DNA of 64,000 bases from a virus. Lineage: Duplodnaviria > Caudoviricetes. Made by a program: the position numbers and the translations under genes. Positions 1-64,000 of this stretch are shown in pieces (position 1 is the stretch's first letter; every line of letters begins with the position of its first letter). The stretch lies in the IMG/VR virus record IMGVR_UViG_2862281513_000001, positions 1 to 64,000 of that record. One strand, given 5' to 3'. The notes beneath the pieces are model-generated. The model had not been told where the DNA came from. It ran no database searches and saw nothing but the letters and a program-made list of their open reading frames with translations.

Positions 1-414
1 TCACCACACCTCACGCTCCGGCGGCTCCTGACCTTCGTGCGCGTCGTCGAAGTGCGCCAGGATCGCCGCCTCCACCCGCTGACGGAACTGGTGGGCGCGC
101 TGCTCTGCCCGCTCGGAGAAGACCCGGCTGATCTCCTCCGGGCCGGCGCTCAGCGGCACGCTGATCGGGTCTACGTCATCCGCGTACATGTCCTCTTCGT
201 GCGCCCAGCCGCAGCCGAGGATGCACGCGAAACGGACGATGCCACTACCCGGGTGAGGCCACAGCGGCGGCACGTCTGGTTCCGGGATGATCGTGCGCTG
301 AGGGATGCGGGCCGCGTCCGCGCGGCGAGCGGCCTCCATCTCGGCGAACAGTTCACGGGTGGACTTCTGCGGCAGGCGGGCCAGCAGGTCGTCAAGGTCG
401 GTGTCGGCGGTCAC
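1..414 (-). CDS. Hypothetical protein, possible Zn-binding (CxxxC...H...H)
   Basis: GGAGG RBS before GTG at 414; the longer ORF call overlaps the tRNA and was trimmed. Confidence 0.7.
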   Translation of the reverse strand: MTADTDLDDLLARLPQKSTRELFAEMEAARRADAARIPQRTIIPEPDVPPLWPHPGSGIVRFACILGCGWAHEEDMYADDVDPISVPLSAGPEEISRVFSERAEQRAHQFRQRVEAAILAHFDDAHEGQEPPEREVW

Positions 415-458
415 GGTGTCCTCCGTCTCATGCGGCGGACAGGATGCCACAAACAGGA

Positions 459-483
459 CAGCCCGCCTCATGGAGGCGGGCTG
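459..483 (-). terminator. Hairpin immediately after tRNA-Leu
   Basis: CAGCCCGCCTC/GAGGCGGGCTG 11-bp stem, followed on - by TCCTGTTTG. Confidence 0.6.
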
Positions 484-485
484 GG

Positions 486-559
486 TGCCCGGGGTGGGGT
501 TCGAACCCACACTTGACCGCGTTTAAGGCGGCTGCGTCTCCCAATTGCGCCACCCGGGC
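486..559 (-). tRNA. tRNA-Leu(TAA), bldA-like anticodon, short variable arm
   Basis: Acceptor GCCCGGG/CCCGGGC + A73; anticodon arm GCCGC-CTTAAAC-GCGGT; T arm GTGGG-TTCGAAC-CCCAC. Confidence 0.9.
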
Positions 560-814
560 CGAGGTCAGACGGCGTTCTCCCGAACGCCTCTTCTCGTGCC
601 AACGGGTCTTGCACTGCGCCGAGTTGTAGAGCCGTCTGCGCGGGGCAACCTTACTGCGCCCGCGTGACGGCCCATCACATGCGCCTCCACGAAGCGGCTT
701 TGGCCATGACTCCCCCTGACTATGCGTCTGGCATGTGGAACCAGCCTCTCTTAGACCAGCGTGCCGACGCAGGGGGGATTTCGGTCAACGATCGTGCATA
801 AACGCCCGAAAGGT

Positions 815-850
815 GGACGCCCGCCCCCGGCGCACGAGGGGCGGGCGTCC
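815..850 (-). terminator. Terminator-like hairpin after the lysis cassette
   Basis: GGACGCCCGCCCC/GGGGCGGGCGTCC 13-bp inverted repeat next to the stop at 853. Confidence 0.7.
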
Positions 851-852
851 GC

Positions 853-1260
853 TCAGCGGCCGGACGATTCGTCCGGCGGGTCCGGCTGGGCCGCAAGGAT
901 CGGCGGCTCGGAAGGCGGCTCTTGCGTGCACGGGTCCGGGCACAGGATGGCCAGCCGGTCGTTCGCCTGGTTCACGGCGTCCCGCAGGCTGTCGCCGCCG
1001 TTCGGATACACCTCGTGGTAGACCCGGGCCAGACGCTCCTCCATGCCCGCCATCCGCTCAAGGACCCCCGGCCGAGCCGGTACGCCGGGGCGGGGGCCTT
1101 CGCCGTACCAGTCGTCGAGGAACTGCGTGGTCCGCTGGAACAGCTGGAGTGCCGCCCGGCCGACTCGCCAGACCGCGGTGCCGACGCCGAGCAGTAGCGA
1201 TATCGCCCCGCCCCACACCAGCACCCCGTCGACGGCGGGCACCCCCGTGCTCATGTCCAT
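853..1260 (-). CDS. Membrane protein of the lysis cassette
   Basis: N-terminal TM helix, then coiled coil and PNGG-SLRD motif; follows the holin. Confidence 0.75.
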   Translation of the reverse strand: MDMSTGVPAVDGVLVWGGAISLLLGVGTAVWRVGRAALQLFQRTTQFLDDWYGEGPRPGVPARPGVLERMAGMEERLARVYHEVYPNGGDSLRDAVNQANDRLAILCPDPCTQEPPSEPPILAAQPDPPDESSGR

Positions 1261-1493
1261 CACCTCCGCTCCTTTCCCAGATCGGGACGCGGGGTGTGCC
1301 TTGCCTTCCAGCCGGCCGCGAACGTGAGCAGACCGGGGACCAGGGCGAGGACGAGCGGGCTGAGGCTGTCCGGCAACGGCTCCAGAATCCGCGCGTTGTC
1401 CTGGACAGCGCCCAGGACACCGAGAAGCCCGGACGACGCCAGGTAGGCCGCGGCGGTCGCCCAGCCCACCTTGTGCTCGATGGGACCGGCCAT
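1260..1493 (-). CDS. Holin
   Basis: 77 aa, two hydrophobic helices, basic C-terminus, directly after the endolysin. Confidence 0.8.
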   Translation of the reverse strand: MAGPIEHKVGWATAAAYLASSGLLGVLGAVQDNARILEPLPDSLSPLVLALVPGLLTFAAGWKARHTPRPDLGKERR

Positions 1494-1496
1494 CGG

Positions 1497-2591
1497 TCAG
1501 TCCTCCTTCCAGACCAGGGCCTTCAGCACAGCGCTGACGACCTCGATCCCGGTGTCGGCCTGGTTCAGCAGCCGCACCCGCATCGTCCGGCCCTCTCCGA
1601 GTCGGTTCACCAGCGGGATGGTGCGGAACGTGCCGCCCGCCGTGCCGATCACCTCGTCGATGGGGTGCTCCTGCTTGAGCGTCGTCCCCTCGTACTCGGA
1701 CTGGCGGACCTGGACGACGTCGCCCTCCGCCAGGCCCTCGAAGCGCAGGCCGAGGGTGCCGGTGAAGCGGGCCGCGCCCGCGACGAACACCGCGCCGTTC
1801 GCGGGGTGGTCGCCGGGCTCGTCGTTCCACTCCTGCGTGAACGGGATCTCGGTCCACTCGCCGGGCGCCAGCTGGTAGCCGTGGACCAGGCCGAGATTGA
1901 CGTATGCGGGCTGCATGGGGGTCGTCTCCTGTGCTGTTGGCGGGCTCCAGCTCGCCGGATGCGCCAGGCGCTCGGCGACGTCGGCGCGGAACTGCGCCAT
2001 GGTGAAGGTGAACCGGCCGCGCTTGGCGTAGCCCTCGACCGGGCCGGCCGGATCGGGCTTGCCCTCGACCGAGGTCTCCAGGTGCCCGGCGGCACTGGCC
2101 GCACTCCAGGCGTGGAGGCGGCACAGCGCGGCGTCGAAGCGGACCCAGGTGTCGTACTGGGCGCGCGTGTAGACGTCTGCACCGTTGCCCAAGTTCTCGA
2201 CTTCGAGCCCGTAAAGGGCGTCGTTGCCGTCGACGGTGCTGGACTTGTCCTGCTTGGGCAGCGGCTTCTCGGCGACGATCGCGTTGAAGACGTTGGTCGC
2301 CACCAAGCCCGCGTGGTTGGCGCGGCCGTCGGCGACCAGGACCAGTTCGCCGCTCTTGGGCAGGTAGGCGTGCGCGAGCGGCGGAGGCAGGCCGGGCCGG
2401 CCCCCCGTTGCGATCGTCGTCAGCGAGTTGGTGCCTGCGGTGTGGTGGTTGAGGATGCCGTGGACGGGGCCGAAAACCTTGCCCGTCGCGGCGTCCCGGC
2501 CGCGCTCGGTCCACCCGGGGTACTCGGTGAACCGGACGCCTTCCGCCTTGAGCGCGGCGCGCCACTGCGCAGGGGTCGCAGGCTGCGCCAC
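1497..2591 (-). CDS. Endolysin, N-acetylmuramoyl-L-alanine amidase (Amidase_2-like) with C-terminal beta domain
   Basis: HHTAG, ANHAG, GLEVEN, GHLE and KPDP motifs. Confidence 0.9.
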   Translation of the reverse strand: MAQPATPAQWRAALKAEGVRFTEYPGWTERGRDAATGKVFGPVHGILNHHTAGTNSLTTIATGGRPGLPPPLAHAYLPKSGELVLVADGRANHAGLVATNVFNAIVAEKPLPKQDKSSTVDGNDALYGLEVENLGNGADVYTRAQYDTWVRFDAALCRLHAWSAASAAGHLETSVEGKPDPAGPVEGYAKRGRFTFTMAQFRADVAERLAHPASWSPPTAQETTPMQPAYVNLGLVHGYQLAPGEWTEIPFTQEWNDEPGDHPANGAVFVAGAARFTGTLGLRFEGLAEGDVVQVRQSEYEGTTLKQEHPIDEVIGTAGGTFRTIPLVNRLGEGRTMRVRLLNQADTGIEVVSAVLKALVWKED

Positions 2592-2592
2592 C

Positions 2593-2895
2593 TCACACCT
2601 CCTCGGCCGGGCCGGTGTAGCCGCTCAGCCGCCGGGCGGTCGCCTCGGGAACGCTCAGCGCCAGGAGCGCCTGGTAGTCCTCCAAGCTCTGCTGCTGCTC
2701 CTGGTCGTGCAGCTCGGCCTCGGCGTCCGCGTTCGTCTGCTCGATGGCGGCGAGTTGCTGCGCGTACTCCTCGGCGGTGATCTCGGTCCCGCCCGGCGGC
2801 GGCGGAACCGGCTCACCGGTGTCCGTCACGGTCCGCTTGCTCACCGAGCCGTCCGCGTACTGGTAGTACAGGGTCCTGTCTGCCACGGAGGCCAC
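2593..2895 (-). CDS. Small fibre-associated (chaperone-like) protein
   Basis: EITAEEY and PEATARRLSG motifs shared with 4121..4462 and 20901..21176; follows a fibre gene. Confidence 0.65.
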   Translation of the reverse strand: MASVADRTLYYQYADGSVSKRTVTDTGEPVPPPPGGTEITAEEYAQQLAAIEQTNADAEAELHDQEQQQSLEDYQALLALSVPEATARRLSGYTGPAEEV

Positions 2896-2896
2896 C

Positions 2897-4060
2897 TCAC
2901 AGGTTGAAGACGAAGGCGCGGATGATGGTCTGAATCCGCTGATAGGTAGCCCCGTTGGACCCGAGCCCCATGGTCACGGGGAGCGGCTCGACGAGCGTTC
3001 CACCAGGCGCGATGGTGCGGTGGTACGCCTTCGTCGTCTGCCAGTGGATGTTGTTCTGGACGCTGTTGCCGCGGTTCTCGAAGTAGACCGTGTCGTCGCC
3101 GCCCATTCCGTACATGGCCGTGGCGTTGACCGGCAGCCGCAGGTCGACGTCCACCTCGATCTCGACGATGACGAAGGCGTCCCGGCAGGGATCGGGGTTG
3201 GTGATGGACAGCGAGCGCGTGACGACCGTCGCCTCGGTGACCGTGGGCACGATGAGCGACGGGTACGCCTGGTCGACGAGGTCCGAGAGGTACGTCGCCC
3301 GGGGGCGCGGCTCGCTGCGGAGCTGGCCGGTGCTGTCGCAGTAGACCTGACCGGCCTCCGTGTCGAGGTCGCAGGGGTAGCCCCAGGCGCCAACGGACGC
3401 GGCGAGCGGGGCTCCTGCCGAGCCGTCACCGGTCAGGCCGCACTCGGTGGCGATCTCTGCGAACAGGCCGTCGGGACCGGCCTGGAGCAGGTTCGGCCCG
3501 CCTCCGGGCGGTGCCGGGTCCACGATGACGGCGGCGCTCACGTCGTACGGATCACCCGCAGTTCCGGTGCCCGTCACCGTCATGTCGACGGTCGGGGTGT
3601 CAGTCGCTTCCAGCGCCGTGGCGCCCGCGACCGGGGTATAGAGCCCGCCGTCAGTGCCGATCGTCGTCTGGTTTCCTGCGTCGCCGCTGATCTGCGCCTC
3701 GATCACGCCCGTCGCGGGGTCGTAGCCGATGCCGTCCCCGGCCGACAGGCAGCCGCGCACGTCCGCGCACTCAACGAACAGACCGTCAGGACCGCTGTGG
3801 ACCAGGTTGCTTCCGCCGCCCGGCGGGGCCGGGTCGAGGATCACCGCGGCGCTCACCACGTACGGATCGCCTGCCGTACCGGTGCCGCTGACCGTGGTGT
3901 CCACAGTCGGCGTGTCCCCGGCCTGCACGGGTGTGGGGGTGGCGGCCGCGTCGGAGCTGATGACGTAGGGGCTGCTCGGGCTGCCGCTGCCGTCCACCGT
4001 GACGCCAGGGCCGGCGGTCACAGTGCAGGTGCACCGGCGGCTGCATCCGCAGTTGGACAA
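2897..4060 (-). CDS. Cys-rich fibre/minor tail protein
   Basis: AGGAG 8 nt before TTG at 4060; N-terminal CGCSRRCTC; GxGTAGDPY repeats; paralogous to 21187..22476. Confidence 0.75.
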   Translation of the reverse strand: MSNCGCSRRCTCTVTAGPGVTVDGSGSPSSPYVISSDAAATPTPVQAGDTPTVDTTVSGTGTAGDPYVVSAAVILDPAPPGGGSNLVHSGPDGLFVECADVRGCLSAGDGIGYDPATGVIEAQISGDAGNQTTIGTDGGLYTPVAGATALEATDTPTVDMTVTGTGTAGDPYDVSAAVIVDPAPPGGGPNLLQAGPDGLFAEIATECGLTGDGSAGAPLAASVGAWGYPCDLDTEAGQVYCDSTGQLRSEPRPRATYLSDLVDQAYPSLIVPTVTEATVVTRSLSITNPDPCRDAFVIVEIEVDVDLRLPVNATAMYGMGGDDTVYFENRGNSVQNNIHWQTTKAYHRTIAPGGTLVEPLPVTMGLGSNGATYQRIQTIIRAFVFNL

Positions 4061-4092
4061 GGAGATCACTCCTGAGGTGGAGAGTCCTTGCC

Positions 4093-4123
4093 CGGCCCAG
4101 AACCAGCGGCTACCAGGAGTCTA
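4093..4123 (-). promoter_or_regulatory. Late leader motif copy 1 with -10 TAGACT
   Basis: GCCGCTGGTTCTGGGCCG (4110-4093), -10 at 4123-4118, followed by a GGGCAAGGA/TCCTTGTCC hairpin over the RBS and start. Confidence 0.8.
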
Positions 4124-4462
4124 GCTACCGGCGCCCGTCAGCAGCGGATCGTCGTCGAGCGGCCCTCCGTGCCCGGACAGGGCCCGCGCGGTCGCCTCGG
4201 GGATGCTGGCCGCCACCAGGTCCTCGTACTGCTGCCTACGGGCGTCTTTCTCCGCGGCGAGCATCTCCGCCACGCGGGCGTCGTGCTGTTCCCGCAGCGT
4301 CGCCCGCAGCTCCTCGTAGACCTCTTCGGTCACGAACTTCGCGCCCTCAGGCAGCTCCGGGTCCAGCCCGACGCCGACCTCCATCCGGCCGAGGACGCCG
4401 TCCGCGAACTGCACGAACCGCGTCTCCAGCTCGCCCACGGGCAGGCCAGGGATGTCCAGCAT
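4121..4462 (-). CDS. Small fibre-associated (chaperone-like) protein
   Basis: VTEEVY and PEATARALSG motifs; GAGGAGG RBS. Confidence 0.65.
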   Translation of the reverse strand: MLDIPGLPVGELETRFVQFADGVLGRMEVGVGLDPELPEGAKFVTEEVYEELRATLREQHDARVAEMLAAEKDARRQQYEDLVAASIPEATARALSGHGGPLDDDPLLTGAGS

Positions 4463-4471
4463 GGCGCCTCC

Positions 4472-5308
4472 TCACAGACTGATGATCATGGCCCGCATGA
4501 TGAAGACGATCGAGTAGTAGTAGGCCCCGCCGCTGCCTCGGCCACCCGTCGCGGTCAGCGTGATCGGCGCGGACGCCCCCGGGGCGAGGGTGAAGCTCTC
4601 GGCCAGGAACTTGGTGCCCTGGGAGTGGACGCCGACGATCGAGCCCGTGCCGGTGTTGCGCATGTAGAACATCTCGTCGGACGCCACCCCGGTTCCGCCA
4701 GCGGCACCGGCCGGGAGAACCATCCAGACGTCGATCTCGCGCTCCGTGAACACCTTCGCCGGACGGCAGGTGTCCGGGTTGGTGATATTCACCGAGAACG
4801 TGTCCAGGGCCGTGTTCTGCGCGGCCGGGATCGGCACGTCGTTGTAGTCGCGGCTCTCGGAGTAGCTCGTGAACGACACCATGCCGCGTGGCTCGGAGCG
4901 CAACCGGCCCTGGCTGTCGCAGGCGACGACGCCGCCGAAGGTGTCGACGCTGCATGGGTACGGCCATGCCTGAGTGTTCGCCTTGACCGGGCTGCCCGCG
5001 GTCCCGTTGCCGGACAGGCCGCAGCCGGTGAGGACCTGCCCGCCGGCCGTGGGTACCAGGAGCCCGCCGTCGGGGCCGATGCTGACGTTGTTCCCGGCCT
5101 GCCCCGACAGGTGGGCGGCGATCACACCCGAGCCCTGGTCGTAGGTGATGCCGGGGCCACCGGACAGACACGGCCGGACGGCTTCGCACGGCACCTCGGC
5201 CGAGACCACGTAGGGGTTGGCAGCGGAACCGGACCCGCTGATCGTGACGTTGTCACCGGCCTGCACCGTGCAGTCGCACTGGCCTCCGCCACAGCCGCAT
5301 CGCGCCAC
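4472..5308 (-). CDS. Cys-rich fibre/minor tail protein
   Basis: GTG start ARCGCGGGQCDC; shares CGLxGxG, WxYPC, LRSEPR and ITNPDxCR with 2897..4060. Confidence 0.75.
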   Translation of the reverse strand: MARCGCGGGQCDCTVQAGDNVTISGSGSAANPYVVSAEVPCEAVRPCLSGGPGITYDQGSGVIAAHLSGQAGNNVSIGPDGGLLVPTAGGQVLTGCGLSGNGTAGSPVKANTQAWPYPCSVDTFGGVVACDSQGRLRSEPRGMVSFTSYSESRDYNDVPIPAAQNTALDTFSVNITNPDTCRPAKVFTEREIDVWMVLPAGAAGGTGVASDEMFYMRNTGTGSIVGVHSQGTKFLAESFTLAPGASAPITLTATGGRGSGGAYYYSIVFIMRAMIISL

Positions 5309-5340
5309 AGTCCCACCGTCCTTGCGGGGTTGTCTCGGCC

Positions 5341-5375
5341 CGGCCCAGAACCAGCGGCGCGCAGGGTCGAGTCTA
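5341..5375 (-). promoter_or_regulatory. Late leader motif copy 2 with -10 TAGACT
   Basis: GCCGCTGGTTCTGGGCCG at 5358-5341. Confidence 0.8.
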
Positions 5376-5385
5376 TCGACGGCCC

Positions 5386-5507
5386 TGCGGATGCCGTCCG
5401 GACGCGTCCGCGGATGGCATCCGGACACTATCCGGATGCCGCAGCGTCCACGCCTGTGACCTGGGCGGATGTCGTCCGGATGCCGTCCGGACGCGGCGTC
5501 CGGACGC
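5386..5507. repeat. TCCGGA array A (~11-bp period, two half-arrays around a TGACCTG spacer)
   Basis: TCCGGA at 5397, 5420, 5431, 5475, 5486, 5499 plus GCGGA variants at 5387, 5410, 5465. Confidence 0.85.
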
Positions 5508-5509
5508 GG

Positions 5510-6241
5510 TCAGGCGAACAGCCAGACGATCACGATGCCGTCATTGCCGGGGGTCCCGTTGACGCTGTCGCCGTCCCGGGCGAGGGCGCCGCCCGCGCCG
5601 CCGCCGAAGCCTCGTGCACCGCCGCCCGCGCCACTGGACGCGCGCTGCCAGCCGCCATGCCCGAGCCGCGCCTCACCTCCCGGACCGGACTGCCCCTGCC
5701 CGCCGTCGAGGCGGATAGAGCCGCCACTGGCGCCGCCGCCCTGGGACACGTCGCCAATCCCAGCAAGCGGACCAGCCACCCCCGAGAAGCAGGTGGGCGC
5801 GGAGCCCGACGTCATGACGACTTGCCCGCCGAAGCCGCCGTTCGCCGTGCACAGCCCGCCGAAGCTGGAGTTGCCGCCATTGCCGCCGTCGACCGTCGGC
5901 GTGCCCGCGGTGCCGCCCGCGCCCACGATGACCGTCTCGCTCGCGCCGAGCGCCGACGCCTCGATCAGCCGCTCCGAGTACCCGCCGCCCGTGCCACCTG
6001 GGTGCGCGACAAGCTGATTGGCGCTCGCCTTCGCCCCGGCCGCACCTCCCCCGGCCGCCTGCACCTGAACGAAAACCCGCGCGAGCCAGGGATAGTCGGC
6101 CTTCTCGAACGTGTCGTTGCCGGGGTCCTTGAAGTACACGATCTGCCGGAGATCGGCACTGCCCGGGACGATCGTCAGCCGGCCATCGTCGCCGACGTCG
6201 AAGTACTCCGGGTCCACGCACACTGCGGCCAGCGGACTCAC
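5510..6241 (-). CDS. Glycine-rich tail-associated protein
   Basis: VQAAGGGAAG, GGTGGGY and GNDGIVIV glycine-rich domain; start GTG 6241 or CTG 6232. Confidence 0.75.
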   Translation of the reverse strand: MSPLAAVCVDPEYFDVGDDGRLTIVPGSADLRQIVYFKDPGNDTFEKADYPWLARVFVQVQAAGGGAAGAKASANQLVAHPGGTGGGYSERLIEASALGASETVIVGAGGTAGTPTVDGGNGGNSSFGGLCTANGGFGGQVVMTSGSAPTCFSGVAGPLAGIGDVSQGGGASGGSIRLDGGQGQSGPGGEARLGHGGWQRASSGAGGGARGFGGGAGGALARDGDSVNGTPGNDGIVIVWLFA

Positions 6242-6263
6242 CTCCTGCGGTGCGAAGTGAGTC

Positions 6264-6296
6264 CGGCCCAAAACCAGCGACTACGGGAGCAGGTTA
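6264..6296 (-). promoter_or_regulatory. Late leader motif copy 3 with -10 TAACCT
   Basis: GTCGCTGGTTTTGGGCCG at 6281-6264, then a CGGACTCAC/GTGAGTCCG stem over GGAGGTGA. Confidence 0.8.
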
Positions 6297-6515
6297 ACCG
6301 CGTCCGCTCGCGCGGTGCTTCGCCAGGTCCTCCGGCCACAGCACGACGCCGCCCGGGAACGACTCCAGCGCCGCCCCCAGACTGATGGCGTACAGCGGAT
6401 GCACCTGCTCGTCCTCGTCTCCGTCGATCAGGACGCGTCCGCTGGGGAACTGCGCACCGTGCAGGATGCGCTCGCCGGGCAGATGCAGCTGGAACGGCCG
6501 CGCGAGGTCAGTCAT
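6294..6515 (-). CDS. Hypothetical protein
   Basis: ATG overlapping the upstream gene end; GC3-biased codons; HGAQFPSGRV. Confidence 0.65.
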   Translation of the reverse strand: MTDLARPFQLHLPGERILHGAQFPSGRVLIDGDEDEQVHPLYAISLGAALESFPGGVVLWPEDLAKHRASGRG

Positions 6516-6969
6516 AAGACGACGATACGGGCGCAGCCAGCAGGTGGACGGTCACGCCGGGCCCGGCCGACTCGGCGACACCAGTCCCGCGCCGTGGCCG
6601 GCTCCGCCACACCCGCACCAACGCGTACCAGGTGGTGACCTCCTCCAGTGCTGCCCAGACTGTCCGTTCGTCGCTGCCGGGCTCCGGGTCCACCACCGTC
6701 GCCGTCACGGCCGGAGCAGCCTCGTAGGGGGCAGGAAAGGACCATCGGGCCCGCCCGTCCTCGCCGGTGGTCACTACGGCCGCCACGAGCCCGCCGGGGG
6801 CCGCCACGGGTCCGACAGGGGTGACAGCCTGCGGGGCCGGATCGCTCTCCAGCGGGGCGCCACGGCTGCGACTCCGCCCGGCGATGCGGGCCCGCTGGTC
6901 AAGGCTGCGCAGCACACCGCCGAGCGGGCTGCCGATCATGCGGCGGGCGGGAGTTCCGCGCCTGGCCAA
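6508..6969 (-). CDS. Minor tail protein
   Basis: In the tail operon; WSFPAPYEAAPAVT resembles an H-type lectin/gp53-like C-terminus. Confidence 0.6.
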   Translation of the reverse strand: MARRGTPARRMIGSPLGGVLRSLDQRARIAGRSRSRGAPLESDPAPQAVTPVGPVAAPGGLVAAVVTTGEDGRARWSFPAPYEAAPAVTATVVDPEPGSDERTVWAALEEVTTWYALVRVWRSRPRRGTGVAESAGPGVTVHLLAAPVSSSYD

Positions 6970-8010
6970 CTACGCCACCTCCGTTGCGGCCGCAGCGACC
7001 TGGACCTGCACGCTCTCCGTGCCGGGCGTGGTCTCGTCGCCGCCGGTCTCCGTGACCTTCACACCGGTGATCTTCAGCCGCTGGGTGACCTTGCGGCACG
7101 TGCTGGAGCTGGTGATGTCCAGCGCCCACCCGGGCACCAGGTTCGGCACGTCGATCGCAGCGAGCGGGCTGATCGTGACCTGCTGGGTGTCGATGAACAC
7201 CGGCACCTGCGCCGAGGTGCGCCGCCGCGCCTTCGCGGCCTCCACCGCCGAAGCCGTGTCGGTGATCTCCGTCATCTGCACGTACCGCTCGTGCAGCCCA
7301 TACACCGGGTCGACACCACCGTCGGAGCCGATGACGCCGCTGTCGTCGCTGCCCTCGACGATCCACCGGGTGACGAGGGCCTTGCCGTCGTCGCTGACCT
7401 CCAGGCCGTCGGGCAGGTCCGCGTCCGACAGCCGGCCGACCGACACCAGGTGCGTCTCGGGCAGCAGCAGGACCGTCGACCCGATGACGGTGTAGTCGAT
7501 GCCCGCCTCCGCGAGCTGGTCGAGGTGGTCGCCGCTCTGCCCCACCCCGGCCGTGTACGAGCGGGAGCCGCTGATCCCGGCCTTGCCGATGACCTTCACC
7601 TTGTGGCCCGGGTCGTCCGGCGCGAACGCGTCGTCGATGAGCCACTGGGCGATCTCCGACAGGTCGACGTTCGTGAACGACTTGCTCTCATGGGGGACTC
7701 GGTCACCCAGCCACACGCTGATGTCCTCGGCGAGGATCTCGACCTCGCCGAGCGACCAGGTGACGGACGTGACTGGCCCGTCCCACACGTACTGGCCGTC
7801 TCGGAACAGCACGAGCCGGTTCCTCCACGACCCGACGTTGCCGAGCCGGCCACAGCAGTCGCCGTCCGGCTGGATCAGGGCGCGGGCCGCGCTCGTCCCG
7901 TCCAGCACCCTGTTCCACTCCACCTCCGTGAGCACGTTGGCCGCTGCGACTGTCGCGCCGTTGCGGTCGAGCAGCTGGGCGGTATGCGTTCCGCAGCCGG
8001 CTACGGACAT
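6970..8010 (-). CDS. Minor tail protein (baseplate hub-like)
   Basis: ATG at 8010 overlaps the upstream stop; VWDGPV motif; second gene after the tape measure. Confidence 0.75.
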   Translation of the reverse strand: MSVAGCGTHTAQLLDRNGATVAAANVLTEVEWNRVLDGTSAARALIQPDGDCCGRLGNVGSWRNRLVLFRDGQYVWDGPVTSVTWSLGEVEILAEDISVWLGDRVPHESKSFTNVDLSEIAQWLIDDAFAPDDPGHKVKVIGKAGISGSRSYTAGVGQSGDHLDQLAEAGIDYTVIGSTVLLLPETHLVSVGRLSDADLPDGLEVSDDGKALVTRWIVEGSDDSGVIGSDGGVDPVYGLHERYVQMTEITDTASAVEAAKARRRTSAQVPVFIDTQQVTISPLAAIDVPNLVPGWALDITSSSTCRKVTQRLKITGVKVTETGGDETTPGTESVQVQVAAAATEVA

Positions 8011-9320
8011 CAGCGCCCCCGCCCCGACACGCTCAGCGTGACCTGCGAGTCCAGCGCTGGCGGCGACTCGATGTCGCTGGAGATGCAGACGCAGTACTGG
8101 GCGCAGTCGAGCGCCTGGTAGGTCGGCGGCTGCCCGTCGCGGCCGTAGACGTCCGGGCTGGACTCGCACACCCCGCCGCACTCGACGGTGGCCCTGCCCG
8201 TCTGGCCGTCCAAGGTCACCGCGCCCCCGGCTGGCACGAATGTGACGTGCCAGAAGTTCGCGGGAGAGCACCGGTTGATGTCGGCGACCTCATCGCAGGT
8301 GAGCGTCTGGTCGCCGTGCTCGTACAGCTCGATCGTGATGTTCCGCAGGTCGCTCGATCCGGCCCGCAGGGTGACGATCGGGACGTCCCGGCTCCAGTTC
8401 GGGCGGCCCGTCAGGTCCAGCTCGTAGCAGGCCCGTTCGGAGGCCAGCGGCAGGCAGAAGCAGGTGGTCAGCGGCGCTCCGGGCAGCGGTGGCGCGGACG
8501 GCTTGCAGCGCGGGTCGGCGCACGCGGCCGTCGGGTCCGGGCAGGCTGCGAACCGGCAGCCTCCGCACTCGTCTGGTGGGAGGAGGCACCACTCGACGCA
8601 GGAGCCGTCGAGGTCCATCGGCGGCGTGACCTCCAGAACCGGCAGCGGGTCGGTCCACAGCCACGGCACCGCGGCGGTCATCACCCACTCCACGGTCAGG
8701 ATGTCCGCGCCGTTCTGGCACGAGCCCGTCTCGCAGCCCTTGCCCGCGCGGGCGGTGACCTTCGGCCCCTCGACGAGCGCCACCCGGCGCAGGGTGCGCC
8801 GGTGCCTTGAGTTGAAGGTGGCCGCGTCCAGCTCCTCGCCGGGGCAGCAGTTGTAGACCGTCAGGCAGTCGCCGTCGCAGCCGCTGTCGCCGCAGCCCTG
8901 GAGGACCTCGCCGAGCCAGTGCAGCCCGTAGTCGACGCCGCAGCAGGACGAGCCGAGCACGAGCGCGGTCACCGTGATCGTGCGGGGCAGAGCACGGGCC
9001 GGGCCGATGGCGCCGCCGCCGGCGATGCCGCCGGTCACGGTGCGCTGGACCGGATAGTCGTCGAGGCCGTCGACCTGGAGCACCATGACGCCGGCGAACT
9101 CGGCCGACTCGGGCACGTCCGCGTCGTACCAGGGTGCGGGACTGTCCGCGTCGTCGGGCGTGGTGTACGGCAGCTCCTCCAGCGTGGCCGCCGTGAACGT
9201 CGGGCAGCCGCATCCGCTGTAGCCGTCCAGCGGCGAGCCGACGGTGTCCAGGTAGACGTTCAAGCGGGCGTGGTTCACCACCTCGACGCCGCCGTAGGTC
9301 AGGTACCAGTCAGCCGCCAT
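8010..9320 (-). CDS. Cys-rich minor tail protein (distal tail-like)
   Basis: First gene after the tape measure; RTITVTA motif; very Cys-rich. Confidence 0.75.
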   Translation of the reverse strand: MAADWYLTYGGVEVVNHARLNVYLDTVGSPLDGYSGCGCPTFTAATLEELPYTTPDDADSPAPWYDADVPESAEFAGVMVLQVDGLDDYPVQRTVTGGIAGGGAIGPARALPRTITVTALVLGSSCCGVDYGLHWLGEVLQGCGDSGCDGDCLTVYNCCPGEELDAATFNSRHRRTLRRVALVEGPKVTARAGKGCETGSCQNGADILTVEWVMTAAVPWLWTDPLPVLEVTPPMDLDGSCVEWCLLPPDECGGCRFAACPDPTAACADPRCKPSAPPLPGAPLTTCFCLPLASERACYELDLTGRPNWSRDVPIVTLRAGSSDLRNITIELYEHGDQTLTCDEVADINRCSPANFWHVTFVPAGGAVTLDGQTGRATVECGGVCESSPDVYGRDGQPPTYQALDCAQYCVCISSDIESPPALDSQVTLSVSGRGR

Positions 9321-12300
9321 CAGCCCGTCACTCCTGCCTCAAGCACGAACCGGTTCATCACTCGCGTCGCGGTGGTGCGTGCGTTGCCGACTTCCCGGAT
9401 CTCCCAGTGGTGGTTGTGGATCACGTCGCCGCCGCTCTTACCACGTCCGAGCGCGGCGACGTCCCTCGGATCAAGCCCGGACTGGCGCAGCCGCTGGCTT
9501 CTGGTGAGCGGCACCACGTTGCCGCCGCCCAGGCTGGGGGCGGCGTCGCCCAGGCCGGACAGCCCCGAAGACACCCCGCGCACGAGGTTCTGCGCCGCCT
9601 GCCGGGATGCCGCGAGCAGTGCGGCCATCCGGTTGAGGAAGCCAATGTGGAGACCGGCGCCGGTCATGTCGCCGAGGCGCATCATCACGCGCGACGGCGA
9701 CTTGATCCGCAGCGCGGTCCGGATCGCCGCCTGCATGCCCTTGGCGATCTGGAGCATCAGCTGCTCGATGTTCTTGCGCTGCGCCTTCAGGCCTGCCAGG
9801 AAGCCCGCGCCGGCCTGCTTGCCCGCATCGAACAGCAGGTCGGCGCTGGTGTTGCCGAGGACGCCGCTCGCCTTCGTCAGCTGCGCCTGGAGGCTGCTGA
9901 GCCTCTTCAGCTGGTCCGACGTCGTCGCCTTGAGGGCGTCGGCGAGCTGGGCGCCCTGCACTGGGCCGAGGCTGATGATCTGGGCCAGCAGATCCTTCGA
10001 CAGGCCCCGCTTGGCCAGGTTGTTGATCTCGGCGGTGAAGTGCTTCACCTGGTCGATGCCCGCCTGCAACCCAGCCTGGAGGCCCTTGACCGTCACCTTG
10101 TCCAGGCCCTGGGCGATGTTCTGCAGCGAGAACGCGTCGACGGCCGACTTCGCGGTGTCGGCCGCGAACTTCTGCGCGTCGGCCAGCTTCTGCACGAGGG
10201 CGTCGCGCTGCGCCGCCAGGGAGGTCAGCCGCTTGTTCCCGGACTGGAGCAGCGACACGAGGCGGTCGTCGACCCGGGTCTTCTTGCCCTTGAAGGCGTC
10301 GGTGATGGCCTTGACCAGGGACTCGGTCGTCGACTTGATCTGCGCGGCCGTGCCGGTCAGGCCCTTCACGAAGCCCGCACCGACGAGCTTTCCGATCTTG
10401 GCGAAGACCTTCGACGGCGAGGCGATCTGGAGGATGTCCTCGGCCGCGGTGATGGCCGTGCCTGCCATGTCCTGAGCGGCGACCGCGACCAGCCGCGCGT
10501 TCGAGCGGATGCCGTCGACCATGCCCTGCACGACCCGCGCGCCCACGTTCGACAGCAGGTCGGCGATGCCGGAGAGGGCCTTGCCGAGGCTGGCGATCGC
10601 ACTGTTGGCGGCTGCGCCGCTGTTCGCGGCGGTGCTGGAGGCGGCCAGGGTGTTGGCCTGGACGACGCCGAGCATGGACAGCAGCCCGGAGCGGGCGGCG
10701 AGCGCGGCGGCGCGCTTGGGCTTGGTCAGCGGGATGACGACCTCGGGCCCGGCCTCGCCGATCAGCGCGTGCGTCGGCCCGTAGACGATGCCGCCCTGGG
10801 CGAACGGCAGGTACTTTCTGACGCTGCTCGGCAGCCCGCTCTTGATCTTGGCCATGATCTGGGAGCCGACGTTGCCGATCGCGCCCACGATCTTGGAGCC
10901 GAGGCCGGAGAACAGGCTGACGACCCCGGAGATCAGGCTCGACACGGCACCCTTGGCCGCGCTGGTCGCCGAGTGGAACGCTCCCGCGATCTTGGAGCCG
11001 ACGCTCGACAGGGTGCTCCCGATCCGGCCCGGCAGCCCGGAGAAGTACGAGACCACCGACGAGCCGGCCGAGCGGGCGGCGCTGAGCGCCGAGGAGCCCG
11101 CCGAACGGAACAGGCCAGCGATCCGGCCTGGCAGGGAGGCCAGCAGCGAGTAGATCCGGCCTGGCAGGGCGGCAAAGAACGAGGCCGCCTGCGACACGAA
11201 CGACGAGATCGCCGCCGTGGTCGCGTTGAACCCCGACACGAAGGCGTTGAGCAGGAGCGAGCCGAGCGAGGAGAGTCCGTCGACGATCCGGCCCGGCAGC
11301 TCGGTGAAGGTGAAGACGACGCCCGCGAGCAGGGTCAGCAGGGCGATCGCCAGTCCGGCGACCGCGGAGGTGAACAGGTCGAGGAGGAGGCCCGGCAGCG
11401 CCTGTAGTCCGGCGAGGATCATGCCCGGGAGCTGGGTGAAAAAGCCGACCACGGTCTGGAAGCCGGACACCACGAACTGGCCGATTGTCGTGAACAGATC
11501 GGAGAAGAACGTGGCCAGGGTCGAGCCGAGTGACGACAGCCCGGAGACGATCAGTCCCGGCAGTGAGGCGATGAACGAGACGACCGACGAGACCCCGTCG
11601 ATCAGCCCGGTCAGGACGCCGATCACGCTCTGAATGACCGGGACGACGCCGTTGATGATCAGCCACGTCTCGAAGGAGGCGGCGATCTGCGCGATCGGGC
11701 CGATGATCCGCAGCAGCAGGACGGCCAGCGGCGCCACGGCGGCGACCAGCCCGGCCAGGGAGGGCAGCAGCGGGATGAGTGCCTGGACCATGGCCGAGAA
11801 GGCGTCGACCAGGGACGGCAGGGTCGGCAGCAGGGCGTCGACCAGCTGCGTGATCACGGGGGCGACGGCAGCCGCGACCTGGACGAGGGCGCCCGCGAGG
11901 GAGGACAGGACGGGTGCCAGTCCGGCCAGCAGTTGCCCCAGGGCCTGGCCTAGTCCGGTCGCGAGCGGCGTCAGCGCCTGAACCAGCAAAACGAACGCTT
12001 GTGCGATTTGCGGGAGGACGGGCATCAGCGCGCCGACCAGCTCCTCAATGATCGGCGCGAAGAGTCCGGCCAGGGCTGAAAGCGTCGGCGCCAGGGCCTG
12101 CGCCAGTACGGAGACGAGCTGGCCGGCCAGCGGCAGGATCGGCACCAGCGCGGACAGAACCTGCCCCAGGGCTGCACCGACTGGCCCCAGGGACGGGCCG
12201 ATGGCGGCAAAGGCGGAGGCGACCCCGGTCGCGACCTCCTGCAGAACGGGCGCGATCTGCGCCAGCGCAGGGCCCAGGGCGGTGATCAGTCCGGTGATCG

Positions 12301-13771
12301 CCGGTCCCAGGGCGACAAAGACGGGGCCGAGGGCGGGCGCGATGGCGCCGATCTGTGTGACCAGCGCGGACAGGATCGGCCCGAGCTGCGCCGCGATCTG
12401 GGCGACCGTCCGGAAGATGTTGCCGATCGCCTCCTGCCCGGCCGCCGACTGAGCAAATGAGGCGAACGCGCCGGTGATCTGCTGGATGTTGTTGAGCAGC
12501 CCGCCGCCGCTGACATTGGCGGCCTTCCAGACGTTGGCGAGGATGCTGCCGACGTTCTGTGCGATCTGCCCGAGCTGCTGGAACACGGTGAGTGCGCCCT
12601 GGACCAGCGACACCGCCCGACCGCTGTCGGCGAGCTTCTGCAGGAACTCGCCGATCCGCACGCCGACGTTGCCGATCGCCGTGCCGAGCTGCGCGCCGAA
12701 CGCCTGACTGACAGTGCTCGCGACCGCCAGCAGTCCCGACGCCAGCGGCTGCACGGCCCGCGCGAGGCCGTCGACCGCGCTCGCCGTCCCGGAGACGACG
12801 CCCTGGACGCCGGTGAACGCCGTCTTCGATGCCGCGAACTTCAGCCCCTGCTGAGCGGCCCGCCCGAACGCGGCCGCGATCTGATCCAGGCCGGACTGCA
12901 GCGGCAGCAGGTTCTTGATCGCCCCGGTGACGTCGCCGGAGAACTGCTTGAAGAACTGCTGCTGTACGGACTGCTGGACCTTCTTCAGCTCCGGCGCCAG
13001 GTCATGTACAGCGGTGACGGCCTCCCGCGCGGCTGGCGCCAGGCCCTTGATCGCCTTCTCGAAGTCGCCGGCCTTCGAGGAGAAGGCGGCCGTCAGCGCG
13101 TCACCGACACCGAGGACGGCCAGCTTGAGGGTGCCGAGGGCGACCTGCGCGCCGGCGATCGCCGCAGGGAAGGCGGCGACGATGCCCGCGGCCGGGGCGA
13201 GCGCTGCGAGGAGTTTCGCGACGCCCGCGGCGGCGCCCGCCGCGGCGATCCCGTACGCGCCGAACTTCAGGCCCGTCGCGAGCACCTTGCCGACCCGGCC
13301 CGCAACACCGGCGAGCCCGGCCAGGGACCGCGTCAGCCGGTTGTTGTCGACGTTGACGTTGGCGTTGACTGTGACGTCGGGGGTGTTGTGCGCCCGGATA
13401 CGGCGGTCGAGTTCGTCCAGGTCGGGCACGACCCGGATCGGGATCTCAACGTCCGCGAGGAGGGCACGCAGCCGCTCCACGAAGCCCGTCACGTCCGGCG
13501 CGACGGGGATGTCGATCGAGTCCAGCGACCGCAGGCCGTTCAGGAGCTGCGCGTCGAAGCGGCGCAGGTCCGGCTCGACGCGGACGGTGACGGCCTGGGC
13601 GTTCAGGCCCCGCTGGATCTGCCGGCGGATCTGCTCGCCGATCCGGCGGGTCGCCCGCAGTAGTGCCCGCTGGATCTGGGTGCCGGCGACCCGGGCTTCA
13701 CCGTCCGCGCTGCGACTGTCGATGTCGATAGTGATCCGGGCGGATCCGAAGTCGACGTCATCGCCTGCCAT
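9320..13771 (-). CDS. Tape measure protein
   Basis: 1483 aa, Ala/Leu helical repeats, FAQGG..GEAGPE and IASPSK motifs; follows the chaperones. Confidence 0.95.
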   Translation of the reverse strand: MAGDDVDFGSARITIDIDSRSADGEARVAGTQIQRALLRATRRIGEQIRRQIQRGLNAQAVTVRVEPDLRRFDAQLLNGLRSLDSIDIPVAPDVTGFVERLRALLADVEIPIRVVPDLDELDRRIRAHNTPDVTVNANVNVDNNRLTRSLAGLAGVAGRVGKVLATGLKFGAYGIAAAGAAAGVAKLLAALAPAAGIVAAFPAAIAGAQVALGTLKLAVLGVGDALTAAFSSKAGDFEKAIKGLAPAAREAVTAVHDLAPELKKVQQSVQQQFFKQFSGDVTGAIKNLLPLQSGLDQIAAAFGRAAQQGLKFAASKTAFTGVQGVVSGTASAVDGLARAVQPLASGLLAVASTVSQAFGAQLGTAIGNVGVRIGEFLQKLADSGRAVSLVQGALTVFQQLGQIAQNVGSILANVWKAANVSGGGLLNNIQQITGAFASFAQSAAGQEAIGNIFRTVAQIAAQLGPILSALVTQIGAIAPALGPVFVALGPAITGLITALGPALAQIAPVLQEVATGVASAFAAIGPSLGPVGAALGQVLSALVPILPLAGQLVSVLAQALAPTLSALAGLFAPIIEELVGALMPVLPQIAQAFVLLVQALTPLATGLGQALGQLLAGLAPVLSSLAGALVQVAAAVAPVITQLVDALLPTLPSLVDAFSAMVQALIPLLPSLAGLVAAVAPLAVLLLRIIGPIAQIAASFETWLIINGVVPVIQSVIGVLTGLIDGVSSVVSFIASLPGLIVSGLSSLGSTLATFFSDLFTTIGQFVVSGFQTVVGFFTQLPGMILAGLQALPGLLLDLFTSAVAGLAIALLTLLAGVVFTFTELPGRIVDGLSSLGSLLLNAFVSGFNATTAAISSFVSQAASFFAALPGRIYSLLASLPGRIAGLFRSAGSSALSAARSAGSSVVSYFSGLPGRIGSTLSSVGSKIAGAFHSATSAAKGAVSSLISGVVSLFSGLGSKIVGAIGNVGSQIMAKIKSGLPSSVRKYLPFAQGGIVYGPTHALIGEAGPEVVIPLTKPKRAAALAARSGLLSMLGVVQANTLAASSTAANSGAAANSAIASLGKALSGIADLLSNVGARVVQGMVDGIRSNARLVAVAAQDMAGTAITAAEDILQIASPSKVFAKIGKLVGAGFVKGLTGTAAQIKSTTESLVKAITDAFKGKKTRVDDRLVSLLQSGNKRLTSLAAQRDALVQKLADAQKFAADTAKSAVDAFSLQNIAQGLDKVTVKGLQAGLQAGIDQVKHFTAEINNLAKRGLSKDLLAQIISLGPVQGAQLADALKATTSDQLKRLSSLQAQLTKASGVLGNTSADLLFDAGKQAGAGFLAGLKAQRKNIEQLMLQIAKGMQAAIRTALRIKSPSRVMMRLGDMTGAGLHIGFLNRMAALLAASRQAAQNLVRGVSSGLSGLGDAAPSLGGGNVVPLTRSQRLRQSGLDPRDVAALGRGKSGGDVIHNHHWEIREVGNARTTATRVMNRFVLEAGVTG

Positions 13772-13801
13772 CGGGCAACCTCACGGATGAGTGCGGTTGC
13801 C

Positions 13802-13831
13802 CGGCCTAGCACCAGCGGCGATCTCAGGATA
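13802..13831 (-). promoter_or_regulatory. Late leader motif copy 4 with -10 TATCCT
   Basis: GCCGCTGGTGCTAGGCCG at 13819-13802, then a CGGGCAACC/GGTTGCCCG stem ending at the tape measure ATG. Confidence 0.8.
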
Positions 13832-13837
13832 TGCGGT

Positions 13838-14195
13838 TCAGCCCGCCCCGAGCTGGGCGTCCTGGGCTGCGAGCTGGGCCATCAGCGCGTGTGCGTCCTG
13901 CATCGTCATCACGCCGCGCTGCGGCTGCTGCGGCTGCTGCTGCTGCGCCCTCGGCAATGCCGCGGCGCGGCGCGGGCGGCGCAGCTCCTTCGGCATCGCG
14001 TACAGCTTCGCCTGGACTCGGCGGCGCTCGTTGTCGTCCTCGCAGCTGTTGTACATGGCCTGCTCGGCGGCGTTGACTAGCGTGCGGAGCGTCCAGCGGT
14101 GCGGGTCGATCCCTTGGAGGGCGAGCTGCCCTTCCCAGGCGTCCCAGCCCTCCGCGACGCTCGCGAGGATCCGCTGGACGGTGTAGTAGGGCGGT
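13838..14195 (-). CDS. Tail assembly chaperone C-terminal extension (frameshift product, gpT-like)
   Basis: Overlapping -1 frame ORF with no good start of its own, between the chaperone and the tape measure. Confidence 0.65.
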
Positions 14196-14634
14196 CGTTG
14201 CCGCCTCCGTACAGCTCCGTCGTCCACTCCAGCAGCTCGACCAGGACGCGGTCGGGCAGGCGCAGGCTCTTGTCCTCCACGCGGGCCGTTCCGCCGAGTT
14301 CGGCCGCCTTCGCATCGGCGTCCTCGCGGCTGCGGAAGTGATCCACGGTCTTGCCGCCCTTGATGACCTCGAACCGCAGGAACCGCTCGGCGGACTCGGG
14401 TGTCATCAGCCGGCCAAGGAAGCTCCGCATGCTGCTGTAGACGTCGCGCAGCGCCGTCGGGTCCATCTTGGTGAGGTCCTGCTCGCCGCCGATCAGCGCC
14501 TGCGCTTCCTGAATCCGGGAGTACCCGTCGAGGAACTCGTCGCCGAAGACCTCGGGAACGAAGTGCAGTTCTCCCAGGGCGCCCAGGTTGGCGACGTGGG
14601 GTTCGGTACGGACAGCGAAGTCTTTGGTTGCCAC
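14077..14634 (-). CDS. Tail assembly chaperone (gpG-like)
   Basis: Position before the tape measure; ends LYGGGNDRPT plus an S/R-rich tail typical of frameshifting chaperones. Confidence 0.75.
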   Translation of the reverse strand: MATKDFAVRTEPHVANLGALGELHFVPEVFGDEFLDGYSRIQEAQALIGGEQDLTKMDPTALRDVYSSMRSFLGRLMTPESAERFLRFEVIKGGKTVDHFRSREDADAKAAELGGTARVEDKSLRLPDRVLVELLEWTTELYGGGNDRPTTPSSGSSRASRRAGTPGKGSSPSKGSTRTAGRSAR

Positions 14635-14663
14635 GGGCGTGCCCTTGTCTCCCGCGCTACGCC

Positions 14664-14697
14664 CGGCCTAACACCAGCAGCGTGCCGGGCGATAGTA
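14664..14697 (-). promoter_or_regulatory. Late leader motif copy 5 with -10 TACTAT
   Basis: GCTGCTGGTGTTAGGCCG at 14681-14664, then a CGGGCGT/ACGCCCG stem reaching the GTG start. Confidence 0.8.
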
Positions 14698-14813
14698 GCG
14701 GTTACGCGCTGGGGATGCGTGGCGCGTCGGCAAGGAGCAGACTGGAATACAGACAATGCTACGGACAGGCCAGGCGGCGAACCCTTGGACGCGCACACAA
14801 GGGAGGCACGGCC

Positions 14814-15329
14814 ATGAAGCAAATGTCACCGAGTACCCAGACGGCTTCCATTCCGCCCAGCCAAACGAGCGACGAGGCACGGAAGAAACTCGCCTATGAC
14901 GCCGCGGTACAACGTCTCATCGACCAGAAAGCGACCTTGAACTTCTTTCGAGAGCGCTCTGCTGGTCTTTTTGCTGTCGCCAGTCTGATAGCGTCGATTT
15001 CCTCCACAGCTGGCCTCACCGGCGAGAAGAACCCACTGCCCCTGCCAGTCAGCATCGCGCTCATGGCGCTCATGGCCCTCATCGGCCTCTGCGCAACGTT
15101 TGTCCTGTGGCCGCTGAAACATTGGGGCTACAGCCCCAGGGCGGACGCCATCCTCGCGGCCAACAAACCTCTCGCCGATATCTACGAAGAAGCAACAAAT
15201 GGAATGTCGGCGGCCATCACCGAAAACGACAGAAAGCTGAACTTCCGCGTACGGATGTACCGGCTAGCAGGATTGCTGACCCTCTGCGAAACACTGACAG
15301 TAGTTGCTGGCGCAGCCGCTTCAACGTGA
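14814..15329 (+). CDS. Moron membrane protein (about 3 TM)
   Basis: GGGAGG RBS, lower GC, opposite strand within the tail operon. Confidence 0.75.
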   Translation: MKQMSPSTQTASIPPSQTSDEARKKLAYDAAVQRLIDQKATLNFFRERSAGLFAVASLIASISSTAGLTGEKNPLPLPVSIALMALMALIGLCATFVLWPLKHWGYSPRADAILAANKPLADIYEEATNGMSAAITENDRKLNFRVRMYRLAGLLTLCETLTVVAGAAAST

Positions 15330-15340
15330 AGGAGGACGCC

Positions 15341-15595
15341 GTGCCAAAGCGCCGAAAAGCTGGAAGAAATCCCCGAGGTCCTGGAGACGACGACAAGAAG
15401 AATAAGTGGGTTTACAACGGCGTGGGAGTCTCCCCAGGTGCACCCGCACCCGCTGAAACGGAGGACGACTACCGGGACTGGGTGGAGGAAGGCCCGCAGA
15501 CAGTCTCCTTGCCGGAATCAGAGCACGACACCCACGCACAGCGCGACACCGCTGATCGACCGGGCGATGCGTCTTCCTCAGGAAGCAACTCGTGA
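15341..15595 (+). CDS. Small moron protein (basic N-terminus, acidic C-terminus)
   Basis: AAGGAGG RBS before GTG 15341, coupled to the upstream gene. Confidence 0.6.
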   Translation: MPKRRKAGRNPRGPGDDDKKNKWVYNGVGVSPGAPAPAETEDDYRDWVEEGPQTVSLPESEHDTHAQRDTADRPGDASSSGSNS

Positions 15596-15623
15596 GGCGC
15601 GACAACATCTAGCGCGGCCGCAC

Positions 15624-16001
15624 CTATCGACCAAGCCGCAACGCCCTGCCCATGAAGTTGTTCGGCCTGGTCCCGGGATGCCGTACGACCTTCGCGAACA
15701 CGATCTGACCGTCGACCTCGAACCGTAGGGCTCGCGCGCGCCTTGCCCGGATCAGGTGGGGGCGGGTGCCCTCGAGGACGTACAGCGTGGCGGGGTGGTC
15801 GCAGGTGATGACGCCCTGCAAGCCGTCCCGGCCCTCCTCGATGTGCCAGTCGATGTACTGCGGCATGCTGCCCGGCGCGAGACCGCGGGCGATGTCCGCG
15901 ACCCGGCTCGTGCGCCGGGCGAGGTTCCGCTCGACGATCCCGCCGCGCAGCCGGAGGAACCGCGACAGCCGGCCCTGATCCAGGCGTACTTCCACGCTCA
16001 C
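15624..16001 (-). CDS. Head-tail joining/neck protein (HK97 gp10-like)
   Basis: YVLEGTRPH and VRHPGTRPNNFM motifs; GTGA overlap. Confidence 0.75.
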   Translation of the reverse strand: MSVEVRLDQGRLSRFLRLRGGIVERNLARRTSRVADIARGLAPGSMPQYIDWHIEEGRDGLQGVITCDHPATLYVLEGTRPHLIRARRARALRFEVDGQIVFAKVVRHPGTRPNNFMGRALRLGR

Positions 16002-16582
16002 GGCGACTCTCCCTCCGGACACGCGCACGACGGCAGCGCCACGGTGACCCGCTGCTCAAAGCCCACACACTGCCCCTGCGGGCCCACGGTGCGCATCTGG
16101 CCGATGGTGTAGGTCTGCCCACGCCGGGCCGTGCTCGTTCCCGGGAAGCAGCACTCAAGGGCGTTCCACACCGCAGCCGCGTCCACGGCCAGGACCCGGG
16201 CGGCTTCCTCATGTTCCTCGCACGTCGGAGGACAGCCGCCCTCGCTGTAGGTCGGCGCGCACCGCAGGAGCGTGATGACGTACTCGGCGGCCGGACGGAC
16301 CGGCGCGCAGTTGCGGCTGCCGAGGACGTCACGGGTCTCCGTCGGGAAGTGCGAGGTGGCCACCATGCCCGCGAAGTGCACGGTCAGCTGACCTGGAGTC
16401 ACCGTCTTCCCGCACTCTCCCGAGCCGCAGTCGTCCCACGCCGGCGTACCCGCCACCACACACGACCGGCACGGGCAGCCCGGCTGATCCTCCACCTTGG
16501 CGGCCATCAGCGTCAGCTCCGCGCACACGCAGGCGAGGAGCTTCTCGGCGGTCTCGTGGATCACGAGCGGGCTCAGGGGCAC
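15998..16582 (-). CDS. Tail terminator-like protein
   Basis: Synteny; AWDDC..GQL, LLRCAP and GPQGQCVG motifs. Confidence 0.65.
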   Translation of the reverse strand: MPLSPLVIHETAEKLLACVCAELTLMAAKVEDQPGCPCRSCVVAGTPAWDDCGSGECGKTVTPGQLTVHFAGMVATSHFPTETRDVLGSRNCAPVRPAAEYVITLLRCAPTYSEGGCPPTCEEHEEAARVLAVDAAAVWNALECCFPGTSTARRGQTYTIGQMRTVGPQGQCVGFEQRVTVALPSCACPEGESP

Positions 16583-17379
16583 TGCTGCACCCTCGGATAC
16601 CGGAAGTCGGGGCTGTAGACCCGGCTGGGGCTGGCCTGCCGGTATGGGTTGACGACCGTCAGCCACATATCGACCAGCGGCAGCCCGGTCCGGCCCTCGC
16701 TGTAGATGACCGTCGGGTCCGCGAGCTCCATCTCCACGCCCTGGCGCACCAGCCGCGTGAGGTTCCGGTTGGCCTTGCAGCCGCACGAGCCGCTGCCGCC
16801 GCACCCCTTGAGGAGGTGGCAGGTCAGCTCGGACACCGCGGCGACGGCGGCCTCGTCGACCGGCAGGCCGATCCGGTACGTCACGGTGAACGTGTCCGGC
16901 TCGCCGGGCGCGGCCGCCATGTCCTGGCAGTCCGGCCAGCAGCCGCCGCCGACCCGCACCAGCCGGCCAGGGGCGTCGACGCGGTACTGCTCGGGCGCGA
17001 GGACCTGGCCGCCGATGTTGACCTCGGTGACGTCGTAGACCGGGCCCGGCAGGTACACCTCGCACAGCTCGCCGCACGAGCAGTCCGAACGGCAGCCGCA
17101 CACGCTCGCGTTGCGCCACTGGCCGTCTGAGCCGATGTACGGGATCCACGGGCCCGTGCCCGCCCCGGCCTGGAAGGAGATGAAGCTGGACGACTCCAGG
17201 CAGGCCCTGCGGCACGGTCGTACCGTGACCGGGCATGGGCCGATCCGGCGCCCGGACAGCGCCCACAGGATCTGCGAGGCGACGAGCGTCCAGCGCTCGA
17301 GGACGTCCGCCTCGACGCCGTCGACGTCACAGCACAGGTTCGTTGGCCAGGCGTCGCATGGACCTGTCTCGATCGGCAT
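16573..17379 (-). CDS. Head-to-tail adaptor
   Basis: LWALSGRR, VRQGV and GRTGLPLVDMWL..NPY motifs typical of actinophage adaptors. Confidence 0.75.
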   Translation of the reverse strand: MPIETGPCDAWPTNLCCDVDGVEADVLERWTLVASQILWALSGRRIGPCPVTVRPCRRACLESSSFISFQAGAGTGPWIPYIGSDGQWRNASVCGCRSDCSCGELCEVYLPGPVYDVTEVNIGGQVLAPEQYRVDAPGRLVRVGGGCWPDCQDMAAAPGEPDTFTVTYRIGLPVDEAAVAAVSELTCHLLKGCGGSGSCGCKANRNLTRLVRQGVEMELADPTVIYSEGRTGLPLVDMWLTVVNPYRQASPSRVYSPDFRYPRVQQCP

Positions 17380-18083
17380 CAGCGCCCCCGGTACTCGTAG
17401 TCGGACGGCGAGGGGAAACGGGAGCGGATGACGCGGCCGACCTCGCCGTGGGCGAAGCTGTCCGGCATCGTCGACAGGAACGGCGTGGCCCGGCTGAAGC
17501 GGGGCCCGCGGTGCATGACCTTCACGTCCTCGATCTCCGTGCCGCCGATCTCGTTCAGCACGCCATACGCTGTCCGCTTGTGCAGCACCGCGATGTCGCG
17601 GCCCGCGTCCAAGGCGCGGAGCATCCCCGCCTTGGATACCGGCAGAGGCACGTGCAGCTCGTAGCACCACGGGTTCATGTACCCGTGGTCGACCAGGAGG
17701 TCAGCGGTCTCCCGCATACCGGCCAGGTAGGGGCCAGAGGCTCGGGCCGCGTAGTACTTCTCGACCTCGCGGACGGGCCCGCGGTGCAGCACGGGCATCG
17801 TGTCCAGCGGCTCCATGACGAACATGTCGTCGTTGGCGTACAGGAACGTGTCCGTGATCTCCGGGTGCTCGCAGGCCGCCCGCATCGCCGCCGTGGTGTT
17901 GGCGTACTTCGTGCCCGTCTGCCGCGTCGGAATGTGGCCGACCCCGCCCAGCCAGACCGGCTTGTACCCGACGATCCACACGCGCCGGTGCGGGAGGCAC
18001 GCCTGCCAGCTTCTCAGCGCGTAGCGGAGCTGCTGGTTGGCGGGCTGCTCCCGCACCGGCACGACCAGGTCGAGGTCGGCCAC
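17379..18083 (-). CDS. Stealth-like sugar-phosphate transferase
   Basis: LRYALRS and TFLYANDDMF resemble Stealth conserved region 2. Confidence 0.7.
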   Translation of the reverse strand: MADLDLVVPVREQPANQQLRYALRSWQACLPHRRVWIVGYKPVWLGGVGHIPTRQTGTKYANTTAAMRAACEHPEITDTFLYANDDMFVMEPLDTMPVLHRGPVREVEKYYAARASGPYLAGMRETADLLVDHGYMNPWCYELHVPLPVSKAGMLRALDAGRDIAVLHKRTAYGVLNEIGGTEIEDVKVMHRGPRFSRATPFLSTMPDSFAHGEVGRVIRSRFPSPSDYEYRGR

Positions 18084-18085
18084 GG

Positions 18086-18790
18086 TCAGGACGCCAGGCA
18101 GAGGCCGCCGGTGACCGGGGTGTACTCGCAGACCGGCTCGGGCGGCGCCACCGTCGTGACGAACGTACGGCGGTGGCAGGTCGCGCCGAGCGGCGTGAGC
18201 AGCGGGCCCGGGGTGCCGGCCGCGTCCGTTGCCATGACGTCGTACGGGCCGACGCCCCAGCCGCCACCGGCCCGGGTCGCGCCGGTCAGCTGGAGCGTGA
18301 CCGCCTCGCTGCCCACCTCCAGGTCGCCGAGGATGCCGTTGGTGACCCACGGCAGCAGGAAGTAGATCCACGCGCCGTCACCGGTGCCGTCGGCGGCGCA
18401 GGCGTCGGAGCCGAGGACCTCCGCCCAGAGTTCGAGGGCGAAACCAGAGTTGCACTGGAGCGAGCAGTCGTCGTAGCCGATCGGCCGGCCCGCGTAGTCG
18501 TAGACGACGGGGTTACCGGTCGTGATCTCCAGGAACTCCGGGGAGACGCTGAAGAAGTTGACCTCCACGTCGTAGCCGTTGAATGTAGGACAACCGCGCT
18601 TGAAGCCGCACTGGCGGCCGTTGGCGGCCTTGTAGGTCACGTCGTCGCCGTCGTCGGTGTTCGGGTTCATCGCGACGCTCGCCAGGCAGTCGAAGACGAA
18701 TCCGTTGTCCTCGCCGCAGACGGGCCGTCCACAGGCGTCGACTCGGGTCACGCGGACCGTGTCGAGGTTGGCGATCAGGGGACAGGTCAC
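18086..18790 (-). CDS. Major tail protein
   Basis: VRVTRVDACG, KAANGRQC, FALELW and WGVGPYDV motifs; size and position fit. Confidence 0.75.
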   Translation of the reverse strand: MTCPLIANLDTVRVTRVDACGRPVCGEDNGFVFDCLASVAMNPNTDDGDDVTYKAANGRQCGFKRGCPTFNGYDVEVNFFSVSPEFLEITTGNPVVYDYAGRPIGYDDCSLQCNSGFALELWAEVLGSDACAADGTGDGAWIYFLLPWVTNGILGDLEVGSEAVTLQLTGATRAGGGWGVGPYDVMATDAAGTPGPLLTPLGATCHRRTFVTTVAPPEPVCEYTPVTGGLCLAS

Positions 18791-18822
18791 TGGGGCCCTC
18801 CAGCACGAAGCGTGCAGTGGCT

Positions 18823-18887
18823 CGGCCCACAACCAGCAGCGAACGTGTGAAGCGCCCGGCCTAGCGCCAGCGGCTGCGACCAGCATA
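18823..18887 (-). promoter_or_regulatory. Tandem late leader motif copies 6 and 7 with -10 TATGCT
   Basis: GCCGCTGGCGCTAGGCCG (18874-18857) and GCTGCTGGTTGTGGGCCG (18840-18823); downstream hairpin covers GGAGG. Confidence 0.8.
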
Positions 18888-18917
18888 GCCAGGAGACCCG
18901 CCTCGAACACCGCTGGC

Positions 18918-20897
18918 TTACGCCTGGTCAGGAAGCCGCCGTGAACGCCCGACGAGATCCGTGATCGCGTCGACCCACAACTTCAGCTCCTCGCGGGCCT
19001 GGTCGGCGAGGAACGCGCTGCGCGCCCGAGCTGCCATCGACGCCTTCCGGTAGCTGTCGCCACCGGCGTGCAGCTCGGAGACGGCTTCCACCCAGGCGGG
19101 CGGGTCCCAGCGGTCCAGGAACAGCGCGCCGTCACCGAGGGCCTCTTGCAGTCCGGGCGTGGGGTGGGCGATGACCGGGATGCCCGAGGCGAGCGCCTCG
19201 ACGGCGGCCATGCCGTACGACTCGTAGATGCTCGGGGCGAGCAGGATGCGTGTGCGTGCCCACACGTCGCCGCGCATGTCCGACGTCTGCCCGATGATCT
19301 GGGCGTTCGGCGGGTGCGGGGCGAGGATCTGCGGGCCGTGGGAGCCGGTGACGCCGAGGAACGGCACCGTCGGAAGGGCTTCGGCGACCGCGTGCCATGT
19401 GTCGACGCCCTTGTCCCGGTTGAGGTTGACCAGGGTGACGTGCTCGCCGGTCACCGGCGCACGGTGCTCGTCCGCGATGACTGGCGGATGCACGACCAGG
19501 CGCGGCACCCGGCCCACTTCCGGGTAGCGGGGCGCAAGGGACGCGACGACCCAGGCCGTGTTGTAGACGCACAGGTCCGGCAGCAACCGCAGCGCGCGGG
19601 CGTTGGTGTCGAAGTCGGAGTGCAGCAGCAGTACGGAGCGGGCTCGCAGCCGGCGTCCGAGGATCAGCGCCCGCTCGGCGAACCCGTGGTGAGAGACCAT
19701 CACCTTCGGCCGCAGGGACCGCAGCAGGGCGGGCGCGGCCGTCGGGTCGGCCTTGCGGTGAGGGACACCGTCCACCTCCCACTGCGGGGGCGCCTCGGGC
19801 ATCTGGGAGGCGACGACGAGGACGTTCATACCGGCCTCGTGCAGGGCCCGCATCATCGTCTGGAGCATCGTTTCTGACCCGGCCCGCCGGTACGGGACGC
19901 TGTAGTGCACCCACGCCACCACGTCGGCACGGGCCGGTTTCCGGGGTGCGCGTGCTGGGGCGGGGCGGTCCTTCTTGATGTCCTCGCAGACGGCTGTGAA
20001 GGCCCGCAGCCTGTCCGCGTGGTCGAGGCCTGCGGTGTGTGCTCGGGCCGCGGCCGCCGCCGCGGCGTAGGCGTCCGGGTCGGCCAGGCGCCGGATCTGC
20101 GCCGCCCACCGGTGCGGCTCATCGCGGGGCACGTAGGTGGCGGCGTCGCCGAGGGCCTCGCGGATGCCGGGAAGTGGGGCGGCGATGACGGGGATGCCGG
20201 ACAGCATGGCTTCCACACCGGCCCGCCCGTACGACTCTCGCGCCGAGGGCATCAGCAGCAGCCGTGTCCGCGCGTACAGCTCGCGCGGGTCCATCCGGTC
20301 GACCAGCTCGACGTTCGGCAGGTCCAGCGGCACCGGCCGGCCGGTCCCCCGCACGACGAGGAACCGGGTGTCGGGCAGTTCGGCGGCGACGGCGGCCAGG
20401 ACGTCGGCGCCCTTCGTGACGCTGCTGCCGTTCAGGGTGACGAGCCGGCCGGGCGTCGTCCGGTACCGGCCTGGGTCGATCGGCGGGGGCAGGACGACGG
20501 CGGGCCCCCGGTAGCCGCTGTAGTGGTCGCGGCACGCCTGGGACGGAAACCAGGCCAGCCGCGGCCTGCCGAGCTGCCGGTTGACGGACATGCCGTGCAC
20601 GAGGAGCAGATGGGGCACGCCGCGTACCTGGGTGACGATGCCGGGGGCTCGGCGATCGCCGTGGTGGGAGACGACCAGTTCGGGCCGGACCGCCTCTGCG
20701 GCCCGCCACCAGTAGCCGAACGGCCACACCCGCACACCGTCTTCGGTGCGGACGGCGGCGGGTGCGGTCGCCGTGGTGGTGACGACGTCGACCTGGTGCC
20801 CGGCCTCGACCAGGCCCCGCAGATACTCGCGGGTGGTTACGTGGGCGCCCGTCGACGGCAGGCCGCCGTAGGCGGGCAGGAAGGCTAGGACGCGCAC
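18918..20897 (-). CDS. Tandem double GT4 (GT-B) glycosyltransferase
   Basis: Two ESYG-xxxx-EA-xx-G-x-PVI motifs (ESYGRAGVEAMLSGIPVI and ESYGMAAVEALASGIPVI). Confidence 0.9.
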   Translation of the reverse strand: MRVLAFLPAYGGLPSTGAHVTTREYLRGLVEAGHQVDVVTTTATAPAAVRTEDGVRVWPFGYWWRAAEAVRPELVVSHHGDRRAPGIVTQVRGVPHLLLVHGMSVNRQLGRPRLAWFPSQACRDHYSGYRGPAVVLPPPIDPGRYRTTPGRLVTLNGSSVTKGADVLAAVAAELPDTRFLVVRGTGRPVPLDLPNVELVDRMDPRELYARTRLLLMPSARESYGRAGVEAMLSGIPVIAAPLPGIREALGDAATYVPRDEPHRWAAQIRRLADPDAYAAAAAAARAHTAGLDHADRLRAFTAVCEDIKKDRPAPARAPRKPARADVVAWVHYSVPYRRAGSETMLQTMMRALHEAGMNVLVVASQMPEAPPQWEVDGVPHRKADPTAAPALLRSLRPKVMVSHHGFAERALILGRRLRARSVLLLHSDFDTNARALRLLPDLCVYNTAWVVASLAPRYPEVGRVPRLVVHPPVIADEHRAPVTGEHVTLVNLNRDKGVDTWHAVAEALPTVPFLGVTGSHGPQILAPHPPNAQIIGQTSDMRGDVWARTRILLAPSIYESYGMAAVEALASGIPVIAHPTPGLQEALGDGALFLDRWDPPAWVEAVSELHAGGDSYRKASMAARARSAFLADQAREELKLWVDAITDLVGRSRRLPDQA

Positions 20898-20900
20898 GAC

Positions 20901-21176
20901 CTACTGACCGCCGCCGGTCGAGCCGTCGCCTACCGGCAGCTCGTCGATCGGGACGACAGGCGGCGGCGTGCCCTCGGGCGGAGGTGGTACGTCGCCGTCT
21001 GCAGCGATGAACTCGGCCGCGTTGGCGTCGGCCTCCTCACGGGCTGCGGCGATCCGCGCCTGGTACTCCTCGGCGGTGATCTCCGTCCAGTCGTCCGGCA
21101 GCGACGGGCCGGCGATCGGCCCGTCTCCGGTGGTGGCGAACGACAGCCCGTCAGGGGATGCGTAGTAGCGGGTCAT
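20901..21176 (-). CDS. Small fibre-associated (chaperone-like) protein
   Basis: WTEITAEEY motif; GGAGG RBS. Confidence 0.65.
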   Translation of the reverse strand: MTRYYASPDGLSFATTGDGPIAGPSLPDDWTEITAEEYQARIAAAREEADANAAEFIAADGDVPPPPEGTPPPVVPIDELPVGDGSTGGGQ

Positions 21177-21186
21177 CCGTCCTCCG

Positions 21187-22476
21187 TTACGCCTGCGTGG
21201 TGGTATGGATCGTGGCGTCCGACGTCCACGAGTTGATGGTGATCGTTCCGGCGATCACCCGGACCGCGCAGAAGAAGTGCAGCGCCAGGGTGCTGTTCGC
21301 GGCCCGGTCAAAGCCGGACTCCGATACGGAGCCGGCGTACCGCTCGCGCCTGGCCGTACCGAACGCCGTCAGGACGCCTTCGAGGGGCCGGATCTGGAGG
21401 GCGCCGCCGTCCTCCTGGTAGACGTAGCCGAGTTCGAACGTGGCCGTCGAGCTGGCGCTGATGTCGATCGAGGCGTGGACGTGCGAGGTGTACGACCACA
21501 GCCGGCACTCGTTACCGAGGAAGTTGGCGGGCACGTCGAACGCGACCACGGCGGCCACGCCGCCGGGCTGGAGGAATGCCCAGCCGCCGGTGGGGCCGAT
21601 GTTCGACACCACCGGGTTCATGTGCTCCTGGTAGATGTGGTCCGCCGCGGTGTAGTGCTCGGGCGGCGTCCACAGCGCGCCAGTGTTGGGGTCGCACTTC
21701 AGCGTCGAGTGGTCGACGTCTGTGCAGTCCCAGTGATCAGCCCAGGCGTCCGAACCGGCGATCGGGAACGCGCGCAGCGGATCACCGGCTGTCCCATCGC
21801 CCTGGAGGCCGCAGCCGATGACGTCCGGCGGGACGTAGAGCCGGTTGTCGGCGCCGAAGGCCAGCCGGTTGCCTGCATCGGCCGACGGCGCGACGAGAAG
21901 GCCGGACGGGGACGCTTCGACGCCGTTCTGTTCGGGCGCCACGATGACGTCACCGGAGACGACGTACGGGTCTCCGGCTGTGCCGGTACCGGTCACCGTG
22001 ACGTCCAGCGTGGTGGTGTCGGCGGCCTCCAGCGCGGTTCCGGCCGCGGCCGGGGTGTAGATCCCGCCGTCGGAGCCGATCGTCGTCTGGTTTCCCGCGT
22101 CGCCGCTGATGTCGGCCGCGATCACTCCGGTCGCCGGGTCGTAGTCGATGCCATCCCCGGCCGACAGGCAGCCGCGCACATCGGCGCACTCGACGAACAG
22201 ACCGTCAGGGCCGGACTGGAGCAGGTTCGTTCCGCCTGCGGGCGGGGAGGGGTCGACGATGACGTCCGCCGTGACCGTGTACGGGTCCCCGGCCGCGCCG
22301 GTGCCGGTGAGGCCGAGGTCGACGGTCGTGGAGTCGGCGACGGCGAGCGCTGTCGGCTCGGCGGCGTCGGCGCTGATCGTGTACGGGTTGGCCGCGCTCC
22401 CGTTACCGGTGACGGTGACGCCGGGGCCGGCGGTGACGCGGCAGTTGCACGGCGAGACGCCGCAGCACTTGGCCAT
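21187..22476 (-). CDS. Cys-rich fibre protein
   Basis: MAKCCGVSPCNC start; long segment nearly identical to 2897..4060. Confidence 0.75.
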   Translation of the reverse strand: MAKCCGVSPCNCRVTAGPGVTVTGNGSAANPYTISADAAEPTALAVADSTTVDLGLTGTGAAGDPYTVTADVIVDPSPPAGGTNLLQSGPDGLFVECADVRGCLSAGDGIDYDPATGVIAADISGDAGNQTTIGSDGGIYTPAAAGTALEAADTTTLDVTVTGTGTAGDPYVVSGDVIVAPEQNGVEASPSGLLVAPSADAGNRLAFGADNRLYVPPDVIGCGLQGDGTAGDPLRAFPIAGSDAWADHWDCTDVDHSTLKCDPNTGALWTPPEHYTAADHIYQEHMNPVVSNIGPTGGWAFLQPGGVAAVVAFDVPANFLGNECRLWSYTSHVHASIDISASSTATFELGYVYQEDGGALQIRPLEGVLTAFGTARRERYAGSVSESGFDRAANSTLALHFFCAVRVIAGTITINSWTSDATIHTTTQA

Positions 22477-22507
22477 GAGAAGGCTCCAGGTGGAGAGCAG
22501 TCCCGCC

Positions 22508-22544
22508 CGGCCCACAACCAGCGGCGTCGATGCGTTCGAGGGTG
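22508..22544 (-). promoter_or_regulatory. Late leader motif copy 8 (weak -10 CACCCT)
   Basis: GCCGCTGGTTGTGGGCCG at 22525-22508; CTCC/GGAG and GGCC/GGCC pairing over the RBS and ATG. Confidence 0.75.
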
Positions 22545-22545
22545 A

Positions 22546-22851
22546 TCAGATGCCCACTGCGTGGGCGTGCACGGTGACACCGGCGGCGGGCGAACCCACG
22601 GCCAGGACGCCGATGCCGAGAATCGTCACGCCTGCTGAGGCGAGGACATTGACGGTCGTCGCCGTCGCACTGTTGGCGGTGATGGAGTGCGAGCGGAACG
22701 CGCTGGCTCCTTGGAGGCCGACGGTGACGGCGGGAGGCGACGAGAACGCACCGGCGGGCCAGGCGAACGTGACGTTGCCTGACCCATCGGTCACGCCGGT
22801 CGCCCGCTCCACGCGGACCGTCGTCGGGCTGTAGCGTCCCGCGGTGCTCAC
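22546..22851 (-). CDS. Small beta-rich structural protein
   Basis: FAWPAGAFSSPPAVTV; adjacent to the upstream stop. Confidence 0.6.
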   Translation of the reverse strand: MSTAGRYSPTTVRVERATGVTDGSGNVTFAWPAGAFSSPPAVTVGLQGASAFRSHSITANSATATTVNVLASAGVTILGIGVLAVGSPAAGVTVHAHAVGI

Positions 22852-23325
22852 TTAGATCTCTCGGGTGCTCGTCACGAGGAAATCGGACCCGGCGACGCCG
22901 GTGAACACGAACGCGTCCTGCAGCGACTCGCCCGCGTCGCCGCCCCGGTCCACGCCCCACGTCAGGGAGGTTCCGGCCGCCACGGTGACGGCCGTGCCGC
23001 CTCCGATAGCAACGGTCGGGGATCCTGCGTAGACGACCAGGGTCACGGAGCGGGCGCCGGCCGGGATGGTGATGTTGCCCGCGCCGGTCTGCCGCTGGAT
23101 CGTGGAGTCGATCTGCGGGTTCGGCGCGGGGGCCTGCTCGGCGTCACAGCGCACCACCGTGCCCGTGGGCACGTAGGGCGTCGCGCCGTCCAGGGTGGTG
23201 TCGGTGACGACCGTCGCGCCGTCCTCGGTGCTGTAGCGCCGCAGGAAGCTGCCGGCGTCGTCGCACAGGATCTCGTACTCGTCATCGGGCGTGGCCGCTG
23301 CCACGCTTCCGCTGGTACCGGACAT
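22852..23325 (-). CDS. Short paralogue of the giant Cys-repeat proteins
   Basis: One LCDD..FLRRY..PYVPTGTV..C repeat plus the shared C-terminal SVTL..LTWGV domain. Confidence 0.7.
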   Translation of the reverse strand: MSGTSGSVAAATPDDEYEILCDDAGSFLRRYSTEDGATVVTDTTLDGATPYVPTGTVVRCDAEQAPAPNPQIDSTIQRQTGAGNITIPAGARSVTLVVYAGSPTVAIGGGTAVTVAAGTSLTWGVDRGGDAGESLQDAFVFTGVAGSDFLVTSTREI

Positions 23326-23347
23326 GGGCGGAGTCTCCTCGGTGCGG

Positions 23348-23824
23348 TCAGGCGATGCGGTTGAAACGGACCATGGTGCGGCCGATGTTGTCGGTGCCGA
23401 TGCCCGCCACCTTCGGTGTCCCGCTGGCGGCGAACCAGGCCGCTTGCAGGCGCAGGCTGGTGGGCGTGGCGACCTGGTACTCCAGGGCCGTGCTGGCGGT
23501 GCGGTTGTCGCCGCTCTCGATGGACGGCTGCCCGGCCTGGGTGATGACGCTCTGCTGGTTCACCAGGAGTTCGGAGCGCGGCACGACCACGCCGGCGGTG
23601 GCGTCGAAGAGGCGGGCGACGATCCACACGTTGGCCGGGGAGTCGATACTCAGGGCCGCTCGAACGGTGACGTCCAGGTCGTACGTGCCAGCGCTCGGGA
23701 GCTGCGCCACCAGCCCGGTGTCCGCCCAGGTGTTCGCGGCCAGCGAGGTCATGGCAAAGCCCGGCGCGGGCTGTTCGGCCAAGCCGTGCTCAAGCAGCCG
23801 GAGGGCGGCACTGGTTCCGGACAT
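23348..23824 (-). CDS. Beta-sandwich (C1q/BclA-C-like) putative decoration protein
   Basis: LPSAGTYDL..ARLFDATAG; paralogous to the next three genes. Confidence 0.6.
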   Translation of the reverse strand: MSGTSAALRLLEHGLAEQPAPGFAMTSLAANTWADTGLVAQLPSAGTYDLDVTVRAALSIDSPANVWIVARLFDATAGVVVPRSELLVNQQSVITQAGQPSIESGDNRTASTALEYQVATPTSLRLQAAWFAASGTPKVAGIGTDNIGRTMVRFNRIA

Positions 23825-23879
23825 GGAGGCCTCCGGGATCGGGAGGGGCAGGGACGTTAAGCCGTGCTGGCGGGGCCGG

Positions 23880-24353
23880 TCATGCTGCCGTGTCGTCTGG
23901 CGGGCCGAGCCAGTGGCAGGAGATGCGGGTTCGGCCGTCCGCGTTGGAGACGACGGAGGCGTTGCCGCTCGTGCCGATGCGGTAGGCCCACAACGTCACG
24001 ACGTCGCCGGCCGCGAAGGGGTGCAGGAAGCTGAGGCCGCCGGTCGCCTGCACGACGGAGCCCGCGCCGTTGGTGCCCGCGAGCATGGCCTCACTGCCGC
24101 CGATGATCACGCCGTTCTTGTAGAGCGCCGCAGAGGAGTACACGGCACCGGCGACACCTACGGGCATCTGCACGACACCTCGGGCGTTGTAGTCCACCTC
24201 CCACACCCCAGCCCGGGGGATCGTCAGCGGCGGAACCTCGGTGATCTGCTCGTAGACGCGGTCAGCGCCGGTCAGGTTGTGGGCGAAGGTGAGCGTCGAG
24301 CCCTGCGCCCAGGAGGCGTCTACGCGGTCAAGGCTCGCTGCGGTGCCGGTCAT
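23880..24353 (-). CDS. Beta-sandwich (C1q/BclA-C-like) putative decoration protein
   Basis: TIPRAGVWEV..LYKNG..AGDVVTLWAY. Confidence 0.6.
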   Translation of the reverse strand: MTGTAASLDRVDASWAQGSTLTFAHNLTGADRVYEQITEVPPLTIPRAGVWEVDYNARGVVQMPVGVAGAVYSSAALYKNGVIIGGSEAMLAGTNGAGSVVQATGGLSFLHPFAAGDVVTLWAYRIGTSGNASVVSNADGRTRISCHWLGPPDDTAA

Positions 24354-25015
24354 CAGTCGCTCACCTTCGTGAAGCCGAGGCGCGCGCCCCAGAGGGAGGA
24401 TGCGGTGGAGTCGTTGAAGCCGACGTGCGTGCGCGCGCCCTCCAGGCGGACCGAGGTCGGCCCGCTCACGGTGAGCCGGTGGTTCAGGCTGCCCGCGTTC
24501 TGCAACAGCATGTTGGCCGTGGTGCCCGCGATGTTGATGTTGGCGTACTGCACGCGCCGCTGGGAGTTGGCCAGAGCGGCGTTGAGGGTGACGTTGAACA
24601 GGCGGGCGTCGATCGCCACGGCGAACGGCGTCGTGGCGGTGATGCTGGAGAAGAAGTCGGCGGTCAGGTTGTACGTCCCGGCCTCGGGCAGCAGGACCTG
24701 CGCGCCGGTCGACACCCACGTGCCGGACGCCACCGGCTGGAGGTCCGCGCCCTGGCCCGGCCCGGTGCCGAATGCCTCCCCGCTGACCGGGGTCAGCCGC
24801 GCCCCGACCGTCCACGTCTCCGGGCACGCCCCGGCCGCGGGCGCCTGGACGTCGATGTCGACGGAGCGGTCCGTGCCGATGGCCCCGCCCGTGGCCACGC
24901 CCTGGAGGACCGCGCGCGGCACGAGGAGCCCGCTCGTCGTCTCCTGGAGCGCGTTGCACGCGGCCGGGTCGAGGCGCGGGTCGACCCGGTACGTACGTCC
25001 GCAGGGCCCGGCCAT
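24353..25015 (-). CDS. Putative decoration/fibre protein
   Basis: DPAACNAL, LPEAGTYNL and RLGFTKVSD; tandem duplicate of 25015..25701. Confidence 0.65.
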   Translation of the reverse strand: MAGPCGRTYRVDPRLDPAACNALQETTSGLLVPRAVLQGVATGGAIGTDRSVDIDVQAPAAGACPETWTVGARLTPVSGEAFGTGPGQGADLQPVASGTWVSTGAQVLLPEAGTYNLTADFFSSITATTPFAVAIDARLFNVTLNAALANSQRRVQYANINIAGTTANMLLQNAGSLNHRLTVSGPTSVRLEGARTHVGFNDSTASSLWGARLGFTKVSD

Positions 25016-25701
25016 CAGTCGCTGACCTTCTTGAAGCCGAGGCGGGAGTTCGCGGTCTGGAGGCCCGTGGTGGAGACCGGGCTCCCGCTGCTGTCGAGGC
25101 GCATGACCTCCGCGCGGATGGTGGTGGACCCGGCGGTCGTGATGAACCGGTGGAAGGTGCCCATGTCGCTGTCGCTCATGAAGCTGCCGGGGTTGTTGTC
25201 GGCGTTCTGCTGGATGGTGTACTGACTGCCGCCCACGGCGTTGCCGTTGGTGACGTTGAACAGGCGGCCCGCGATGGCGATGTTGTACGAGCCGCTTGAC
25301 GGGTTGGTGGCGATCACCGTGTGCAGGGTCGCGGTGACCTCGTAGACGCCGGCCTCCGGCAGGACGACGGACATGGTGCTGTCCACCCATGCGCCGCTCG
25401 GTGTGGCCACCAGGTCCACGAACGCCGCGAGCAGCGTCTCACCGAACACGGGCGTCAGCCTGGCCCCAACCTGCCAGTTGGCCGGGCACGCGCCGGCGGC
25501 CGGTGCGGTCACGTCCACGTCTACCGAGCGGTCCGTGCCGACCGCGCCGCCCGGGGCGATGCCCTGGAGGGCGACGGACGGGACGAGGAGACCGGCAGCG
25601 GACTCGCTCAGGGCGTTGCACGCGGCCGGGTCGACAGTGGCCGCCGAGCCAGAGCCAGAGCGGACCACCATGGTCCCGCCACCGCAGCACTTACCAGCCA
25701 T
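25015..25701 (-). CDS. Putative decoration/fibre protein
   Basis: DPAACNAL, LPEAGVYEV and RLGFKKVSD. Confidence 0.65.
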   Translation of the reverse strand: MAGKCCGGGTMVVRSGSGSAATVDPAACNALSESAAGLLVPSVALQGIAPGGAVGTDRSVDVDVTAPAAGACPANWQVGARLTPVFGETLLAAFVDLVATPSGAWVDSTMSVVLPEAGVYEVTATLHTVIATNPSSGSYNIAIAGRLFNVTNGNAVGGSQYTIQQNADNNPGSFMSDSDMGTFHRFITTAGSTTIRAEVMRLDSSGSPVSTTGLQTANSRLGFKKVSD

Positions 25702-25883
25702 CAGGCACCTTCCTGGGTCAGGGTGTCGGCGGTGGGCAGGGCGGCCAGGTAGGCGGCCTCGTCCACCTCCTCGTATCCGAGTTCTGCGTAGGGCGCGGCG
25801 TCTCGGAGGTTGTAGATGACCTGGACGCCCTCGCCCTCCTTCGTGAAGTAGCGGGGGTTCGGGGTGGGCTGCTCGTCGCTCAT
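25701..25883 (-). CDS. Small chaperone-like protein
   Basis: GAGGAG RBS; GYEEVDEAAY resembles the EITAEEY family. Confidence 0.6.
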   Translation of the reverse strand: MSDEQPTPNPRYFTKEGEGVQVIYNLRDAAPYAELGYEEVDEAAYLAALPTADTLTQEGA

Positions 25884-25948
25884 GACGGCTCGTCTCCTCG
25901 GGCTGGAGGGGCCGCCGCCCAGGCGCGGGCGGCGGCCCCTGGGGCGGG

Positions 25949-28945
25949 TCAGCGGTAGGTGTAGTTCAGGAGGAACTGTGCGGCGGCCGAGGCGCCGGCG
26001 AAGGAGGCCGCGGCCAGGGCGCTGTCCTCGTCCTTGGCGACGGACCACGTCATCGTCACGCCGGCCGGGATCGGCACGGCGCTGCCGTCCGTCATGGTGA
26101 CGTTCACGGTGTCCGCGAGGACGGTCAGGCTGACGCTCTGCAGGCCGGGGAAGCTCCCGGCCAGGTCCTGGGCCGCGGTGCCCGTCACGGCCCGTACGCC
26201 GGTGCTCAGGGGCCCCGGCGTGGAGTCCTCGGCGGTGCACTCCACCGGAGCGGTCGGCGTGTACGGCTGGGAGGGGTCGCCGTCCAGGTAGGCGCCGAGG
26301 AGCGCCGGGGCGTCCGTGCCGCTGGGGTCGATGGCCCATAGCTCGGTGTACAGGACGTCACCGATGCCGTCGCCGTCCGTGTCGTCGCAGCCGCACCGCT
26401 CCAGGAGCTGCTTGACGTTCGTGTCCGTGGTGCTGTCGTCGACGGTGCACTCCACCGGGGCGACCGGCGTGTACGGCTTGGCCGGGTCGCCGTCCTCGTA
26501 GGTGGCGAGGAGGACCGGGTCGGTGCCGTTGCACGGGTCGATGGCCCACAGCTCGGTGTAGATGACGTCACCGATGCCGTCGCCGTCGGTGTCGTCACAC
26601 CCGCACCGCTCGATGACCTGCTTCGCGCACGAGTCCGTCGTGCCCGTTCCAGCCGTTGCGGAGCAGACGCTCACCTCGCCCTGGGGCGTGTATGGGGTGC
26701 TGCCGTCCAGTTCCGTGTCCCTGGTGCCCAGGAGCAGGCCGGTGCAGTCGTAGGTGAACGCCCGCAGGAACGGGGTCGCGGTGGCCTCGGTGCCCTCCGT
26801 CTCCACCGTGAGGGGGCGGATGACGAGGTCCCGGTTCAGAGCGCCGCCGGTGCTGAGGTCGGTGAACCGCACCGTGACGGTGCCGCTCGGCGGGGCCGTG
26901 AACGCGAGGGGCGGCTGAGCGACGACGGCCCCGGCCGAGCCGCTGCCGTTGGACAGGTTGACGGTGCTCGTCGCGAGGACGGTCGTCCCGTCCAGGACGT
27001 CTACCTGGTAGATCGCATCGTTGGTGGCCGGCGGGTTGCCGCCGCCGCCCCATCCGGCGTCGAACAGCAGCTCACTGGCGGCGCCGCTGGTGAGGCCGGT
27101 CACGGCGCGCTCCGCCACGCCAGTCACAGGGACGTTGGACCGGGAGAACTGGAGCGTGTCGCCGATGACGACGACGTTGCCCGTGAGGGTGAAGGAGTCG
27201 GCCGGTACCGGGATGGGCGCGGCTGGCGAGTACACCAGGTCACAGAGCTGGGCGATCTCGGTGTCCCCGCACGGCGTGGTGCTCGGTGCGGTTGCCTCGC
27301 ACTGGGCGACCTCGCCGGTGACGGTGTACGGCTGCCCGTCCAGGGTGGTGTCTGTCGTGGCGAGGACGTCGCCCGTCTCGCAGTCCGTGACCAGAGTCCG
27401 CAGGAACTGCGTGGCGGTGGTGGCCTCGCAGCCCTCCAGCTCCAGGGACATGGTGAACTGGTCGGCCGTCCACTGCTTCGAGGACAGGTGGAAGGTCTCC
27501 AGGACGAGCGCCACGTAGAGGTTCCCGGCGGCGACCTCGGCGGCCGTGATGGGGACGCTCAGGGTGAGCGTCTGCACGGTGCCGGCGGGCGCGTCGTGGA
27601 GCACGTCCTTGGAGGCGAGGAGCGTCGTCCCCTTGGTGAGCTGGAGCGCGCCGTCCCACGCCTGTCCCTTGCCGGGCCCGTTGTTCGTGACCCGTACGGA
27701 GACGTTGAGGGTGCCGGACGCGCCGTCACACCCGGCCAGGTCGGCGGCAATCTTGCCGGTGGCGACCGGGTGGACCTGTGCGGGGGCCGGGCCCGGGTCG
27801 GCGGGCCACACCAGGGAGCCGCCCGCCCACAGGGACGTGTACGGGCCGGGCAGGGTCGGGAACCGCTGGAGCCCGGCCTCGGCGCTGGTGGCGTCCGTGA
27901 TGGTGGGCGTGATGGTCGTGGTGGAGTCCGCCGGGACGTCGCACACCAGGACCGTCTGAGAGTCGCGGCACGGCTCCACAGAGCAGGAGCCCACGGTGCC
28001 GGTCGGCGTATACGGGGCGCCGTCCAGGGTGTAATCGCTGTGGCCGACGATGGCGCCGTTCTCGTCGCGGGCGTAGTCCCGGACGAACGCCGTCACGGTG
28101 CCGTCCGTGGCGGTGTCGCACAGCTCCAGGATGTCCCGCTCCGGCTGCTCGACGCCGGCCGGGCACACGGTGACGGTACCGGTGGGGGTGTACGTGCCGC
28201 CGGTGACGGCGTCGACCAGGCGGACGGAGGCGATGGCACCGATGTCGTCGTAGGTGTACTCGACGAGGACCAGGCCCACCACGTCGCCGCCTGCGTCCAC
28301 GTCGCAGAACGTGCCGGACACCTGGATGCTGCGGGACTCTCCGCAGGCGACAGTCCCGGCCGGGACCGCGCCCGCCGACCACGCCCCGGTGGTGAGGTTG
28401 ATCCACCCCTCGCTGGTGACCGCTCCGGTGCAGTCCCGGACGACCGTGACGGCGATGGGGGTGCCGTCCGCCAGGCACAGGCCGACCGAGGTGACCGGGG
28501 TGGTCGGGGACTCGCAGTCCGGGGAGGTCGGGCAGACACCGACGGTGCCGGTGGCGGTGTACGGCGTGCCGTCGAGGCCGCGGTCGAGGGTGGCGAGGAG
28601 CGCGCCCTCACAGTCGTACGTGGTGGCTCTCACGAACTGGGTGGCGGTGCCGTCCGCCGCCACGTCGCACAGGATCTGCGCCGTGGTGGTGGCGTTGCAG
28701 CCGCCCGACGACGAGCACGGGCCCAGGGTGCCGGTCGGGGTGTAGGCGGCGCCGGTGACCGGGTCCACGGTGCGGGTGCCGACTCGGGCGCCGCTGGTCG
28801 TGTCGTAGATCGGCTCGACGAGGGCGACGCCGGCGACCGTGCCGTCCGCCAGCACGTCACACAGCAGGACGGTCTTCACGTCCACACGGGGCGTGGCTGC
28901 CGCTCCGCTGACGATCACGGGTCCCTGCCCGCAGCATCCACTCAC
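25949..28945 (-). CDS. Giant Cys/Thr-rich repeat protein (998 aa)
   Basis: LCD...YTPTGTVGxC repeats; two CDDTDGDGIGD repeats; AAGGAG before GTG 28945. Confidence 0.85.
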   Translation of the reverse strand: MSGCCGQGPVIVSGAAATPRVDVKTVLLCDVLADGTVAGVALVEPIYDTTSGARVGTRTVDPVTGAAYTPTGTLGPCSSSGGCNATTTAQILCDVAADGTATQFVRATTYDCEGALLATLDRGLDGTPYTATGTVGVCPTSPDCESPTTPVTSVGLCLADGTPIAVTVVRDCTGAVTSEGWINLTTGAWSAGAVPAGTVACGESRSIQVSGTFCDVDAGGDVVGLVLVEYTYDDIGAIASVRLVDAVTGGTYTPTGTVTVCPAGVEQPERDILELCDTATDGTVTAFVRDYARDENGAIVGHSDYTLDGAPYTPTGTVGSCSVEPCRDSQTVLVCDVPADSTTTITPTITDATSAEAGLQRFPTLPGPYTSLWAGGSLVWPADPGPAPAQVHPVATGKIAADLAGCDGASGTLNVSVRVTNNGPGKGQAWDGALQLTKGTTLLASKDVLHDAPAGTVQTLTLSVPITAAEVAAGNLYVALVLETFHLSSKQWTADQFTMSLELEGCEATTATQFLRTLVTDCETGDVLATTDTTLDGQPYTVTGEVAQCEATAPSTTPCGDTEIAQLCDLVYSPAAPIPVPADSFTLTGNVVVIGDTLQFSRSNVPVTGVAERAVTGLTSGAASELLFDAGWGGGGNPPATNDAIYQVDVLDGTTVLATSTVNLSNGSGSAGAVVAQPPLAFTAPPSGTVTVRFTDLSTGGALNRDLVIRPLTVETEGTEATATPFLRAFTYDCTGLLLGTRDTELDGSTPYTPQGEVSVCSATAGTGTTDSCAKQVIERCGCDDTDGDGIGDVIYTELWAIDPCNGTDPVLLATYEDGDPAKPYTPVAPVECTVDDSTTDTNVKQLLERCGCDDTDGDGIGDVLYTELWAIDPSGTDAPALLGAYLDGDPSQPYTPTAPVECTAEDSTPGPLSTGVRAVTGTAAQDLAGSFPGLQSVSLTVLADTVNVTMTDGSAVPIPAGVTMTWSVAKDEDSALAAASFAGASAAAQFLLNYTYR

Positions 28946-31900
28946 AGCGTTACTCCTTGGGTCCACGTGATGGTGACGGTGCCGGTGTCGGCGGTGATGG
29001 TGAGCGGGCCGGTGAGGGCCGCGTCGTCGTCGCGGGCGACGCTCCAGGTGGCCGCCTCGCCCGTGTGCAGGGTGCTGGCCCCGTCCGCGGTGGTGATGGT
29101 TCCGGTGCCGCCGTGCGCGACGGCGGTCACGGACTGCAGAGTGGGGATCCCCGAGGCGTCCCACGGTGGGGCGCCTGCCGCGAGCTCCACGCGGTGGGCC
29201 TGCACGCCGAGCGCCGGGGGCGCGCCCTCGGCCTCGTCGGCGGCATCACAGGAGACGGGCGCCACGGGCGTGTACGGGGCGGTGAGGCCGTCCGTGTAGG
29301 TGCCCAGGCTGCTCAGGTTGCCGTCGCAGTCGACGGCGAGCAGCTCCACATAGCCCACGTCGGGGAGGCCGTCCCCGTCCGTGTCGTCGCACCGGCACGC
29401 CTGGATCACGTTGTTCGCGTCGCACGGCGGGACCGTGACCGATGACCCGTCACCGTCCGCCGCGCACTGCCCGACCTCACCGGCCACGGTGTACGGCGTC
29501 GCGCCGTCCAGACCGACGTCCACGGTGGAGACGAGGTCGCCGTCGCAGTCGTGGGTGAAGCGCCGCAGGAACGGTGTGCGGGTGACGGTCAGTGCCTGGG
29601 TCCGCACCTCCAGCGGCATGAGGAACAGGTCGCGGTCGTTGACCGGGCCGCCGGTCGTCTGGTCGGTGAAACGGATGGTCACCGCGCCGGTGGCGGGGGC
29701 GATGAACGCCACCGGTGGCAGGTCCTCGGTCAGCACACCGCCCGGGAAGACGTTCGACCCGTTGGAGACGTTGCGCGTCCTGTCGGCGAGCACCGTGGTG
29801 CCGTCCAGGATCTCCAGCAGATAGATCGCGTTGTTGGTGGCCGGGGAGGGGTTTCCGGCGCCGATCCACGCGGACGCGAACCGGAACTCGTACATGGTGG
29901 CCGGGAGCAGCCCGCCCACGGTCAACTCGGCTACGCCGTCGGCCGGCTGGTTGGCCTGGGCGAACCACAGGGTCGTGCCGTCGTTGGCGGCCACCACGTT
30001 CCCGGTGAGGGCGAAGTCGCCCGCCGGGGTCGGGATCGGGGCCTGCGGGTCGTAGGTCAGGTCACAGAGCTGAACGACCTCGGTGTCTCCGCACGGCTGC
30101 TGCGGGCAGCACGATCCGCCGGTGGCCGCGCACTCGCCAGGCTCGCCGGTGAGTGTGTAGGGCTGGCCGTCCATGGTGGTGTCCACCACGGCGGTGACCG
30201 CGCCCGTCTCGCAGTCCACGGTGACGTTGCGCAGGAACTGGACGTCGCACCCGGTCTGGTCGTAGACCACCGTGGCGGCGAAGTCGGACAGCTGCCACGC
30301 GGTGTGGCGCGGGGGCGGGCAGGTGGCGCCGCTGTCGTCGTAGGCGTCGAAGGCGAGCAGGACGGCGATGTTCCCGGCGGCGAGGTCGGCGGCGGGGACG
30401 TCGGCCTCGACGGTGAGCGTGCCGGCCCACCCGACGGGGGTGTCGACCGGGGCGAGCGAGATGTCTACCCGGTTCGCTTCGCCGGTGCCGTTGTAGAGCC
30501 CCAGGAAGCCGGTGATGCGGCAGCCGACGTCGGGGCCGAGGGCGGTGACGTCGACCTGCGCCGTCACGTGCGCGGTGCCCGTGTCACAGGCCGGCCGCGG
30601 GGCCTGGATGATCGCCGCGGCGGTGCGTACGGTTCCGCCCGTGCCCGGCTGCGGGCCCGCAGCAGCCGGGAGGTTCAGCGTGCCGCCGTCCCACAGGGCT
30701 TGGGCCCCGGCCGTGGCCACGCCCGTGGTGTACGGGTAGTACGGCGCGCCGGGGGTGTCCGTGACGGTCGGTGCCGGGGCGCCGTCGGTGGGCAGGTCGC
30801 ACAGCAGGAGAGTGCTCGTGTTACGGCACGGCTCGGGCTCCGGTGAGCACACGCCGAGCGTTCCCACGGGGGTGTAGGGCGCTCCGTCCAGGGTGAGGTC
30901 CACCACGGCGGTGACGGCGCCTGCCTCGTCCTGGACGAGCTTGCGGACGAACGGCCCGGCGTCGTCGCACAGGACCAGCTCCCCGTGGAAGGTGTCCGGG
31001 GTGACCGTAACGGGGCCGGGCACCTCGGAGGGGCAACGGCCCACGGTGCCGGTTGCTGTGTAGGGGGTGACGCCGTCCAGGGCGGTGTCCGTGACGGTGG
31101 GGGTGCCGCCGCCGGCTGGGAAGACTAGGCGGCGCAGGAACGGCGTGCTCGTGCCGCCGGCGGCGACGTCACACAGGACGAGGATCTCGGTATCCGGCTC
31201 TACCGGCTGCGGGTCTTCCTCCGCCGGCTGGCAGACGCCGACCAGGCCGGTGGGCGTGTACGGGGTGGACCCGTCCAGGAGCGTGTCCGTGGTGGAGATG
31301 ACGGTGCCCGTGCAGTCCCGGCACACGGTGCGGGCGAACTGGCCGCCCAGGGAGACGTCCAAGGCGCCGAACTCCCAGGTACCGAACCGGCGGCACTCGG
31401 TGCTGGCGTTGCGGCCGCCCAGGTACTGGAGCGTGAACGTGGTGACGCCGGTGACGCGGAACCTGGCCGACTGCGCCCGGGTGGGGGTGTTGAGGGTGCA
31501 CCCGGCGTTGGTGACGGTGGAGTCCACGCGCAGGATGTGGGTGACCTGGTTGTAGCTGTAGCCGGACGGCAGGCTCAACGGCACTGCGCCCGGGGGGAGC
31601 TGGACCTGGTTCTCTCCGGGCGCGGTGCCGGTCGAGTAGGTCATGGCGATGCTGAAGTCGACGTTCACCGGCTGGTTGAACGTCCACCGGGTGACGGGCA
31701 CGGCCGGGTTGGGGAAGACGGCCACGTCCCACCAGGCCGCGCCGTCGCTCTGCCTGTTCGGCGCGAACGGGTTGGGGGCGGTGGCCGCCCAGGTGACGCC
31801 GTTGGACAGCGTGCCGGTGGAGGCAGTGCCGGCGATGGTGGCCGGGGGCGCGCCGTTGGTGTCGCACAGGACGACGGTCTCGCAGTCACGGCACTGGTCG

Positions 31901-33564
31901 ACGCAGCGGCCCACGGTGCCGGTCGGTGTGTACGCGGTGCCGTCCAGCAGGTAGTCCGCGTGGCCGGTGATGGCGCCGGTCTCGTCGCGGGAGTAGTCCC
32001 GCACGAACTGGGTGACCGCGCCGCCTGCAGCGGTGTCGCAGAGCTGCACCAGGTCGCGTTCGGGCTGCTCGACCCCGACCGGGCAGGTCGTCACCTCGCC
32101 CTGCGGGGTGTAGGTGGTGCCGGTGGTGGCGTCGACCAGGCGCACGGCGTCGACCGCGCCGTCCGCACCGTAGGTGTACTCGATCAGCACCAGGCCGAGG
32201 ACGTCGCCGCTGACCGGGTCGACGTCGCAGAACGTGCCGGTCGTGCTGATGCTGCGCGGGTTGCCGCACGCCATGGTGCCGACGGGGGGATCCCCGGCGG
32301 TGTAGGTGCCGGTGGTGAGGTTGAGCCAGCCGTCCTGGGTGACGGTGCCGTCGCAGTCGCGGGTGACCACCACGGCGATCGGTGTGCCGTCCGCCAGGCA
32401 CAGGCCGAGCGTCGCCGCCGGCGTCGTCTGCGCCTCGCAGTCCGGGGCGGCCGGGCACAGGCCGACGGTGCCGGTGACGACGTGCGGTGTGGAGCCGTCC
32501 AGCTCCACGTCCTCGTAGGAGGCCGTGTCGCCGAGCCACGAGTAGCGGCGCAGGAACGGTCCGGCATCGTCGCACAGGGTCAGCGTCTCGGTCGTCTCGG
32601 TCGCGTACTCGCAGTCGACCGGCGCGGTCGGCGTGTACGGGACGGACGGGTCGTCCTGGTAGGTGAGGACGAGTTCGGCCGTGCCGTCGGCCTTGATGCA
32701 CCACAGCTCGCTGTAGGAGACGTCAGCGACGCCGTCGCCGTCGGTGTCGTCGCAGCGCTGGCGGCACACGGTGTCGACGCAGCCCGAGGTGCAGGGGCCC
32801 GCGTCGACCGGGGGCGGGCCGGCCGTGAAGACACCCGCCGTGTCCAGCCAGCCCGCAATGACCGGGTCGTCGGGAGTCGAGCCACACGTGTCGCAGCCCG
32901 ATCGGACGACCAAGAGCACGGTGGTGCCGTCGGCGCGGCACAGCGGCGTCGACGTGATCGACGGGGAGCAGCAGGCGTCGCTAGCGCAGGCGCCGACGGT
33001 GCCGGTGACGACGTGCGGGGTCTGCCCGTCGAGCGCGACGTCCTCGAACGTGGCGATCCCGTTGAGGAACGTGTACCGGCGCAGGAAGGGCCCGCCGTCG
33101 TCGCACAGCATCACCGTCTCGGACTCGGGGCAGCCGTAGGTGCAGTCGACCGGCGCGGTCGGCGTGTACGGCACGCTCGGGTCGTCCTGGTAGGTGAGGA
33201 CGAGTTCGGCCGTGCCGTCGGCATGGAAGCACCACAGCTCCCTGTAGGTGGCGTCCGCCTGGCCGTCGCCGTCCGTGTCGTCGCACAGCTGGCGGCAGAT
33301 CGTGTCGATGCAGTTCGTCGTGCACGGTCCGGCGTCGGCCGGTGCCGGGCCCTCGGTGAAGACTCCGGTGACCGGGTCGATCCAGCCGACAACAGCCGGG
33401 GCGGCAGCCGGGTCGCCGCAGTCGACGCACTCGGAGCGGATGACGACGAGGACGGTCGTGCCGTCCGCGCGGCACAGCGGCGTGGAGGCGATCGAGGGCG
33501 CGCAGGCGCAGGCGCCTGGCGTGCCGCCGCCGCCTGGAGCGCACGGGACGGGCGAGACCGGCAT
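28942..33564 (-). CDS. Giant Cys/Thr-rich repeat protein (1540 aa)
   Basis: Same repeats as the downstream gene; three CDDTDGDG loops; inserted beta domains. Confidence 0.85.
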   Translation of the reverse strand: MPVSPVPCAPGGGGTPGACACAPSIASTPLCRADGTTVLVVIRSECVDCGDPAAAPAVVGWIDPVTGVFTEGPAPADAGPCTTNCIDTICRQLCDDTDGDGQADATYRELWCFHADGTAELVLTYQDDPSVPYTPTAPVDCTYGCPESETVMLCDDGGPFLRRYTFLNGIATFEDVALDGQTPHVVTGTVGACASDACCSPSITSTPLCRADGTTVLLVVRSGCDTCGSTPDDPVIAGWLDTAGVFTAGPPPVDAGPCTSGCVDTVCRQRCDDTDGDGVADVSYSELWCIKADGTAELVLTYQDDPSVPYTPTAPVDCEYATETTETLTLCDDAGPFLRRYSWLGDTASYEDVELDGSTPHVVTGTVGLCPAAPDCEAQTTPAATLGLCLADGTPIAVVVTRDCDGTVTQDGWLNLTTGTYTAGDPPVGTMACGNPRSISTTGTFCDVDPVSGDVLGLVLIEYTYGADGAVDAVRLVDATTGTTYTPQGEVTTCPVGVEQPERDLVQLCDTAAGGAVTQFVRDYSRDETGAITGHADYLLDGTAYTPTGTVGRCVDQCRDCETVVLCDTNGAPPATIAGTASTGTLSNGVTWAATAPNPFAPNRQSDGAAWWDVAVFPNPAVPVTRWTFNQPVNVDFSIAMTYSTGTAPGENQVQLPPGAVPLSLPSGYSYNQVTHILRVDSTVTNAGCTLNTPTRAQSARFRVTGVTTFTLQYLGGRNASTECRRFGTWEFGALDVSLGGQFARTVCRDCTGTVISTTDTLLDGSTPYTPTGLVGVCQPAEEDPQPVEPDTEILVLCDVAAGGTSTPFLRRLVFPAGGGTPTVTDTALDGVTPYTATGTVGRCPSEVPGPVTVTPDTFHGELVLCDDAGPFVRKLVQDEAGAVTAVVDLTLDGAPYTPVGTLGVCSPEPEPCRNTSTLLLCDLPTDGAPAPTVTDTPGAPYYPYTTGVATAGAQALWDGGTLNLPAAAGPQPGTGGTVRTAAAIIQAPRPACDTGTAHVTAQVDVTALGPDVGCRITGFLGLYNGTGEANRVDISLAPVDTPVGWAGTLTVEADVPAADLAAGNIAVLLAFDAYDDSGATCPPPRHTAWQLSDFAATVVYDQTGCDVQFLRNVTVDCETGAVTAVVDTTMDGQPYTLTGEPGECAATGGSCCPQQPCGDTEVVQLCDLTYDPQAPIPTPAGDFALTGNVVAANDGTTLWFAQANQPADGVAELTVGGLLPATMYEFRFASAWIGAGNPSPATNNAIYLLEILDGTTVLADRTRNVSNGSNVFPGGVLTEDLPPVAFIAPATGAVTIRFTDQTTGGPVNDRDLFLMPLEVRTQALTVTRTPFLRRFTHDCDGDLVSTVDVGLDGATPYTVAGEVGQCAADGDGSSVTVPPCDANNVIQACRCDDTDGDGLPDVGYVELLAVDCDGNLSSLGTYTDGLTAPYTPVAPVSCDAADEAEGAPPALGVQAHRVELAAGAPPWDASGIPTLQSVTAVAHGGTGTITTADGASTLHTGEAATWSVARDDDAALTGPLTITADTGTVTITWTQGVTL

Positions 33565-33567
33565 GGG

Positions 33568-34047
33568 TCAGTCCTCCGGGTGGGCCTTACGGCGGTGGGC
33601 GGCGAGAGCGCGGTCGTTCTTGAAGGGGCGGTCGCAGTCGGCGCACTTCGGCCCTTCGTCTTCCGGGCTTGCGTCGCTTGCGTCGCTTTCCTCGACCGGG
33701 GCGGGGTCGAGCGGCACGGCGTCGGCGGGGTATGCCTCGGCCGGAACCTCGGGCAGCGGCTCGCCGGGGATCCCCTCCCTCTCCGGCAGGTCGACGCCCA
33801 AGAGTTCAGGCCCGCTGGCGGTCTCGGTCGGCTCCGCCTGCTCGTCGGGGCTGACGTACGGGTGACCGTCGACGACCGCGCCGATGAGCAGCTGCTCGGG
33901 CATGGTGGTGAACAGCTCGTTCGGGACGGCGAAGTCCGACGGCGAGACCGTGCGCAGCTTCGGGTCCTGCGTGACCGCCCAGCGCGCGAAGTCGACCCGC
34001 CGCTGCGGGGCGGGCCGGACGGTGATGAACGCTCTACTCACGGGCAA
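33568..34047 (-). CDS. Hypothetical protein with C-terminal C2H2 zinc finger
   Basis: CADCDRPFKNDRALAAHRRKAH. Confidence 0.75.
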   Translation of the reverse strand: MPVSRAFITVRPAPQRRVDFARWAVTQDPKLRTVSPSDFAVPNELFTTMPEQLLIGAVVDGHPYVSPDEQAEPTETASGPELLGVDLPEREGIPGEPLPEVPAEAYPADAVPLDPAPVEESDASDASPEDEGPKCADCDRPFKNDRALAAHRRKAHPED

Positions 34048-34074
34048 AGGCCCCCATCTGGTCGTGTACGGCGG

Positions 34075-34914
34075 TCATGCGGGGCACGTCGACACGTTGA
34101 TCGCGCAGACGGTGCAGGTCGTCGCGACGACGTAGGTCCGCTCGACGAGCACGCGCTGCGTGTTGGTCCGGTAGTTGATCGACGGGCCGGGCTGATCCGG
34201 GACGGTCATGGCCGGGCCGCGCCGTACGACGACCGGGCCGGTGATGTACAGCCAGGCCGTGCCGGGGTCGGCGGGGATGTTCCCGGGGCCGGTGTTGGCG
34301 GTGCTGTATCCGGCGCCGATGACGACGCAGTTCCCGGCGAGCGTGGTCGGAGGACCGCCGCCCGGGTCGCGCTGGACGACGTTGCAGCAGCCCAGCAGCG
34401 CGGCGGCGCCGGCCGGGACGTGGAGAACGCCGACGCCGCCGTACTGCTCGGCCAGGCAGCCCTCCAAGGCGGCGACGCCCTGCGCCATGTCGACAGGCCC
34501 GGCGGCCGGGGTGAGGTCCGTGGCTGTCGCGGCGAGGGTGTTCGTCCAGAAGCCGAGTTCGACGGCTTCCTGCTCGCCGAGTTCGAGGGACGCCTCGGCG
34601 TGCTGGCGGGCCTCGGCGTAGCTCCAGCCCATCGTGGCGCACTCGGCGCCCGCATAGACCGTGATGGGGTCGGCGTGCTCGGTGGTCGGGCGGCAGAACT
34701 GCTTCTGCGTGGGGGCGCCGGGACTCTCGTCCGTGCCCACGCAGGGGTCGTTCCACACCTCGACCGGGCAGCAGCCGAGCGCCATCCACTCGACGCCCAG
34801 CAGCTCGTGTTCGTCCTGGACGTCGATGACTTCGGTACAGCCGCCGAGGATCCCGTACGGGAGCGGACGCCCGGGGATGGCCTCGACGCGGCGTCGCATG
34901 CCGGCGGATGCCAC
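34075..34914 (-). CDS. Minor capsid protein (putative)
   Basis: Directly after the capsid gene; GAGGAGGT RBS; WLYITGPV..VERTYVV. Confidence 0.65.
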   Translation of the reverse strand: MASAGMRRRVEAIPGRPLPYGILGGCTEVIDVQDEHELLGVEWMALGCCPVEVWNDPCVGTDESPGAPTQKQFCRPTTEHADPITVYAGAECATMGWSYAEARQHAEASLELGEQEAVELGFWTNTLAATATDLTPAAGPVDMAQGVAALEGCLAEQYGGVGVLHVPAGAAALLGCCNVVQRDPGGGPPTTLAGNCVVIGAGYSTANTGPGNIPADPGTAWLYITGPVVVRRGPAMTVPDQPGPSINYRTNTQRVLVERTYVVATTCTVCAINVSTCPA

Positions 34915-34938
34915 CTGCGCACCTCCTCATAGGGTGCC

Positions 34939-34964
34939 GCGCCGAGACCCGTAGGTCTCGGCGC
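34939..34964 (-). terminator. Hairpin after the major capsid gene (partial terminator or stability element)
   Basis: GCGCCGAGACC-CGTA-GGTCTCGGCGC perfect 11-bp stem. Confidence 0.65.
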
Positions 34965-34980
34965 TGGACGTGGGCAGGGG

Positions 34981-36615
34981 TCAGGCGATCGGGCAGGTGA
35001 CGCCGAGCTGCTCGCCGGTGCGGCCGTCGGGGCAGACCGGGACGGTGACGACGCGGGCCTCGTTGTTCCGGGCGATGAGCGCGGTGCACTCCTCGGTGAA
35101 CAAGGCCGTGTAGTCGTTCGTCGAGAACTTCGTCGAGTCGTGGATCACGCCCAGCGAGATCTCGCCGCCGCGCCCTGCCTCGAAGGTGCCGGCCGGGTAG
35201 ATCAGGAACGGGATGGACGTCGGCCAGTCGGTGGCCGGGGTCGGGCCGCCGATGTCGGTCGGGACGGCCGGGGTCAGGCCGCGCGCCCACTGCACGCTGA
35301 TGCCGAGCTGCGCGAACGCGTTGACGACGCACGCGATGTCGATGTCGTCGCAGCTGACGCCGTTCTGGCGGGCGATGTCTGCCAGGAACAGGTTCTTCGC
35401 CCACCAGGGGAAGACGACCTCGATGTTGATGTTCTGGCAGAGGCTCAGCTTCTCCGTCATGTCGCTGGCCTGGAGGGCGACCGCGGCGAAGATGGCGGAG
35501 AACGCGCCGAACGTGGCGGCGATCGTGACGGCGGTGGAGGCGGCCACGGCCTGCGTGAACAATTCCTGGCGGATGCGGATCTCGTGCGCGACCATCGCCA
35601 GCGACTGGTAGTACGCCACCAGCTCCGGGAAGTGCCGCTGCGTCAGGATGCCGGACTCCAGGCACGCGCCGACCGCGTCACAGCGGACCTCGACCGGCTC
35701 CGGGCAGGGGATGCGGAAGCAGGGCTTGACCGCGCCGGAGATGTCGTCGGCCTCGGTGTGAATCCACGTCATGGCGGCGACGTCGAGCGACGGCATCGGG
35801 AAGTAGCGCAGGCCGCCGCGGGCGAGCTGGATCTCGGGCAGGTCCCACAGCATCTCCGGGCAGGACATGTTGGTGAGGGTGTAGACCGTCTCGGACGGCG
35901 CACACCATCCGCCGCTCGCGACGAGGTCGCCGCCGTTGAGACGGGACTGGTCGCCGGCGAGGACGACCGCACGCGTGCCCTCCGTGCCCGAGGAGCTGTC
36001 GTTGACGATGAGCTGCTGCGGGAACGGCAGCCGGTAGGAGGCGGTCAGGCCCACGCCGCCACCGGCGGTCTTGAGGGCGTTGGCGCGCCGGATGATGCCC
36101 TCGGTGACGCCCTCCATGTCGAGGGGCTGGCCCGGCTGGTAGCCGGGGACGTCGACGGAGGCGGTGATCTCCGGGCGCGGGTTGGGGTCGGCGGGCAGTA
36201 CGCGCGGCTGGTGAGCCCGGACCCGCGACAGGTCCAGGGCGCGGGACTTGACGGCGGCGGAGGCGGTGACGGGCTCCTTGGCCGGCTCGGCGGCGGGCTC
36301 GGCAGCCGGCTCGGCCGGGTTCTCGGCGGCGGGCTCGGTGGTGGCGGCTTCCTGCCCGCCCTCGTCGCCGCGGACGGTCGCGGCGAGCGCCTCGATCTCG
36401 GCGGCGGCCTTCTGGGCGGCCTCGATGCGCTCCGCCTTCTCGGTACGGATGTTCTCGACCGCGGTGGCCAGCTCGCGAAGCTGGGTCAGGTCGTCGCTGG
36501 TGACGGTGCTGCTGCCAGCCTTGGCGTCGAACGCCTTGACCGCGCCGTCGAGAAGGTTGTCCAGCTCTTCGTCGCTGAGGGTGGTGATGTCCTCGGGAAG
36601 CGAGAACTCTTCCAT
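34981..36615 (-). CDS. Major capsid protein with N-terminal scaffold-like region
   Basis: Coiled-coil/EPAA N-terminus, then LVASGGWCAPSE and DST..TNDY motifs seen in actinophage capsids. Confidence 0.85.
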   Translation of the reverse strand: MEEFSLPEDITTLSDEELDNLLDGAVKAFDAKAGSSTVTSDDLTQLRELATAVENIRTEKAERIEAAQKAAAEIEALAATVRGDEGGQEAATTEPAAENPAEPAAEPAAEPAKEPVTASAAVKSRALDLSRVRAHQPRVLPADPNPRPEITASVDVPGYQPGQPLDMEGVTEGIIRRANALKTAGGGVGLTASYRLPFPQQLIVNDSSSGTEGTRAVVLAGDQSRLNGGDLVASGGWCAPSETVYTLTNMSCPEMLWDLPEIQLARGGLRYFPMPSLDVAAMTWIHTEADDISGAVKPCFRIPCPEPVEVRCDAVGACLESGILTQRHFPELVAYYQSLAMVAHEIRIRQELFTQAVAASTAVTIAATFGAFSAIFAAVALQASDMTEKLSLCQNINIEVVFPWWAKNLFLADIARQNGVSCDDIDIACVVNAFAQLGISVQWARGLTPAVPTDIGGPTPATDWPTSIPFLIYPAGTFEAGRGGEISLGVIHDSTKFSTNDYTALFTEECTALIARNNEARVVTVPVCPDGRTGEQLGVTCPIA

Positions 36616-36649
36616 GGGGCCGGTCTCCAAATGATCGATCTTGGAGACC

Positions 36650-36685
36650 CGGCCCAAAACCAGCGGTCGTCTGTAGCAGATAGTA
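36650..36685 (-). promoter_or_regulatory. Late leader motif copy 9 with -10 TACTAT
   Basis: ACCGCTGGTTTTGGGCCG at 36667-36650, then a GGGCCGG-GTCTCCAA/TTGGAGAC-CGGCCC stem up to the capsid ATG. Confidence 0.85.
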
Positions 36686-36727
36686 GCCCGCTGGTCCGGA
36701 AGTTTCGGGTGAACTATGCGTCAGGGG

Positions 36728-37504
36728 CTACTGAGTGAATCGACGCCTCGGGTGCATGGGCTCGGCCGGCCGCTCTCCCGTGAGTAGGAACTTGGCTATA
36801 ACTTCCGCGTAATCACGCCTGAGCAGGTTGCCGTGCACCACCTTACTTACCGTGACAATCCCCAAACCGAGATTGTCAGCGATGGTGCGCACAGTGACCA
36901 CGCCCGCCCGCCTGCGCAGTTCGTCCCATACGAATCCCATATGGGGGAGGACCGACAGCACCGTCACAAGTTCGGTCGTGGACAGGGCATCAAGGAGGTC
37001 GGCCGCCGTAACAGCCTCCCAGAACCCGACCGCCGCAGTTCCTCCCTCGGCTACCGGCCCTAGGAACGGATTCGACATCAGCAGCGCGCGAGCGGCCTGC
37101 TGCTCACCCACGAGTTCTGACGGATCCGCTTGCAAGAGATCATCAATGAACCACTGCGACGGCCCCCTCCCGAAGTACGCCTGACGCATGCCTGGTGGAT
37201 GCTCCTTGCCATCCGAGGCAGCGGCACTCAGCAGTTCGATTTGTTCTTCGGTCTCGCTGCGAAGCAACAGCCATTCTCGATGGTTACCGTTCCAGGCGGT
37301 CACGAGAGCCGCGAGGACAGGCCTCGTTGGGATCCGCTGTCCCCTCAACGCTGCGTAGAGCGTCGACTTCGGGATCTGCGTCTCTTTGGAGATCGCTTCG
37401 ACCGTCTTGGCGTCGAAGCCAGCCTCATCCCGCAGGCGGCGGAGAGCGCGGGCGAATCGGGCCTGCGGACTGTCGTCATTGAGCGGTGTTGCTCGACGCG
37501 GCAT
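36728..37504 (-). CDS. XRE-family HTH protein with a second HTH-like region (moron)
   Basis: FARALRRLRDEAG..IPKSTLYAALRGQRIP; lower GC3. Confidence 0.75.
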   Translation of the reverse strand: MPRRATPLNDDSPQARFARALRRLRDEAGFDAKTVEAISKETQIPKSTLYAALRGQRIPTRPVLAALVTAWNGNHREWLLLRSETEEQIELLSAAASDGKEHPPGMRQAYFGRGPSQWFIDDLLQADPSELVGEQQAARALLMSNPFLGPVAEGGTAAVGFWEAVTAADLLDALSTTELVTVLSVLPHMGFVWDELRRRAGVVTVRTIADNLGLGIVTVSKVVHGNLLRRDYAEVIAKFLLTGERPAEPMHPRRRFTQ

Positions 37505-37697
37505 CTGGTCTACACCTGTTGTCTCGTATTGAGCGCAGATTGTCGGCGCATTCTCTCGACCCCCTTATCAGGGGGGCAAGGCCGCCCGAAACTACAGGCA
37601 GACAAGCCAGTGACCGCCAGGCGCCTCTAGCTCCCAAAGCATGTTGAGGACACCCGACGGCCAGACCGCCGCTCGCGCGGCAGATAGGACGACACCA

Positions 37698-37910
37698 GTG
37701 CTGACGCCCTGCAACCATGATGAACCGCTCCACCCCCTCCACCGCAAGCGCCGTCTCAAGCTCATCCTCGTCGGCGTAGTCGTCGTCGGCGCCGCTTCGG
37801 TCCTGCCGCCCGACCAAGTGAGTGCCGTCTCGCAGGCGGTCGGTGCCGCCGCGGCTTCGACGGTGGTGCTCCGTGGCACCAGGGAAGGGGGCGGGGTGAT
37901 GGTCGGCTGA
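37698..37910 (+). CDS. Small membrane protein
   Basis: RKRR followed by a hydrophobic helix; divergent from the HTH gene; start uncertain. Confidence 0.45.
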   Translation: MLTPCNHDEPLHPLHRKRRLKLILVGVVVVGAASVLPPDQVSAVSQAVGAAAASTVVLRGTREGGGVMVG

Positions 37911-37925
37911 CCCTGAGCACCGCAC

Positions 37926-37955
37926 GAGGCCCCTCGGCACCGGTCGAGGGGCCTC
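37926..37955. terminator. Bidirectional terminator-like hairpin
   Basis: GAGGCCCCTCG/CGAGGGGCCTC between convergent genes. Confidence 0.7.
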
Positions 37956-37972
37956 CTGCGTTCCCTTTTCGG

Positions 37973-38158
37973 CTACTTGGCGGTCGACTCGGCCGCGTTC
38001 TTCGGCGGCACTTCGCGGATGACGCTCCCGGCGTACCGCTTACCGACGCTCTCGGCGGTGGGCTTGCTCGCCGAGGCGAACACCACCTTCTCTCGGCCGT
38101 CGGTGGTCACGACGACTTCGTAGCGGGTCTTGTTGCCACCCTTGCAGGCGCATCCCAT
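37973..38158 (-). CDS. Small MGCAC-start virion-module protein
   Basis: 61 aa, coupled to the upstream gene. Confidence 0.7.
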   Translation of the reverse strand: MGCACKGGNKTRYEVVVTTDGREKVVFASASKPTAESVGKRYAGSVIREVPPKNAAESTAK

Positions 38159-38159
38159 C

Positions 38160-41100
38160 TCAGATCACTCCGTTCGTTACGGCGACGGTCTCAGCGGCCG
38201 GGTGCTGCGCGACGAGCGCGGCCATCTCCTCGATCTCTGTGCGCCGTTCCTCCTGGCGGCGGGTCACGGCGTCGGTGAGGAGGTCGACGAGGGGCCCGGA
38301 CGCGAGGGCTGCGGCGAGCGCCTCGACGTCGACCTGGACGACCGGCGCCCCGGCGTCCGGATGCCGTCCGGACGCTCCGTCCGGACGCTGTCCGGGCAGG
38401 TCAACGCTGATGTCCGTCGAACTCGCGAACGCCGTCCGGATGTCGTCCGGATGCTCGTCCGGACGGGTGTCCGGAGAAGGTTCGGATGCCTCGTCCGTGA
38501 GCGGGAGGAGGCCCGCGGCGGAGGCGGCGAGCGCCAGGTTCGACCGCTCGGCGACCGCATGGAGGGCGGCCAGCAGCGGCGTCGAGTGGCCGGGCACGGG
38601 CACGGTCAGCACGGCCCGCAGCTGCCACGACCCGTCTCGGGCCTGCCGCAGGTGGTACGACGGCTGGCACGCCGCGAACACCGCCCGGTCCCATTCCGAC
38701 AGCCACGGCGCCGCCGCACCGCTGAACCACAGGCCGCGCTCGTTGAGGCCGACGGTAACGATCGCCCCGACGGTCCTGCTGTCGTCGAACTGGCAGGCCG
38801 CCGTCTCACACTCGGCGCCGTCCCTGTGGTGGCCCACGTTCATGGTCATCGCGCCGACCCGGGCGAACGAGCCGTCGTCGAGCTGGAACTTCGCCCGCAG
38901 GAAGTGCGAGAAGTCGAAGCCCTCCGCGGCGAGCTTGCGCACTGTCAGGTTCTTGCCCGGGTAGCCGGCGTGCGGCTCGTCGATGGTGGCGACCCACCCG
39001 TAGGCGCGGCCGTCCTTCAGGTGGACGCCGCCCGCGCCGTCGGGGAGTTCCTCCTCGGTCGGCTCGGCGAACCAGGCGGCGGGCATCGGCGGCATCTGCT
39101 GCATGGCCGTCCACGCGGACGCCTCAAGCTCGTCCTCGACACCGGCTGCGGACGCGCGACGGTCGATGACCAGGGTGTCGGGCTCCCAGTCCGAGATCCG
39201 GTCCTCGAAGCCGCTGCCGGAGGAGGCCGCCGTGAGGGCGAGTGCCAGCCCTGCGAGCGCACCCGAGGCCATCCGGCCGTTGATGATCTCGACGTCGTAG
39301 ACCGCCGTCTCCAGCGGGTCTTCCGGCTCGTTGGCGGCCGTGACCCGGAACTGCGTGCCCGGCGCGGTGATCCACTCCGCTTCGGACTTCTCACCGCCGA
39401 GGGCGGTCACGTCGAGGGCCTGCGTGCCCTTGGGGGCCTTGATCCTGAACAGGGAGCCGCCGACGCCGGTCATGCCGCGCGCTACGTCCTCGTCGTCGGA
39501 CATGCTGGTGAAGCCCTTGTCGTGGAACTCGTCGCCGGGCTTCAAGCCGAGGCGGAGCTGCCGGGTCCCCCGGAACATGCTCCTGTCCTCGCTCAGCGGG
39601 TCCTGAATGCTGATCAGGTCGCTGAGGGCAGAGATCCGGTGACGGGTCTCGTCCAGCGATGCCCGCTGAGGCTCGGCGTCTCGGCGGAGCAGGGCGTTCA
39701 TGTCCCGGTAGGCGCGGCCCTGGTAGTCGAGCATGGCGTCCAGGTGCTGCTCCTCGCTGAACAGGTTGCTCCCCGCCCAGCCGCCGCCCGCGTGCTGCGT
39801 CCTGCGCGACTCGCGGGCATTGCGGCCACTGGGGTGGTACTTGCGGTAGCTGGGCCGCCCAGGCGTGCCGTGGAACTCGTCCTCGGCGATCCGCTCTTCA
39901 CCGCTCGCGGTCTTCTCGCCCTCCGGCAGGGTCGACGGCCCGCAGAACAGGCCGGGCGCCAGGCGGACGATCCGGCCGTCCTTCGCCGCCCCGTTGAGGT
40001 GCCCGCGCGCGGTACTCATGGCCATACCGAGCGCGTTGGAGACTTCCCGGGCGCCGACGGCGGCCGGTGAGGTGCACACGTAGCGGACGACCCGGTCTCG
40101 GGTCTCCCCCGCCGCGGTGATGTCCGGCACCGGCGCGGCCGCGGTCTCGTCGAGCGGGTCGAGGACGATCTTGGCGTCCTTGAAGGCGGGCATCGACACG
40201 AGCGTGGCGCCGCGCAACCGGGCATCGGTGATGCGCAGCAGGAACTCGCCGGCCTTCTGCTCGTGGATGACCAGCCCGGACTCCGGGTCGTCCGCGTCAC
40301 CGGCCGCCGCGGTGAGAGCGCCGGTGCCGTTGAAGGCCTGCGCGATCGCCGCGGCGGTGAGTACGCCGCCGGGGCCGGTGATGAGCTGGACGTCGTAGCG
40401 GCTGCGGGAGAACGCCTCACCGGCCGCCGTCCACTCGGCCCGGGTGGAGGCGGACAGCATCACCGAGCCGTCCTCCATGCTCATCACGCTTGCCTGTGCG
40501 AGCGTCGCCGACGCGAACAGCCACTCCGCGTCCTCGGGGCTGAGGGTCTTGTCGACGAGCTGGATGCTGACGTTGTCCAGGTCCACGCTGATACCGAGCG
40601 GCGCCTCCTCCTCAAGGAGCTGCACCGCGTCGAGCCCGGCCGGCTGGTTGAGGTACAGCGCACCGGAGGCGGTGATGCGCTTGCCGTCCCGCTTCACCTT
40701 CTTGATGGCGCCGGCCAGGCGGGCGCCCTGGTGGCCCATCAGCATCTCGTCGGCATGCTGGAGCGGCTGCGGCTGCCGGTCCCACTTCAGGGCGCCCTTG
40801 GTGAAGATCCGGCCGTCGCCGGTCTCCTCGTCCTCGTAGGCGATCGCCCACGGGTCGGGCGTCGACCAGGTACGAACCGTCAGCGGAACGAAGTCGGGGG
40901 CCGCGGTGGCGGCGGCCTTGGCGTCAGGCATGGGTTCTTCCTCCTGCTGGGGGCCGAGGGGGATGTCGGTGTGCTCGTCCCCGAAGGCGACGCGCAGCCT
41001 GTCGAAGGTCACGGGGCCGACTCTCGCGAGCAGCTCGCTGTACGGCCCGCTCTCCGCCGTGTAGACGGCGCAGGTGTGGGCCGTCCACGGGGAGTGCTGG

Positions 41101-42329
41101 CGGGGCACGTCGGGATGCTCGGTGTCGGCGAGCGCCACGGTGACGGCCTGGCGGGCGTCGCCGAGGGTCGGGGCGTCGTCGGGCCGGTCTCGGCTGTCGC
41201 TGATGGTCCACACCCACGACGGCTTGTCGGTGTCGGTGTTCCAGTGGGCTGCGCCGGTGGCGTGCCCGGCGATGGGGCCGCCGAGGTCCCCGGCCGCCGT
41301 CGTGAGGGCCTGGATGAAGTCGGCGCGCTGGGCCTCGGTCCACTGGCCGGCGTCGTCACCGAGGAAGAACATCGTGCAGTGCAGCTCGTCGACGGGCTCA
41401 CCGCCCTCGATGGCCAGGCGCTCGGCGTCGGCGGGGGTGGGCATGAGGGCCACCATCGCGCCGGACAGGTGACTTCCATCAGCTGCGGCCGTGGAGTCCC
41501 TGGCATTCTCAAGTGCCGCCGTCGGGGCCACTTGAGAATCGAAGGCCGACGACCGCACCTCGGGGTGGACTCGCAGCACGCACCGGCAGTTGACGACCTG
41601 TGAGGCCGGGGCGCTGGGGTCGTGGGGGGCGTTCATCTTCGAGGAGCCCACGCTGAACTCCTCGTCCAGCAGCAGGACCGTGCCGTTGACCTCGCGGTGG
41701 TCGTGCCGGACACGCGTGTCGGCCTTGGTGACCCACTGCTTGACCAGGGGCCGGTCCTGGCCGGTGGCCGCCCTCGCTGCGCCCAGCGTGGCCGTGTTCC
41801 AGGCCCGGCCGGCTTCGGTACGCGCGATGCCTTCCTCACGGTCCGGGCCGAGCTGCGAGCCCTCCCGGGCGAACCGCTCACGCAGGCGTGCCCGCAGCTG
41901 GTCGATGGACTCGCCCGCGTCGACGCCCGCGGCGAGTTCCTCCCGGGCGGCCTCCGCGAGCCGGTCACCGACCGCGCGCATCAGGTGCTCGGTGACGGTG
42001 ACGTACTCGCTCATCGCCGGCGGCAGGTCGCGGCCGTCCTGGTACCGGCCTTCCAGGTCGTGCCACTCCTCGGGGAGTTCACTGTCGGTTGCCTCCGCGG
42101 TGTGGGCGGCGGCCTGCTCCGACACGCGCAGCAGGCGGCGCACGAGGCGCGGCACCCGCTCCGTGAACATCGCGGCGATCCGGGACACGGAGAACCGTGC
42201 GGCGACGAGCTCGGTGGCGTCGGCCAGCTCCTGGGCGAACTCGTCGGCAACCTCGCCCAGGACGGCCGACACCTCGTCGGCTACCTGCTGTTCGGCGTCT
42301 TCCAGGAGCTGGAACAGGTCGTCAGCCAT
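38160..42329 (-). CDS. Head morphogenesis polyprotein: MuF + 2H phosphoesterase-like + protease-like + HTH + VIP2-like ADP-ribosyltransferase + C-terminal domain
   Basis: IARTE, KQW..DTRVRHDH and NCRC (MuF); LHCTMFFLG and AHTC (2H); ETGDGR, MGH and GISVD (protease-like); FRG, FTSMS and EAE (ART). Confidence 0.85.
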   Translation of the reverse strand: MADDLFQLLEDAEQQVADEVSAVLGEVADEFAQELADATELVAARFSVSRIAAMFTERVPRLVRRLLRVSEQAAAHTAEATDSELPEEWHDLEGRYQDGRDLPPAMSEYVTVTEHLMRAVGDRLAEAAREELAAGVDAGESIDQLRARLRERFAREGSQLGPDREEGIARTEAGRAWNTATLGAARAATGQDRPLVKQWVTKADTRVRHDHREVNGTVLLLDEEFSVGSSKMNAPHDPSAPASQVVNCRCVLRVHPEVRSSAFDSQVAPTAALENARDSTAAADGSHLSGAMVALMPTPADAERLAIEGGEPVDELHCTMFFLGDDAGQWTEAQRADFIQALTTAAGDLGGPIAGHATGAAHWNTDTDKPSWVWTISDSRDRPDDAPTLGDARQAVTVALADTEHPDVPRQHSPWTAHTCAVYTAESGPYSELLARVGPVTFDRLRVAFGDEHTDIPLGPQQEEEPMPDAKAAATAAPDFVPLTVRTWSTPDPWAIAYEDEETGDGRIFTKGALKWDRQPQPLQHADEMLMGHQGARLAGAIKKVKRDGKRITASGALYLNQPAGLDAVQLLEEEAPLGISVDLDNVSIQLVDKTLSPEDAEWLFASATLAQASVMSMEDGSVMLSASTRAEWTAAGEAFSRSRYDVQLITGPGGVLTAAAIAQAFNGTGALTAAAGDADDPESGLVIHEQKAGEFLLRITDARLRGATLVSMPAFKDAKIVLDPLDETAAAPVPDITAAGETRDRVVRYVCTSPAAVGAREVSNALGMAMSTARGHLNGAAKDGRIVRLAPGLFCGPSTLPEGEKTASGEERIAEDEFHGTPGRPSYRKYHPSGRNARESRRTQHAGGGWAGSNLFSEEQHLDAMLDYQGRAYRDMNALLRRDAEPQRASLDETRHRISALSDLISIQDPLSEDRSMFRGTRQLRLGLKPGDEFHDKGFTSMSDDEDVARGMTGVGGSLFRIKAPKGTQALDVTALGGEKSEAEWITAPGTQFRVTAANEPEDPLETAVYDVEIINGRMASGALAGLALALTAASSGSGFEDRISDWEPDTLVIDRRASAAGVEDELEASAWTAMQQMPPMPAAWFAEPTEEELPDGAGGVHLKDGRAYGWVATIDEPHAGYPGKNLTVRKLAAEGFDFSHFLRAKFQLDDGSFARVGAMTMNVGHHRDGAECETAACQFDDSRTVGAIVTVGLNERGLWFSGAAAPWLSEWDRAVFAACQPSYHLRQARDGSWQLRAVLTVPVPGHSTPLLAALHAVAERSNLALAASAAGLLPLTDEASEPSPDTRPDEHPDDIRTAFASSTDISVDLPGQRPDGASGRHPDAGAPVVQVDVEALAAALASGPLVDLLTDAVTRRQEERRTEIEEMAALVAQHPAAETVAVTNGVI
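38354..38486. repeat. TCCGGA array B embedded in coding sequence
   Basis: TCCGGA at 38356, 38367, 38380, 38435, 38446, 38458, 38470 plus variants; CAGGTCA in the spacer. Confidence 0.85.
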
Positions 42330-42579
42330 CGGTGCCCTCCTGTGTCGCACCGGCGAGGGTCACGGAGTTGTCGGCGGCACGGAGGAAGCCCCACATCCCG
42401 AGCGGGATCGTCCCGTACCCCGTGTCGGCGGTGAGGGTGACGTAGACGCTGGCCTCCTCGCCGTCGGGGAGCTGGTCGAAGTGGGTGACCGCCACCGCGG
42501 CGGCGTCCTGGATGAGGCCGACGATGGCGGCCGCGTGCTCGGGTGAGGCGTCGTCCGTCAGGAAGGCCGGCTCAGCCAT
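42322..42579 (-). CDS. Hypothetical protein
   Basis: Overlapping start/stop coupling on both sides. Confidence 0.7.
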   Translation of the reverse strand: MAEPAFLTDDASPEHAAAIVGLIQDAAAVAVTHFDQLPDGEEASVYVTLTADTGYGTIPLGMWGFLRAADNSVTLAGATQEGTDG

Positions 42580-42814
42580 CGGCGCTCACCTTCTCGGCCT
42601 CCCGGCTGGGGACGGTCACACGGTCGGGCGTCGGCGTCTCGTCGATGGCCTGGTTGTCGCGCTGCCGCCAGGCGAGGAGTTCCTCCCAGACCTCCCGGCC
42701 TGGGCAGCGGGAGCACCAGCCGAACGCCCGGTGCCCTGCGCGGGAGTGGCCGGGCGGGGCGACGTGCAGCTTTGGCTGCTCCACCACCGTCAGCTCGTCA
42801 GTTCCGTCGCTCAC
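42572..42814 (-). CDS. Small HxxxxH-CxxC protein
   Basis: GHSRAGHRAFGWCSRC; paralogue of 42998..43372. Confidence 0.65.
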   Translation of the reverse strand: MSDGTDELTVVEQPKLHVAPPGHSRAGHRAFGWCSRCPGREVWEELLAWRQRDNQAIDETPTPDRVTVPSREAEKVSADG

Positions 42815-43005
42815 TGCTGGTCTCCCTGGGGGGTGTTGGGGCAGGGTTCGAGGCGGGTGAGGTAGAGCGTCGTGGGCCCGCTCGTCGCGATCGGCCCGTC
42901 GGGGCCGTTCAGGGTGAAGCCGAGGACGTCGAGGGGGCGGGCTTCGAGGACCTGGAGGCCCCCGCAGGCCGCGCACAGGGAGAGGTCGCGACGGCACTCA
43001 GCCAC
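42811..43005 (-). CDS. Small Cys-containing hypothetical protein
   Basis: GGAGG RBS before GTG 43005; CAAC. Confidence 0.55.
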   Translation of the reverse strand: MAECRRDLSLCAACGGLQVLEARPLDVLGFTLNGPDGPIATSGPTTLYLTRLEPCPNTPQGDQQ

Positions 43006-43372
43006 TGGTGACCTCCTGGGCCGTCTCGCAGCCGAAGCAGAACGCGAACCGGCCGACCTCATGCACGCCCTGAGGGGTGGTCACGGTGAAACCGGCGTCG
43101 AGGACGGTGTCGCTGCGCCCGCAGCTGGGGCAGTCGACGGTTCGTGAGTTGACGTCGGCGATGAGAGGGCCGCCACCCTCGTCGTCCTCGTCGTCGCCGT
43201 CCGGCGTGGCCGTCGAGGCGTGCTGGGCGGCTTCGTAGCGGGCCTCCTCGTGGACCTGCCAGGCGGCCAGCTCCTCGGCGACGGTCCGGCCGTGGCAGAG
43301 GGAGCAGAAGCCGTGCACGCGGTGCGAGGGGTTCGAATGGCCGAGGGGGGCCGCCCGCATGAGGTCACCCAC
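42998..43372 (-). CDS. Small Zn-binding protein
   Basis: GHSNPSHRVHGFCSLC plus CPSC...CFGC. Confidence 0.65.
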   Translation of the reverse strand: MGDLMRAAPLGHSNPSHRVHGFCSLCHGRTVAEELAAWQVHEEARYEAAQHASTATPDGDDEDDEGGGPLIADVNSRTVDCPSCGRSDTVLDAGFTVTTPQGVHEVGRFAFCFGCETAQEVTSG

Positions 43373-43556
43373 GGTCGTCCTCCTCGTCGTTGCAGATCTC
43401 GCACGCCGTCCAGGTGCCGACGACGGACACGCCGCCCGGGGTGAGCATGAGGATGTCGCCGGTGGTGCGCGTCCACGCCTTGCACGTCTTGCACCAGTCC
43501 TCGCGGGCCGGGCCCGGGGTGACGATCACGGTCAGGGGCGCCGGGGAGGCCATCAC
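43365..43556 (-). CDS. Small Zn-ribbon protein
   Basis: CKTC...CEIC; overlaps the portal stop. Confidence 0.6.
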   Translation of the reverse strand: MMASPAPLTVIVTPGPAREDWCKTCKAWTRTTGDILMLTPGGVSVVGTWTACEICNDEEDDRG

Positions 43557-45313
43557 GCGGCCACTTCCAGCGAGGCGCAGGAGCCGATGACGGCGGGGAC
43601 GACCGCGTACGAGTGGCAGATCCCGGCTGCGATCAGCTCGCGGGCGTAGGAGTCGAGCGAGGCGGTCAGGCAGTCCGAGCTGAGCCCGTACCGCTTGGCG
43701 ATCTCCGGGACCCGGTTCCAGGCCCCTTCCAGCAGCCGGTACTGCTCGACCTGGCCGGGCTCGACCTTCAGCTCGGTGTGCAGGGCCGCCGCTTCGATCT
43801 CCCGTGCTCGGGCGCGTTCGCTGCGCGGGCAGATCGGGGTGCGGAGCAGCTTGTCGCCAGCCGAGGACAGGGCGGCCCAGATCAGGCCGTCGGCGGCTGC
43901 GACGAGGCCCTCGCCGAGGGGGCGGCCGGCGGAGGCGGGCAGGGTGTCGGGCTCTTCCTGGGTCTCGTCGACCGGCAGGTCCGGCTTCGCCGGCCCCTGG
44001 TCCTGGCCGTCGCCCGGCTGCTGGTCCTGGCCGTTGTCCTGCTGCTGCTTCTTGCGGGCGGCCTCTTCCTCGGCGGTGGGGGCGTCGGACTCCTCGAAGC
44101 CGGTCTCGCGGCGCAGCGCTGCGGAGCTGATGACGCCACGGTCGAACGCCTGCAGCGCGGTCTCCGACCGGTTGGTGCGCACCCGCAGGTTGGCGGTGTC
44201 GTACCAGACGAGCCACCTGTGCCAGTCCTCGACCTTCTCGGCCTGGAGCAGCGGGCGCATCCACTGCTGGGTGAGGGCGTGGCAGACGGTCTGGAGCTTG
44301 GGCTCGATGCCCATGCGGATCGCCTCGGAGGTGAGCATCCAGGCGCCCCAGTGGTTCGTGTCGCCCATGCCCAGCAGCAGTTCGGCGGGGATCTCCAATC
44401 CGGTGGCGAACCGCTTGATGGCCTCCTCGCGGAGCTTCAGCGCCAGGTCGTCGAAGTTGCTCTCGAACGTGAGCAGCTTGAAGTCGGAGATGGACTCGGG
44501 GGGGACCTCCAGCACGATCGGCACCGTGGCCGCTGCGCTCTCGGGCTCGCGGATCGCCGTCTCGGCGATCATCATCAGCAGCTCGATCAGGTCGTCCTCG
44601 GCGTCGCCCTGGCCGGGCCGGGTGGGGAAGCGGACGCCCTTGGGGACGAGGAGGATGCCGCGGCCGGTCAGCCGGGACCGGGCGATGGCCTTCACCGCGG
44701 CGTTCAGCAGGAGGAGTTCCTCCAGCAGGTCGATGCTGGCGCGCACGGGGCTGTCGGCTTCGACGAAGTGCTCGGGGTCCGGCTCCCACACGCGCAGGGC
44801 GACCGGCGAGTCCGGGTCGAGGGTCTCCTCGTCGCCGGCGGGGACCTCGATGTCCTCGCCGTCGATCTCGGCGATGAGCTTGCCGGACTTCTGGGAGACC
44901 TCGCGGGTGGACAGCACCCGCCAGTCGTGGCCGTCTTCGGGGACGTCGGGGCTGAGGACTTCGCTGTTGGGGCGTACGAGGACCCAGCCCTCGCCGGCCA
45001 CGGTGAGGTGCTTGCCGAAGGCGGACAGCAGCTTGGACTGCCCGTCGGGTCCACCGGCGATCTGGGCGACGATATCGGCGGCACGGTGGTTGTTCGGGGC
45101 GGGCTCGATCGTGCCGTCGTCGGCGCGACGTCCGGCGTACAGGGTGGCGGCCGCCATGCCGTTGGCTTCGTAGGTGGCGGCGAAGCGGACCTCGGGGACC
45201 TGGTGGTACAGCTGCCAGGCTCGGGTCTGCCATCCCTGGTCGGTGGTCGCCTTGAGCGTGCGGACCTTGCGGTCGACGTAGCGGGAGGCGGCGGCCGTGA
45301 GCTGTCGGGTCAC
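43553..45313 (-). CDS. Portal protein
   Basis: 586 aa after the terminase; AWQLY..VPEVRFA, LTVAGE, ADSP and LLG..NHW motifs. Confidence 0.8.
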   Translation of the reverse strand: MTRQLTAAASRYVDRKVRTLKATTDQGWQTRAWQLYHQVPEVRFAATYEANGMAAATLYAGRRADDGTIEPAPNNHRAADIVAQIAGGPDGQSKLLSAFGKHLTVAGEGWVLVRPNSEVLSPDVPEDGHDWRVLSTREVSQKSGKLIAEIDGEDIEVPAGDEETLDPDSPVALRVWEPDPEHFVEADSPVRASIDLLEELLLLNAAVKAIARSRLTGRGILLVPKGVRFPTRPGQGDAEDDLIELLMMIAETAIREPESAAATVPIVLEVPPESISDFKLLTFESNFDDLALKLREEAIKRFATGLEIPAELLLGMGDTNHWGAWMLTSEAIRMGIEPKLQTVCHALTQQWMRPLLQAEKVEDWHRWLVWYDTANLRVRTNRSETALQAFDRGVISSAALRRETGFEESDAPTAEEEAARKKQQQDNGQDQQPGDGQDQGPAKPDLPVDETQEEPDTLPASAGRPLGEGLVAAADGLIWAALSSAGDKLLRTPICPRSERARAREIEAAALHTELKVEPGQVEQYRLLEGAWNRVPEIAKRYGLSSDCLTASLDSYARELIAAGICHSYAVVPAVIGSCASLEVAA

Positions 45314-45651
45314 TTGCCCACCTCGCCGAGGGTGTCGTCGACGCGGTTGAGGAGGACGGCCGCGCCGGCGACCGCGAACCATTCGATGCCGTGGATCAGG
45401 AGCGGGGCGTCGTCGAAGCGGCCGGTGACGAGGAGGTAGGTGGCGAGGAGGGCGCCGGAGATCCACCAGCCCATGCAGTACGGGCAGGAGATCAGCGTGA
45501 CTGCGGCGCTGCGTACGGGGCTGTGGGTCTTTCGGCTGTGCCAGTCGAAGACGACCGCTCGGGCGGGATCGAGGATCGTGTCATGAACAGCCAGCTGGGT
45601 TGCTCGATAGCCAGCGGCGGCGAGGACGAGGAGTGCCGGGATGCTGATCAT
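45310..45651 (-). CDS. DUF1360-like membrane protein
   Basis: YRATQL..D.I and LISCPYCMGWW. Confidence 0.75.
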   Translation of the reverse strand: MISIPALLVLAAAGYRATQLAVHDTILDPARAVVFDWHSRKTHSPVRSAAVTLISCPYCMGWWISGALLATYLLVTGRFDDAPLLIHGIEWFAVAGAAVLLNRVDDTLGEVGK

Positions 45652-46038
45652 GTCCGCCCCTTGCTGAGGATCTTCCGGTTGCGGCGGGCACTATAGGTCA
45701 TTCCAGACACAAGGTGCTTTCGTAACTGATCGCGCTACGACCGGAATTGATCTCCTTGGGGCGTCAACGCACCATATGCCAGGTCTGCTACAGTCCGCGG
45801 CGCACGCCCTGAGCAAGCGTGCGCCGGGAGAACGGCACCGGCGGTCACGCCGCTACAGCGTCCGGACGGCGGGGGTGCGATCCCCTGGCCGCCGGTGCCA
45901 CCACTCCCGGGCTGCTTTCCCGGGCCCCCGTAACCCCGAGCACGGGGGCCCGGATGCAGGCCCGCAGATCCCCGCCGGTGGACGGCCGCCCTGACGCCCC
46001 GTCTACTGGCGGGCCCGCGACACAGGACGGTCGATGCC

Positions 46039-46230
46039 ATGGCCTGCAAGTCCCCTGACTGCGAGCGGTGCCGGCCGCACGGCATGGCCGAATGGGGCCT
46101 GGTGCTGGCCTGGCAGATGCGCGACGCAGACGACGAGGGAATCGGCGGCATGAAACGGGACTGCCCGCACGGCGGCCGCTCCCCGTTCAACTGGTGGTAC
46201 GAGGCCCGCCGCCGCCTGACGGGCCGGTAG
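46039..46230 (+). CDS. Small hypothetical protein
   Basis: AGGA RBS, Cys/Trp-rich 63 aa. Confidence 0.45.
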   Translation: MACKSPDCERCRPHGMAEWGLVLAWQMRDADDEGIGGMKRDCPHGGRSPFNWWYEARRRLTGR

Positions 46231-46234
46231 CCGG

Positions 46235-46495
46235 TCAGAACATGGCCAGCGTCCCCAGCGACCCCACCGGCTCCTCACCGGCCGGCTCGTCCTCAGCCTC
46301 TACGAACTCCAGCTGCGCGCCGGGCCCCGGCAGGTCCACGATCGCCAGCGAGCCCGCACACGACACGAGGGCGTCACCGAACAGCTCGGGCCGCTCCGTC
46401 GGGTCATGCCGCCACAGCCGGCCCTTGCTGGGCCGTCCAGCCACTATCCCGGCCGCGATGGACCGCTGGCAGAACTCGCACTCAACTCGGGGCAT
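46235..46495 (-). CDS. Small Zn-finger-like protein
   Basis: CEFC...RHD...CAGS. Confidence 0.65.
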   Translation of the reverse strand: MPRVECEFCQRSIAAGIVAGRPSKGRLWRHDPTERPELFGDALVSCAGSLAIVDLPGPGAQLEFVEAEDEPAGEEPVGSLGTLAMF

Positions 46496-46587
46496 CTTCA
46501 CGCAAACCAGTGTGCCGATGCCCGGTCTGCCACGTACAGCAGACCGGGCATCAGGTCACCAGGCGGGCGATGCTTCTGGATGCCCTG

Positions 46588-47364
46588 TCACCTCGTGTGG
46601 GCTTCCAGCGCCTTTGCCGCCTGGCACAGCGCATTGAGGTCACGGAGGAAGTACCGCATAGCGGTAGCACTCTCCTGGTCGCGATTCGCTTTCCAGGGGC
46701 TGCGGCCGTCTCTCAGCAGCTGCCCGACGGCCTGGTGGGCGGCGACGTCCGTGGCTTTGTCGATCCAGTCGTCGGCTACCGCGGCCCTCACGTTGTCCAG
46801 CCTCGTCCAACTCCTTTCCACCTCCGTCCGCCACCGCCCCATGTGGTCAGTTTCGTTACTTTGCCTACGAAACGATGACCACCTGGTGCGAGGTTGTCCC
46901 CCAGGAGCCGGGAGCAGTTCGTCGAAGGCGGCGAGCAGGGAGAGCTCGCGGTCTTCTCGGCTCTGGTCGTCGCCGCGGACCGCGCGGATAGCGATGGACT
47001 CGTTGAGCAGAGCGCGCACCTTGCCTGACACCTCGTCCAGGGTGAGGCCGTTGAAGACTTCCAGCAGGCTCGCCACGAAGAGGGAGGCCCGCGCACGCGC
47101 CTGCTCGGTCTCTCGGTGCTCTTCCTGCTTCCTCGTCAGGTAGTCCAGTCCTACGAGCGCGAAAGGGATACCGAAGCAGACACCGGTGAAGCCGGAGAAG
47201 ATATTCAGGAAGTAGTTGTGGCGCGACCACCAAGCGATTGAGTCGAGCCACAGGCCAAGGGCAAAGAGGGCGACTCCCGTTGGAATGCCAGCGCCGATGA
47301 CGATGCGCGTCGTCAGAGGTCGACGTCTCGACCTGGCGGGTGCCTGCGTGTTGGTTTGCGGCAC
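46588..47364 (-). CDS. Moron membrane protein (2 N-terminal TM + soluble domain)
   Basis: AGGGGAG RBS; lower GC; two hydrophobic helices. Confidence 0.7.
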   Translation of the reverse strand: MPQTNTQAPARSRRRPLTTRIVIGAGIPTGVALFALGLWLDSIAWWSRHNYFLNIFSGFTGVCFGIPFALVGLDYLTRKQEEHRETEQARARASLFVASLLEVFNGLTLDEVSGKVRALLNESIAIRAVRGDDQSREDRELSLLAAFDELLPAPGGQPRTRWSSFRRQSNETDHMGRWRTEVERSWTRLDNVRAAVADDWIDKATDVAAHQAVGQLLRDGRSPWKANRDQESATAMRYFLRDLNALCQAAKALEAHTR

Positions 47365-47502
47365 GATCTCCCCTAACTCGTCTGCAGTAGCGGGACGTTA
47401 GCGCACAGTCCCGCAGCTGGGCGCGCCTACGCCGTTCAGACCGCGTCTCGGGCCGCTGGAACCGACGCGCGCAGTGACGTCGCACCGGTTAAAGATGATC
47501 AA

Positions 47503-48489
47503 GTGACGCTGTCTCCTCCCATCGAGCCGATGCTGGCCGAAGCGCGGCGCGAGCTGCCGTCGGGCAGGGCGCTGCCCGGGCGCCTGGTCGCCGAGCAGAA
47601 GCCGGACGGCTACCGCGCCGTGCTCTTCGCCCACACCGGCAAGGTCATGCTCCACTCACGCAACGGCGCGGACCTGACGCCCGCGTTCCCGGAGATCGCC
47701 GCCGCGGCCTCCGCGCTCGAGGAGGACCTCGTCCTCGACGGCGAGCTCGTCGTGCCGCACGAGGGACGGCTGCACTTCGGCCAGCTCCAGAACCGGGCCC
47801 GCCGCCGTGGCCGGGGCGCGGTGGCGGCCGCCGCCGAGCACCCCGCCTACCTCATCGTCTTCGACGTCCTGGAGGCCGACGGGGTCGAGCTGCTGGACCG
47901 CCCGTACCGGGAGCGCCGCGCCCGGCTTGAGGACCTCTTCGCCCGCGAGGTGCTGGGCGGGCCGTTCACCCTGTGCCCGGCGACCACGGACCGAGCAACC
48001 ATGCTCGACTGGCTCGATCCGGCGTGGGGCGCGGCCGGGATCGAGGGCGTCGTCTGCAAGGGCAGCGAGCAAAAGTACCTGCCCGGCAAGCGGGCGTGGA
48101 TCAAGGTCCGGTCGCGCGTGACGGCCGAGGGAGTGATCGGCGGCGTCACCGGCACCCTCGCGTCACCGGCTTCACTGCTGCTCGCCCGGTACGACCACGC
48201 GGGCCGGCTGCGGCTGGTCGCCCGTTCCACTCCCCTGCCGACCGCTGTACGGCGAGACCTCGCCGGACGCCTCCACCCTGCCGGACCCGATCATCCTTGG
48301 CACGGGCGGCGCTTCTCGGCCGGCTGGGGCACTCGCGGCGAGCTTCAGTACCACCCCGTCGCCCCGGACCTCGTCGCCGAGTTCCTGGCCGACACGTCAG
48401 TGGACGAGGGGATCTACCGCCATCCAGTCCGGTTCCTGCGACTGCGCGACGATCTGAGCCCCGAAGACGTGACCACCACCAGCGGATAG
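47503..48489 (+). CDS. ATP-dependent DNA ligase (LigC/LigD ligase-domain-like)
   Basis: EPMLA, EQKPDGYRA (KxDG), LDGELV, FDVL, EGVVCK and WIKV. Confidence 0.92.
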   Translation: MTLSPPIEPMLAEARRELPSGRALPGRLVAEQKPDGYRAVLFAHTGKVMLHSRNGADLTPAFPEIAAAASALEEDLVLDGELVVPHEGRLHFGQLQNRARRRGRGAVAAAAEHPAYLIVFDVLEADGVELLDRPYRERRARLEDLFAREVLGGPFTLCPATTDRATMLDWLDPAWGAAGIEGVVCKGSEQKYLPGKRAWIKVRSRVTAEGVIGGVTGTLASPASLLLARYDHAGRLRLVARSTPLPTAVRRDLAGRLHPAGPDHPWHGRRFSAGWGTRGELQYHPVAPDLVAEFLADTSVDEGIYRHPVRFLRLRDDLSPEDVTTTSG

Positions 48490-48558
48490 GTCGACCACCC
48501 TTCTTGTACGCGTAGAGCAGGCCGACGCGCGCACCTGCATCTGCGGATGACAGGCGTC

Positions 48559-50148
48559 TCACTTGCCGATCCTCCGCCCGTACGAGGACGCCGGCCCTGT
48601 CGGCGACACACCCCGCCCGAGCCCGCCGCGCGGCGCCGTCGGCAGCGGGGCGTGGACGATCGCACCCTTGTTGGCCTCCGGGATCAGGCCGTACACCAGG
48701 ACACAGGAGGCGTCGATCCGGCCCGGCGAGTCGGCATCGGTGGGCTGCCACGTCGCCCACTCGTTCTCCAGGTCGGGGAACGCTCCGCGCAGCCGCACCC
48801 GGTCCTCGACCATCTGCTGCGCGATCGGCTCCGCCCTCAAGAGCTTGCCCTGCTTGGCGCTGACCGCGTCGATCATCGGCTTGAGCCGGTCCTTCGGGAT
48901 GGCGCCCTCCTCCTGGAGCGCCTTCCACGCCGTGTCGATGGCGAGCGTGCACATGTCGCGGCCGTAGTTCCACTCGACGTAGATCACGGCCGCGTTCGTC
49001 TCGTACGCCAGCAGGCACGCGGTACGGGACCACTCCGCCGACGACATGGCTTTCGTCCGGTCGTGCGTGATCCAGACCCGGTTGTCCGCGCCGAGGAAAC
49101 CGCCGATGACGCCCGCGGTGTCCCGGCCGCCACCCGACGGGTCGATCGAGACGGCGATCTTCTGCGGCTCCACCACGGTGACGCCGTCGCGGATCGTGCG
49201 CAGCAAGTCCCGGGAGACGAGCGCGCCCTCGGACGGCTGCGGATCGCCCTGCGACAGGGCGTGCCAGTCCCGCACGGTCGACGTCCGCTTGACGTCGTCC
49301 CACCAGGCGATCAGCTTGCGCCGGTTCTTCGTCGGGATCTTCGGGTGCGGCAGCGGGTCACCGTCACGCCGGCCGAGCGGGTCAGGGCCGAACTTGGTGG
49401 GGTTGGCGATGGCCGGGAGGTGGACGACCTTCCACCGGCCGCCCTCCTCCAAGCGCCCGTCCTCCTCCAGCCGACGCCCGGCGAAGTCGTCCGGATGCCA
49501 CCGGGTCTGGATGGCGACCACGGCGTTGCGGTCCGGCTGGAGCCGCTTGAGCGCAGCCGACGACCACCAGTCGTGAACCTTCTCGCGCATCTTCCGCGAC
49601 TCGGCCTCCGCACGGTCCTTGTGCGGGTCATCGACCACGAGCAGGTTGACCGAGAAGCCGGTGAGGCCTGCCCCCAGGCTGACGGAGCGGACGCCGCCGC
49701 CCTGGTTCGTGTCGTAGTCCTGCGCGGCCTCCGACCCGGGCAGCAGCGACAGCCCGTACTCGCCGCCGTACTCGCCGATGTACTGCCGGATCGTCTTGCC
49801 TCGCCGCAGCGCCAGGTCATCGGAGTACGAGGTGACCGCAACACGGTCCTCGCCGTGCAGGCACAGCCACCAGAACGGAAACCACTCAGCCGTCGTGGTC
49901 GACTTCCCCACCTGGGCCGGGGTGATGACCAGGAGCCGGTCGTAGTCACCGCGCTCCAGGCCCACCAGCGCATCGCTGATCACCTTCAGGTGCGGCCGCA
50001 TCCGGTAGCCCGGGTCCAGCCCGCGCGCGAGCGTCGCCGGGTCCCGCAGCAGATCCTTCGCAGCCGCGAGCTTGGCAGCCTGGAGCCGCCGGAACACCTC
50101 CGCGTCGTCGAGGTGGCCCAGCTCTCCGAAGGCAGGCGTGACGGTCAC
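48559..50148 (-). CDS. terL: Terminase large subunit
   Basis: PAQVGKS Walker A, LVVDD Walker B, IQTRWH coupling motif, SIDPS and SPGRIDA nuclease motifs. Confidence 0.92.
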   Translation of the reverse strand: MTVTPAFGELGHLDDAEVFRRLQAAKLAAAKDLLRDPATLARGLDPGYRMRPHLKVISDALVGLERGDYDRLLVITPAQVGKSTTTAEWFPFWWLCLHGEDRVAVTSYSDDLALRRGKTIRQYIGEYGGEYGLSLLPGSEAAQDYDTNQGGGVRSVSLGAGLTGFSVNLLVVDDPHKDRAEAESRKMREKVHDWWSSAALKRLQPDRNAVVAIQTRWHPDDFAGRRLEEDGRLEEGGRWKVVHLPAIANPTKFGPDPLGRRDGDPLPHPKIPTKNRRKLIAWWDDVKRTSTVRDWHALSQGDPQPSEGALVSRDLLRTIRDGVTVVEPQKIAVSIDPSGGGRDTAGVIGGFLGADNRVWITHDRTKAMSSAEWSRTACLLAYETNAAVIYVEWNYGRDMCTLAIDTAWKALQEEGAIPKDRLKPMIDAVSAKQGKLLRAEPIAQQMVEDRVRLRGAFPDLENEWATWQPTDADSPGRIDASCVLVYGLIPEANKGAIVHAPLPTAPRGGLGRGVSPTGPASSYGRRIGK

Positions 50149-50816
50149 TCGTCACCGTCGTGCTCGTCGCCGGCCGGGTCGGGCTCGTCCTCCTGGTCCT
50201 CGCCGTCGAGCGGGTAGCTCTCCTCGCCATCGTCCTCGTCGTCGCTGCCGTCGGTGGCCTGCGCGCGGCGGGCGACGGTCGCCGCCAGCTCGGCGAGGCG
50301 TACGCGCCGCTGCTCCGGGGGCAGGCCGGCGAACTCCTCGATCTGCACGCTGAGCGGGTCGCCTCCGGGGCCGGTGACCGCGATCGTGGCGGTCGGATCG
50401 CCGAGGAGGGTGCGGCGCCACTTCATCGTCGTGTCCACGAAGCGGGTGAACTCGGCAAGCGTCATGTCGGGGGCCAGCTGCTGCACGCGGGGCAGCGCCT
50501 GGCCGATCATGCCGGTCATGATCCGGAGCACGCGGACGTCTTCGCGGGCTGCTCGTCGGCGCTCCTCTTCCATCTCGGCGGCGTATTGGCGGGAGAGGTG
50601 GGCGTCCCAGGCGGCGACGCGTTCCTGCCAGCGGAAGCGGGTCGCGGTGACCTGGGCGCTGCGGTGGGTCCAGTTCAAGACCTCTGCAACGGCGCTCAGT
50701 GAGCGTGCAATGCCTTGGTCGCGGAATGTGAGGAACTGGCCATGCCTCTTAGCGGTTTCTCCGGACTGTCGCTCCCAGGGGTCCAGGGAGGGGTCGAGGG
50801 TGATGCGGTCGCTCAT
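50145..50816 (-). CDS. Terminase small subunit (putative)
   Basis: PWERQSGET..RSL..RWQERVAAWD HTH; GTGA overlap with terL. Confidence 0.75.
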   Translation of the reverse strand: MSDRITLDPSLDPWERQSGETAKRHGQFLTFRDQGIARSLSAVAEVLNWTHRSAQVTATRFRWQERVAAWDAHLSRQYAAEMEEERRRAAREDVRVLRIMTGMIGQALPRVQQLAPDMTLAEFTRFVDTTMKWRRTLLGDPTATIAVTGPGGDPLSVQIEEFAGLPPEQRRVRLAELAATVARRAQATDGSDDEDDGEESYPLDGEDQEDEPDPAGDEHDGDE

Positions 50817-50896
50817 GTTGGTCACGATCCCTGGGGGTGTGGAGGCCCGTAGAGGGGACGCGTGTGCCCCTCTACGGGTCTGGTGACGTGCGGGGC

Positions 50897-51742
50897 TTAG
50901 GTGGCGGCTGGCTCGTCCTGCTCGGCGGCCTGCTTGGCGTGTTCTTCGACTTCGCGGCGGGCGATGTCGGTGAGGAGCGCGATCATCGTGGTGAAGTTCC
51001 GGACGTCCTTGCACCGGCCGAAGGCGTACACCGCGGCGGCGAACCCCTCGAACACCTCGACGGGGGCGACGCCGACCAGGTCGGTGCCGTTGGCGATGGC
51101 GGTGACGGCGCCCTTGAAGTCCTCCATCTGGTGCGGGAGGAACATGAGCGTGGCGGCGCGCCAGTCGAACTCGCCGTGCGGGATCGCGAGCTTCGTGTCG
51201 TCCGGCTCCACGGTGGGGAGCTGGTCCTCGTCGAGGCCGGTGGCGATCAGGTCGTCCACGTTGTCGATCATCGCGACGAGCTGGGCGAGGACGTCCTTGT
51301 CGGGGTCGCCGTGCAGCTCGTTGTGCGCGATCTGCTTCGCGATGACCTCGGAGCGCCGCATCGTGCGGGTGTCGACGATGACGGGGATCCGGGCGAGGCC
51401 CGCGGCCCGTGCCGCCCGGGAGCGGTGGTGGCCCGAGATCACCTCGACGGGGCCGGCGCCGCCGGGCTGGTGGCAGTAGGGCAGCGATTCGAGCATGCCG
51501 CGCTTGCGGATGTTGCCGGTGAGCCGCTCGAAGTGCCGCGGCTGCATCACCTGCGCGTTGATGTCCTGCTCGCGGAGCGTGGTGACGTCGACCCACTTGA
51601 TGAACAGGTCCTCGCCGATCTGCATGACGTCCTGCGGCGGGTTCTCCGTCGACCACTCCACCTTGGCGCCGGCCTGCACCACCTCCCCCAGCTCGCCCGG
51701 CGTGAGCAGCTCCGGCTCGCCCTCCGGGGCCGGGGTGGTCAC
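50897..51742 (-). CDS. ParB/Srx-like N-terminal domain protein
   Basis: NAQVM, ISGHHRSRAA and QIAHNELHG; GTGA-coupled to the upstream gene. Confidence 0.85.
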   Translation of the reverse strand: MTTPAPEGEPELLTPGELGEVVQAGAKVEWSTENPPQDVMQIGEDLFIKWVDVTTLREQDINAQVMQPRHFERLTGNIRKRGMLESLPYCHQPGGAGPVEVISGHHRSRAARAAGLARIPVIVDTRTMRRSEVIAKQIAHNELHGDPDKDVLAQLVAMIDNVDDLIATGLDEDQLPTVEPDDTKLAIPHGEFDWRAATLMFLPHQMEDFKGAVTAIANGTDLVGVAPVEVFEGFAAAVYAFGRCKDVRNFTTMIALLTDIARREVEEHAKQAAEQDEPAAT

Positions 51743-53193
51743 TTCTTCGCCTTCTTGCGGCTTGCGCGCCATGCCTTCTCCTTCGCGAGGAACGTGGTGA
51801 GGGTGGTGGGGATGTCGTCCTGGACCCAGTCGGCGCGGTACGACAGCTTGTAGCCGTCCGGGTGCTTGGCCCGGGACTCGAGTTGCATCAGCCCGCGCAG
51901 GCCCTTGGCCTCGGGGTGCCGGGTGTACTCGACGGTGACGAGGCCGTTCGACGCGGCGAGGAGGATCTCCGAGGCGCCGGTGAACACGAGCTTCGCGGTG
52001 TCGCGGCGCAGCGCGAGCATCGTCGCGAGGCGGGTCAGGCGCAGGTCGTAGTGCGGGGCGCCGAACGCGAACCGCATCAGCAGGTGCGTCGTGTACTTCG
52101 TGGCGCCGGGGTACGGGCGGGTCATCGTCTCCGCGCCGTAGCCGATGACGCCGGCCACGAAGCCGTCGATGACGACGAGCATGTTGTACGAGCCGGGCGC
52201 GGCGGCGAGCCGGTGCATCCACAGGTCGCGGTAGTAATCAACCTCCGTCCCCTTTGCCGCAAGTACGCCAACGCGGGACTGGTCGGTGACCTGGTAGTCC
52301 GGGGGGATGATCGGTAGGGAGGTAGGGCCGGTCGACCGGGACATGCCCAGGGCGACCTTGGGGCCTCCCGTGAGCTTGAAAATCTCCTCGGGCCGGTTGC
52401 TGATGACGAAGGCGCGGGCGACGTCGCCGAGGGGGTGGGCGAACACCGGGGTCTCGTGCGCGGCGATCCCGGAGCGCTCCTCCTGGAGGAACATCAGCAG
52501 CGCCGGCTTGTCCCGCATATGGTCGGCGAGCCGCTGCATGTCGACGTCCGGGTCGAACACCGCGTACTTCGGTTCGGCCCACTCGATGCGGCCGCCGGTG
52601 TCGAAGAACTTCTCGAAGCCGGCCTTGTAGGTGGGCGGCGCCGCGATGATGATCGCGTGCGGGTCGTCCTCGGCGAGGGCGATGTGGTCCCACATGCACA
52701 TCGGGGTGAACTTGACGCCGGGGAGCCGGTCGCCGATCTGCTTCAAGGAGCCGGCGAGCCGGGCCTTGTGCTCGGCCTCGCGCTCGACCATGTCGGTGAC
52801 GAGGTTCGTCCAGTAGTCCACCTCGGGCTTGGCCTGCATGCGGGCCAGCCAGTGGACGTACAGGAGGTGCGCGGCCTGCTCGTGGGGCGGCGCGTCGGGG
52901 ATCTCGACGGGCTCGCCGTCGAGCGTCATGCCCAGGCCGGCCAGATCGCCGCCGGACACGTACGTGCCGACGATGCCGGTGTACAGGGTGACGTCCGAGG
53001 TCTCCATGCACGTCGGCGGGATACCGGCGTTGGCGGCGACGAGGGCCGCGGCGAACGAGCCCACGCCGACCTCGACGTACCGGGTGTACTGGTCGCGGGG
53101 CAGCTTGTTGAAGACCTGCCGGTAGAAGGCGCGGTCCGGGGCGGACGAGTTCCCGGCGAAGAGGACGCCGGGTGCTGCGAAACCTGCTGGCAT
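51739..53193 (-). CDS. Adenine methyltransferase-fold protein with a possible GNAT/Mom-like C-terminal domain
   Basis: RYVEVGVGSF (motif I-like), AAPPTY (motif IV-like), C-terminal VVIDGFVAGVIGY. Confidence 0.6.
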   Translation of the reverse strand: MPAGFAAPGVLFAGNSSAPDRAFYRQVFNKLPRDQYTRYVEVGVGSFAAALVAANAGIPPTCMETSDVTLYTGIVGTYVSGGDLAGLGMTLDGEPVEIPDAPPHEQAAHLLYVHWLARMQAKPEVDYWTNLVTDMVEREAEHKARLAGSLKQIGDRLPGVKFTPMCMWDHIALAEDDPHAIIIAAPPTYKAGFEKFFDTGGRIEWAEPKYAVFDPDVDMQRLADHMRDKPALLMFLQEERSGIAAHETPVFAHPLGDVARAFVISNRPEEIFKLTGGPKVALGMSRSTGPTSLPIIPPDYQVTDQSRVGVLAAKGTEVDYYRDLWMHRLAAAPGSYNMLVVIDGFVAGVIGYGAETMTRPYPGATKYTTHLLMRFAFGAPHYDLRLTRLATMLALRRDTAKLVFTGASEILLAASNGLVTVEYTRHPEAKGLRGLMQLESRAKHPDGYKLSYRADWVQDDIPTTLTTFLAKEKAWRASRKKAKK

Positions 53194-53221
53194 GGGAGTC
53201 CCAGGGGGTCAGCGGTCCGCT

Positions 53222-53257
53222 CGGCCCACAACCAGCAGCGTTCGGGGGCACAGGGTA
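53222..53257 (-). promoter_or_regulatory. Late leader motif copy 10 with -10 TACCCT
   Basis: GCTGCTGGTTGTGGGCCG at 53239-53222 upstream of the packaging operon. Confidence 0.8.
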
Positions 53258-54058
53258 GCCGCTGACCTGCTAGGGAGGTGCGGCGGCGTCTGCCAGCAAT
53301 GCGCTACGCCGCCAACAATGCCGGAACTTTGCTCGGCAACGCCTGACCGGCGAAGTTGTGGACGAAAGTTGCGCGAGCAGCATTTGTAAAGTTGCTGGCA
53401 GCGCACAATGCAGCGTTCGCGAACGACTTACCCTGAACGCTCCCCGTAGTTTTGCTCCAAGAATCATTGGTAAGCTCGTACCGCGTTACGGCGCAATAAT
53501 GGAAAACAGGCAGGGCCCCGCCCTCCCGCAGGTTGCCGCCCGCGGACCACGAGGACGAGGCCCTGAGGTGGTGTGGGCCCTGGCTGAGCTTCGCTCAGTT
53601 GGGGCTCACGCGCGTCACGGACAGTGCTCGACGAGCCAGGCGATCACAAGGAACACCTCACAGCTCGCGCTCACACGCCCCGAAGAGACGTGCGGCCGTA
53701 CGTGTCGCTGCCACCGATCTCTCAACCAGCGAAACGGCTTCAAGATCGGCTCCCTCCGTCACCCGGGGAAAACCCCGGACTGCGGGGAACGCGGCTGCGC
53801 CCCCGCGCGGTGGGTGCGTCCTGCGTCCCCTCGAAGGGAGCAATCCGAAAGATACCGTGAGCGCCGCAGTATTCCCCAATCGAAGTCGGTACGCGCATGT
53901 GCCTTTTTGCGATTCGGACGACTAGCCGCAGGTCAGGTCACGTTGAGGCTCCGTCAGCGCGTCTTAAAAAGCCGACATTTCGCGGTAGCCGCATTGCGCA
54001 CGGGCATTCGTGCGCCGCATCGACCCGATTGCCCGCGCCTTCACGCCCAACACGCGTC

Positions 54059-54086
54059 CGCTCCCCGACCGAGGGGCCGGGGAGCG
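54059..54086 (-). terminator. Hairpin after tRNA-Arg
   Basis: CGCTCCCCG/CGGGGAGCG stem. Confidence 0.6.
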
Positions 54087-54093
54087 GATGAGG

Positions 54094-54170
54094 TGGACCG
54101 CGAGGGAGGACTCGAACCTCCAACCTCCGCCTTCGAGAGACGGTGCTCCATCCAATCGAGCTGCTCGCGG
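54094..54170 (-). tRNA. tRNA-Arg(TCG)-like with atypical C8 and C33
   Basis: Acceptor CCGCGAG/CTCGCGG-T-CCA; D arm GCTC/GAGC with GGA; anticodon arm CCGTC-TCTCGAA-GGCGG; T arm GGAGG-TTCGAGT-CCTCC. Confidence 0.75.
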
Positions 54171-54306
54171 ACGGCCGTGACGCCGAGTCAGAATGTTAGC
54201 AGTTGCCCTTCCTTGACCCACCTTGCCCAAGTCCGTGCGGGTGATGGGGGTTGGCGAATGGCCGAGGGCCGGGGAGATGCCTCCCCGGCCCTCGGACCAG
54301 CTGCGG

Positions 54307-54825
54307 TCAGAACAGCGTCGGCGGCTCCTCCGCCTTCGGCTTGTCCGGCCGGGCCGCGACAGCTCCTCCGCGCGGCTCCAGTTCCGGGATGTCCCAGCCG
54401 TACCGCTTCTGGGCCCACTCCGCGTACCAACGACGGTGGCACTCCTCGCCCTTCTCGGCGACCGCCTCGAAGCACATCAGGCAGGCCGGCGTCTCCGGGT
54501 ACCGCTTGGCCAGCTCCTGGAGCGCGGCGAGGATCTCGTGCTCGTACACCCGCAGCCGCTCGAAGTAGACGATCCGCTCGACCGCGATGTTGTCGATGCC
54601 CTTGAGCGGGCCGCGCATCAGCTCGTGCGGGGCGAGCACCGGGACACTCTCGAAGCTGTAGCGGACGAAGCGGGGCCGTCCAACGGTGATGCCGACGGGC
54701 AGGATGCCGAGCTCCGGCCGCCAATTCTGATACCTGGTCGTGCTCAGCTCCATCGGCTGGCGGACCTCGATCCGTTCTACCGGCTGTTCCGGCCCTTCCA
54801 GGTTGAGCTTGCGTACGTCGAGCAC
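54307..54825 (-). CDS. DUF488-like protein
   Basis: LAP, CLMCFE...CHRR. Confidence 0.7.
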   Translation of the reverse strand: MLDVRKLNLEGPEQPVERIEVRQPMELSTTRYQNWRPELGILPVGITVGRPRFVRYSFESVPVLAPHELMRGPLKGIDNIAVERIVYFERLRVYEHEILAALQELAKRYPETPACLMCFEAVAEKGEECHRRWYAEWAQKRYGWDIPELEPRGGAVAARPDKPKAEEPPTLF

Positions 54826-54913
54826 CGGTCTGCGCCTTTCTGTGGTGGTGTGTCCTGCTCTCATCATTGACCAATTCGCCGGGTTTACCCTCATAATCCC
54901 GTTGAATTTGGCC

Positions 54914-54942
54914 CAGGGGCCCCGCCGTGTGCGGGGCCCCTG
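54914..54942 (-). terminator. Terminator-like hairpin after parB
   Basis: CAGGGGCCCCGC/GCGGGGCCCCTG 12-bp stem. Confidence 0.7.
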
Positions 54943-54953
54943 CGCCTCCTGGG

Positions 54954-56129
54954 CTAGGAGGCGCTGGTCTCGGTGGTGTTGGTGGCCTCGGCGTCCGGGG
55001 CGACCCGGAGGGCACCCGCGCGGACCGTGGCCGCGGTCGCCGCCTTGGCCAGGTTCTGGGACGCCTTCGTGGCCACCTGGCGCAGGTGGTCGATGCGCAT
55101 CCGGTTGCCGGGGATCCCGCCGTGCGCACCCGCGAGGAGGAGCGCCAGCTCGTCGGGGTCCATGCTGGCGATCTCCTGGAGGATCTCGCCGGCCGCGCCC
55201 AGCTTGCCGATCTTGCCAACCAGCTTGTTGCGGTCGCTCATGATCCGCTCACGCCGGTCGACGTCGGCCTCGGCCAGCTCCGGGAACATCGTGTCGTCGA
55301 CCTTGCTCGGGTCGGCGTCCTCGGCCAGGACGAACATGACGCTCTGGCTGGCCGCGTCCTGCTCCTCGGCCCGGACCCGCTGGCAGAAGCCCTCAGCATC
55401 CCTGATCGTCGCGAACTGGCCCCGGCTCCAGCGGGCGAGGAACGCGTTCTGGTTGGCCGGGCTGATCTGCGCCGCGTACCAGGCCAGGCCGACCGGGACG
55501 TGGCCCTTGAGGAGCGCCTCCTGCACGGCGGGCACGAGCTTGAGGAGCTGGAGCCGGTTGTCGACGTGGTTCCAGCTCTTGCCGATCCGCTTTGCCACCT
55601 CTTCGGGGGTGAGGCCGAAGTCCACCAGCTTCTGGAACGCGTTGGCCTCCTCCAGCGGGGTCATGTCGGCCCGGCCGAGGTTCTCGGCGACCGACCGGGT
55701 GAAGCCCTCCAGCGTCTCCGAGCCGCCTTCCAGGCCGTGCATCACCATCGCCGGGATCGTGGCCACGCCCGCCATCTGGGAGGCCCTCCAGCGGCGCTCA
55801 CCGGAGATGAGCCGGTACTTGCCGCGGCTGATGTAGCGGACGGTGATGGCCTGCTGGACGCCGATTTCCTTGATGCTGTCGGCCAGCTCCTGGAGCTTCT
55901 CCTCGTCGAAGACCTCGCGGGGCTGGTTCTCGTCCCGCTCGATGTTCTCGATTGGGAGGACCTTCAGCGTAGTCTTCAGCTCGGCCGGTGCCGCCGGGGC
56001 GGGGGCCGCGGCCTTCTTGGCCGGGGCCTTGCGGGCGGTGGGCGCCTTCTTGGCCGCGTCCTTCTTGGCGGGGGCCTTGCCGGTGGCCTTCTTGGCGGCC
56101 TTGGGGGTGGCGGTGGTGGTGGCGGTCAT
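54954..56129 (-). CDS. ParB/RepB/Spo0J family protein with AKKA-rich N-terminus
   Basis: QPREVF, ISGERRWRA, ENLGRADMTPLEEA and HTH. Confidence 0.92.
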   Translation of the reverse strand: MTATTTATPKAAKKATGKAPAKKDAAKKAPTARKAPAKKAAAPAPAAPAELKTTLKVLPIENIERDENQPREVFDEEKLQELADSIKEIGVQQAITVRYISRGKYRLISGERRWRASQMAGVATIPAMVMHGLEGGSETLEGFTRSVAENLGRADMTPLEEANAFQKLVDFGLTPEEVAKRIGKSWNHVDNRLQLLKLVPAVQEALLKGHVPVGLAWYAAQISPANQNAFLARWSRGQFATIRDAEGFCQRVRAEEQDAASQSVMFVLAEDADPSKVDDTMFPELAEADVDRRERIMSDRNKLVGKIGKLGAAGEILQEIASMDPDELALLLAGAHGGIPGNRMRIDHLRQVATKASQNLAKAATAATVRAGALRVAPDAEATNTTETSAS

Positions 56130-56298
56130 GGTGCCCTCCGTGGTGAGTGGGTGGGTGGTGTGTCGTGCATTCATCATTGACCAAGAGCTTCGGGATAACC
56201 TCGGTTTACCGATTGATTTGGTCAAGGGATCGGCAAGTATGCCCAGGTCAGGGCCTTGCCGGGGGCCGCCCGCCCGAGGGCAGGCGGCCCGCCGTCCG

Positions 56299-56613
56299 CT
56301 AGATGAAGCGGGCCAGCTCGCGGGCCCCGCGGGTGATGATGTTGTCCTCGCCGCCCCGGAGCAGGGCGCGGGTGGCGGCCATCAGGTCGCGGCGGGCCTG
56401 CTCGCGGTGCGCGATGGCCTCCCGACGGATCTTCTCGCCGGCCGCGATCAGCCGCTCGGCGTCCAGCTGGCCCTTGGTGACGCTGCGGCGGATCTCGCAC
56501 GCCCAGGCGACCTGCTCGCTGCGGATCAGGCGCTTGACGAGGTCGAGCGCATCGTCCGCGTCGCCCGCGCCCGCGATCAGCTCGGTCTCTTCGAGGAGGG
56601 TAGCGAGGTCCAT
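56299..56613 (-). CDS. Hypothetical helical protein
   Basis: AGGGAG RBS supplied by the repeat. Confidence 0.7.
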   Translation of the reverse strand: MDLATLLEETELIAGAGDADDALDLVKRLIRSEQVAWACEIRRSVTKGQLDAERLIAAGEKIRREAIAHREQARRDLMAATRALLRGGEDNIITRGARELARFI

Positions 56614-56726
56614 CGTGCACTCCCTGGTGGGTGGTGGTGTGTCCTGCATTCATCCTTCCGCCAACCCTCCGGGCCAACCTCGTTATCCCGGGAAGTTTGG
56701 TCAAGGAATCGTCAGGAAACCGCAGG

Positions 56727-57389
56727 TCAGAGGCCGAACAACCCGTCCTGTACCGGCTCGGCGACCGGCGCCGTGGCGGGCTTGCCGTGGACCAGGTGCT
56801 CGGCGACCGTCCATCCGGTCCACGCGGGCGGCGTCTCGCCTCGCCGGCTGCTGTTGCCGGTGAGGACGAGCAGGTCGGCGCGGGCGAGGTGGACCGTGCC
56901 GTCGAGGATCAGCCACACCTCGCAGCGGGGCAGGCCGAGCGCGGTGATCATGGCCAGGTGGTGGATGTCGCCCCATCCGGCGTGCAGTGCACCAGGAGCG
57001 ACCCAGACCCACGTGCCGAGGTTCACGTCGCCCGGTCCGGCCGGGGTGTGCCGGTAGGGCGGGCGCTGCCGTACAGGCCGCGGTGGCTTCGGCGGGTAGA
57101 AGTGGCTCGGCGGGTAGTGCGGCTGGCGGGCCTCTTTGAGTTCGGCGGCCTGCCACCGGGTGACGTCGGCCGGGGTGTAGCAGAGGGGGCCGACGTGCCA
57201 CTTGCGGGGCGTCGTCTTGTCCCGCCAGACGGCCGCGCCGCAGGTGCAGCGGCTTTCCGACAGGTGCTCTCGTGCGGGTCCGCAGGGCCAGGCGGTGTTG
57301 CACGGGCGGCAGGCCGGCTGGCCGCTGTCCAGGCCGTGCGGGAGGTGGTGGTCGGGCAGGCGGATCGGCCGGATCGTCCAGGGCCTCAC
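56727..57389 (-). CDS. Hypothetical Cys/His-rich protein
   Basis: CRPCNTAWPC, CTCG; stop codon lies in the repeat. Confidence 0.6.
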   Translation of the reverse strand: MRPWTIRPIRLPDHHLPHGLDSGQPACRPCNTAWPCGPAREHLSESRCTCGAAVWRDKTTPRKWHVGPLCYTPADVTRWQAAELKEARQPHYPPSHFYPPKPPRPVRQRPPYRHTPAGPGDVNLGTWVWVAPGALHAGWGDIHHLAMITALGLPRCEVWLILDGTVHLARADLLVLTGNSSRRGETPPAWTGWTVAEHLVHGKPATAPVAEPVQDGLFGL

Positions 57390-57469
57390 TGGGGCGTCCT
57401 TTCCGGGTGCGGTGGGTGGAGGATGGGCGCGGGCCGGGGAGCGCTCCCTGCTCCCCGGCCCGCCGGCTG

Positions 57470-58168
57470 CTACTGGCTCAGGACGTGGACGGCCTTGCCC
57501 GGACGGCGGGGCGAGTAGCACAGGTACTCGCCCCATTCGTCGTTCACGCCCTTGCCGGTGCGGTCCCAGACGAGCGTCCGGTCGCACTGGGCGCACGTTC
57601 CGGCGTCCTCCCCCGGCCTGCCCTGCTGCGGGAGGGTGTTGAGGAGGCGGACGGCTTCGGGCAGGCAGGTCGCGGTGTGGACGGTGGCGGTGGGGTCGAC
57701 GGGCGCCTGGTGCAGCTGCTCGGACGCGGTCGTGGCATCCGGGACGATCACGGTGGTGAGGCCGTCGGCGGCGGCGGCGTTGACGCTGGCGAGGATGCCC
57801 TCGGGGGCGCGCAGCCAGCCGGCCAGGTCGAGTTCGCCGGTTACCGCGATGCGGTCGAGGGCCCCCTCGTGGATGTGGCCGGCCGCGGCGAGGATGGCGC
57901 AGGCGATGGCGAGGTCGGACAGGGTGCCGTACGGGCGGTGGTCGTCCCGGGTGACCTGCACGTTGACGGTGCCGTCGGGCCACTCGTAGCCGCTGTTGAT
58001 GAGGGCCGCGCGGATGCGGTCGCGGGTCTCGCGCTCGTGGTCGACGCCGAGGATGACGCTGGCGTCGGGGGCGTCGGGCCAGATCCGGGCGAGGACCGTT
58101 GCGATGCCGTCGGCGGTGCCGACCCGGGCGGTCGCGCGGCGTTCGGTGGGGGTGCGGCTGTCGTTCAT
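57470..58168 (-). CDS. ComM/Mg-chelatase N-terminal (Lon-C-like) domain protein with C-terminal Cys motif
   Basis: ETRDRIRAALINSGY, DLAIACAILAA and GELDLAG; no AAA+ domain. Confidence 0.8.
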   Translation of the reverse strand: MNDSRTPTERRATARVGTADGIATVLARIWPDAPDASVILGVDHERETRDRIRAALINSGYEWPDGTVNVQVTRDDHRPYGTLSDLAIACAILAAAGHIHEGALDRIAVTGELDLAGWLRAPEGILASVNAAAADGLTTVIVPDATTASEQLHQAPVDPTATVHTATCLPEAVRLLNTLPQQGRPGEDAGTCAQCDRTLVWDRTGKGVNDEWGEYLCYSPRRPGKAVHVLSQ

Positions 58169-58292
58169 GGCGGTGGCCTTTCTGGTGAGCGGAGGCGCCG
58201 GGGTGGCGGTTCCGGGGCGGGCGGCGCGCACCAGGCCCGTGGGCCTGTCGCGCCGCCCGCCCCGGGGGCGGCCGGCCGGCCGCCCGGCCGGG

Positions 58293-58508
58293 TCAGAAGC
58301 CGAACTCGCAGTACTCGCAGAACGTCGTCCGCACCTCCCCCTTGTTGTTGGTGAGCGGGACCAGGTCCTCGCCGCAGTCGCCGCAGACGCCGAAGTCGGT
58401 GACCGGCAGGGGGGTGCTGACGGGCGCCGCCGGGAGGACGGGCGCGGGGCTGACGTTGACCGTCGCGGTGACCGTGCCGGTGCTGTTGCTGATGAGGAGG
58501 ATCGCCAT
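58293..58508 (-). CDS. Small Zn-ribbon protein
   Basis: CGDC...CEYC; RBS from the repeat. Confidence 0.65.
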   Translation of the reverse strand: MAILLISNSTGTVTATVNVSPAPVLPAAPVSTPLPVTDFGVCGDCGEDLVPLTNNKGEVRTTFCEYCEFGF

Positions 58509-58625
58509 CGGGTGCTCCCTGGTGGTTGGTGGTGTGTTGTCCTGCATTCATCCTTCCACCACCCTCCCGGGATAACCTCGTTATCCCGGGAAGTTTGGTC
58601 AAGGAATCGTCAGTGAAACCGCAGG

Positions 58626-59417
58626 TCAGCCCTCCTCGGCGAGCAGCTGGAGGGCGGTGACCGCGGCGGTCAGTCGGCGGGCGCCGATGACGTCGAGCTT
58701 GAGCCCCAGGGCGAGGACGTCGCGGACCTGGTCGGTGGGGACGATGACGGTGCGGTAGCCGTTGGCGTGGGCGGTTCGGGCCGCGTCGTCGATTCCGGGC
58801 AGTGCCTCGACCGCGCCGCTGTGGCTGTTCAGCTCGCCGAGGAGCACGGCCTGGTCGAGGGCGCGCGGGTCGAGCTGGCCGCTGGCCGCGAGGAGGGCGC
58901 AGGCGGCCGCGAGGTCGAGGGTGCTGGTGACGTTGCGGTGATGGTCGATGCGGACAGACACCGCACCGCCGGGGAAGGTGAAGCCGCTGCGGGTGATCGC
59001 GTCGCGGATCCGGACGTCTGCCGTGCTGTCGTACTGGTTCCAGCCGGCGATCCGGAAGCTGTCCGCGCCGGGCCAGACCGTGGCCTCGACGAGCACCATG
59101 CCGGCCTTGGCGGCGCCGCTGGCGTGGGCGGCGGTGACGGCGAGGTTGCTGGTGTTGCTGTTCGGGGCGAGCGCGTACTCGGGGTTGCCGGATGCCTGCC
59201 GCAGGCCCTCGAGGAAGCTGTCGAGCGCCTCGGCCGCGGTGGCGCCCTTGATGATGTTGACCTCGCCGAGGGCGTCGGCCGCCTCGACGTCCAGCTCCTC
59301 GACGACGACCTGCCTGCGGGTGAGGTCGACGGGGGCGGGCGCGATGTCCCACAGGGTGTAGCTGGCTGCGTCGACGCGGCCGACGATGATGAACTCGGGG
59401 GTCCGGGTGGCGGTCAT
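58626..59417 (-). CDS. Second ComM N-terminal domain protein
   Basis: RIRDAITRSGFTFP, LDLAAACALLAA and LGELN. Confidence 0.8.
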   Translation of the reverse strand: MTATRTPEFIIVGRVDAASYTLWDIAPAPVDLTRRQVVVEELDVEAADALGEVNIIKGATAAEALDSFLEGLRQASGNPEYALAPNSNTSNLAVTAAHASGAAKAGMVLVEATVWPGADSFRIAGWNQYDSTADVRIRDAITRSGFTFPGGAVSVRIDHHRNVTSTLDLAAACALLAASGQLDPRALDQAVLLGELNSHSGAVEALPGIDDAARTAHANGYRTVIVPTDQVRDVLALGLKLDVIGARRLTAAVTALQLLAEEG

Positions 59418-59480
59418 GGCTGTCTCCTTGGTGGTGAGGTGGGGGCGGGCTGGGGGCGGCCGGCCGGCCGCCCCGGCGGT

Positions 59481-59753
59481 TCAGGACTTGCGGCGGTTGA
59501 TCTGGTGGAGGGTGACGCCCTCGGCGGCCAGGGCCCGGCAGATGTTGCCGCGCACCCACCCGCCCCAGCCGTCCGACTCGTACTCGGCGAGGAACTGTCG
59601 CCGCTTGGGGTTGGCCGTGTTCGGGCTGAACGTGGCCGCCAGCTCGTAGGCCAGGACTCGGGTGCTCCACGGGCCTTCGAACAGCTCGTCGGAGATCGCG
59701 TTGTCCTCCAGGTCCCAGTACCGGTGGAGGAGGGGGGTCTGGGTCTGGTCCAT
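59481..59753 (-). CDS. Hypothetical protein
   Basis: RBS from the repeat; GC3 bias. Confidence 0.65.
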   Translation of the reverse strand: MDQTQTPLLHRYWDLEDNAISDELFEGPWSTRVLAYELAATFSPNTANPKRRQFLAEYESDGWGGWVRGNICRALAAEGVTLHQINRRKS

Positions 59754-59873
59754 GGCTGGCGCTCCGTCCCTGGTGGGTGGTGGTGTGTCGTGCATTCATC
59801 ATTGGCCAAACCCACCCGGTTAACCTCCCTAGCCGGGCGGATTTGGTCAAGAGATCGACAAGAAAACCGCTGG

Positions 59874-61673
59874 TCAGGCGGCCAGGTCGTAGCGGCTGAT
59901 CTCCTCGCCGGTGATGCACTCGGCGAGCATGCAGATCAGCACCTCCGACGCGTTCGGGGTGACCGCGTTGCCCAGCTGGCGGACGCGGTCGCGCTTCGAG
60001 CCGAGCACCACGTAGTCGTCGGCGAAGGCCATCGCGCGCTGGATCTCGTGGGGCTGGAGCATCCGGAACAGGACGTCTTCGATCTTGATGTCGCCCTGGA
60101 CGAGGGCGAAGCGGTCGCGGGTGGAGAGGGCGCCGACGGGCTCGCTGACCGGGCGCGGGGTCCCGTTGCCGTAGTACGGGGCCAGGAAGGGTTCCCAGGT
60201 GACGAGGGACTGGTGGCCGGTGGTGGTGAGGGTCCGCATCGGCTCGGCCAGGTCGGTGCAGTGTTCGCCGCCGTCGCCGGTGGAGCCGTTGTTCCGCATC
60301 ATCATGCCCGGCATCGGGACGGCGGCCAGGCCGTGGTGGTTGCCGCTGGCGCAGACCGTGGCGAGCGGGTCGGTGATGGCGCGGACGTCGCTGGAGCCGC
60401 CCCGGATCTCGGTGATGAACGGCAGCCACGCGAGCCCGGCCTCGGCCCTGGCGGTCTGGGTCTGCATCGGCCCGTAGATCGTGCGGGCGTTCTTGCCTTC
60501 GCGGCCGTCGCAGGGGACGAGCAGCGGCGGTACTGCGAGCGCGTCGTTCTCGCGGGTGGTGCGGGTCGGCATCGGCTCCAGCAGGTCGGTGGCCGCGTCG
60601 CGCCAGGTGCCGCCGGTGGGCACCATCAGCGGGCGGGCGAACTTGTCCAGCCCGGCCTGGATGCGCCGCATCGTCTTCTCCGCCAGCGGCGTCTTGCGGT
60701 CGCCGATCCGACCGCCGGGGATCGACCAGTCGATGGCGGCCGCCGCGGGGATCGTCTCGGGCTCCACGATCTGGTGGCCGCACTTGGTGTTCGGGCACCG
60801 GTAGTCGTACTGGCTCTTGTACCGGCCCATGTCGACGCCGGGCTTGCGGAACACCTGTCGGGCCTTGACCATCTGGTCGCAGCCGGTGCAGAACGCCGAG
60901 GGGGCGAGCCACTTCTCGAAGTTCGGGTTCCGGCCGAGGCTGGCGTGCCAGTACACGAAGTACAGCCGGTCACGGGACTGCGGGGCGCGGTGGACGCTGC
61001 GCGGGTCGGCGTGCATCGAGTTCAGCGCGACCAGCTTGGTCCGGTAGCCCAGCTTGTGGAACTCCGCCACCCAGCGGTCCCACTCGGCCCACTGCCGGAC
61101 GTCGACCACGTTCTCGACGACGCCCGCCTTGACGAGCCCGCCGCGCTCCTGGACGCCGCGCAGGTAGAGCGGGATCTCCTCCATCAGCGCCCGGCTGGCC
61201 TGCTCCTCCTCGGTGGGGCCGCCGCTGTCGCGCTCTTCCTCGGTCTGGAACTTCTCCTCCTCCAGCTCCGCGTACAGGTCGAGGAGGTCGCCCTGGACGG
61301 CCTTCGCGAAGTCCCGCTTCTTGCCCTGGGCGATCGACCACTTGGTGCACTCGGGCGAGCCCCAGTGGATGTCGGTGATCGGCCAGGCCCAGACCGGGGC
61401 CTTGCGGATGTCGCCGATGTAGTGCGCGACGCCGGGGAAGTTCCGCTCGTGGCTCTCGATCGCGCGCTTCCAGTGGTTCGCGGCCCGGGTCACCTTGACG
61501 TTCGGGACGGCGTCCGCGCCCTGGGTGGAGCCGCCTGCGCCGCAGAACCAGTCCATGACGCTCAGTTCGGTGCCGTCGTGCCTGTACGCCTTGACTCGCC
61601 GGCGGCGGGCGTACGTCTGGGCGCCGCTGGAGGCCGAGGCCATCGCGCGGGTGGTGGAGGAGATGTAAGGCAT
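59874..61673 (-). CDS. C5 DNA cytosine methyltransferase (orphan)
   Basis: FCGAGG (I), SPEC (IV), ENV (VI), PQSRDR (VIII) and GNAV (X). Confidence 0.93.
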   Translation of the reverse strand: MPYISSTTRAMASASSGAQTYARRRRVKAYRHDGTELSVMDWFCGAGGSTQGADAVPNVKVTRAANHWKRAIESHERNFPGVAHYIGDIRKAPVWAWPITDIHWGSPECTKWSIAQGKKRDFAKAVQGDLLDLYAELEEEKFQTEEERDSGGPTEEEQASRALMEEIPLYLRGVQERGGLVKAGVVENVVDVRQWAEWDRWVAEFHKLGYRTKLVALNSMHADPRSVHRAPQSRDRLYFVYWHASLGRNPNFEKWLAPSAFCTGCDQMVKARQVFRKPGVDMGRYKSQYDYRCPNTKCGHQIVEPETIPAAAAIDWSIPGGRIGDRKTPLAEKTMRRIQAGLDKFARPLMVPTGGTWRDAATDLLEPMPTRTTRENDALAVPPLLVPCDGREGKNARTIYGPMQTQTARAEAGLAWLPFITEIRGGSSDVRAITDPLATVCASGNHHGLAAVPMPGMMMRNNGSTGDGGEHCTDLAEPMRTLTTTGHQSLVTWEPFLAPYYGNGTPRPVSEPVGALSTRDRFALVQGDIKIEDVLFRMLQPHEIQRAMAFADDYVVLGSKRDRVRQLGNAVTPNASEVLICMLAECITGEEISRYDLAA

Positions 61674-61789
61674 GCGGTCCGTCCCTTCGGGTGGGGTGGT
61701 GTGTCGTGCATTCATCATTGACCCCACCCCCCGGGATAATCGCGTTATCCCGGGGAGTTTGGTCAAAGAATCGTCAGGAAAGCCGCAGG

Positions 61790-62677
61790 TCAGACGCCGT
61801 CCGGCTGGAACGGGATCTGCGGGTGCCCGTCCTTATCCAGCGCGTACCAGCACCACTCGAAGTGGCCGCCGATGCAGTAGCGGCCGTCCTCGTTCGGCCA
61901 GATCGCCCGGACCGACTTCTCTCGCCTTGTGCCGCCGAGGTACATCCAGCCGATTTCGAGCACGACGACTTCGGCACGGCTGTCGACCGTGCCGTCCAGG
62001 ACGTGGATGGTGTTCACGAAGCCGTGCCCGTAGCGGGCGGCCTCGGCCTGGGTCTCGGCCGCGATGATCCGGACGGTGGGGAGGTCGAACCACGGCCGTA
62101 CGAAGCCGTCGCGCTGGTCGGCCGGGTCGACGAGGGCCGGGTAGCGGTCGCGCTCGTTCGCGCACACCATGACCTCGACCATGGAGCTCGGGACTGCGTC
62201 CGGGGCGTCCGCGCCGGACGGGTCGAGGGTGAGGGAGGCCGCGCGCGGGAGGTCGAGCGACCAGACCGGCCGGCCGTCCCGGCCGGGCAGCTCCTCGCAC
62301 AGCGGGCTCCAGACGTCGCGCGTACTGTCGCCCAGGTACGCCGTCCAGCCGCCGAGGTCATGCAGGGCGTTCCCGGCCTCGGTCTCGCCGACGTCCTCGG
62401 TGAAGGTCCGCTCGTCACCGGCGGCCGTCCAGTAGCGGCCGGTGGGAAACAGCGAGTCCTTGCCTTCGGTCAGTTCGAGCCGTGCGGCGTCGAACGGGGC
62501 GTCGGGCTGGTGGCCGGTGAGGATGTCGCGGACGGCCGCCGCGGTGACGACGAGCATGACGCGGCCGAGCTGCTCGTGCGTGGTGCGGTTGTCGTTGAGG
62601 GCCTGGTCGACGGCCTCGGCGAGTGCCTGGCTGGCGGGCAGTTCGTAGGCGGGGCGGGTAGGGGTCTGGCGTTCCAT
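61790..62677 (-). CDS. Hypothetical two-domain protein
   Basis: 295 aa, GC3 bias, headed by a repeat unit; DGFVRPWFD and YCIGG..WCW. Confidence 0.75.
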   Translation of the reverse strand: MERQTPTRPAYELPASQALAEAVDQALNDNRTTHEQLGRVMLVVTAAAVRDILTGHQPDAPFDAARLELTEGKDSLFPTGRYWTAAGDERTFTEDVGETEAGNALHDLGGWTAYLGDSTRDVWSPLCEELPGRDGRPVWSLDLPRAASLTLDPSGADAPDAVPSSMVEVMVCANERDRYPALVDPADQRDGFVRPWFDLPTVRIIAAETQAEAARYGHGFVNTIHVLDGTVDSRAEVVVLEIGWMYLGGTRREKSVRAIWPNEDGRYCIGGHFEWCWYALDKDGHPQIPFQPDGV

Positions 62678-62789
62678 GCCGTGTCCGTTCTGTGTGGTGG
62701 GTGCTACGTCCTCGATCCTTGACCCCACCGGCCGGGTTAACCTCGTTATCCCGGCCGAGTTGGTCAAGGATTCGTCAGTGAGCTGCTGG

Positions 62790-63677
62790 TCAGCAGGTGA
62801 TGCCGTCGGCCAGGTACGAGCCGTCTTCGGCGACGCTCAGGGCGAACACCTCGGTCGCGGGGCCGCGCTCGACGCGGGTGGCGGGCAGCCACCGGTAGCC
62901 GTCGAAGTCGGGGCGCCGGCCGCCTTCGCTCCTCCAGCAGAGCTGCCATCCGATCTTGCCGGGCTTGCTGCTGTTGCTCAGTCCGCCGGGGAACCCGAGC
63001 GAGCAGACGAGGAGCCGCAGGCCGACCATGAACGCCTTGGAGTGCATGCGCACCTGGTTCTGCTGGCGGCGGGGGGCGTCGTTGACCAGGCCGACGAGGA
63101 ATGCGATCCGCAGCGTCTCGGGCATCGTCAGCACCCAGGCCGGGAAGCGGCGACCGGCCCCGTACTGGCCGAAGTGCTCGGCGAGCCAGTCGACCAGCTC
63201 GGGCCGGACGGCGGCCGCGGCCGCGCCCTTGAGGCGGATCATCGCCCCGGCGGCGTGGAGGACGTCCACCAGGTCCGCGTCGGCGAGCGGGGCGGGCAGG
63301 TCGGGGATGGGCAGCGGCTCCCCGAAGTGGAGTGGCGTGGCCAGCCGGTGGCGGTCGGTCAGGTCGCGGGCCCTGGTCCAGCCAGCTGCCGACAGGTCCC
63401 CGGCCGGGCCGCCGTCCAGCAGGACGGGCGCGGTCCGCGTGTGGAAGGGATGGTCGGCGGTCGTGGCGAAGCCGCTGATGTACGAGGCGCAGTGGACGCG
63501 GACGGTCTCGGTGGTCGCGGTCATCGTCTCGGTGACCGGGCGCCACCGGCGCTCGTGGGTGAACACCTCGTCCCCGGGGGTGACGGTCTCGATGGGGACG
63601 ATGCCGCGCAGGGTCAGGATCATGGTCCCGGCCGGGAAGCCTTCGGGGGCGGGTGCCGGGGGGCTCTGGTTGTCCAT
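62790..63677 (-). CDS. Free-standing intein-derived (Hint + degenerate LAGLIDADG) protein
   Basis: GFPAGT (block A), TADHPF (block B), AFLVGL (endonuclease remnant) and VFALSV..SYLADG (block F). Confidence 0.8.
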   Translation of the reverse strand: MDNQSPPAPAPEGFPAGTMILTLRGIVPIETVTPGDEVFTHERRWRPVTETMTATTETVRVHCASYISGFATTADHPFHTRTAPVLLDGGPAGDLSAAGWTRARDLTDRHRLATPLHFGEPLPIPDLPAPLADADLVDVLHAAGAMIRLKGAAAAAVRPELVDWLAEHFGQYGAGRRFPAWVLTMPETLRIAFLVGLVNDAPRRQQNQVRMHSKAFMVGLRLLVCSLGFPGGLSNSSKPGKIGWQLCWRSEGGRRPDFDGYRWLPATRVERGPATEVFALSVAEDGSYLADGITC

Positions 63678-63706
63678 GTGAGGTCCCTTCTCGTGGGGCG
63701 GTGGGG

Positions 63707-63991
63707 TCAGTGGGCGTCGTGGCCGGTGAACCGGAGCCAGTGGGGGCCGCTGTCGGTCAGGCTGTCGCCGAGGATGGCGCGCAGGGCGGCGTCGGCCTCG
63801 CCGAGCGTCTCGGTGTCGAACGGGCCGCCGTCGCCGAGGTTCAGCTCGGTCTCGCCGGCCACCGCGCCGACGATGCGGGGAGCGCCGTCGGCCTCGAAGA
63901 GGACCGCGGTCGCCTCGGGGGCGAGGCGGTGCAGGATCTCGCCGACGCGGGGCGCGGCCTCCTTGAGCGCGGCGGCCTGCTCGCGGGTCAT
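63707..63991 (-). CDS. Hypothetical protein (start may lie beyond the window)
   Basis: GC3-biased ORF at the window edge. Confidence 0.55.
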   Translation of the reverse strand: MTREQAAALKEAAPRVGEILHRLAPEATAVLFEADGAPRIVGAVAGETELNLGDGGPFDTETLGEADAALRAILGDSLTDSGPHWLRFTGHDAH

Positions 63992-64000
63992 ACCGCAGCC

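Follow-up and report, generated by a model that had tools for sequence, protein, structure and literature searches.

Translation of TTA codons in Streptomyces depends on bldA and gates sporulation and many antibiotic pathways. Temperate elements with tyrosine integrases reportedly enter tRNA genes in the T-loop region or at the 3' end and rebuild the gene from attP. S. coelicolor has only one tRNA-Leu(CAA), a type I molecule that ScoLeuRS leucylates (Fan et al. 2019, NAR 47:6369, PMC6614811). Charging of type I tRNAs has been shown for ScoLeuRS and SazLeuRS and hinges on a leucine-specific domain of 38 residues that ends in L732-G733; the 870-aa type of LeuRS fails (PMC6614811). An E. coli-type LeuRS reportedly does not charge type I tRNA-Leu, and charging of the bldA tRNA was unharmed when its variable stem was absent (PMC6614811). 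According to the work of Pettersson & Kirsebom (2011) as cited in PMC6614811, bldA is complemented by a type I tRNA-Leu(CAA) whose anticodon was replaced by UAA. Short tRNAs with a UAA anticodon are also found in phages: tRNA-Leu(UAA) genes of ~75 nt are annotated in GenBank for isolated Pseudomonas, cyanobacterial and Bacillus phages, and a type I tRNA(UAA) pattern matches at least 119 IMG/VR contigs. Most of these contigs (e.g. L075-L154) have 32-50% G+C, and their tRNAs are ~74-78 nt long, mostly with A73 and often in tRNA clusters. No relevant report of a prophage integrated at bldA, or of a second tRNA-Leu(UAA) occurring naturally in Streptomyces, came up in the literature searched; such work may have been published elsewhere.

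The window, i.e. the whole 64,000-nt stretch analyzed here, corresponds to C1:4171224-4235223 of a 9.6-Mb genome (G000) with ~70% G+C, whose relatives bear Streptomyces names. ARAGORN, proposed as a check in the initial annotation, called two tRNAs in the window, one of them a tRNA-Leu(taa) at 484-559 on the minus strand with CC included in the call. Rfam RF00005 matched positions 486-559 on the same strand with 57.4 bits (gathering score 29, E 9.2e-10), and the gene measures 74 nt to the discriminator A73. The RNA, GCCCGGG-UG-GCGC-AAUUGGGAGA-(A)CGC-A-GCCGC-CUUAAAC-GCGGU-CAAGU-GUGGG-UUCGAAC-CCCAC-CCCGGGC-A, forms a cloverleaf with stems of 7, 3-4, 5 and 5 bp: an acceptor stem GCCCGGG/CCCGGGC, a D stem of 3 bp plus C13·A22, an anticodon loop CUUAAAC (anticodon UAA), a variable loop CAAGU that ends in U48, and a T arm GUGGG-UUCGAAC-CCCAC with a standard T loop. 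At 5 nt, the variable loop falls short of the long arm (>10 nt) of type II tRNAs. The tertiary nucleotides U8, A14, G18G19, U33, G53-U54-U55-C56 and A58 are present and are invariant in the family alignment. Single-sequence RNAfold did not return the cloverleaf, a result that was set aside because the covariance model and the covariation data favour the cloverleaf. The TAA anticodon, GCCCGG acceptor, A73 and 5-nt variable loop read in the initial annotation were all correct by ARAGORN, RF00005 and the sequence, the strand, unstated there, being minus. Its reading of an ACCCA 3' end was also right: A73 is followed by CC-CAG, so that CCA is only partly encoded. Three homologues encode ACCA, and the host bldA likewise has no encoded CCA.

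A 5-nt variable loop on a Leu-type body places the window copy among the type I tRNA-Leu. That bacterial tRNA-Leu normally has a long variable arm, as had been assumed, holds in general but not in Streptomyces, where type I tRNA-Leu(CAA) is a documented exception (PMC6614811). The short arm is less anomalous than had been suggested: such a form is known to be chargeable in Streptomyces (PMC6614811) and is widespread among phages (at least 119 IMG/VR contigs). With ScotRNA-Leu(CAA) it shares the 5-nt variable loop, A73, U8-A14, G18G19 and the T arm GUGGGUUCGAAyCCCAC, as well as 84% identity over the 3' 47 nt, and both hosts have a LeuRS with a 38-aa leucine-specific domain ending in LG. Whereas ScotRNA-Leu(CAA) has a CAA anticodon and is encoded by a single essential chromosomal gene, the tRNA described here is naturally UAA, prophage-borne and not a housekeeping tRNA, and in its D arm and acceptor stem it resembles type II tRNA-Leu(UAA) rather than the CAA lineage. 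With bldA it has in common the codon and the UAA anticodon in the loop CUUAAAC, and the two acceptor stems are one pair apart (phage GCCCGGG, bldA GCCCGGA). However, bldA orthologues are recognized by the D arm GGUGGAAUGCAGACAC, the T arm CCGGUUCRAGUCCGG, a length of 84-87 nt and a conserved locus upstream of the FAD_binding_3/BaxI genes, and the phage tRNA, with 74 nt against 84 nt, no variable stem and other D and T arms, is not orthologous to them. The tRNAs of ZC03 and ZC08 (Pseudomonas), P-SSM7 and P-RSM6 (cyanophages), BCP78 and TsarBomba (Bacillus) and the IMG/VR contigs are similar in being phage-borne with a UAA anticodon, a 5-nt variable loop, the T arm GYGGGUUCGA and mostly A73. Unlike the present case, in which UUA is nearly absent from phage and host, those phages are mostly AT-rich with UUA common; the present phage also integrates into the UUA-tRNA gene of its host. 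The tRNA type is thus already known; what is new is the setting, i.e. the link to the bldA insertion site.

The single LeuRS of the host (956 aa) is of the ScoLeuRS type, with a 38-residue domain (I689-G726) that ends in LLG and is followed by KMGKS. The tRNA-Leu identity set given for E. coli and S. coelicolor (A73, U8-A14, A15-U48 and G18G19; PMC6614811) is complete in the window copy. Judged from these sequence features, the phage tRNA is very probably leucine-accepting. About 80 of 400 Streptomyces genomes encode a type I tRNA-Leu(CAA); the CAA isoacceptor of this host is of type II (87 nt). These type I genes are 74-76 nt long and come in several sequence variants (e.g. L012-L034); within the genus, both types of this essential tRNA occur. 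Natural mistranslating tRNA/synthetase pairs exist in Streptomyces, and this precedent, together with the loss of one Leu-typical feature in the type I shape, allows for a tRNA charged with another amino acid and a deliberate mistranslation of UUA. PheRS would be the candidate synthetase, as A35, A36 and A73 are shared with tRNA-Phe. We consider this very improbable: the acceptor, D and T arms are those of a bona fide tRNA-Leu(UAA), no dedicated synthetase gene lies nearby, and an engineered type I tRNA-Leu(UAA) restores bldA function as related in PMC6614811.

Nearly all genes in the window lie on the minus strand, phage genes included. The element-encoded nature proposed for the tRNA was borne out, the element being a prophage with a terminase (48559-50148), a portal protein (43553-45580), a major head protein (34981-36720), a tape measure protein (9320-13771) and an Amidase_2 endolysin at the end of the late/lysis module (1497-2591, minus strand). 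The minus strand further encodes a 1,396-aa head protein in which MuF is fused to an ADP-ribosyltransferase exoenzyme-type domain (38160-42350) and a two-domain protein with phage DAM-like and GNAT-like parts (51739-53193). The tRNA gene is located immediately 3' of the lysis genes, as it is in related prophages. Downstream of it lies the start of an ORF for a 137-aa protein of no known family (1-414, minus strand), the first gene of a ~7.3-kb cargo region that extends leftwards from the window to the distal att site and comprises small ORFs, GNATs, a radical-SAM protein and a HATPase_c_2 protein. Homologues of the 137-aa ORF follow the tRNA in five other records (L210, L211, L247, L254 and L255). 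A repeated promoter/operator-like unit, TTGACC..GGGATAACGAGGTTATCCC..GGGTCAATGATGAA, was found upstream of many accessory genes from ~54900 to 64000 and on to ~C1:4245500.

The genome contains exactly two tRNAs with a UAA anticodon, the short one and a canonical long-armed one of 84 nt. The latter is the resident type II bldA, located at C1:4290245-4290328, outside the window by +119 kb, and serves as the attB of the prophage. Directly downstream of bldA, and also outside the window, is a gene for a 608-aa tyrosine integrase (PF00589; C1:4288318-4290141). A 28-bp direct repeat consisting of the last 24 nt of bldA plus 4 nt is present at bldA (C1:4290240-4290267) and at a distal att site (C1:4164411-4164438), with one mismatch and 125,829 bp between the copies. 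Beyond the distal repeat are host genes for FAD_binding_3 and BaxI_1 proteins, and the empty site, bldA-FAD_binding_3-BaxI, is seen in three relatives (G010, G013 and G020). From the integrase, the repeat and the empty sites it follows that the element is ~126 kb long and contains the entire window; the short tRNA is 7.3 kb from the distal att site. The prophage is thus integrated in the 3' end of bldA by a tyrosine integrase, with an adjoining integrase gene, a repeat at the far border and empty sites in relatives, all as in a prophage residing in a tRNA gene. In another lysogen (G245) the arrangement is the same: ~94 kb separate the integrase from the lysis genes and the short tRNA, and a further 8.4 kb lead to a 27-bp att remnant. 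These phages are best explained as a family of large temperate siphophages that attach at the 3' end of bldA, the sole UUA decoder of the host chromosome. A serine recombinase was rejected as the integrase, since the PF07508 matches fall outside the element. The tyrosine integrase has ~200 residues beyond its catalytic domain, its homologues are either long (~600 aa) or short (~430 aa), and several of them adjoin bldA in other species. Five of the seven genomes with close integrase homologues have no short tRNA, which indicates that targeting of bldA does not need it.

Integration has changed the resident bldA. In each of 29 other genomes, positions 49 and 65 of bldA form either A-U or G-C, with strict covariation, and the alleles closest to that of G000 (99% identical) have A-U. 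The resident gene carries an A49·C65 mismatch in the T stem, an allele that occurs in none of 400 other genus genomes, and the distal att remnant keeps T65. The crossover therefore fell on the 5' side of position 65, which makes the resident bldA a host/phage hybrid whose 3' segment stems from the phage. Two further lysogens (G245 and G262) have milder G49·U65 hybrids, and the remnant in G245 keeps C65. As in other elements that integrate into tRNA genes, there is an adjoining integrase, a 28-bp repeat that spans the T loop to the 3' end, and a phage-derived 3' part of the gene. What differs here is that the restored gene has a flaw (A49·C65) and that the element adds a complete second tRNA with the same anticodon. 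In silico, the mismatch costs ~1.1 kcal/mol and the bldA cloverleaf is still the minimum-energy fold. Given this low cost, any damage to bldA is probably partial; the resident gene may even be fully functional, needing no back-up. Loss of thaxtomin production has been correlated with one A·C mismatch in the acceptor stem of bldA (PMC8369830).

One genome per species was scanned with a pattern built on the 5' half of the short tRNA, the T arm and 3' strand lying outside the pattern. The short form turned up in 23 Streptomyces records, and type II genes of 85-89 nt in 31 Acidimicrobiia records. The acceptor, D and T arms of these chromosomal Acidimicrobiia tRNA-Leu(UAA) are identical or nearly identical to those of the phage tRNA, and the main difference is a 13-15-nt variable arm, together with a different anticodon stem. 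This makes the phage tRNA an ordinary actinobacterial tRNA-Leu(UAA) from which the variable stem was lost. The Acidimicrobiia MAG records (L198-L252) point to the body from which the armless form arose. The nearest tRNAs of the host are all tRNA-Leu and align with a gap at the variable arm. Full-length homologues, all with a UAA anticodon, were found in 6 of 400 sampled genus genomes; among the isolated phages in INPHARED there was no close relative, the best matches being unrelated tRNAs with 76-78% identity.

Across 28 distinct family members, 99.8% of stem cells are paired and four pairs show compensatory double changes. None of 500 shuffles reached this pairing, and slid controls were 33-48% paired. 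The UAA anticodon is invariant in all 28 variants and the variable loop is 5-6 nt in all of them; A73 is found in 24 and G73 or U73 in the others, and a few members have G·U pairs at stem ends. This shows that the tRNA is real and structurally constrained. It also bears on whether the gene is a functionless passenger, a relic of att-site evolution captured near attP from a former host. Such an origin would agree with the distance of 0.06-8.4 kb between the tRNA and the distal att site in all resolved contexts, and with arms that equal those of chromosomal type II tRNAs of other actinobacteria. Yet the cloverleaf has stayed intact through compensatory changes and the anticodon has remained UAA, while the flanks have diverged to 70-86% identity or past recognition, and we regard a functionless relic as improbable.

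The tRNA is also found where little of the prophage is left. Ten of the 23 Streptomyces records have it immediately ahead of the host FAD_binding_3/BaxI genes, a position that marks the bldA locus, and in seven of these ten bldA is 0.3-1.2 kb upstream. Three genomes (G017, G089 and G100) lack an att remnant and meet host DNA at three different junctions but keep the tRNA; G089 retains an integrase stub. It was considered whether the 3' end of the short tRNA itself had acted as the distal att site in these genomes, and this was rejected, as the junctions differ and there is no bldA-type repeat. For the same reason the junctions look like independent deletions that spared the tRNA. One decayed remnant is common to four species according to spacer homology. 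Retention in remnants suggests selection in the host, subject to an ascertainment bias, as the tRNA itself was the query through which the remnant loci came to light.

The codon that the tRNA reads is nearly absent from the element. An element-wide count of TTA, as suggested in the initial annotation, gave no true TTA in 65 high-confidence genes (22,238 codons), compared with 0.08 per 1000 codons in the host, where 154 of 5,660 genes contain TTA. TTG is not enriched either (0.73x). UUA is thus not over-represented relative to the host, and codon supply for the phage was rejected as the role of the tRNA. Among 121 loosely called ORFs, eight appeared to be TTA genes: five of them had the codon in the repeated promoter/operator palindrome, and of the others, one had it in another palindrome upstream of ATG and one in a frame with low third-position G+C. 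The palindrome of the repeated unit contains TTA and creates false in-frame codons when ORFs are started at the first start codon.

The only credible TTA in the element lies outside the window, 3.7 kb past the tRNA, in the gene for the HATPase_c_2 cargo protein (C1:4167470-4168015), where it encodes a Leu that homologues conserve. The initial impression that element genes had no in-frame TTA therefore stands for the window, where all raw TTAs lie in the palindrome upstream of the real starts, but not for this cargo gene. The companion proposal that the tRNA serves genes outside the window gains some support, both from this sole credible TTA gene and from relatives with adjoining TTA cargo. Among these, the HATPase_c_2 domain in L247, an XRE regulator in L219 and a 538-aa protein of unknown function in G245 each contain a TTA. 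A further record (L039) has a convergent gene for a NucA/NucB-type DNase (10919-12667, minus strand) ~0.9 kb from the short tRNA, with two TTA codons, one of them at residue 506 of the translated frame and inside the domain match at 482-557. Enrichment of TTA near the tRNA is modest, with ~5 credible codons against 1.8 expected.

The main rival explanation is that of an ordinary spare tRNA for lytic growth, serving the odd UUA/UUG codon or hosts in which bldA tRNA is scarce, the link to bldA then being a coincidence of shared tRNA-Leu(UAA) ancestry. The position of the gene at the end of the late/lysis module would agree with it, as would the common occurrence of short tRNA(UAA) across phages that infect many different hosts (isolated phages, and at least 119 contigs in IMG/VR). 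The element also has a tRNA-Arg(UCG) along with a 1.56x excess of CGA, the classic pattern of codon supply. The leucine codons do not follow this pattern, with no true TTA and no enrichment of TTG, and the tRNA stays beside bldA in remnants that are stripped of all lytic genes. On balance, we consider a lytic spare rather unlikely. The tRNA-Arg gene lies at 54094-54170 (minus strand) and, according to ARAGORN, encodes the sole UCG-anticodon tRNA of the genome; the commoner use of CGA in element genes than in host genes fits a codon supply of the kind not seen for the Leu tRNA.

Phage tRNAs can replace host tRNAs that have been cut by anticodon nucleases, and the altered shape of the short tRNA is compatible with evasion of a nuclease or modifying toxin directed against tRNA-Leu(UAA), or with a decoy for it. 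We know of no tRNA-Leu-targeting system in Streptomyces, and none was identified here. The anticodon loop CUUAAAC is moreover identical to that of bldA, and with UUA nearly unused by phage and host, cutting of its tRNA would hardly block the phage. An anti-defence role therefore has a slim chance, and nothing points to the replacement of a nuclease-cleaved host tRNA that the initial annotation had offered as one possibility.

With a probability of roughly 0.55, we favour a functional leucine tRNA that decodes UUA and, in lysogens, serves as a back-up for bldA or a bypass around it. The host LeuRS would charge the short tRNA, and the charged tRNA would then decode UUA in the lysogen independently of bldA. 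It could act as insurance against damage to bldA from integration or excision, and it could allow expression of adjoining TTA cargo, here a membrane-anchored HATPase_c_2 anti-sigma-type kinase. It might also enable host TTA genes outside the normal timing of bldA, and after prophage decay it could persist as a second UUA decoder beside bldA. The idea that the tRNA overrides host bldA, first raised in the initial annotation, is sharpened by the finding of a prophage inside bldA with a rewritten 3' end, and may be extended further. The phage family would land in bldA, overwrite its 3' half, in some cases leaving a mismatched T stem as in G000, and install a separately controlled armless UUA decoder, which would either take over the bldA-timed programme of sporulation and antibiotic production or insulate phage or TTA cargo regulators from it, and decayed hosts would keep a second "bldA". 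We offer this extension tentatively, at well below even odds.

A prophage that edits bldA and supplies a UUA decoder could alter the timing or occurrence of TTA-gene expression in lysogens. If so, it would bear on strain differences in antibiotic production and on bldA-independent decoding of UUA, and would provide a natural compact tRNA for easing TTA limitation in production strains. If the tRNA were silent or simply redundant, it would be just another phage tRNA of known type.

Several local signals accompany the tRNA gene. A consensus scan of positions 380-900 found no sigma-70-type promoter for it. The motif TTGACCGAAATCCCCCCTGCGT is located ~210 nt upstream of the tRNA (767-788, minus strand; alignment and motif count), with one match in the window against 0.01 expected, and is also present 100-230 nt upstream of the tRNA in G017, G089, G262 and G245. 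This pattern makes it a candidate promoter or regulatory site of the tRNA; as a sigma-70 promoter, the TTGACC motif at 767-788 was rejected for want of a convincing -10 partner. Among public runs, no RNA run was listed as containing the stretch, and only four soil-metagenome DNA runs contain small shares of it. A short hairpin read from the sequence, GGCGTTC-GGGA-GAACGCC, lies 12 nt upstream of the tRNA (571-588, minus strand) and is also present in G089; it is a candidate for the end of the lysis operon or for a processing signal. Directly 3' of the tRNA is a terminator-like hairpin of 11 bp (9 G-C) with the tail TCCTGTTTGT (459-483, minus strand), which is kept after the tRNA in G017, G089 and G262. 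A copy of the short tRNA is also borne by a 432-kb plasmid of Streptomyces sp. NBC_00829 (L039).

Follow-up and report, generated by a model that had tools for sequence, protein, structure and literature searches.

The window analysed here is a 64,000-nt stretch of viral DNA from a Streptomyces prophage in which nine units of virion genes are headed by a short repeated sequence, the box; one unit carries two copies. As an earlier note on this DNA had claimed, the ten copies all lie on the minus strand and each of them falls between open reading frames; eight are exact and two (at 6264 and 36650) have one mismatch, whereas the number expected by chance is 0 (100 shuffles). The 18-nt motif described in that note is real, but related copies show that the conserved block measures 21 nt, GCYGCUGGUUNUGGGCCGGGC. 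A covariance model of the box finds the ten copies at 28.8–35.8 bits and no others, the next match scoring 16.4 bits. Rfam covariance models report nothing at the boxes at E ≤ 10, and only two tRNAs reach the Rfam gathering threshold.

All features of these units are on the minus strand and are given here in descending coordinates. The box of the packaging-region unit (53219–53239), a GCU..AGC variant (U3-A19), precedes a DAM-like/GNAT-like gene of 484 aa that starts with ATG at 53193, and a -10-like TACCCT (53252–53257) lies 12 nt upstream of it. The major capsid gene (ATG 36615) has an ACC..GGU variant (A1-U21) at 36647–36667, with a -10-like TACTAT (36680–36685) again 12 nt upstream. Ahead of a fibre-like 429-aa gene (ATG 22476) the box lies at 22505–22525, with only a weak CACCCT (22539–22544). 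The major-tail unit is the one with tandem copies: the distal box (18854–18874; variant allele GGCGCUAGG) adjoins the -10, a TATGCT (18882–18887) 7 nt upstream, and the proximal box, a GCU..AGC variant (18820–18840), precedes the GTG start of the major tail gene at 18790. Variant alleles also stand before a 185-aa gene at the tail-chaperone position (GGUGUUAGG, 14661–14681; GTG 14634; -10 TACTAT, 14692–14697) and before the tape measure gene (GGUGCUAGG, 13799–13819; ATG 13771; -10 TATCCT, 13826–13831). The remaining boxes belong to a fibre-assembly-like gene with a probable CTG start at 6232 (GUC..GAC variant, U2-A20, 6261–6281), to a Cys-rich gene of unknown function (5338–5358; GTG 5308; -10 TAGACT, 5370–5375), and to a fibre-like paralogue of the gene at 22476 (4090–4110; start TTG 4060 or GTG 4069). 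The -10 hexamers of the fibre-assembly-like gene (TAACCT, 6291–6296) and of the paralogue (TAGACT, 4118–4123) include the stop codon of the upstream ORF. The packaging-region, capsid, major tail, chaperone-position, tape measure and fibre-like labels given earlier to the downstream genes thus hold, as do the -10-like hexamers, at eight sites besides the weak CACCCT.

The surroundings of the box follow a common layout. A -10 without a -35 (GC-TAnnCT) ends 6–14 nt upstream, and the start codon lies 25–37 nt downstream. The promoter consensus comes from 33 aligned promoters, which have no conserved -35 column, and it agrees with the actinobacterial -10-only type (TANNNT), a hexamer without a fixed -35. 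Given the distance to the -10, the box lies at the predicted transcription start or within a few bases of it. The same layout is seen in 38 copies across five related prophages, where a TANNNT ends 4–14 nt upstream of 28 of the 38 as against 0.8% of random positions, and in 219 IMG/VR contexts, 183 of them with a nearby -10. It also occurs in prophages of several Streptomycetaceae genera; in the cultured phage TurkishDelight, whose 9 copies occupy gene junctions matching those here; and, with a variant allele of the box, in Cluster BG phages such as Xkcd426. The box hairpin is present in hundreds of copies in related phages. Relative to the start codon its position is fixed more tightly than relative to the -10. 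Box-to-start spacing is 25–37 nt among 202 single copies; 25 were flagged for an unfound or distant start and on inspection resembled start-finder artefacts. The -10 is absent or 17–46 nt away in 27 of the 202 (13%).

In the transcript the box is, judging from sequence covariation, a small stem-loop. Helix P1 comprises pairs 1-21, 2-20 and 3-19; a bulge, G4-C5 (3 nt in some copies), separates it from P2 (U6.G18, G7-C17, G8-C16, Y9-G15, U10.G14), and the loop is N-U-G, or G-N-U-A-G in the variant allele. Because P2 is invariant, covariation tests P1 alone. Among 286 core-defined copies, A19 occurs exclusively with U3 (16/16) and A20 exclusively with U2 (7/7), and no association is seen for shifted control pairings. 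Both sides are changed in 18 cells; shuffles give 4.2 ± 2.9, and none of the 500 gets to 18, a significance that the shuffle statistics overstate since copies in related phages are not independent. Slid control pairings collapse. Compensatory base changes thus back P1 at pairs 2-20 and 3-19, with compensated variants in at least three gene contexts for the former and at least five for the latter, and different compensated variants coexist in one phage. Copies with a one-base insertion keep P1 with a larger bulge (14/14). A rival register, 5-19, has 10 uncompensated breaks and was rejected. The covariation of P1 points to RNA and argues against both a dsDNA operator and a linear toehold. This intramolecular Watson-Crick/G-U covariation supports the earlier proposal of a motif located at the predicted 5' end of late transcripts and functioning there as RNA.

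It could be reasoned that the box is instead a dsDNA site at +1 to +21 of the late promoters, either a repressor operator or an activator site, and that the leader hairpins are unrelated translational tuning. The box is located directly downstream of the -10 in about 85% of copies, within the region covered by RNA polymerase, and it occurs in tandem; Cluster A stoperators, as cited in PMC3203893, are likewise asymmetric intergenic sites of a single orientation. However, the 2-20 and 3-19 covariation, with variants coexisting in one phage, fits base pairing and not dsDNA recognition. The 13% of single copies that are distant from a -10 or lack one also tell against such a site, while the start spacing has no confirmed exception, and no helical phasing is seen in the tandem spacings (26, 27, 27, 34, 39 and 44 nt). 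Nor do the boxes resemble a repressor operator, that is, a site at an immunity-region promoter read as dsDNA: they are restricted to the late third of the prophage of about 120 kb, with no copy outside the late region, immunity and early regions included, and they occur in Xkcd426, whose record has no integrase or repressor annotated. We regard a dsDNA site as quite unlikely. The box may have a dual role in DNA and RNA.

Some leaders contain a second structure that covers the SD or start. In the capsid leader, box positions 13–21 together with CUCCAA pair with UUGGAGACCGGCCC in a long hairpin (36616–36655, minus strand) that covers the SD up to the start codon and is mutually exclusive with the box fold. 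The tape-measure leader has a hairpin at 13772–13803 (minus strand; CGGGCAACC/GGUUGCCCG) whose 3' arm contains the SD (GAGG) and which is kept, with compensatory changes, in 20 phages. A third hairpin, GGCAAGGA/UCCUUGUCC at 4055–4093 (minus strand), covers the TTG start (z = -2.3 against shuffles). The SD-covering helices reuse the 3' strand of the box. With arm sequences differing, an SD-covering helix built on this strand is kept in the capsid leaders of 12 of 13 diverged phages and in tape-measure leaders. Folding and alignment of homologues, proposed earlier as a check, reveal covariation in P1 of the box and also in the capsid and tape-measure helices, the only leaders with covarying SD-sequestering hairpins. 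The wider claim of a hairpin over the SD or start in nine copies stands in part: against dinucleotide shuffles the leader hairpins at 36650, 13802 and 4093 are significant, those at 6264 and 53222 are borderline, and those at 22508, 18823, 14664 and 5341 show no significance. With three of nine leaders in the window significant and two borderline, and no RBS lock found in chaperone, fibre-like and other leaders, a general lock of this kind is not borne out. Native leaders pair the 3' half of the box more than shuffled flanks do (p = 1e-10), and in several leaders the SD remains within a short local helix even when the box is folded.

The earlier note had read the box as a linear toehold, with which one small RNA would pair and strand-invade the RBS-locking hairpins of every late mRNA. 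In the capsid and tape measure leaders the 5' arm of the SD-covering helices is indeed formed by the 3' end of the box, and the substitutions are mostly transitions, as that note had observed. However, the transition bias is due to pairing within the motif, so that the partner which tolerates wobble is the other half of the motif itself. A search for antisense complements of the box (at least 17 of 21 pairs, G.U allowed) found none beyond the sites' own opposite strands, either in 184 kb comprising the prophage and its flanks or in TurkishDelight, and rRNA complementarity to the box is no higher than that of shuffled motifs. The 5' half is not kept accessible, since the unpaired probability of positions 1–12 is 0.31 against 0.32 with shuffled flanks, and positions 1–3 pair with 19–21. 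A lock is lacking in about half of the leaders. An antisense trigger thus appears highly improbable.

The other partner allowed by the earlier note, a trans-acting RNA-binding protein, is our best guess. The genes common to all motif-bearing phages outside the virion module encode WhiB, HNH-like, DUF3307 and DUF3560 proteins, with no obvious RNA binder among them, and neither a CAT/PRD protein nor a Com-like one was seen. Small CxxC proteins encoded at 42572–43556 are candidates for a Com-like partner. The protein could in principle be an antiterminator that binds the nascent hairpin as at nut/boxB, so that RNA polymerase resists terminator-like hairpins between late units. In favour of this are the small size of the RNA hairpin, its place near the promoter and its conserved loop, as well as strong stem-loops without a U-tract, which occur after the capsid gene, ahead of the gene for the small terminase and upstream of certain boxes. 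On the other hand, the roughly ten sites each have their own promoter, making read-through less needed, and the tight box-to-start spacing has no role in antitermination. There is no conserved boxA-like second element, and the genes screened yielded no recognisable N-, Q- or NusG-like protein. Antitermination is thus very unlikely.

The box might also act by itself, without a dedicated partner, as a 5' stem-loop that slows RNase J/E decay and aids promoter escape. Such 5' stabilisers work with unpaired tails of 0–4 nt, and a tail of this length is predicted for 158 of the 183 copies that have a -10 nearby, if transcription is assumed to start 6–7 nt after the -10. The searches for a partner yielded none, which would also suit a stabiliser. 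Yet a stabiliser needs a stable helix and not a fixed sequence. The isolated box hairpin is weak, about -3 to -5 kcal/mol, whereas across hundreds of copies from diverged phages the bulge, U12 of the loop and three G.U pairs do not vary. The fixed box-to-start distance would be left unexplained as well. We consider a lone stabiliser unlikely. The invariant bulge, loop and wobble pairs, the marginal helix and the host genome (9.6 Mb), which holds a single further near-copy of the box and no regulon carrying the motif, suggest together that the hairpin is probably the site of one sequence-specific protein.

With moderate confidence, we therefore favour a late-gene cassette in which a -10 is joined to a 21-nt box hairpin, a tag that is probably protein-bound and coordinates the stability and translation of late mRNAs. 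Such a 5'-leader RNA hairpin on late messages is undescribed. The cassette would be used by a large lineage of Streptomyces siphophages, including the TurkishDelight-like prophages and also Cluster BG, where the allele is a variant. Each unit would have a host-type -35-less -10, the box 6–14 nt further on, and the SD and start about 30 nt beyond it. The predicted binder, one sequence-specific and probably phage-encoded protein, would label the 5' end of every late mRNA, and its binding would protect that end and keep the box folded. For the capsid, tape-measure and 4093 leaders, the 3' strand of the box may alternatively pair with the SD or start in a far more stable helix. Since this strand is shared with the lock, a box held folded would weaken the lock and raise translation; the remaining leaders would carry the tag without a lock. 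What speaks against this reading is that the weak box hairpin is predicted to lose to alternative folds in every leader, by 6–16 kcal/mol. A stronger version, in which one RNA-binding protein of phage or host flips the leaders of all of the roughly ten late units between the box hairpin and an RBS-covering helix, is possible but tentative. If true, the virion genes would be under a genome-wide, protein-triggered switch of translation and stability.

Among known systems, the SAS of Cluster K mycobacteriophages is a 13-bp unit overlapping the SD, 3–7 bp from the start, found at non-structural genes only; SAS/ESAS has 11–19 copies per genome, its function and partner are unknown, and the authors regard RNA pairing of the ESAS inverted repeats as unsupported (PMC3203893). 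Like SAS/ESAS, the box is a short asymmetric repeat that keeps a single orientation and a fixed, short spacing to the start and is not in the host. It is not a GGGATAGGAGCCC-like unit, and it differs in sequence, distance and genes: it lies 25–37 nt upstream of the start, behind a -10, at virion genes, and its pairing is backed by covariation. At Cluster A stoperators the immunity repressor binds dsDNA, in the early as well as the late region. The boxes are similarly numerous, asymmetric and located in short intergenic regions, co-oriented with transcription, but are confined to the late region, have base pairs that covary within the site and are found in a phage without an annotated repressor. 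As in synthetic toehold switches, the SD and start can lie within a helix whose 5' arm adjoins upstream sequence; here, in contrast, no trigger RNA was found (184 kb, TurkishDelight, rRNA), the upstream sequence is itself folded and most leaders have no lock.

Several RNA elements are closer. In lambda there are two nut sites with boxA; the box resembles boxB in being a small RNA hairpin near the promoter whose loop is conserved, its phage-protein reader being only proposed, and differs in having ten sites, no boxA-like element and a fixed spacing to the start codon. The stabiliser stem-loops of the T7 phi10 leader, ompA and SP82 need stability and not a fixed sequence, whereas the box is invariant in sequence and weak in its helix. 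The RAT of the BglG/LicT family, about 29 nt long, competes with a transcription terminator. Like RAT, the box is a bulged imperfect hairpin whose 3' strand shares bases with the 5' arm of a competing helix that is variable and more stable, and the same tag stands on several operon leaders, but the competitor here covers the SD and start and has no U-tract. In the Com/mom system of phage Mu, a bound site 5' of and overlapping an RBS-hiding helix opens late-gene translation, which is similar to the protein-bound site proposed here to overlap an RBS-covering helix. Com acts on one gene, whereas about ten units are tagged here and the lock is present in some only; if the bistable reading is true, this would be an undescribed form of phage late control, Com/mom-like but regulon-wide.

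The window corresponds to G000:C1:4171224-4235223 (70.7% G+C), part of a 9.6-Mb genome, and nearly all of its genes lie on the minus strand. PHROG and Pfam matches outline a siphophage virion module. It comprises a DAM-like/GNAT-like gene, a ParB-like gene, and the small and large terminase genes; portal, a MuF-protease fusion, and major capsid; a glycosyltransferase, major tail, and tape measure; and minor tails and fibre-like genes. Protein matches to TurkishDelight, a cultured temperate Streptomyces phage, span window coordinates from about -2,000 to +119,000; this gives a prophage of about 120 kb whose early genes lie beyond the right edge of the window.

Virion genes of this prophage carry a conserved cassette that consists of a -10-like hexamer, a 21-nt box, and a start codon. 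The ten copies described in the earlier note (4093, 5341, 6264, 13802, 14664, 18823, 18857, 22508, 36650, and 53222) are real: eight are exact, two have one mismatch, all lie on the minus strand, and none is expected. The motif is conserved as had been proposed, but the conserved block measures 21 nt, not 18 (GCYGCTGGTTNTGGGCCGGGC). A covariance model recovers exactly these ten copies in the window at 28.8-35.8 bits, the next match scoring 16.4 bits. A weight-matrix scan of the whole 9.6-Mb genome returned the ten copies, one relic-like near-copy, and nothing else, which rules out a host regulon. In other genomes, single matches scoring about 30 bits fall in coding sequence, for example of ABC transporters. 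The near-copy, outside the window at G000:C1:2188624-2188644 (plus strand), is the sole other near-perfect box in the genome. It has one mismatch (G13 to C), and a GGGCCGGAC/GUCCGGCCC hairpin comes after it; the surrounding 2.1-kb gap holds few ORFs and precedes a divergent gene for a secreted or membrane protein. With no -10 hexamer and no start codon at cassette spacing, it seems to be a remnant of some related phage.

One-orientation clusters of the box are found in prophages of four further genomes of the same genus and in several other genera of the Streptomycetaceae, and IMG/VR has at least 117 stretches with the box, drawn from at least 54 contigs. TurkishDelight has nine boxes, at the capsid, major tail (two), chaperone, and tape-measure (two) genes and at three minor-tail/tailspike junctions. 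In Cluster BG phages (Xkcd426, TP1604, Mischief19, and others) the box at capsid and major-tail genes has the variant allele GGYGNTAGG, in which T10 to G always comes together with G13 to A; window copies 13802, 14664, and 18857 have the same allele. The Xkcd426 record has neither integrase nor repressor in its annotation. Xkcd426 also has an incomplete variant box at 7617-7637 (minus strand), after the gp9 stop and two terminator-like hairpins, in which both strands of P1 (the outer pairs 1-21, 2-20, and 3-19) are missing; as this box is upstream of no gene, it is probably a relic or a chance match.

The -10-like hexamers that had been listed are seen for nine of the ten copies, the tenth (18823) being the second of a tandem pair. 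In five prophages, a TANNNT hexamer ends 4-14 nt upstream of 28 of 38 copies, compared with 0.8% of random positions, and it lies near the box in 183 of 219 unique IMG/VR contexts. The hexamer-aligned consensus is G-C-T-A-n-n-C-T, without a fixed -35 element. The start codon follows 25-37 nt downstream of the 18-mer, with a mode of 30-31 nt. Among 202 single copies, the -10 is 17-46 nt away or absent in 27; the flags for an unfound or distant start in this set all seemed, on inspection of the sequences, to be artefacts of the start finder (ATC or CTG starts, GC3 cut-off). With no confirmed exception to the start spacing, the box is tied to the start codon more closely than to the promoter; that it serves as a nut-like antitermination signal is quite improbable.

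A given junction may or may not have the cassette. At 7936-8010 (minus strand), the minor-tail gene 6970-7935, whose start an overlap places near 8010, shows translational coupling in the window (TGATG overlap), whereas its orthologues in TurkishDelight and in two other prophages (G115 and G147) carry a promoter-box cassette; cassettes are thus gained or lost at individual junctions. At two sites (minus strand) one hexamer is both stop codon and promoter element: TAGACT at 4118-4123 includes the TAG stop of ORF 4121-4462, and TAACCT at 6291-6296 includes the TAA stop of ORF 6294-6515. Orthologue alignment gives the fibre-assembly-like gene (6230-6232, minus strand; also the L056 and L112 leaders) an apparent CTG start 8 nt past a strong AGGAGG, and in some relatives the start is ATC. 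A gene of about 171 aa with low G+C (0.58) is inserted on the plus strand at 14814-15329, separating the tail genes from the cassette of the chaperone gene. It resembles a moron and accounts for the chaperone gene needing a separate promoter here. Immediately before the capsid promoter lies a 258-aa XRE-type HTH gene with weak codon bias (36728-37504, minus strand; Pfam HTH_31, E = 1e-9), which is missing at the corresponding TurkishDelight junction. Strong minus-strand stem-loops without U-tracts at 34900-34980 (after the capsid gene) and 50679-50896 (before the small terminase gene) may act in termination or processing between late units.

Covariation shows that the box pairs with itself. 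In 286 copies chosen by the core (positions 5-18) alone, with flanking positions left free, A19 occurs exclusively with U3 (16/16; U3 is 25% overall), A20 exclusively with U2 (7/7; U2 is 5% overall), and A1 with U21 in three of five cases; shifted pairings in this set (2-19, 3-20, and others) show no association. When 50 distinct box sequences are scored against the structure (((..(((((...)))))))), both sides have changed in 18 cells; shuffles give 4.2 +/- 2.9, and none of 500 reaches the observed value. Sliding the structure lowers the paired fraction from 91% to at most 58%. The thermodynamically preferred register 5-19 was rejected for its 10 uncompensated breaks. Fourteen copies apparently break P1; a G precedes all of them, and read as GCCG, A or U, then CUGG they keep P1 with a 3-nt bulge. 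The inner helix P2 (positions 6-10 with 14-18) is invariant save U9/C9, and the covariation support thus concerns P1.

Compensated variants precede at least five different genes for pair 3-19 and at least three for pair 2-20, and they occur together in the window prophage: GCU..AGC at 53222 and 18823, GUC..GAC at 6264, and ACC..GGU at 36650. Different variants within one phage cannot mean a changed protein specificity and so indicate base pairing in a single strand, which, given the position behind a promoter, would be the RNA. An operator read as double-stranded DNA, which a box beside a promoter might suggest, is therefore rather unlikely. Actinobacterial transcription generally starts 6-7 nt after TANNNT, and with start sites so predicted the box would be the 5'-terminal hairpin of late mRNAs. 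G-quadruplex formation, T-loop mimicry, a sigma-54 or ECF-type promoter, and a NusG TTNTTT pause motif were dismissed from the sequence, as none of them accounts for the conserved non-G positions or the variant allele.

The earlier note also held that nine copies run into hairpins that lock the ribosome-binding site (RBS). Against dinucleotide shuffles, this is significant for 36650 (z -2.4 to -3.5), 13802 (z -3.5 to -3.7), and 4093 (z -2.3), is borderline for 6264 and 53222 (z about -1.5), and is not significant for 22508, 18823, 14664, and 5341. Across families, z falls below -2 in 50% of tape-measure leaders, 30% of major-tail leaders, and about 0% of chaperone and Cys-rich fibre leaders. 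In 12 of 13 diverged phages, BG included, the capsid leader can fold with box positions 13-21 and a CUCC/UCUC tract paired to the SD and onward as far as the start codon, with arms whose sequence varies from phage to phage; the tape-measure helix shows an A-U/C-G exchange in 7 of 20 sequences. Such gene-specific helices cover the SD by re-employing the 3' strand of the box. Native leaders pair the 3' half of the box more than shuffled flanks do (p = 1e-10), its complementarity to the pre-start segment or RBS is not generally enriched over non-motif genes or a scrambled box, and leaders tend only weakly to form another hairpin in the box-to-start interval (mean z -0.43). Holding a leader in the box fold carries a penalty of 6-16 kcal/mol, which is largest for the capsid (14.8) and tape-measure (15.6) genes. 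In capsid leaders, position 21 co-changes with position 1 and with its long-helix partner, which fits two alternative folds, though perhaps through a single evolutionary event.

A linear toehold opened by one antisense RNA, as first proposed, is now highly improbable: the 5' half of the box is no more accessible than with shuffled flanks, and an ungapped G.U-tolerant scan of 184 kb plus TurkishDelight returned only the opposite strands of the sites themselves. A 20/21 complement at about window coordinate 72729 is antisense to coding sequence and has no TurkishDelight counterpart. Pairing with rRNA as a translational enhancer was likewise rejected (16S duplex -31.5 kcal/mol against -29.4 +/- 2.3 for shuffled motifs; 23S no better). 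Instead, the invariant bulge, loop, and G.U pairs, the weak helix, and the absence of host sites suggest that a sequence-specific protein reads the box. Its binding would shield the 5' end and disfavour the RBS lock where a lock exists. A hairpin that stabilises the mRNA autonomously would also sit at the 5' end, and is an unlikely alternative to a protein-read box.

Searches for the reader gave no candidate among the proteins considered. A phage RNA polymerase of the DxDGD type was not found among large proteins; genes common to the window prophage, TurkishDelight, and Xkcd426 (two WhiB paralogues, HNH-like, DUF3307, DUF3560) include no RNA- or DNA-binding candidate; and genes directly upstream of the first late unit have no nucleic-acid-binding domain. 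The 153-aa gene adjoining WhiB was set aside, its homologues being labelled DUF3307, a membrane-protein family. A syntenic 61-aa MxCxC protein upstream of the capsid leader matches no Pfam or PHROG family, and its model (pLDDT 73) has no fold match at E <= 0.001. The WhiB paralogues of the early region (L156:1938-2210 and 17094-17372, minus strand; about 91938 and 107094 in window coordinates) are among the few non-structural genes common with TurkishDelight and Cluster BG phages, and WhiB could have some connection with late promoters that lack a -35. Between the portal and MuF genes, at 42572-43556 (minus strand), several small Cys-rich, zinc-ribbon-like ORFs (CxxC...CxxC, 63-124 aa) follow one another; they are candidate nucleic-acid binders, conserved in TurkishDelight gp12-14, and tblastn found none in Xkcd426. 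Cys-rich N-termini of the M-x-x-C-x-C type recur in minus-strand genes starting at 4060, 5308, 6232, 22476, and 38158; most are box-led, and the 61-aa gene at 38158 has no box.

To our knowledge, late-gene control in Streptomyces phages is poorly understood. The box is a compact, covariation-supported RNA motif that matches no Rfam family and is not described in the literature searched by motif sequence and by late promoters of Streptomyces phages. Hundreds of copies mark genes for capsid, tail, tape measure, and fibres, both in prophages from several Streptomycetaceae genera and in phages that are in culture and simple to handle (TurkishDelight, Cluster BG). The hairpin, used as bait, is a concrete handle on the late regulator; the box is also a ready test of 5'-end control over mRNA stability and translation in actinobacteria, and possibly a small portable phage-responsive expression tag for Streptomyces engineering. 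The closest described actinophage analogue is the SAS/ESAS of Cluster K (PMC3203893), which differs from the box in sequence, position, and gene class and, in contrast to it, is without pairing support.
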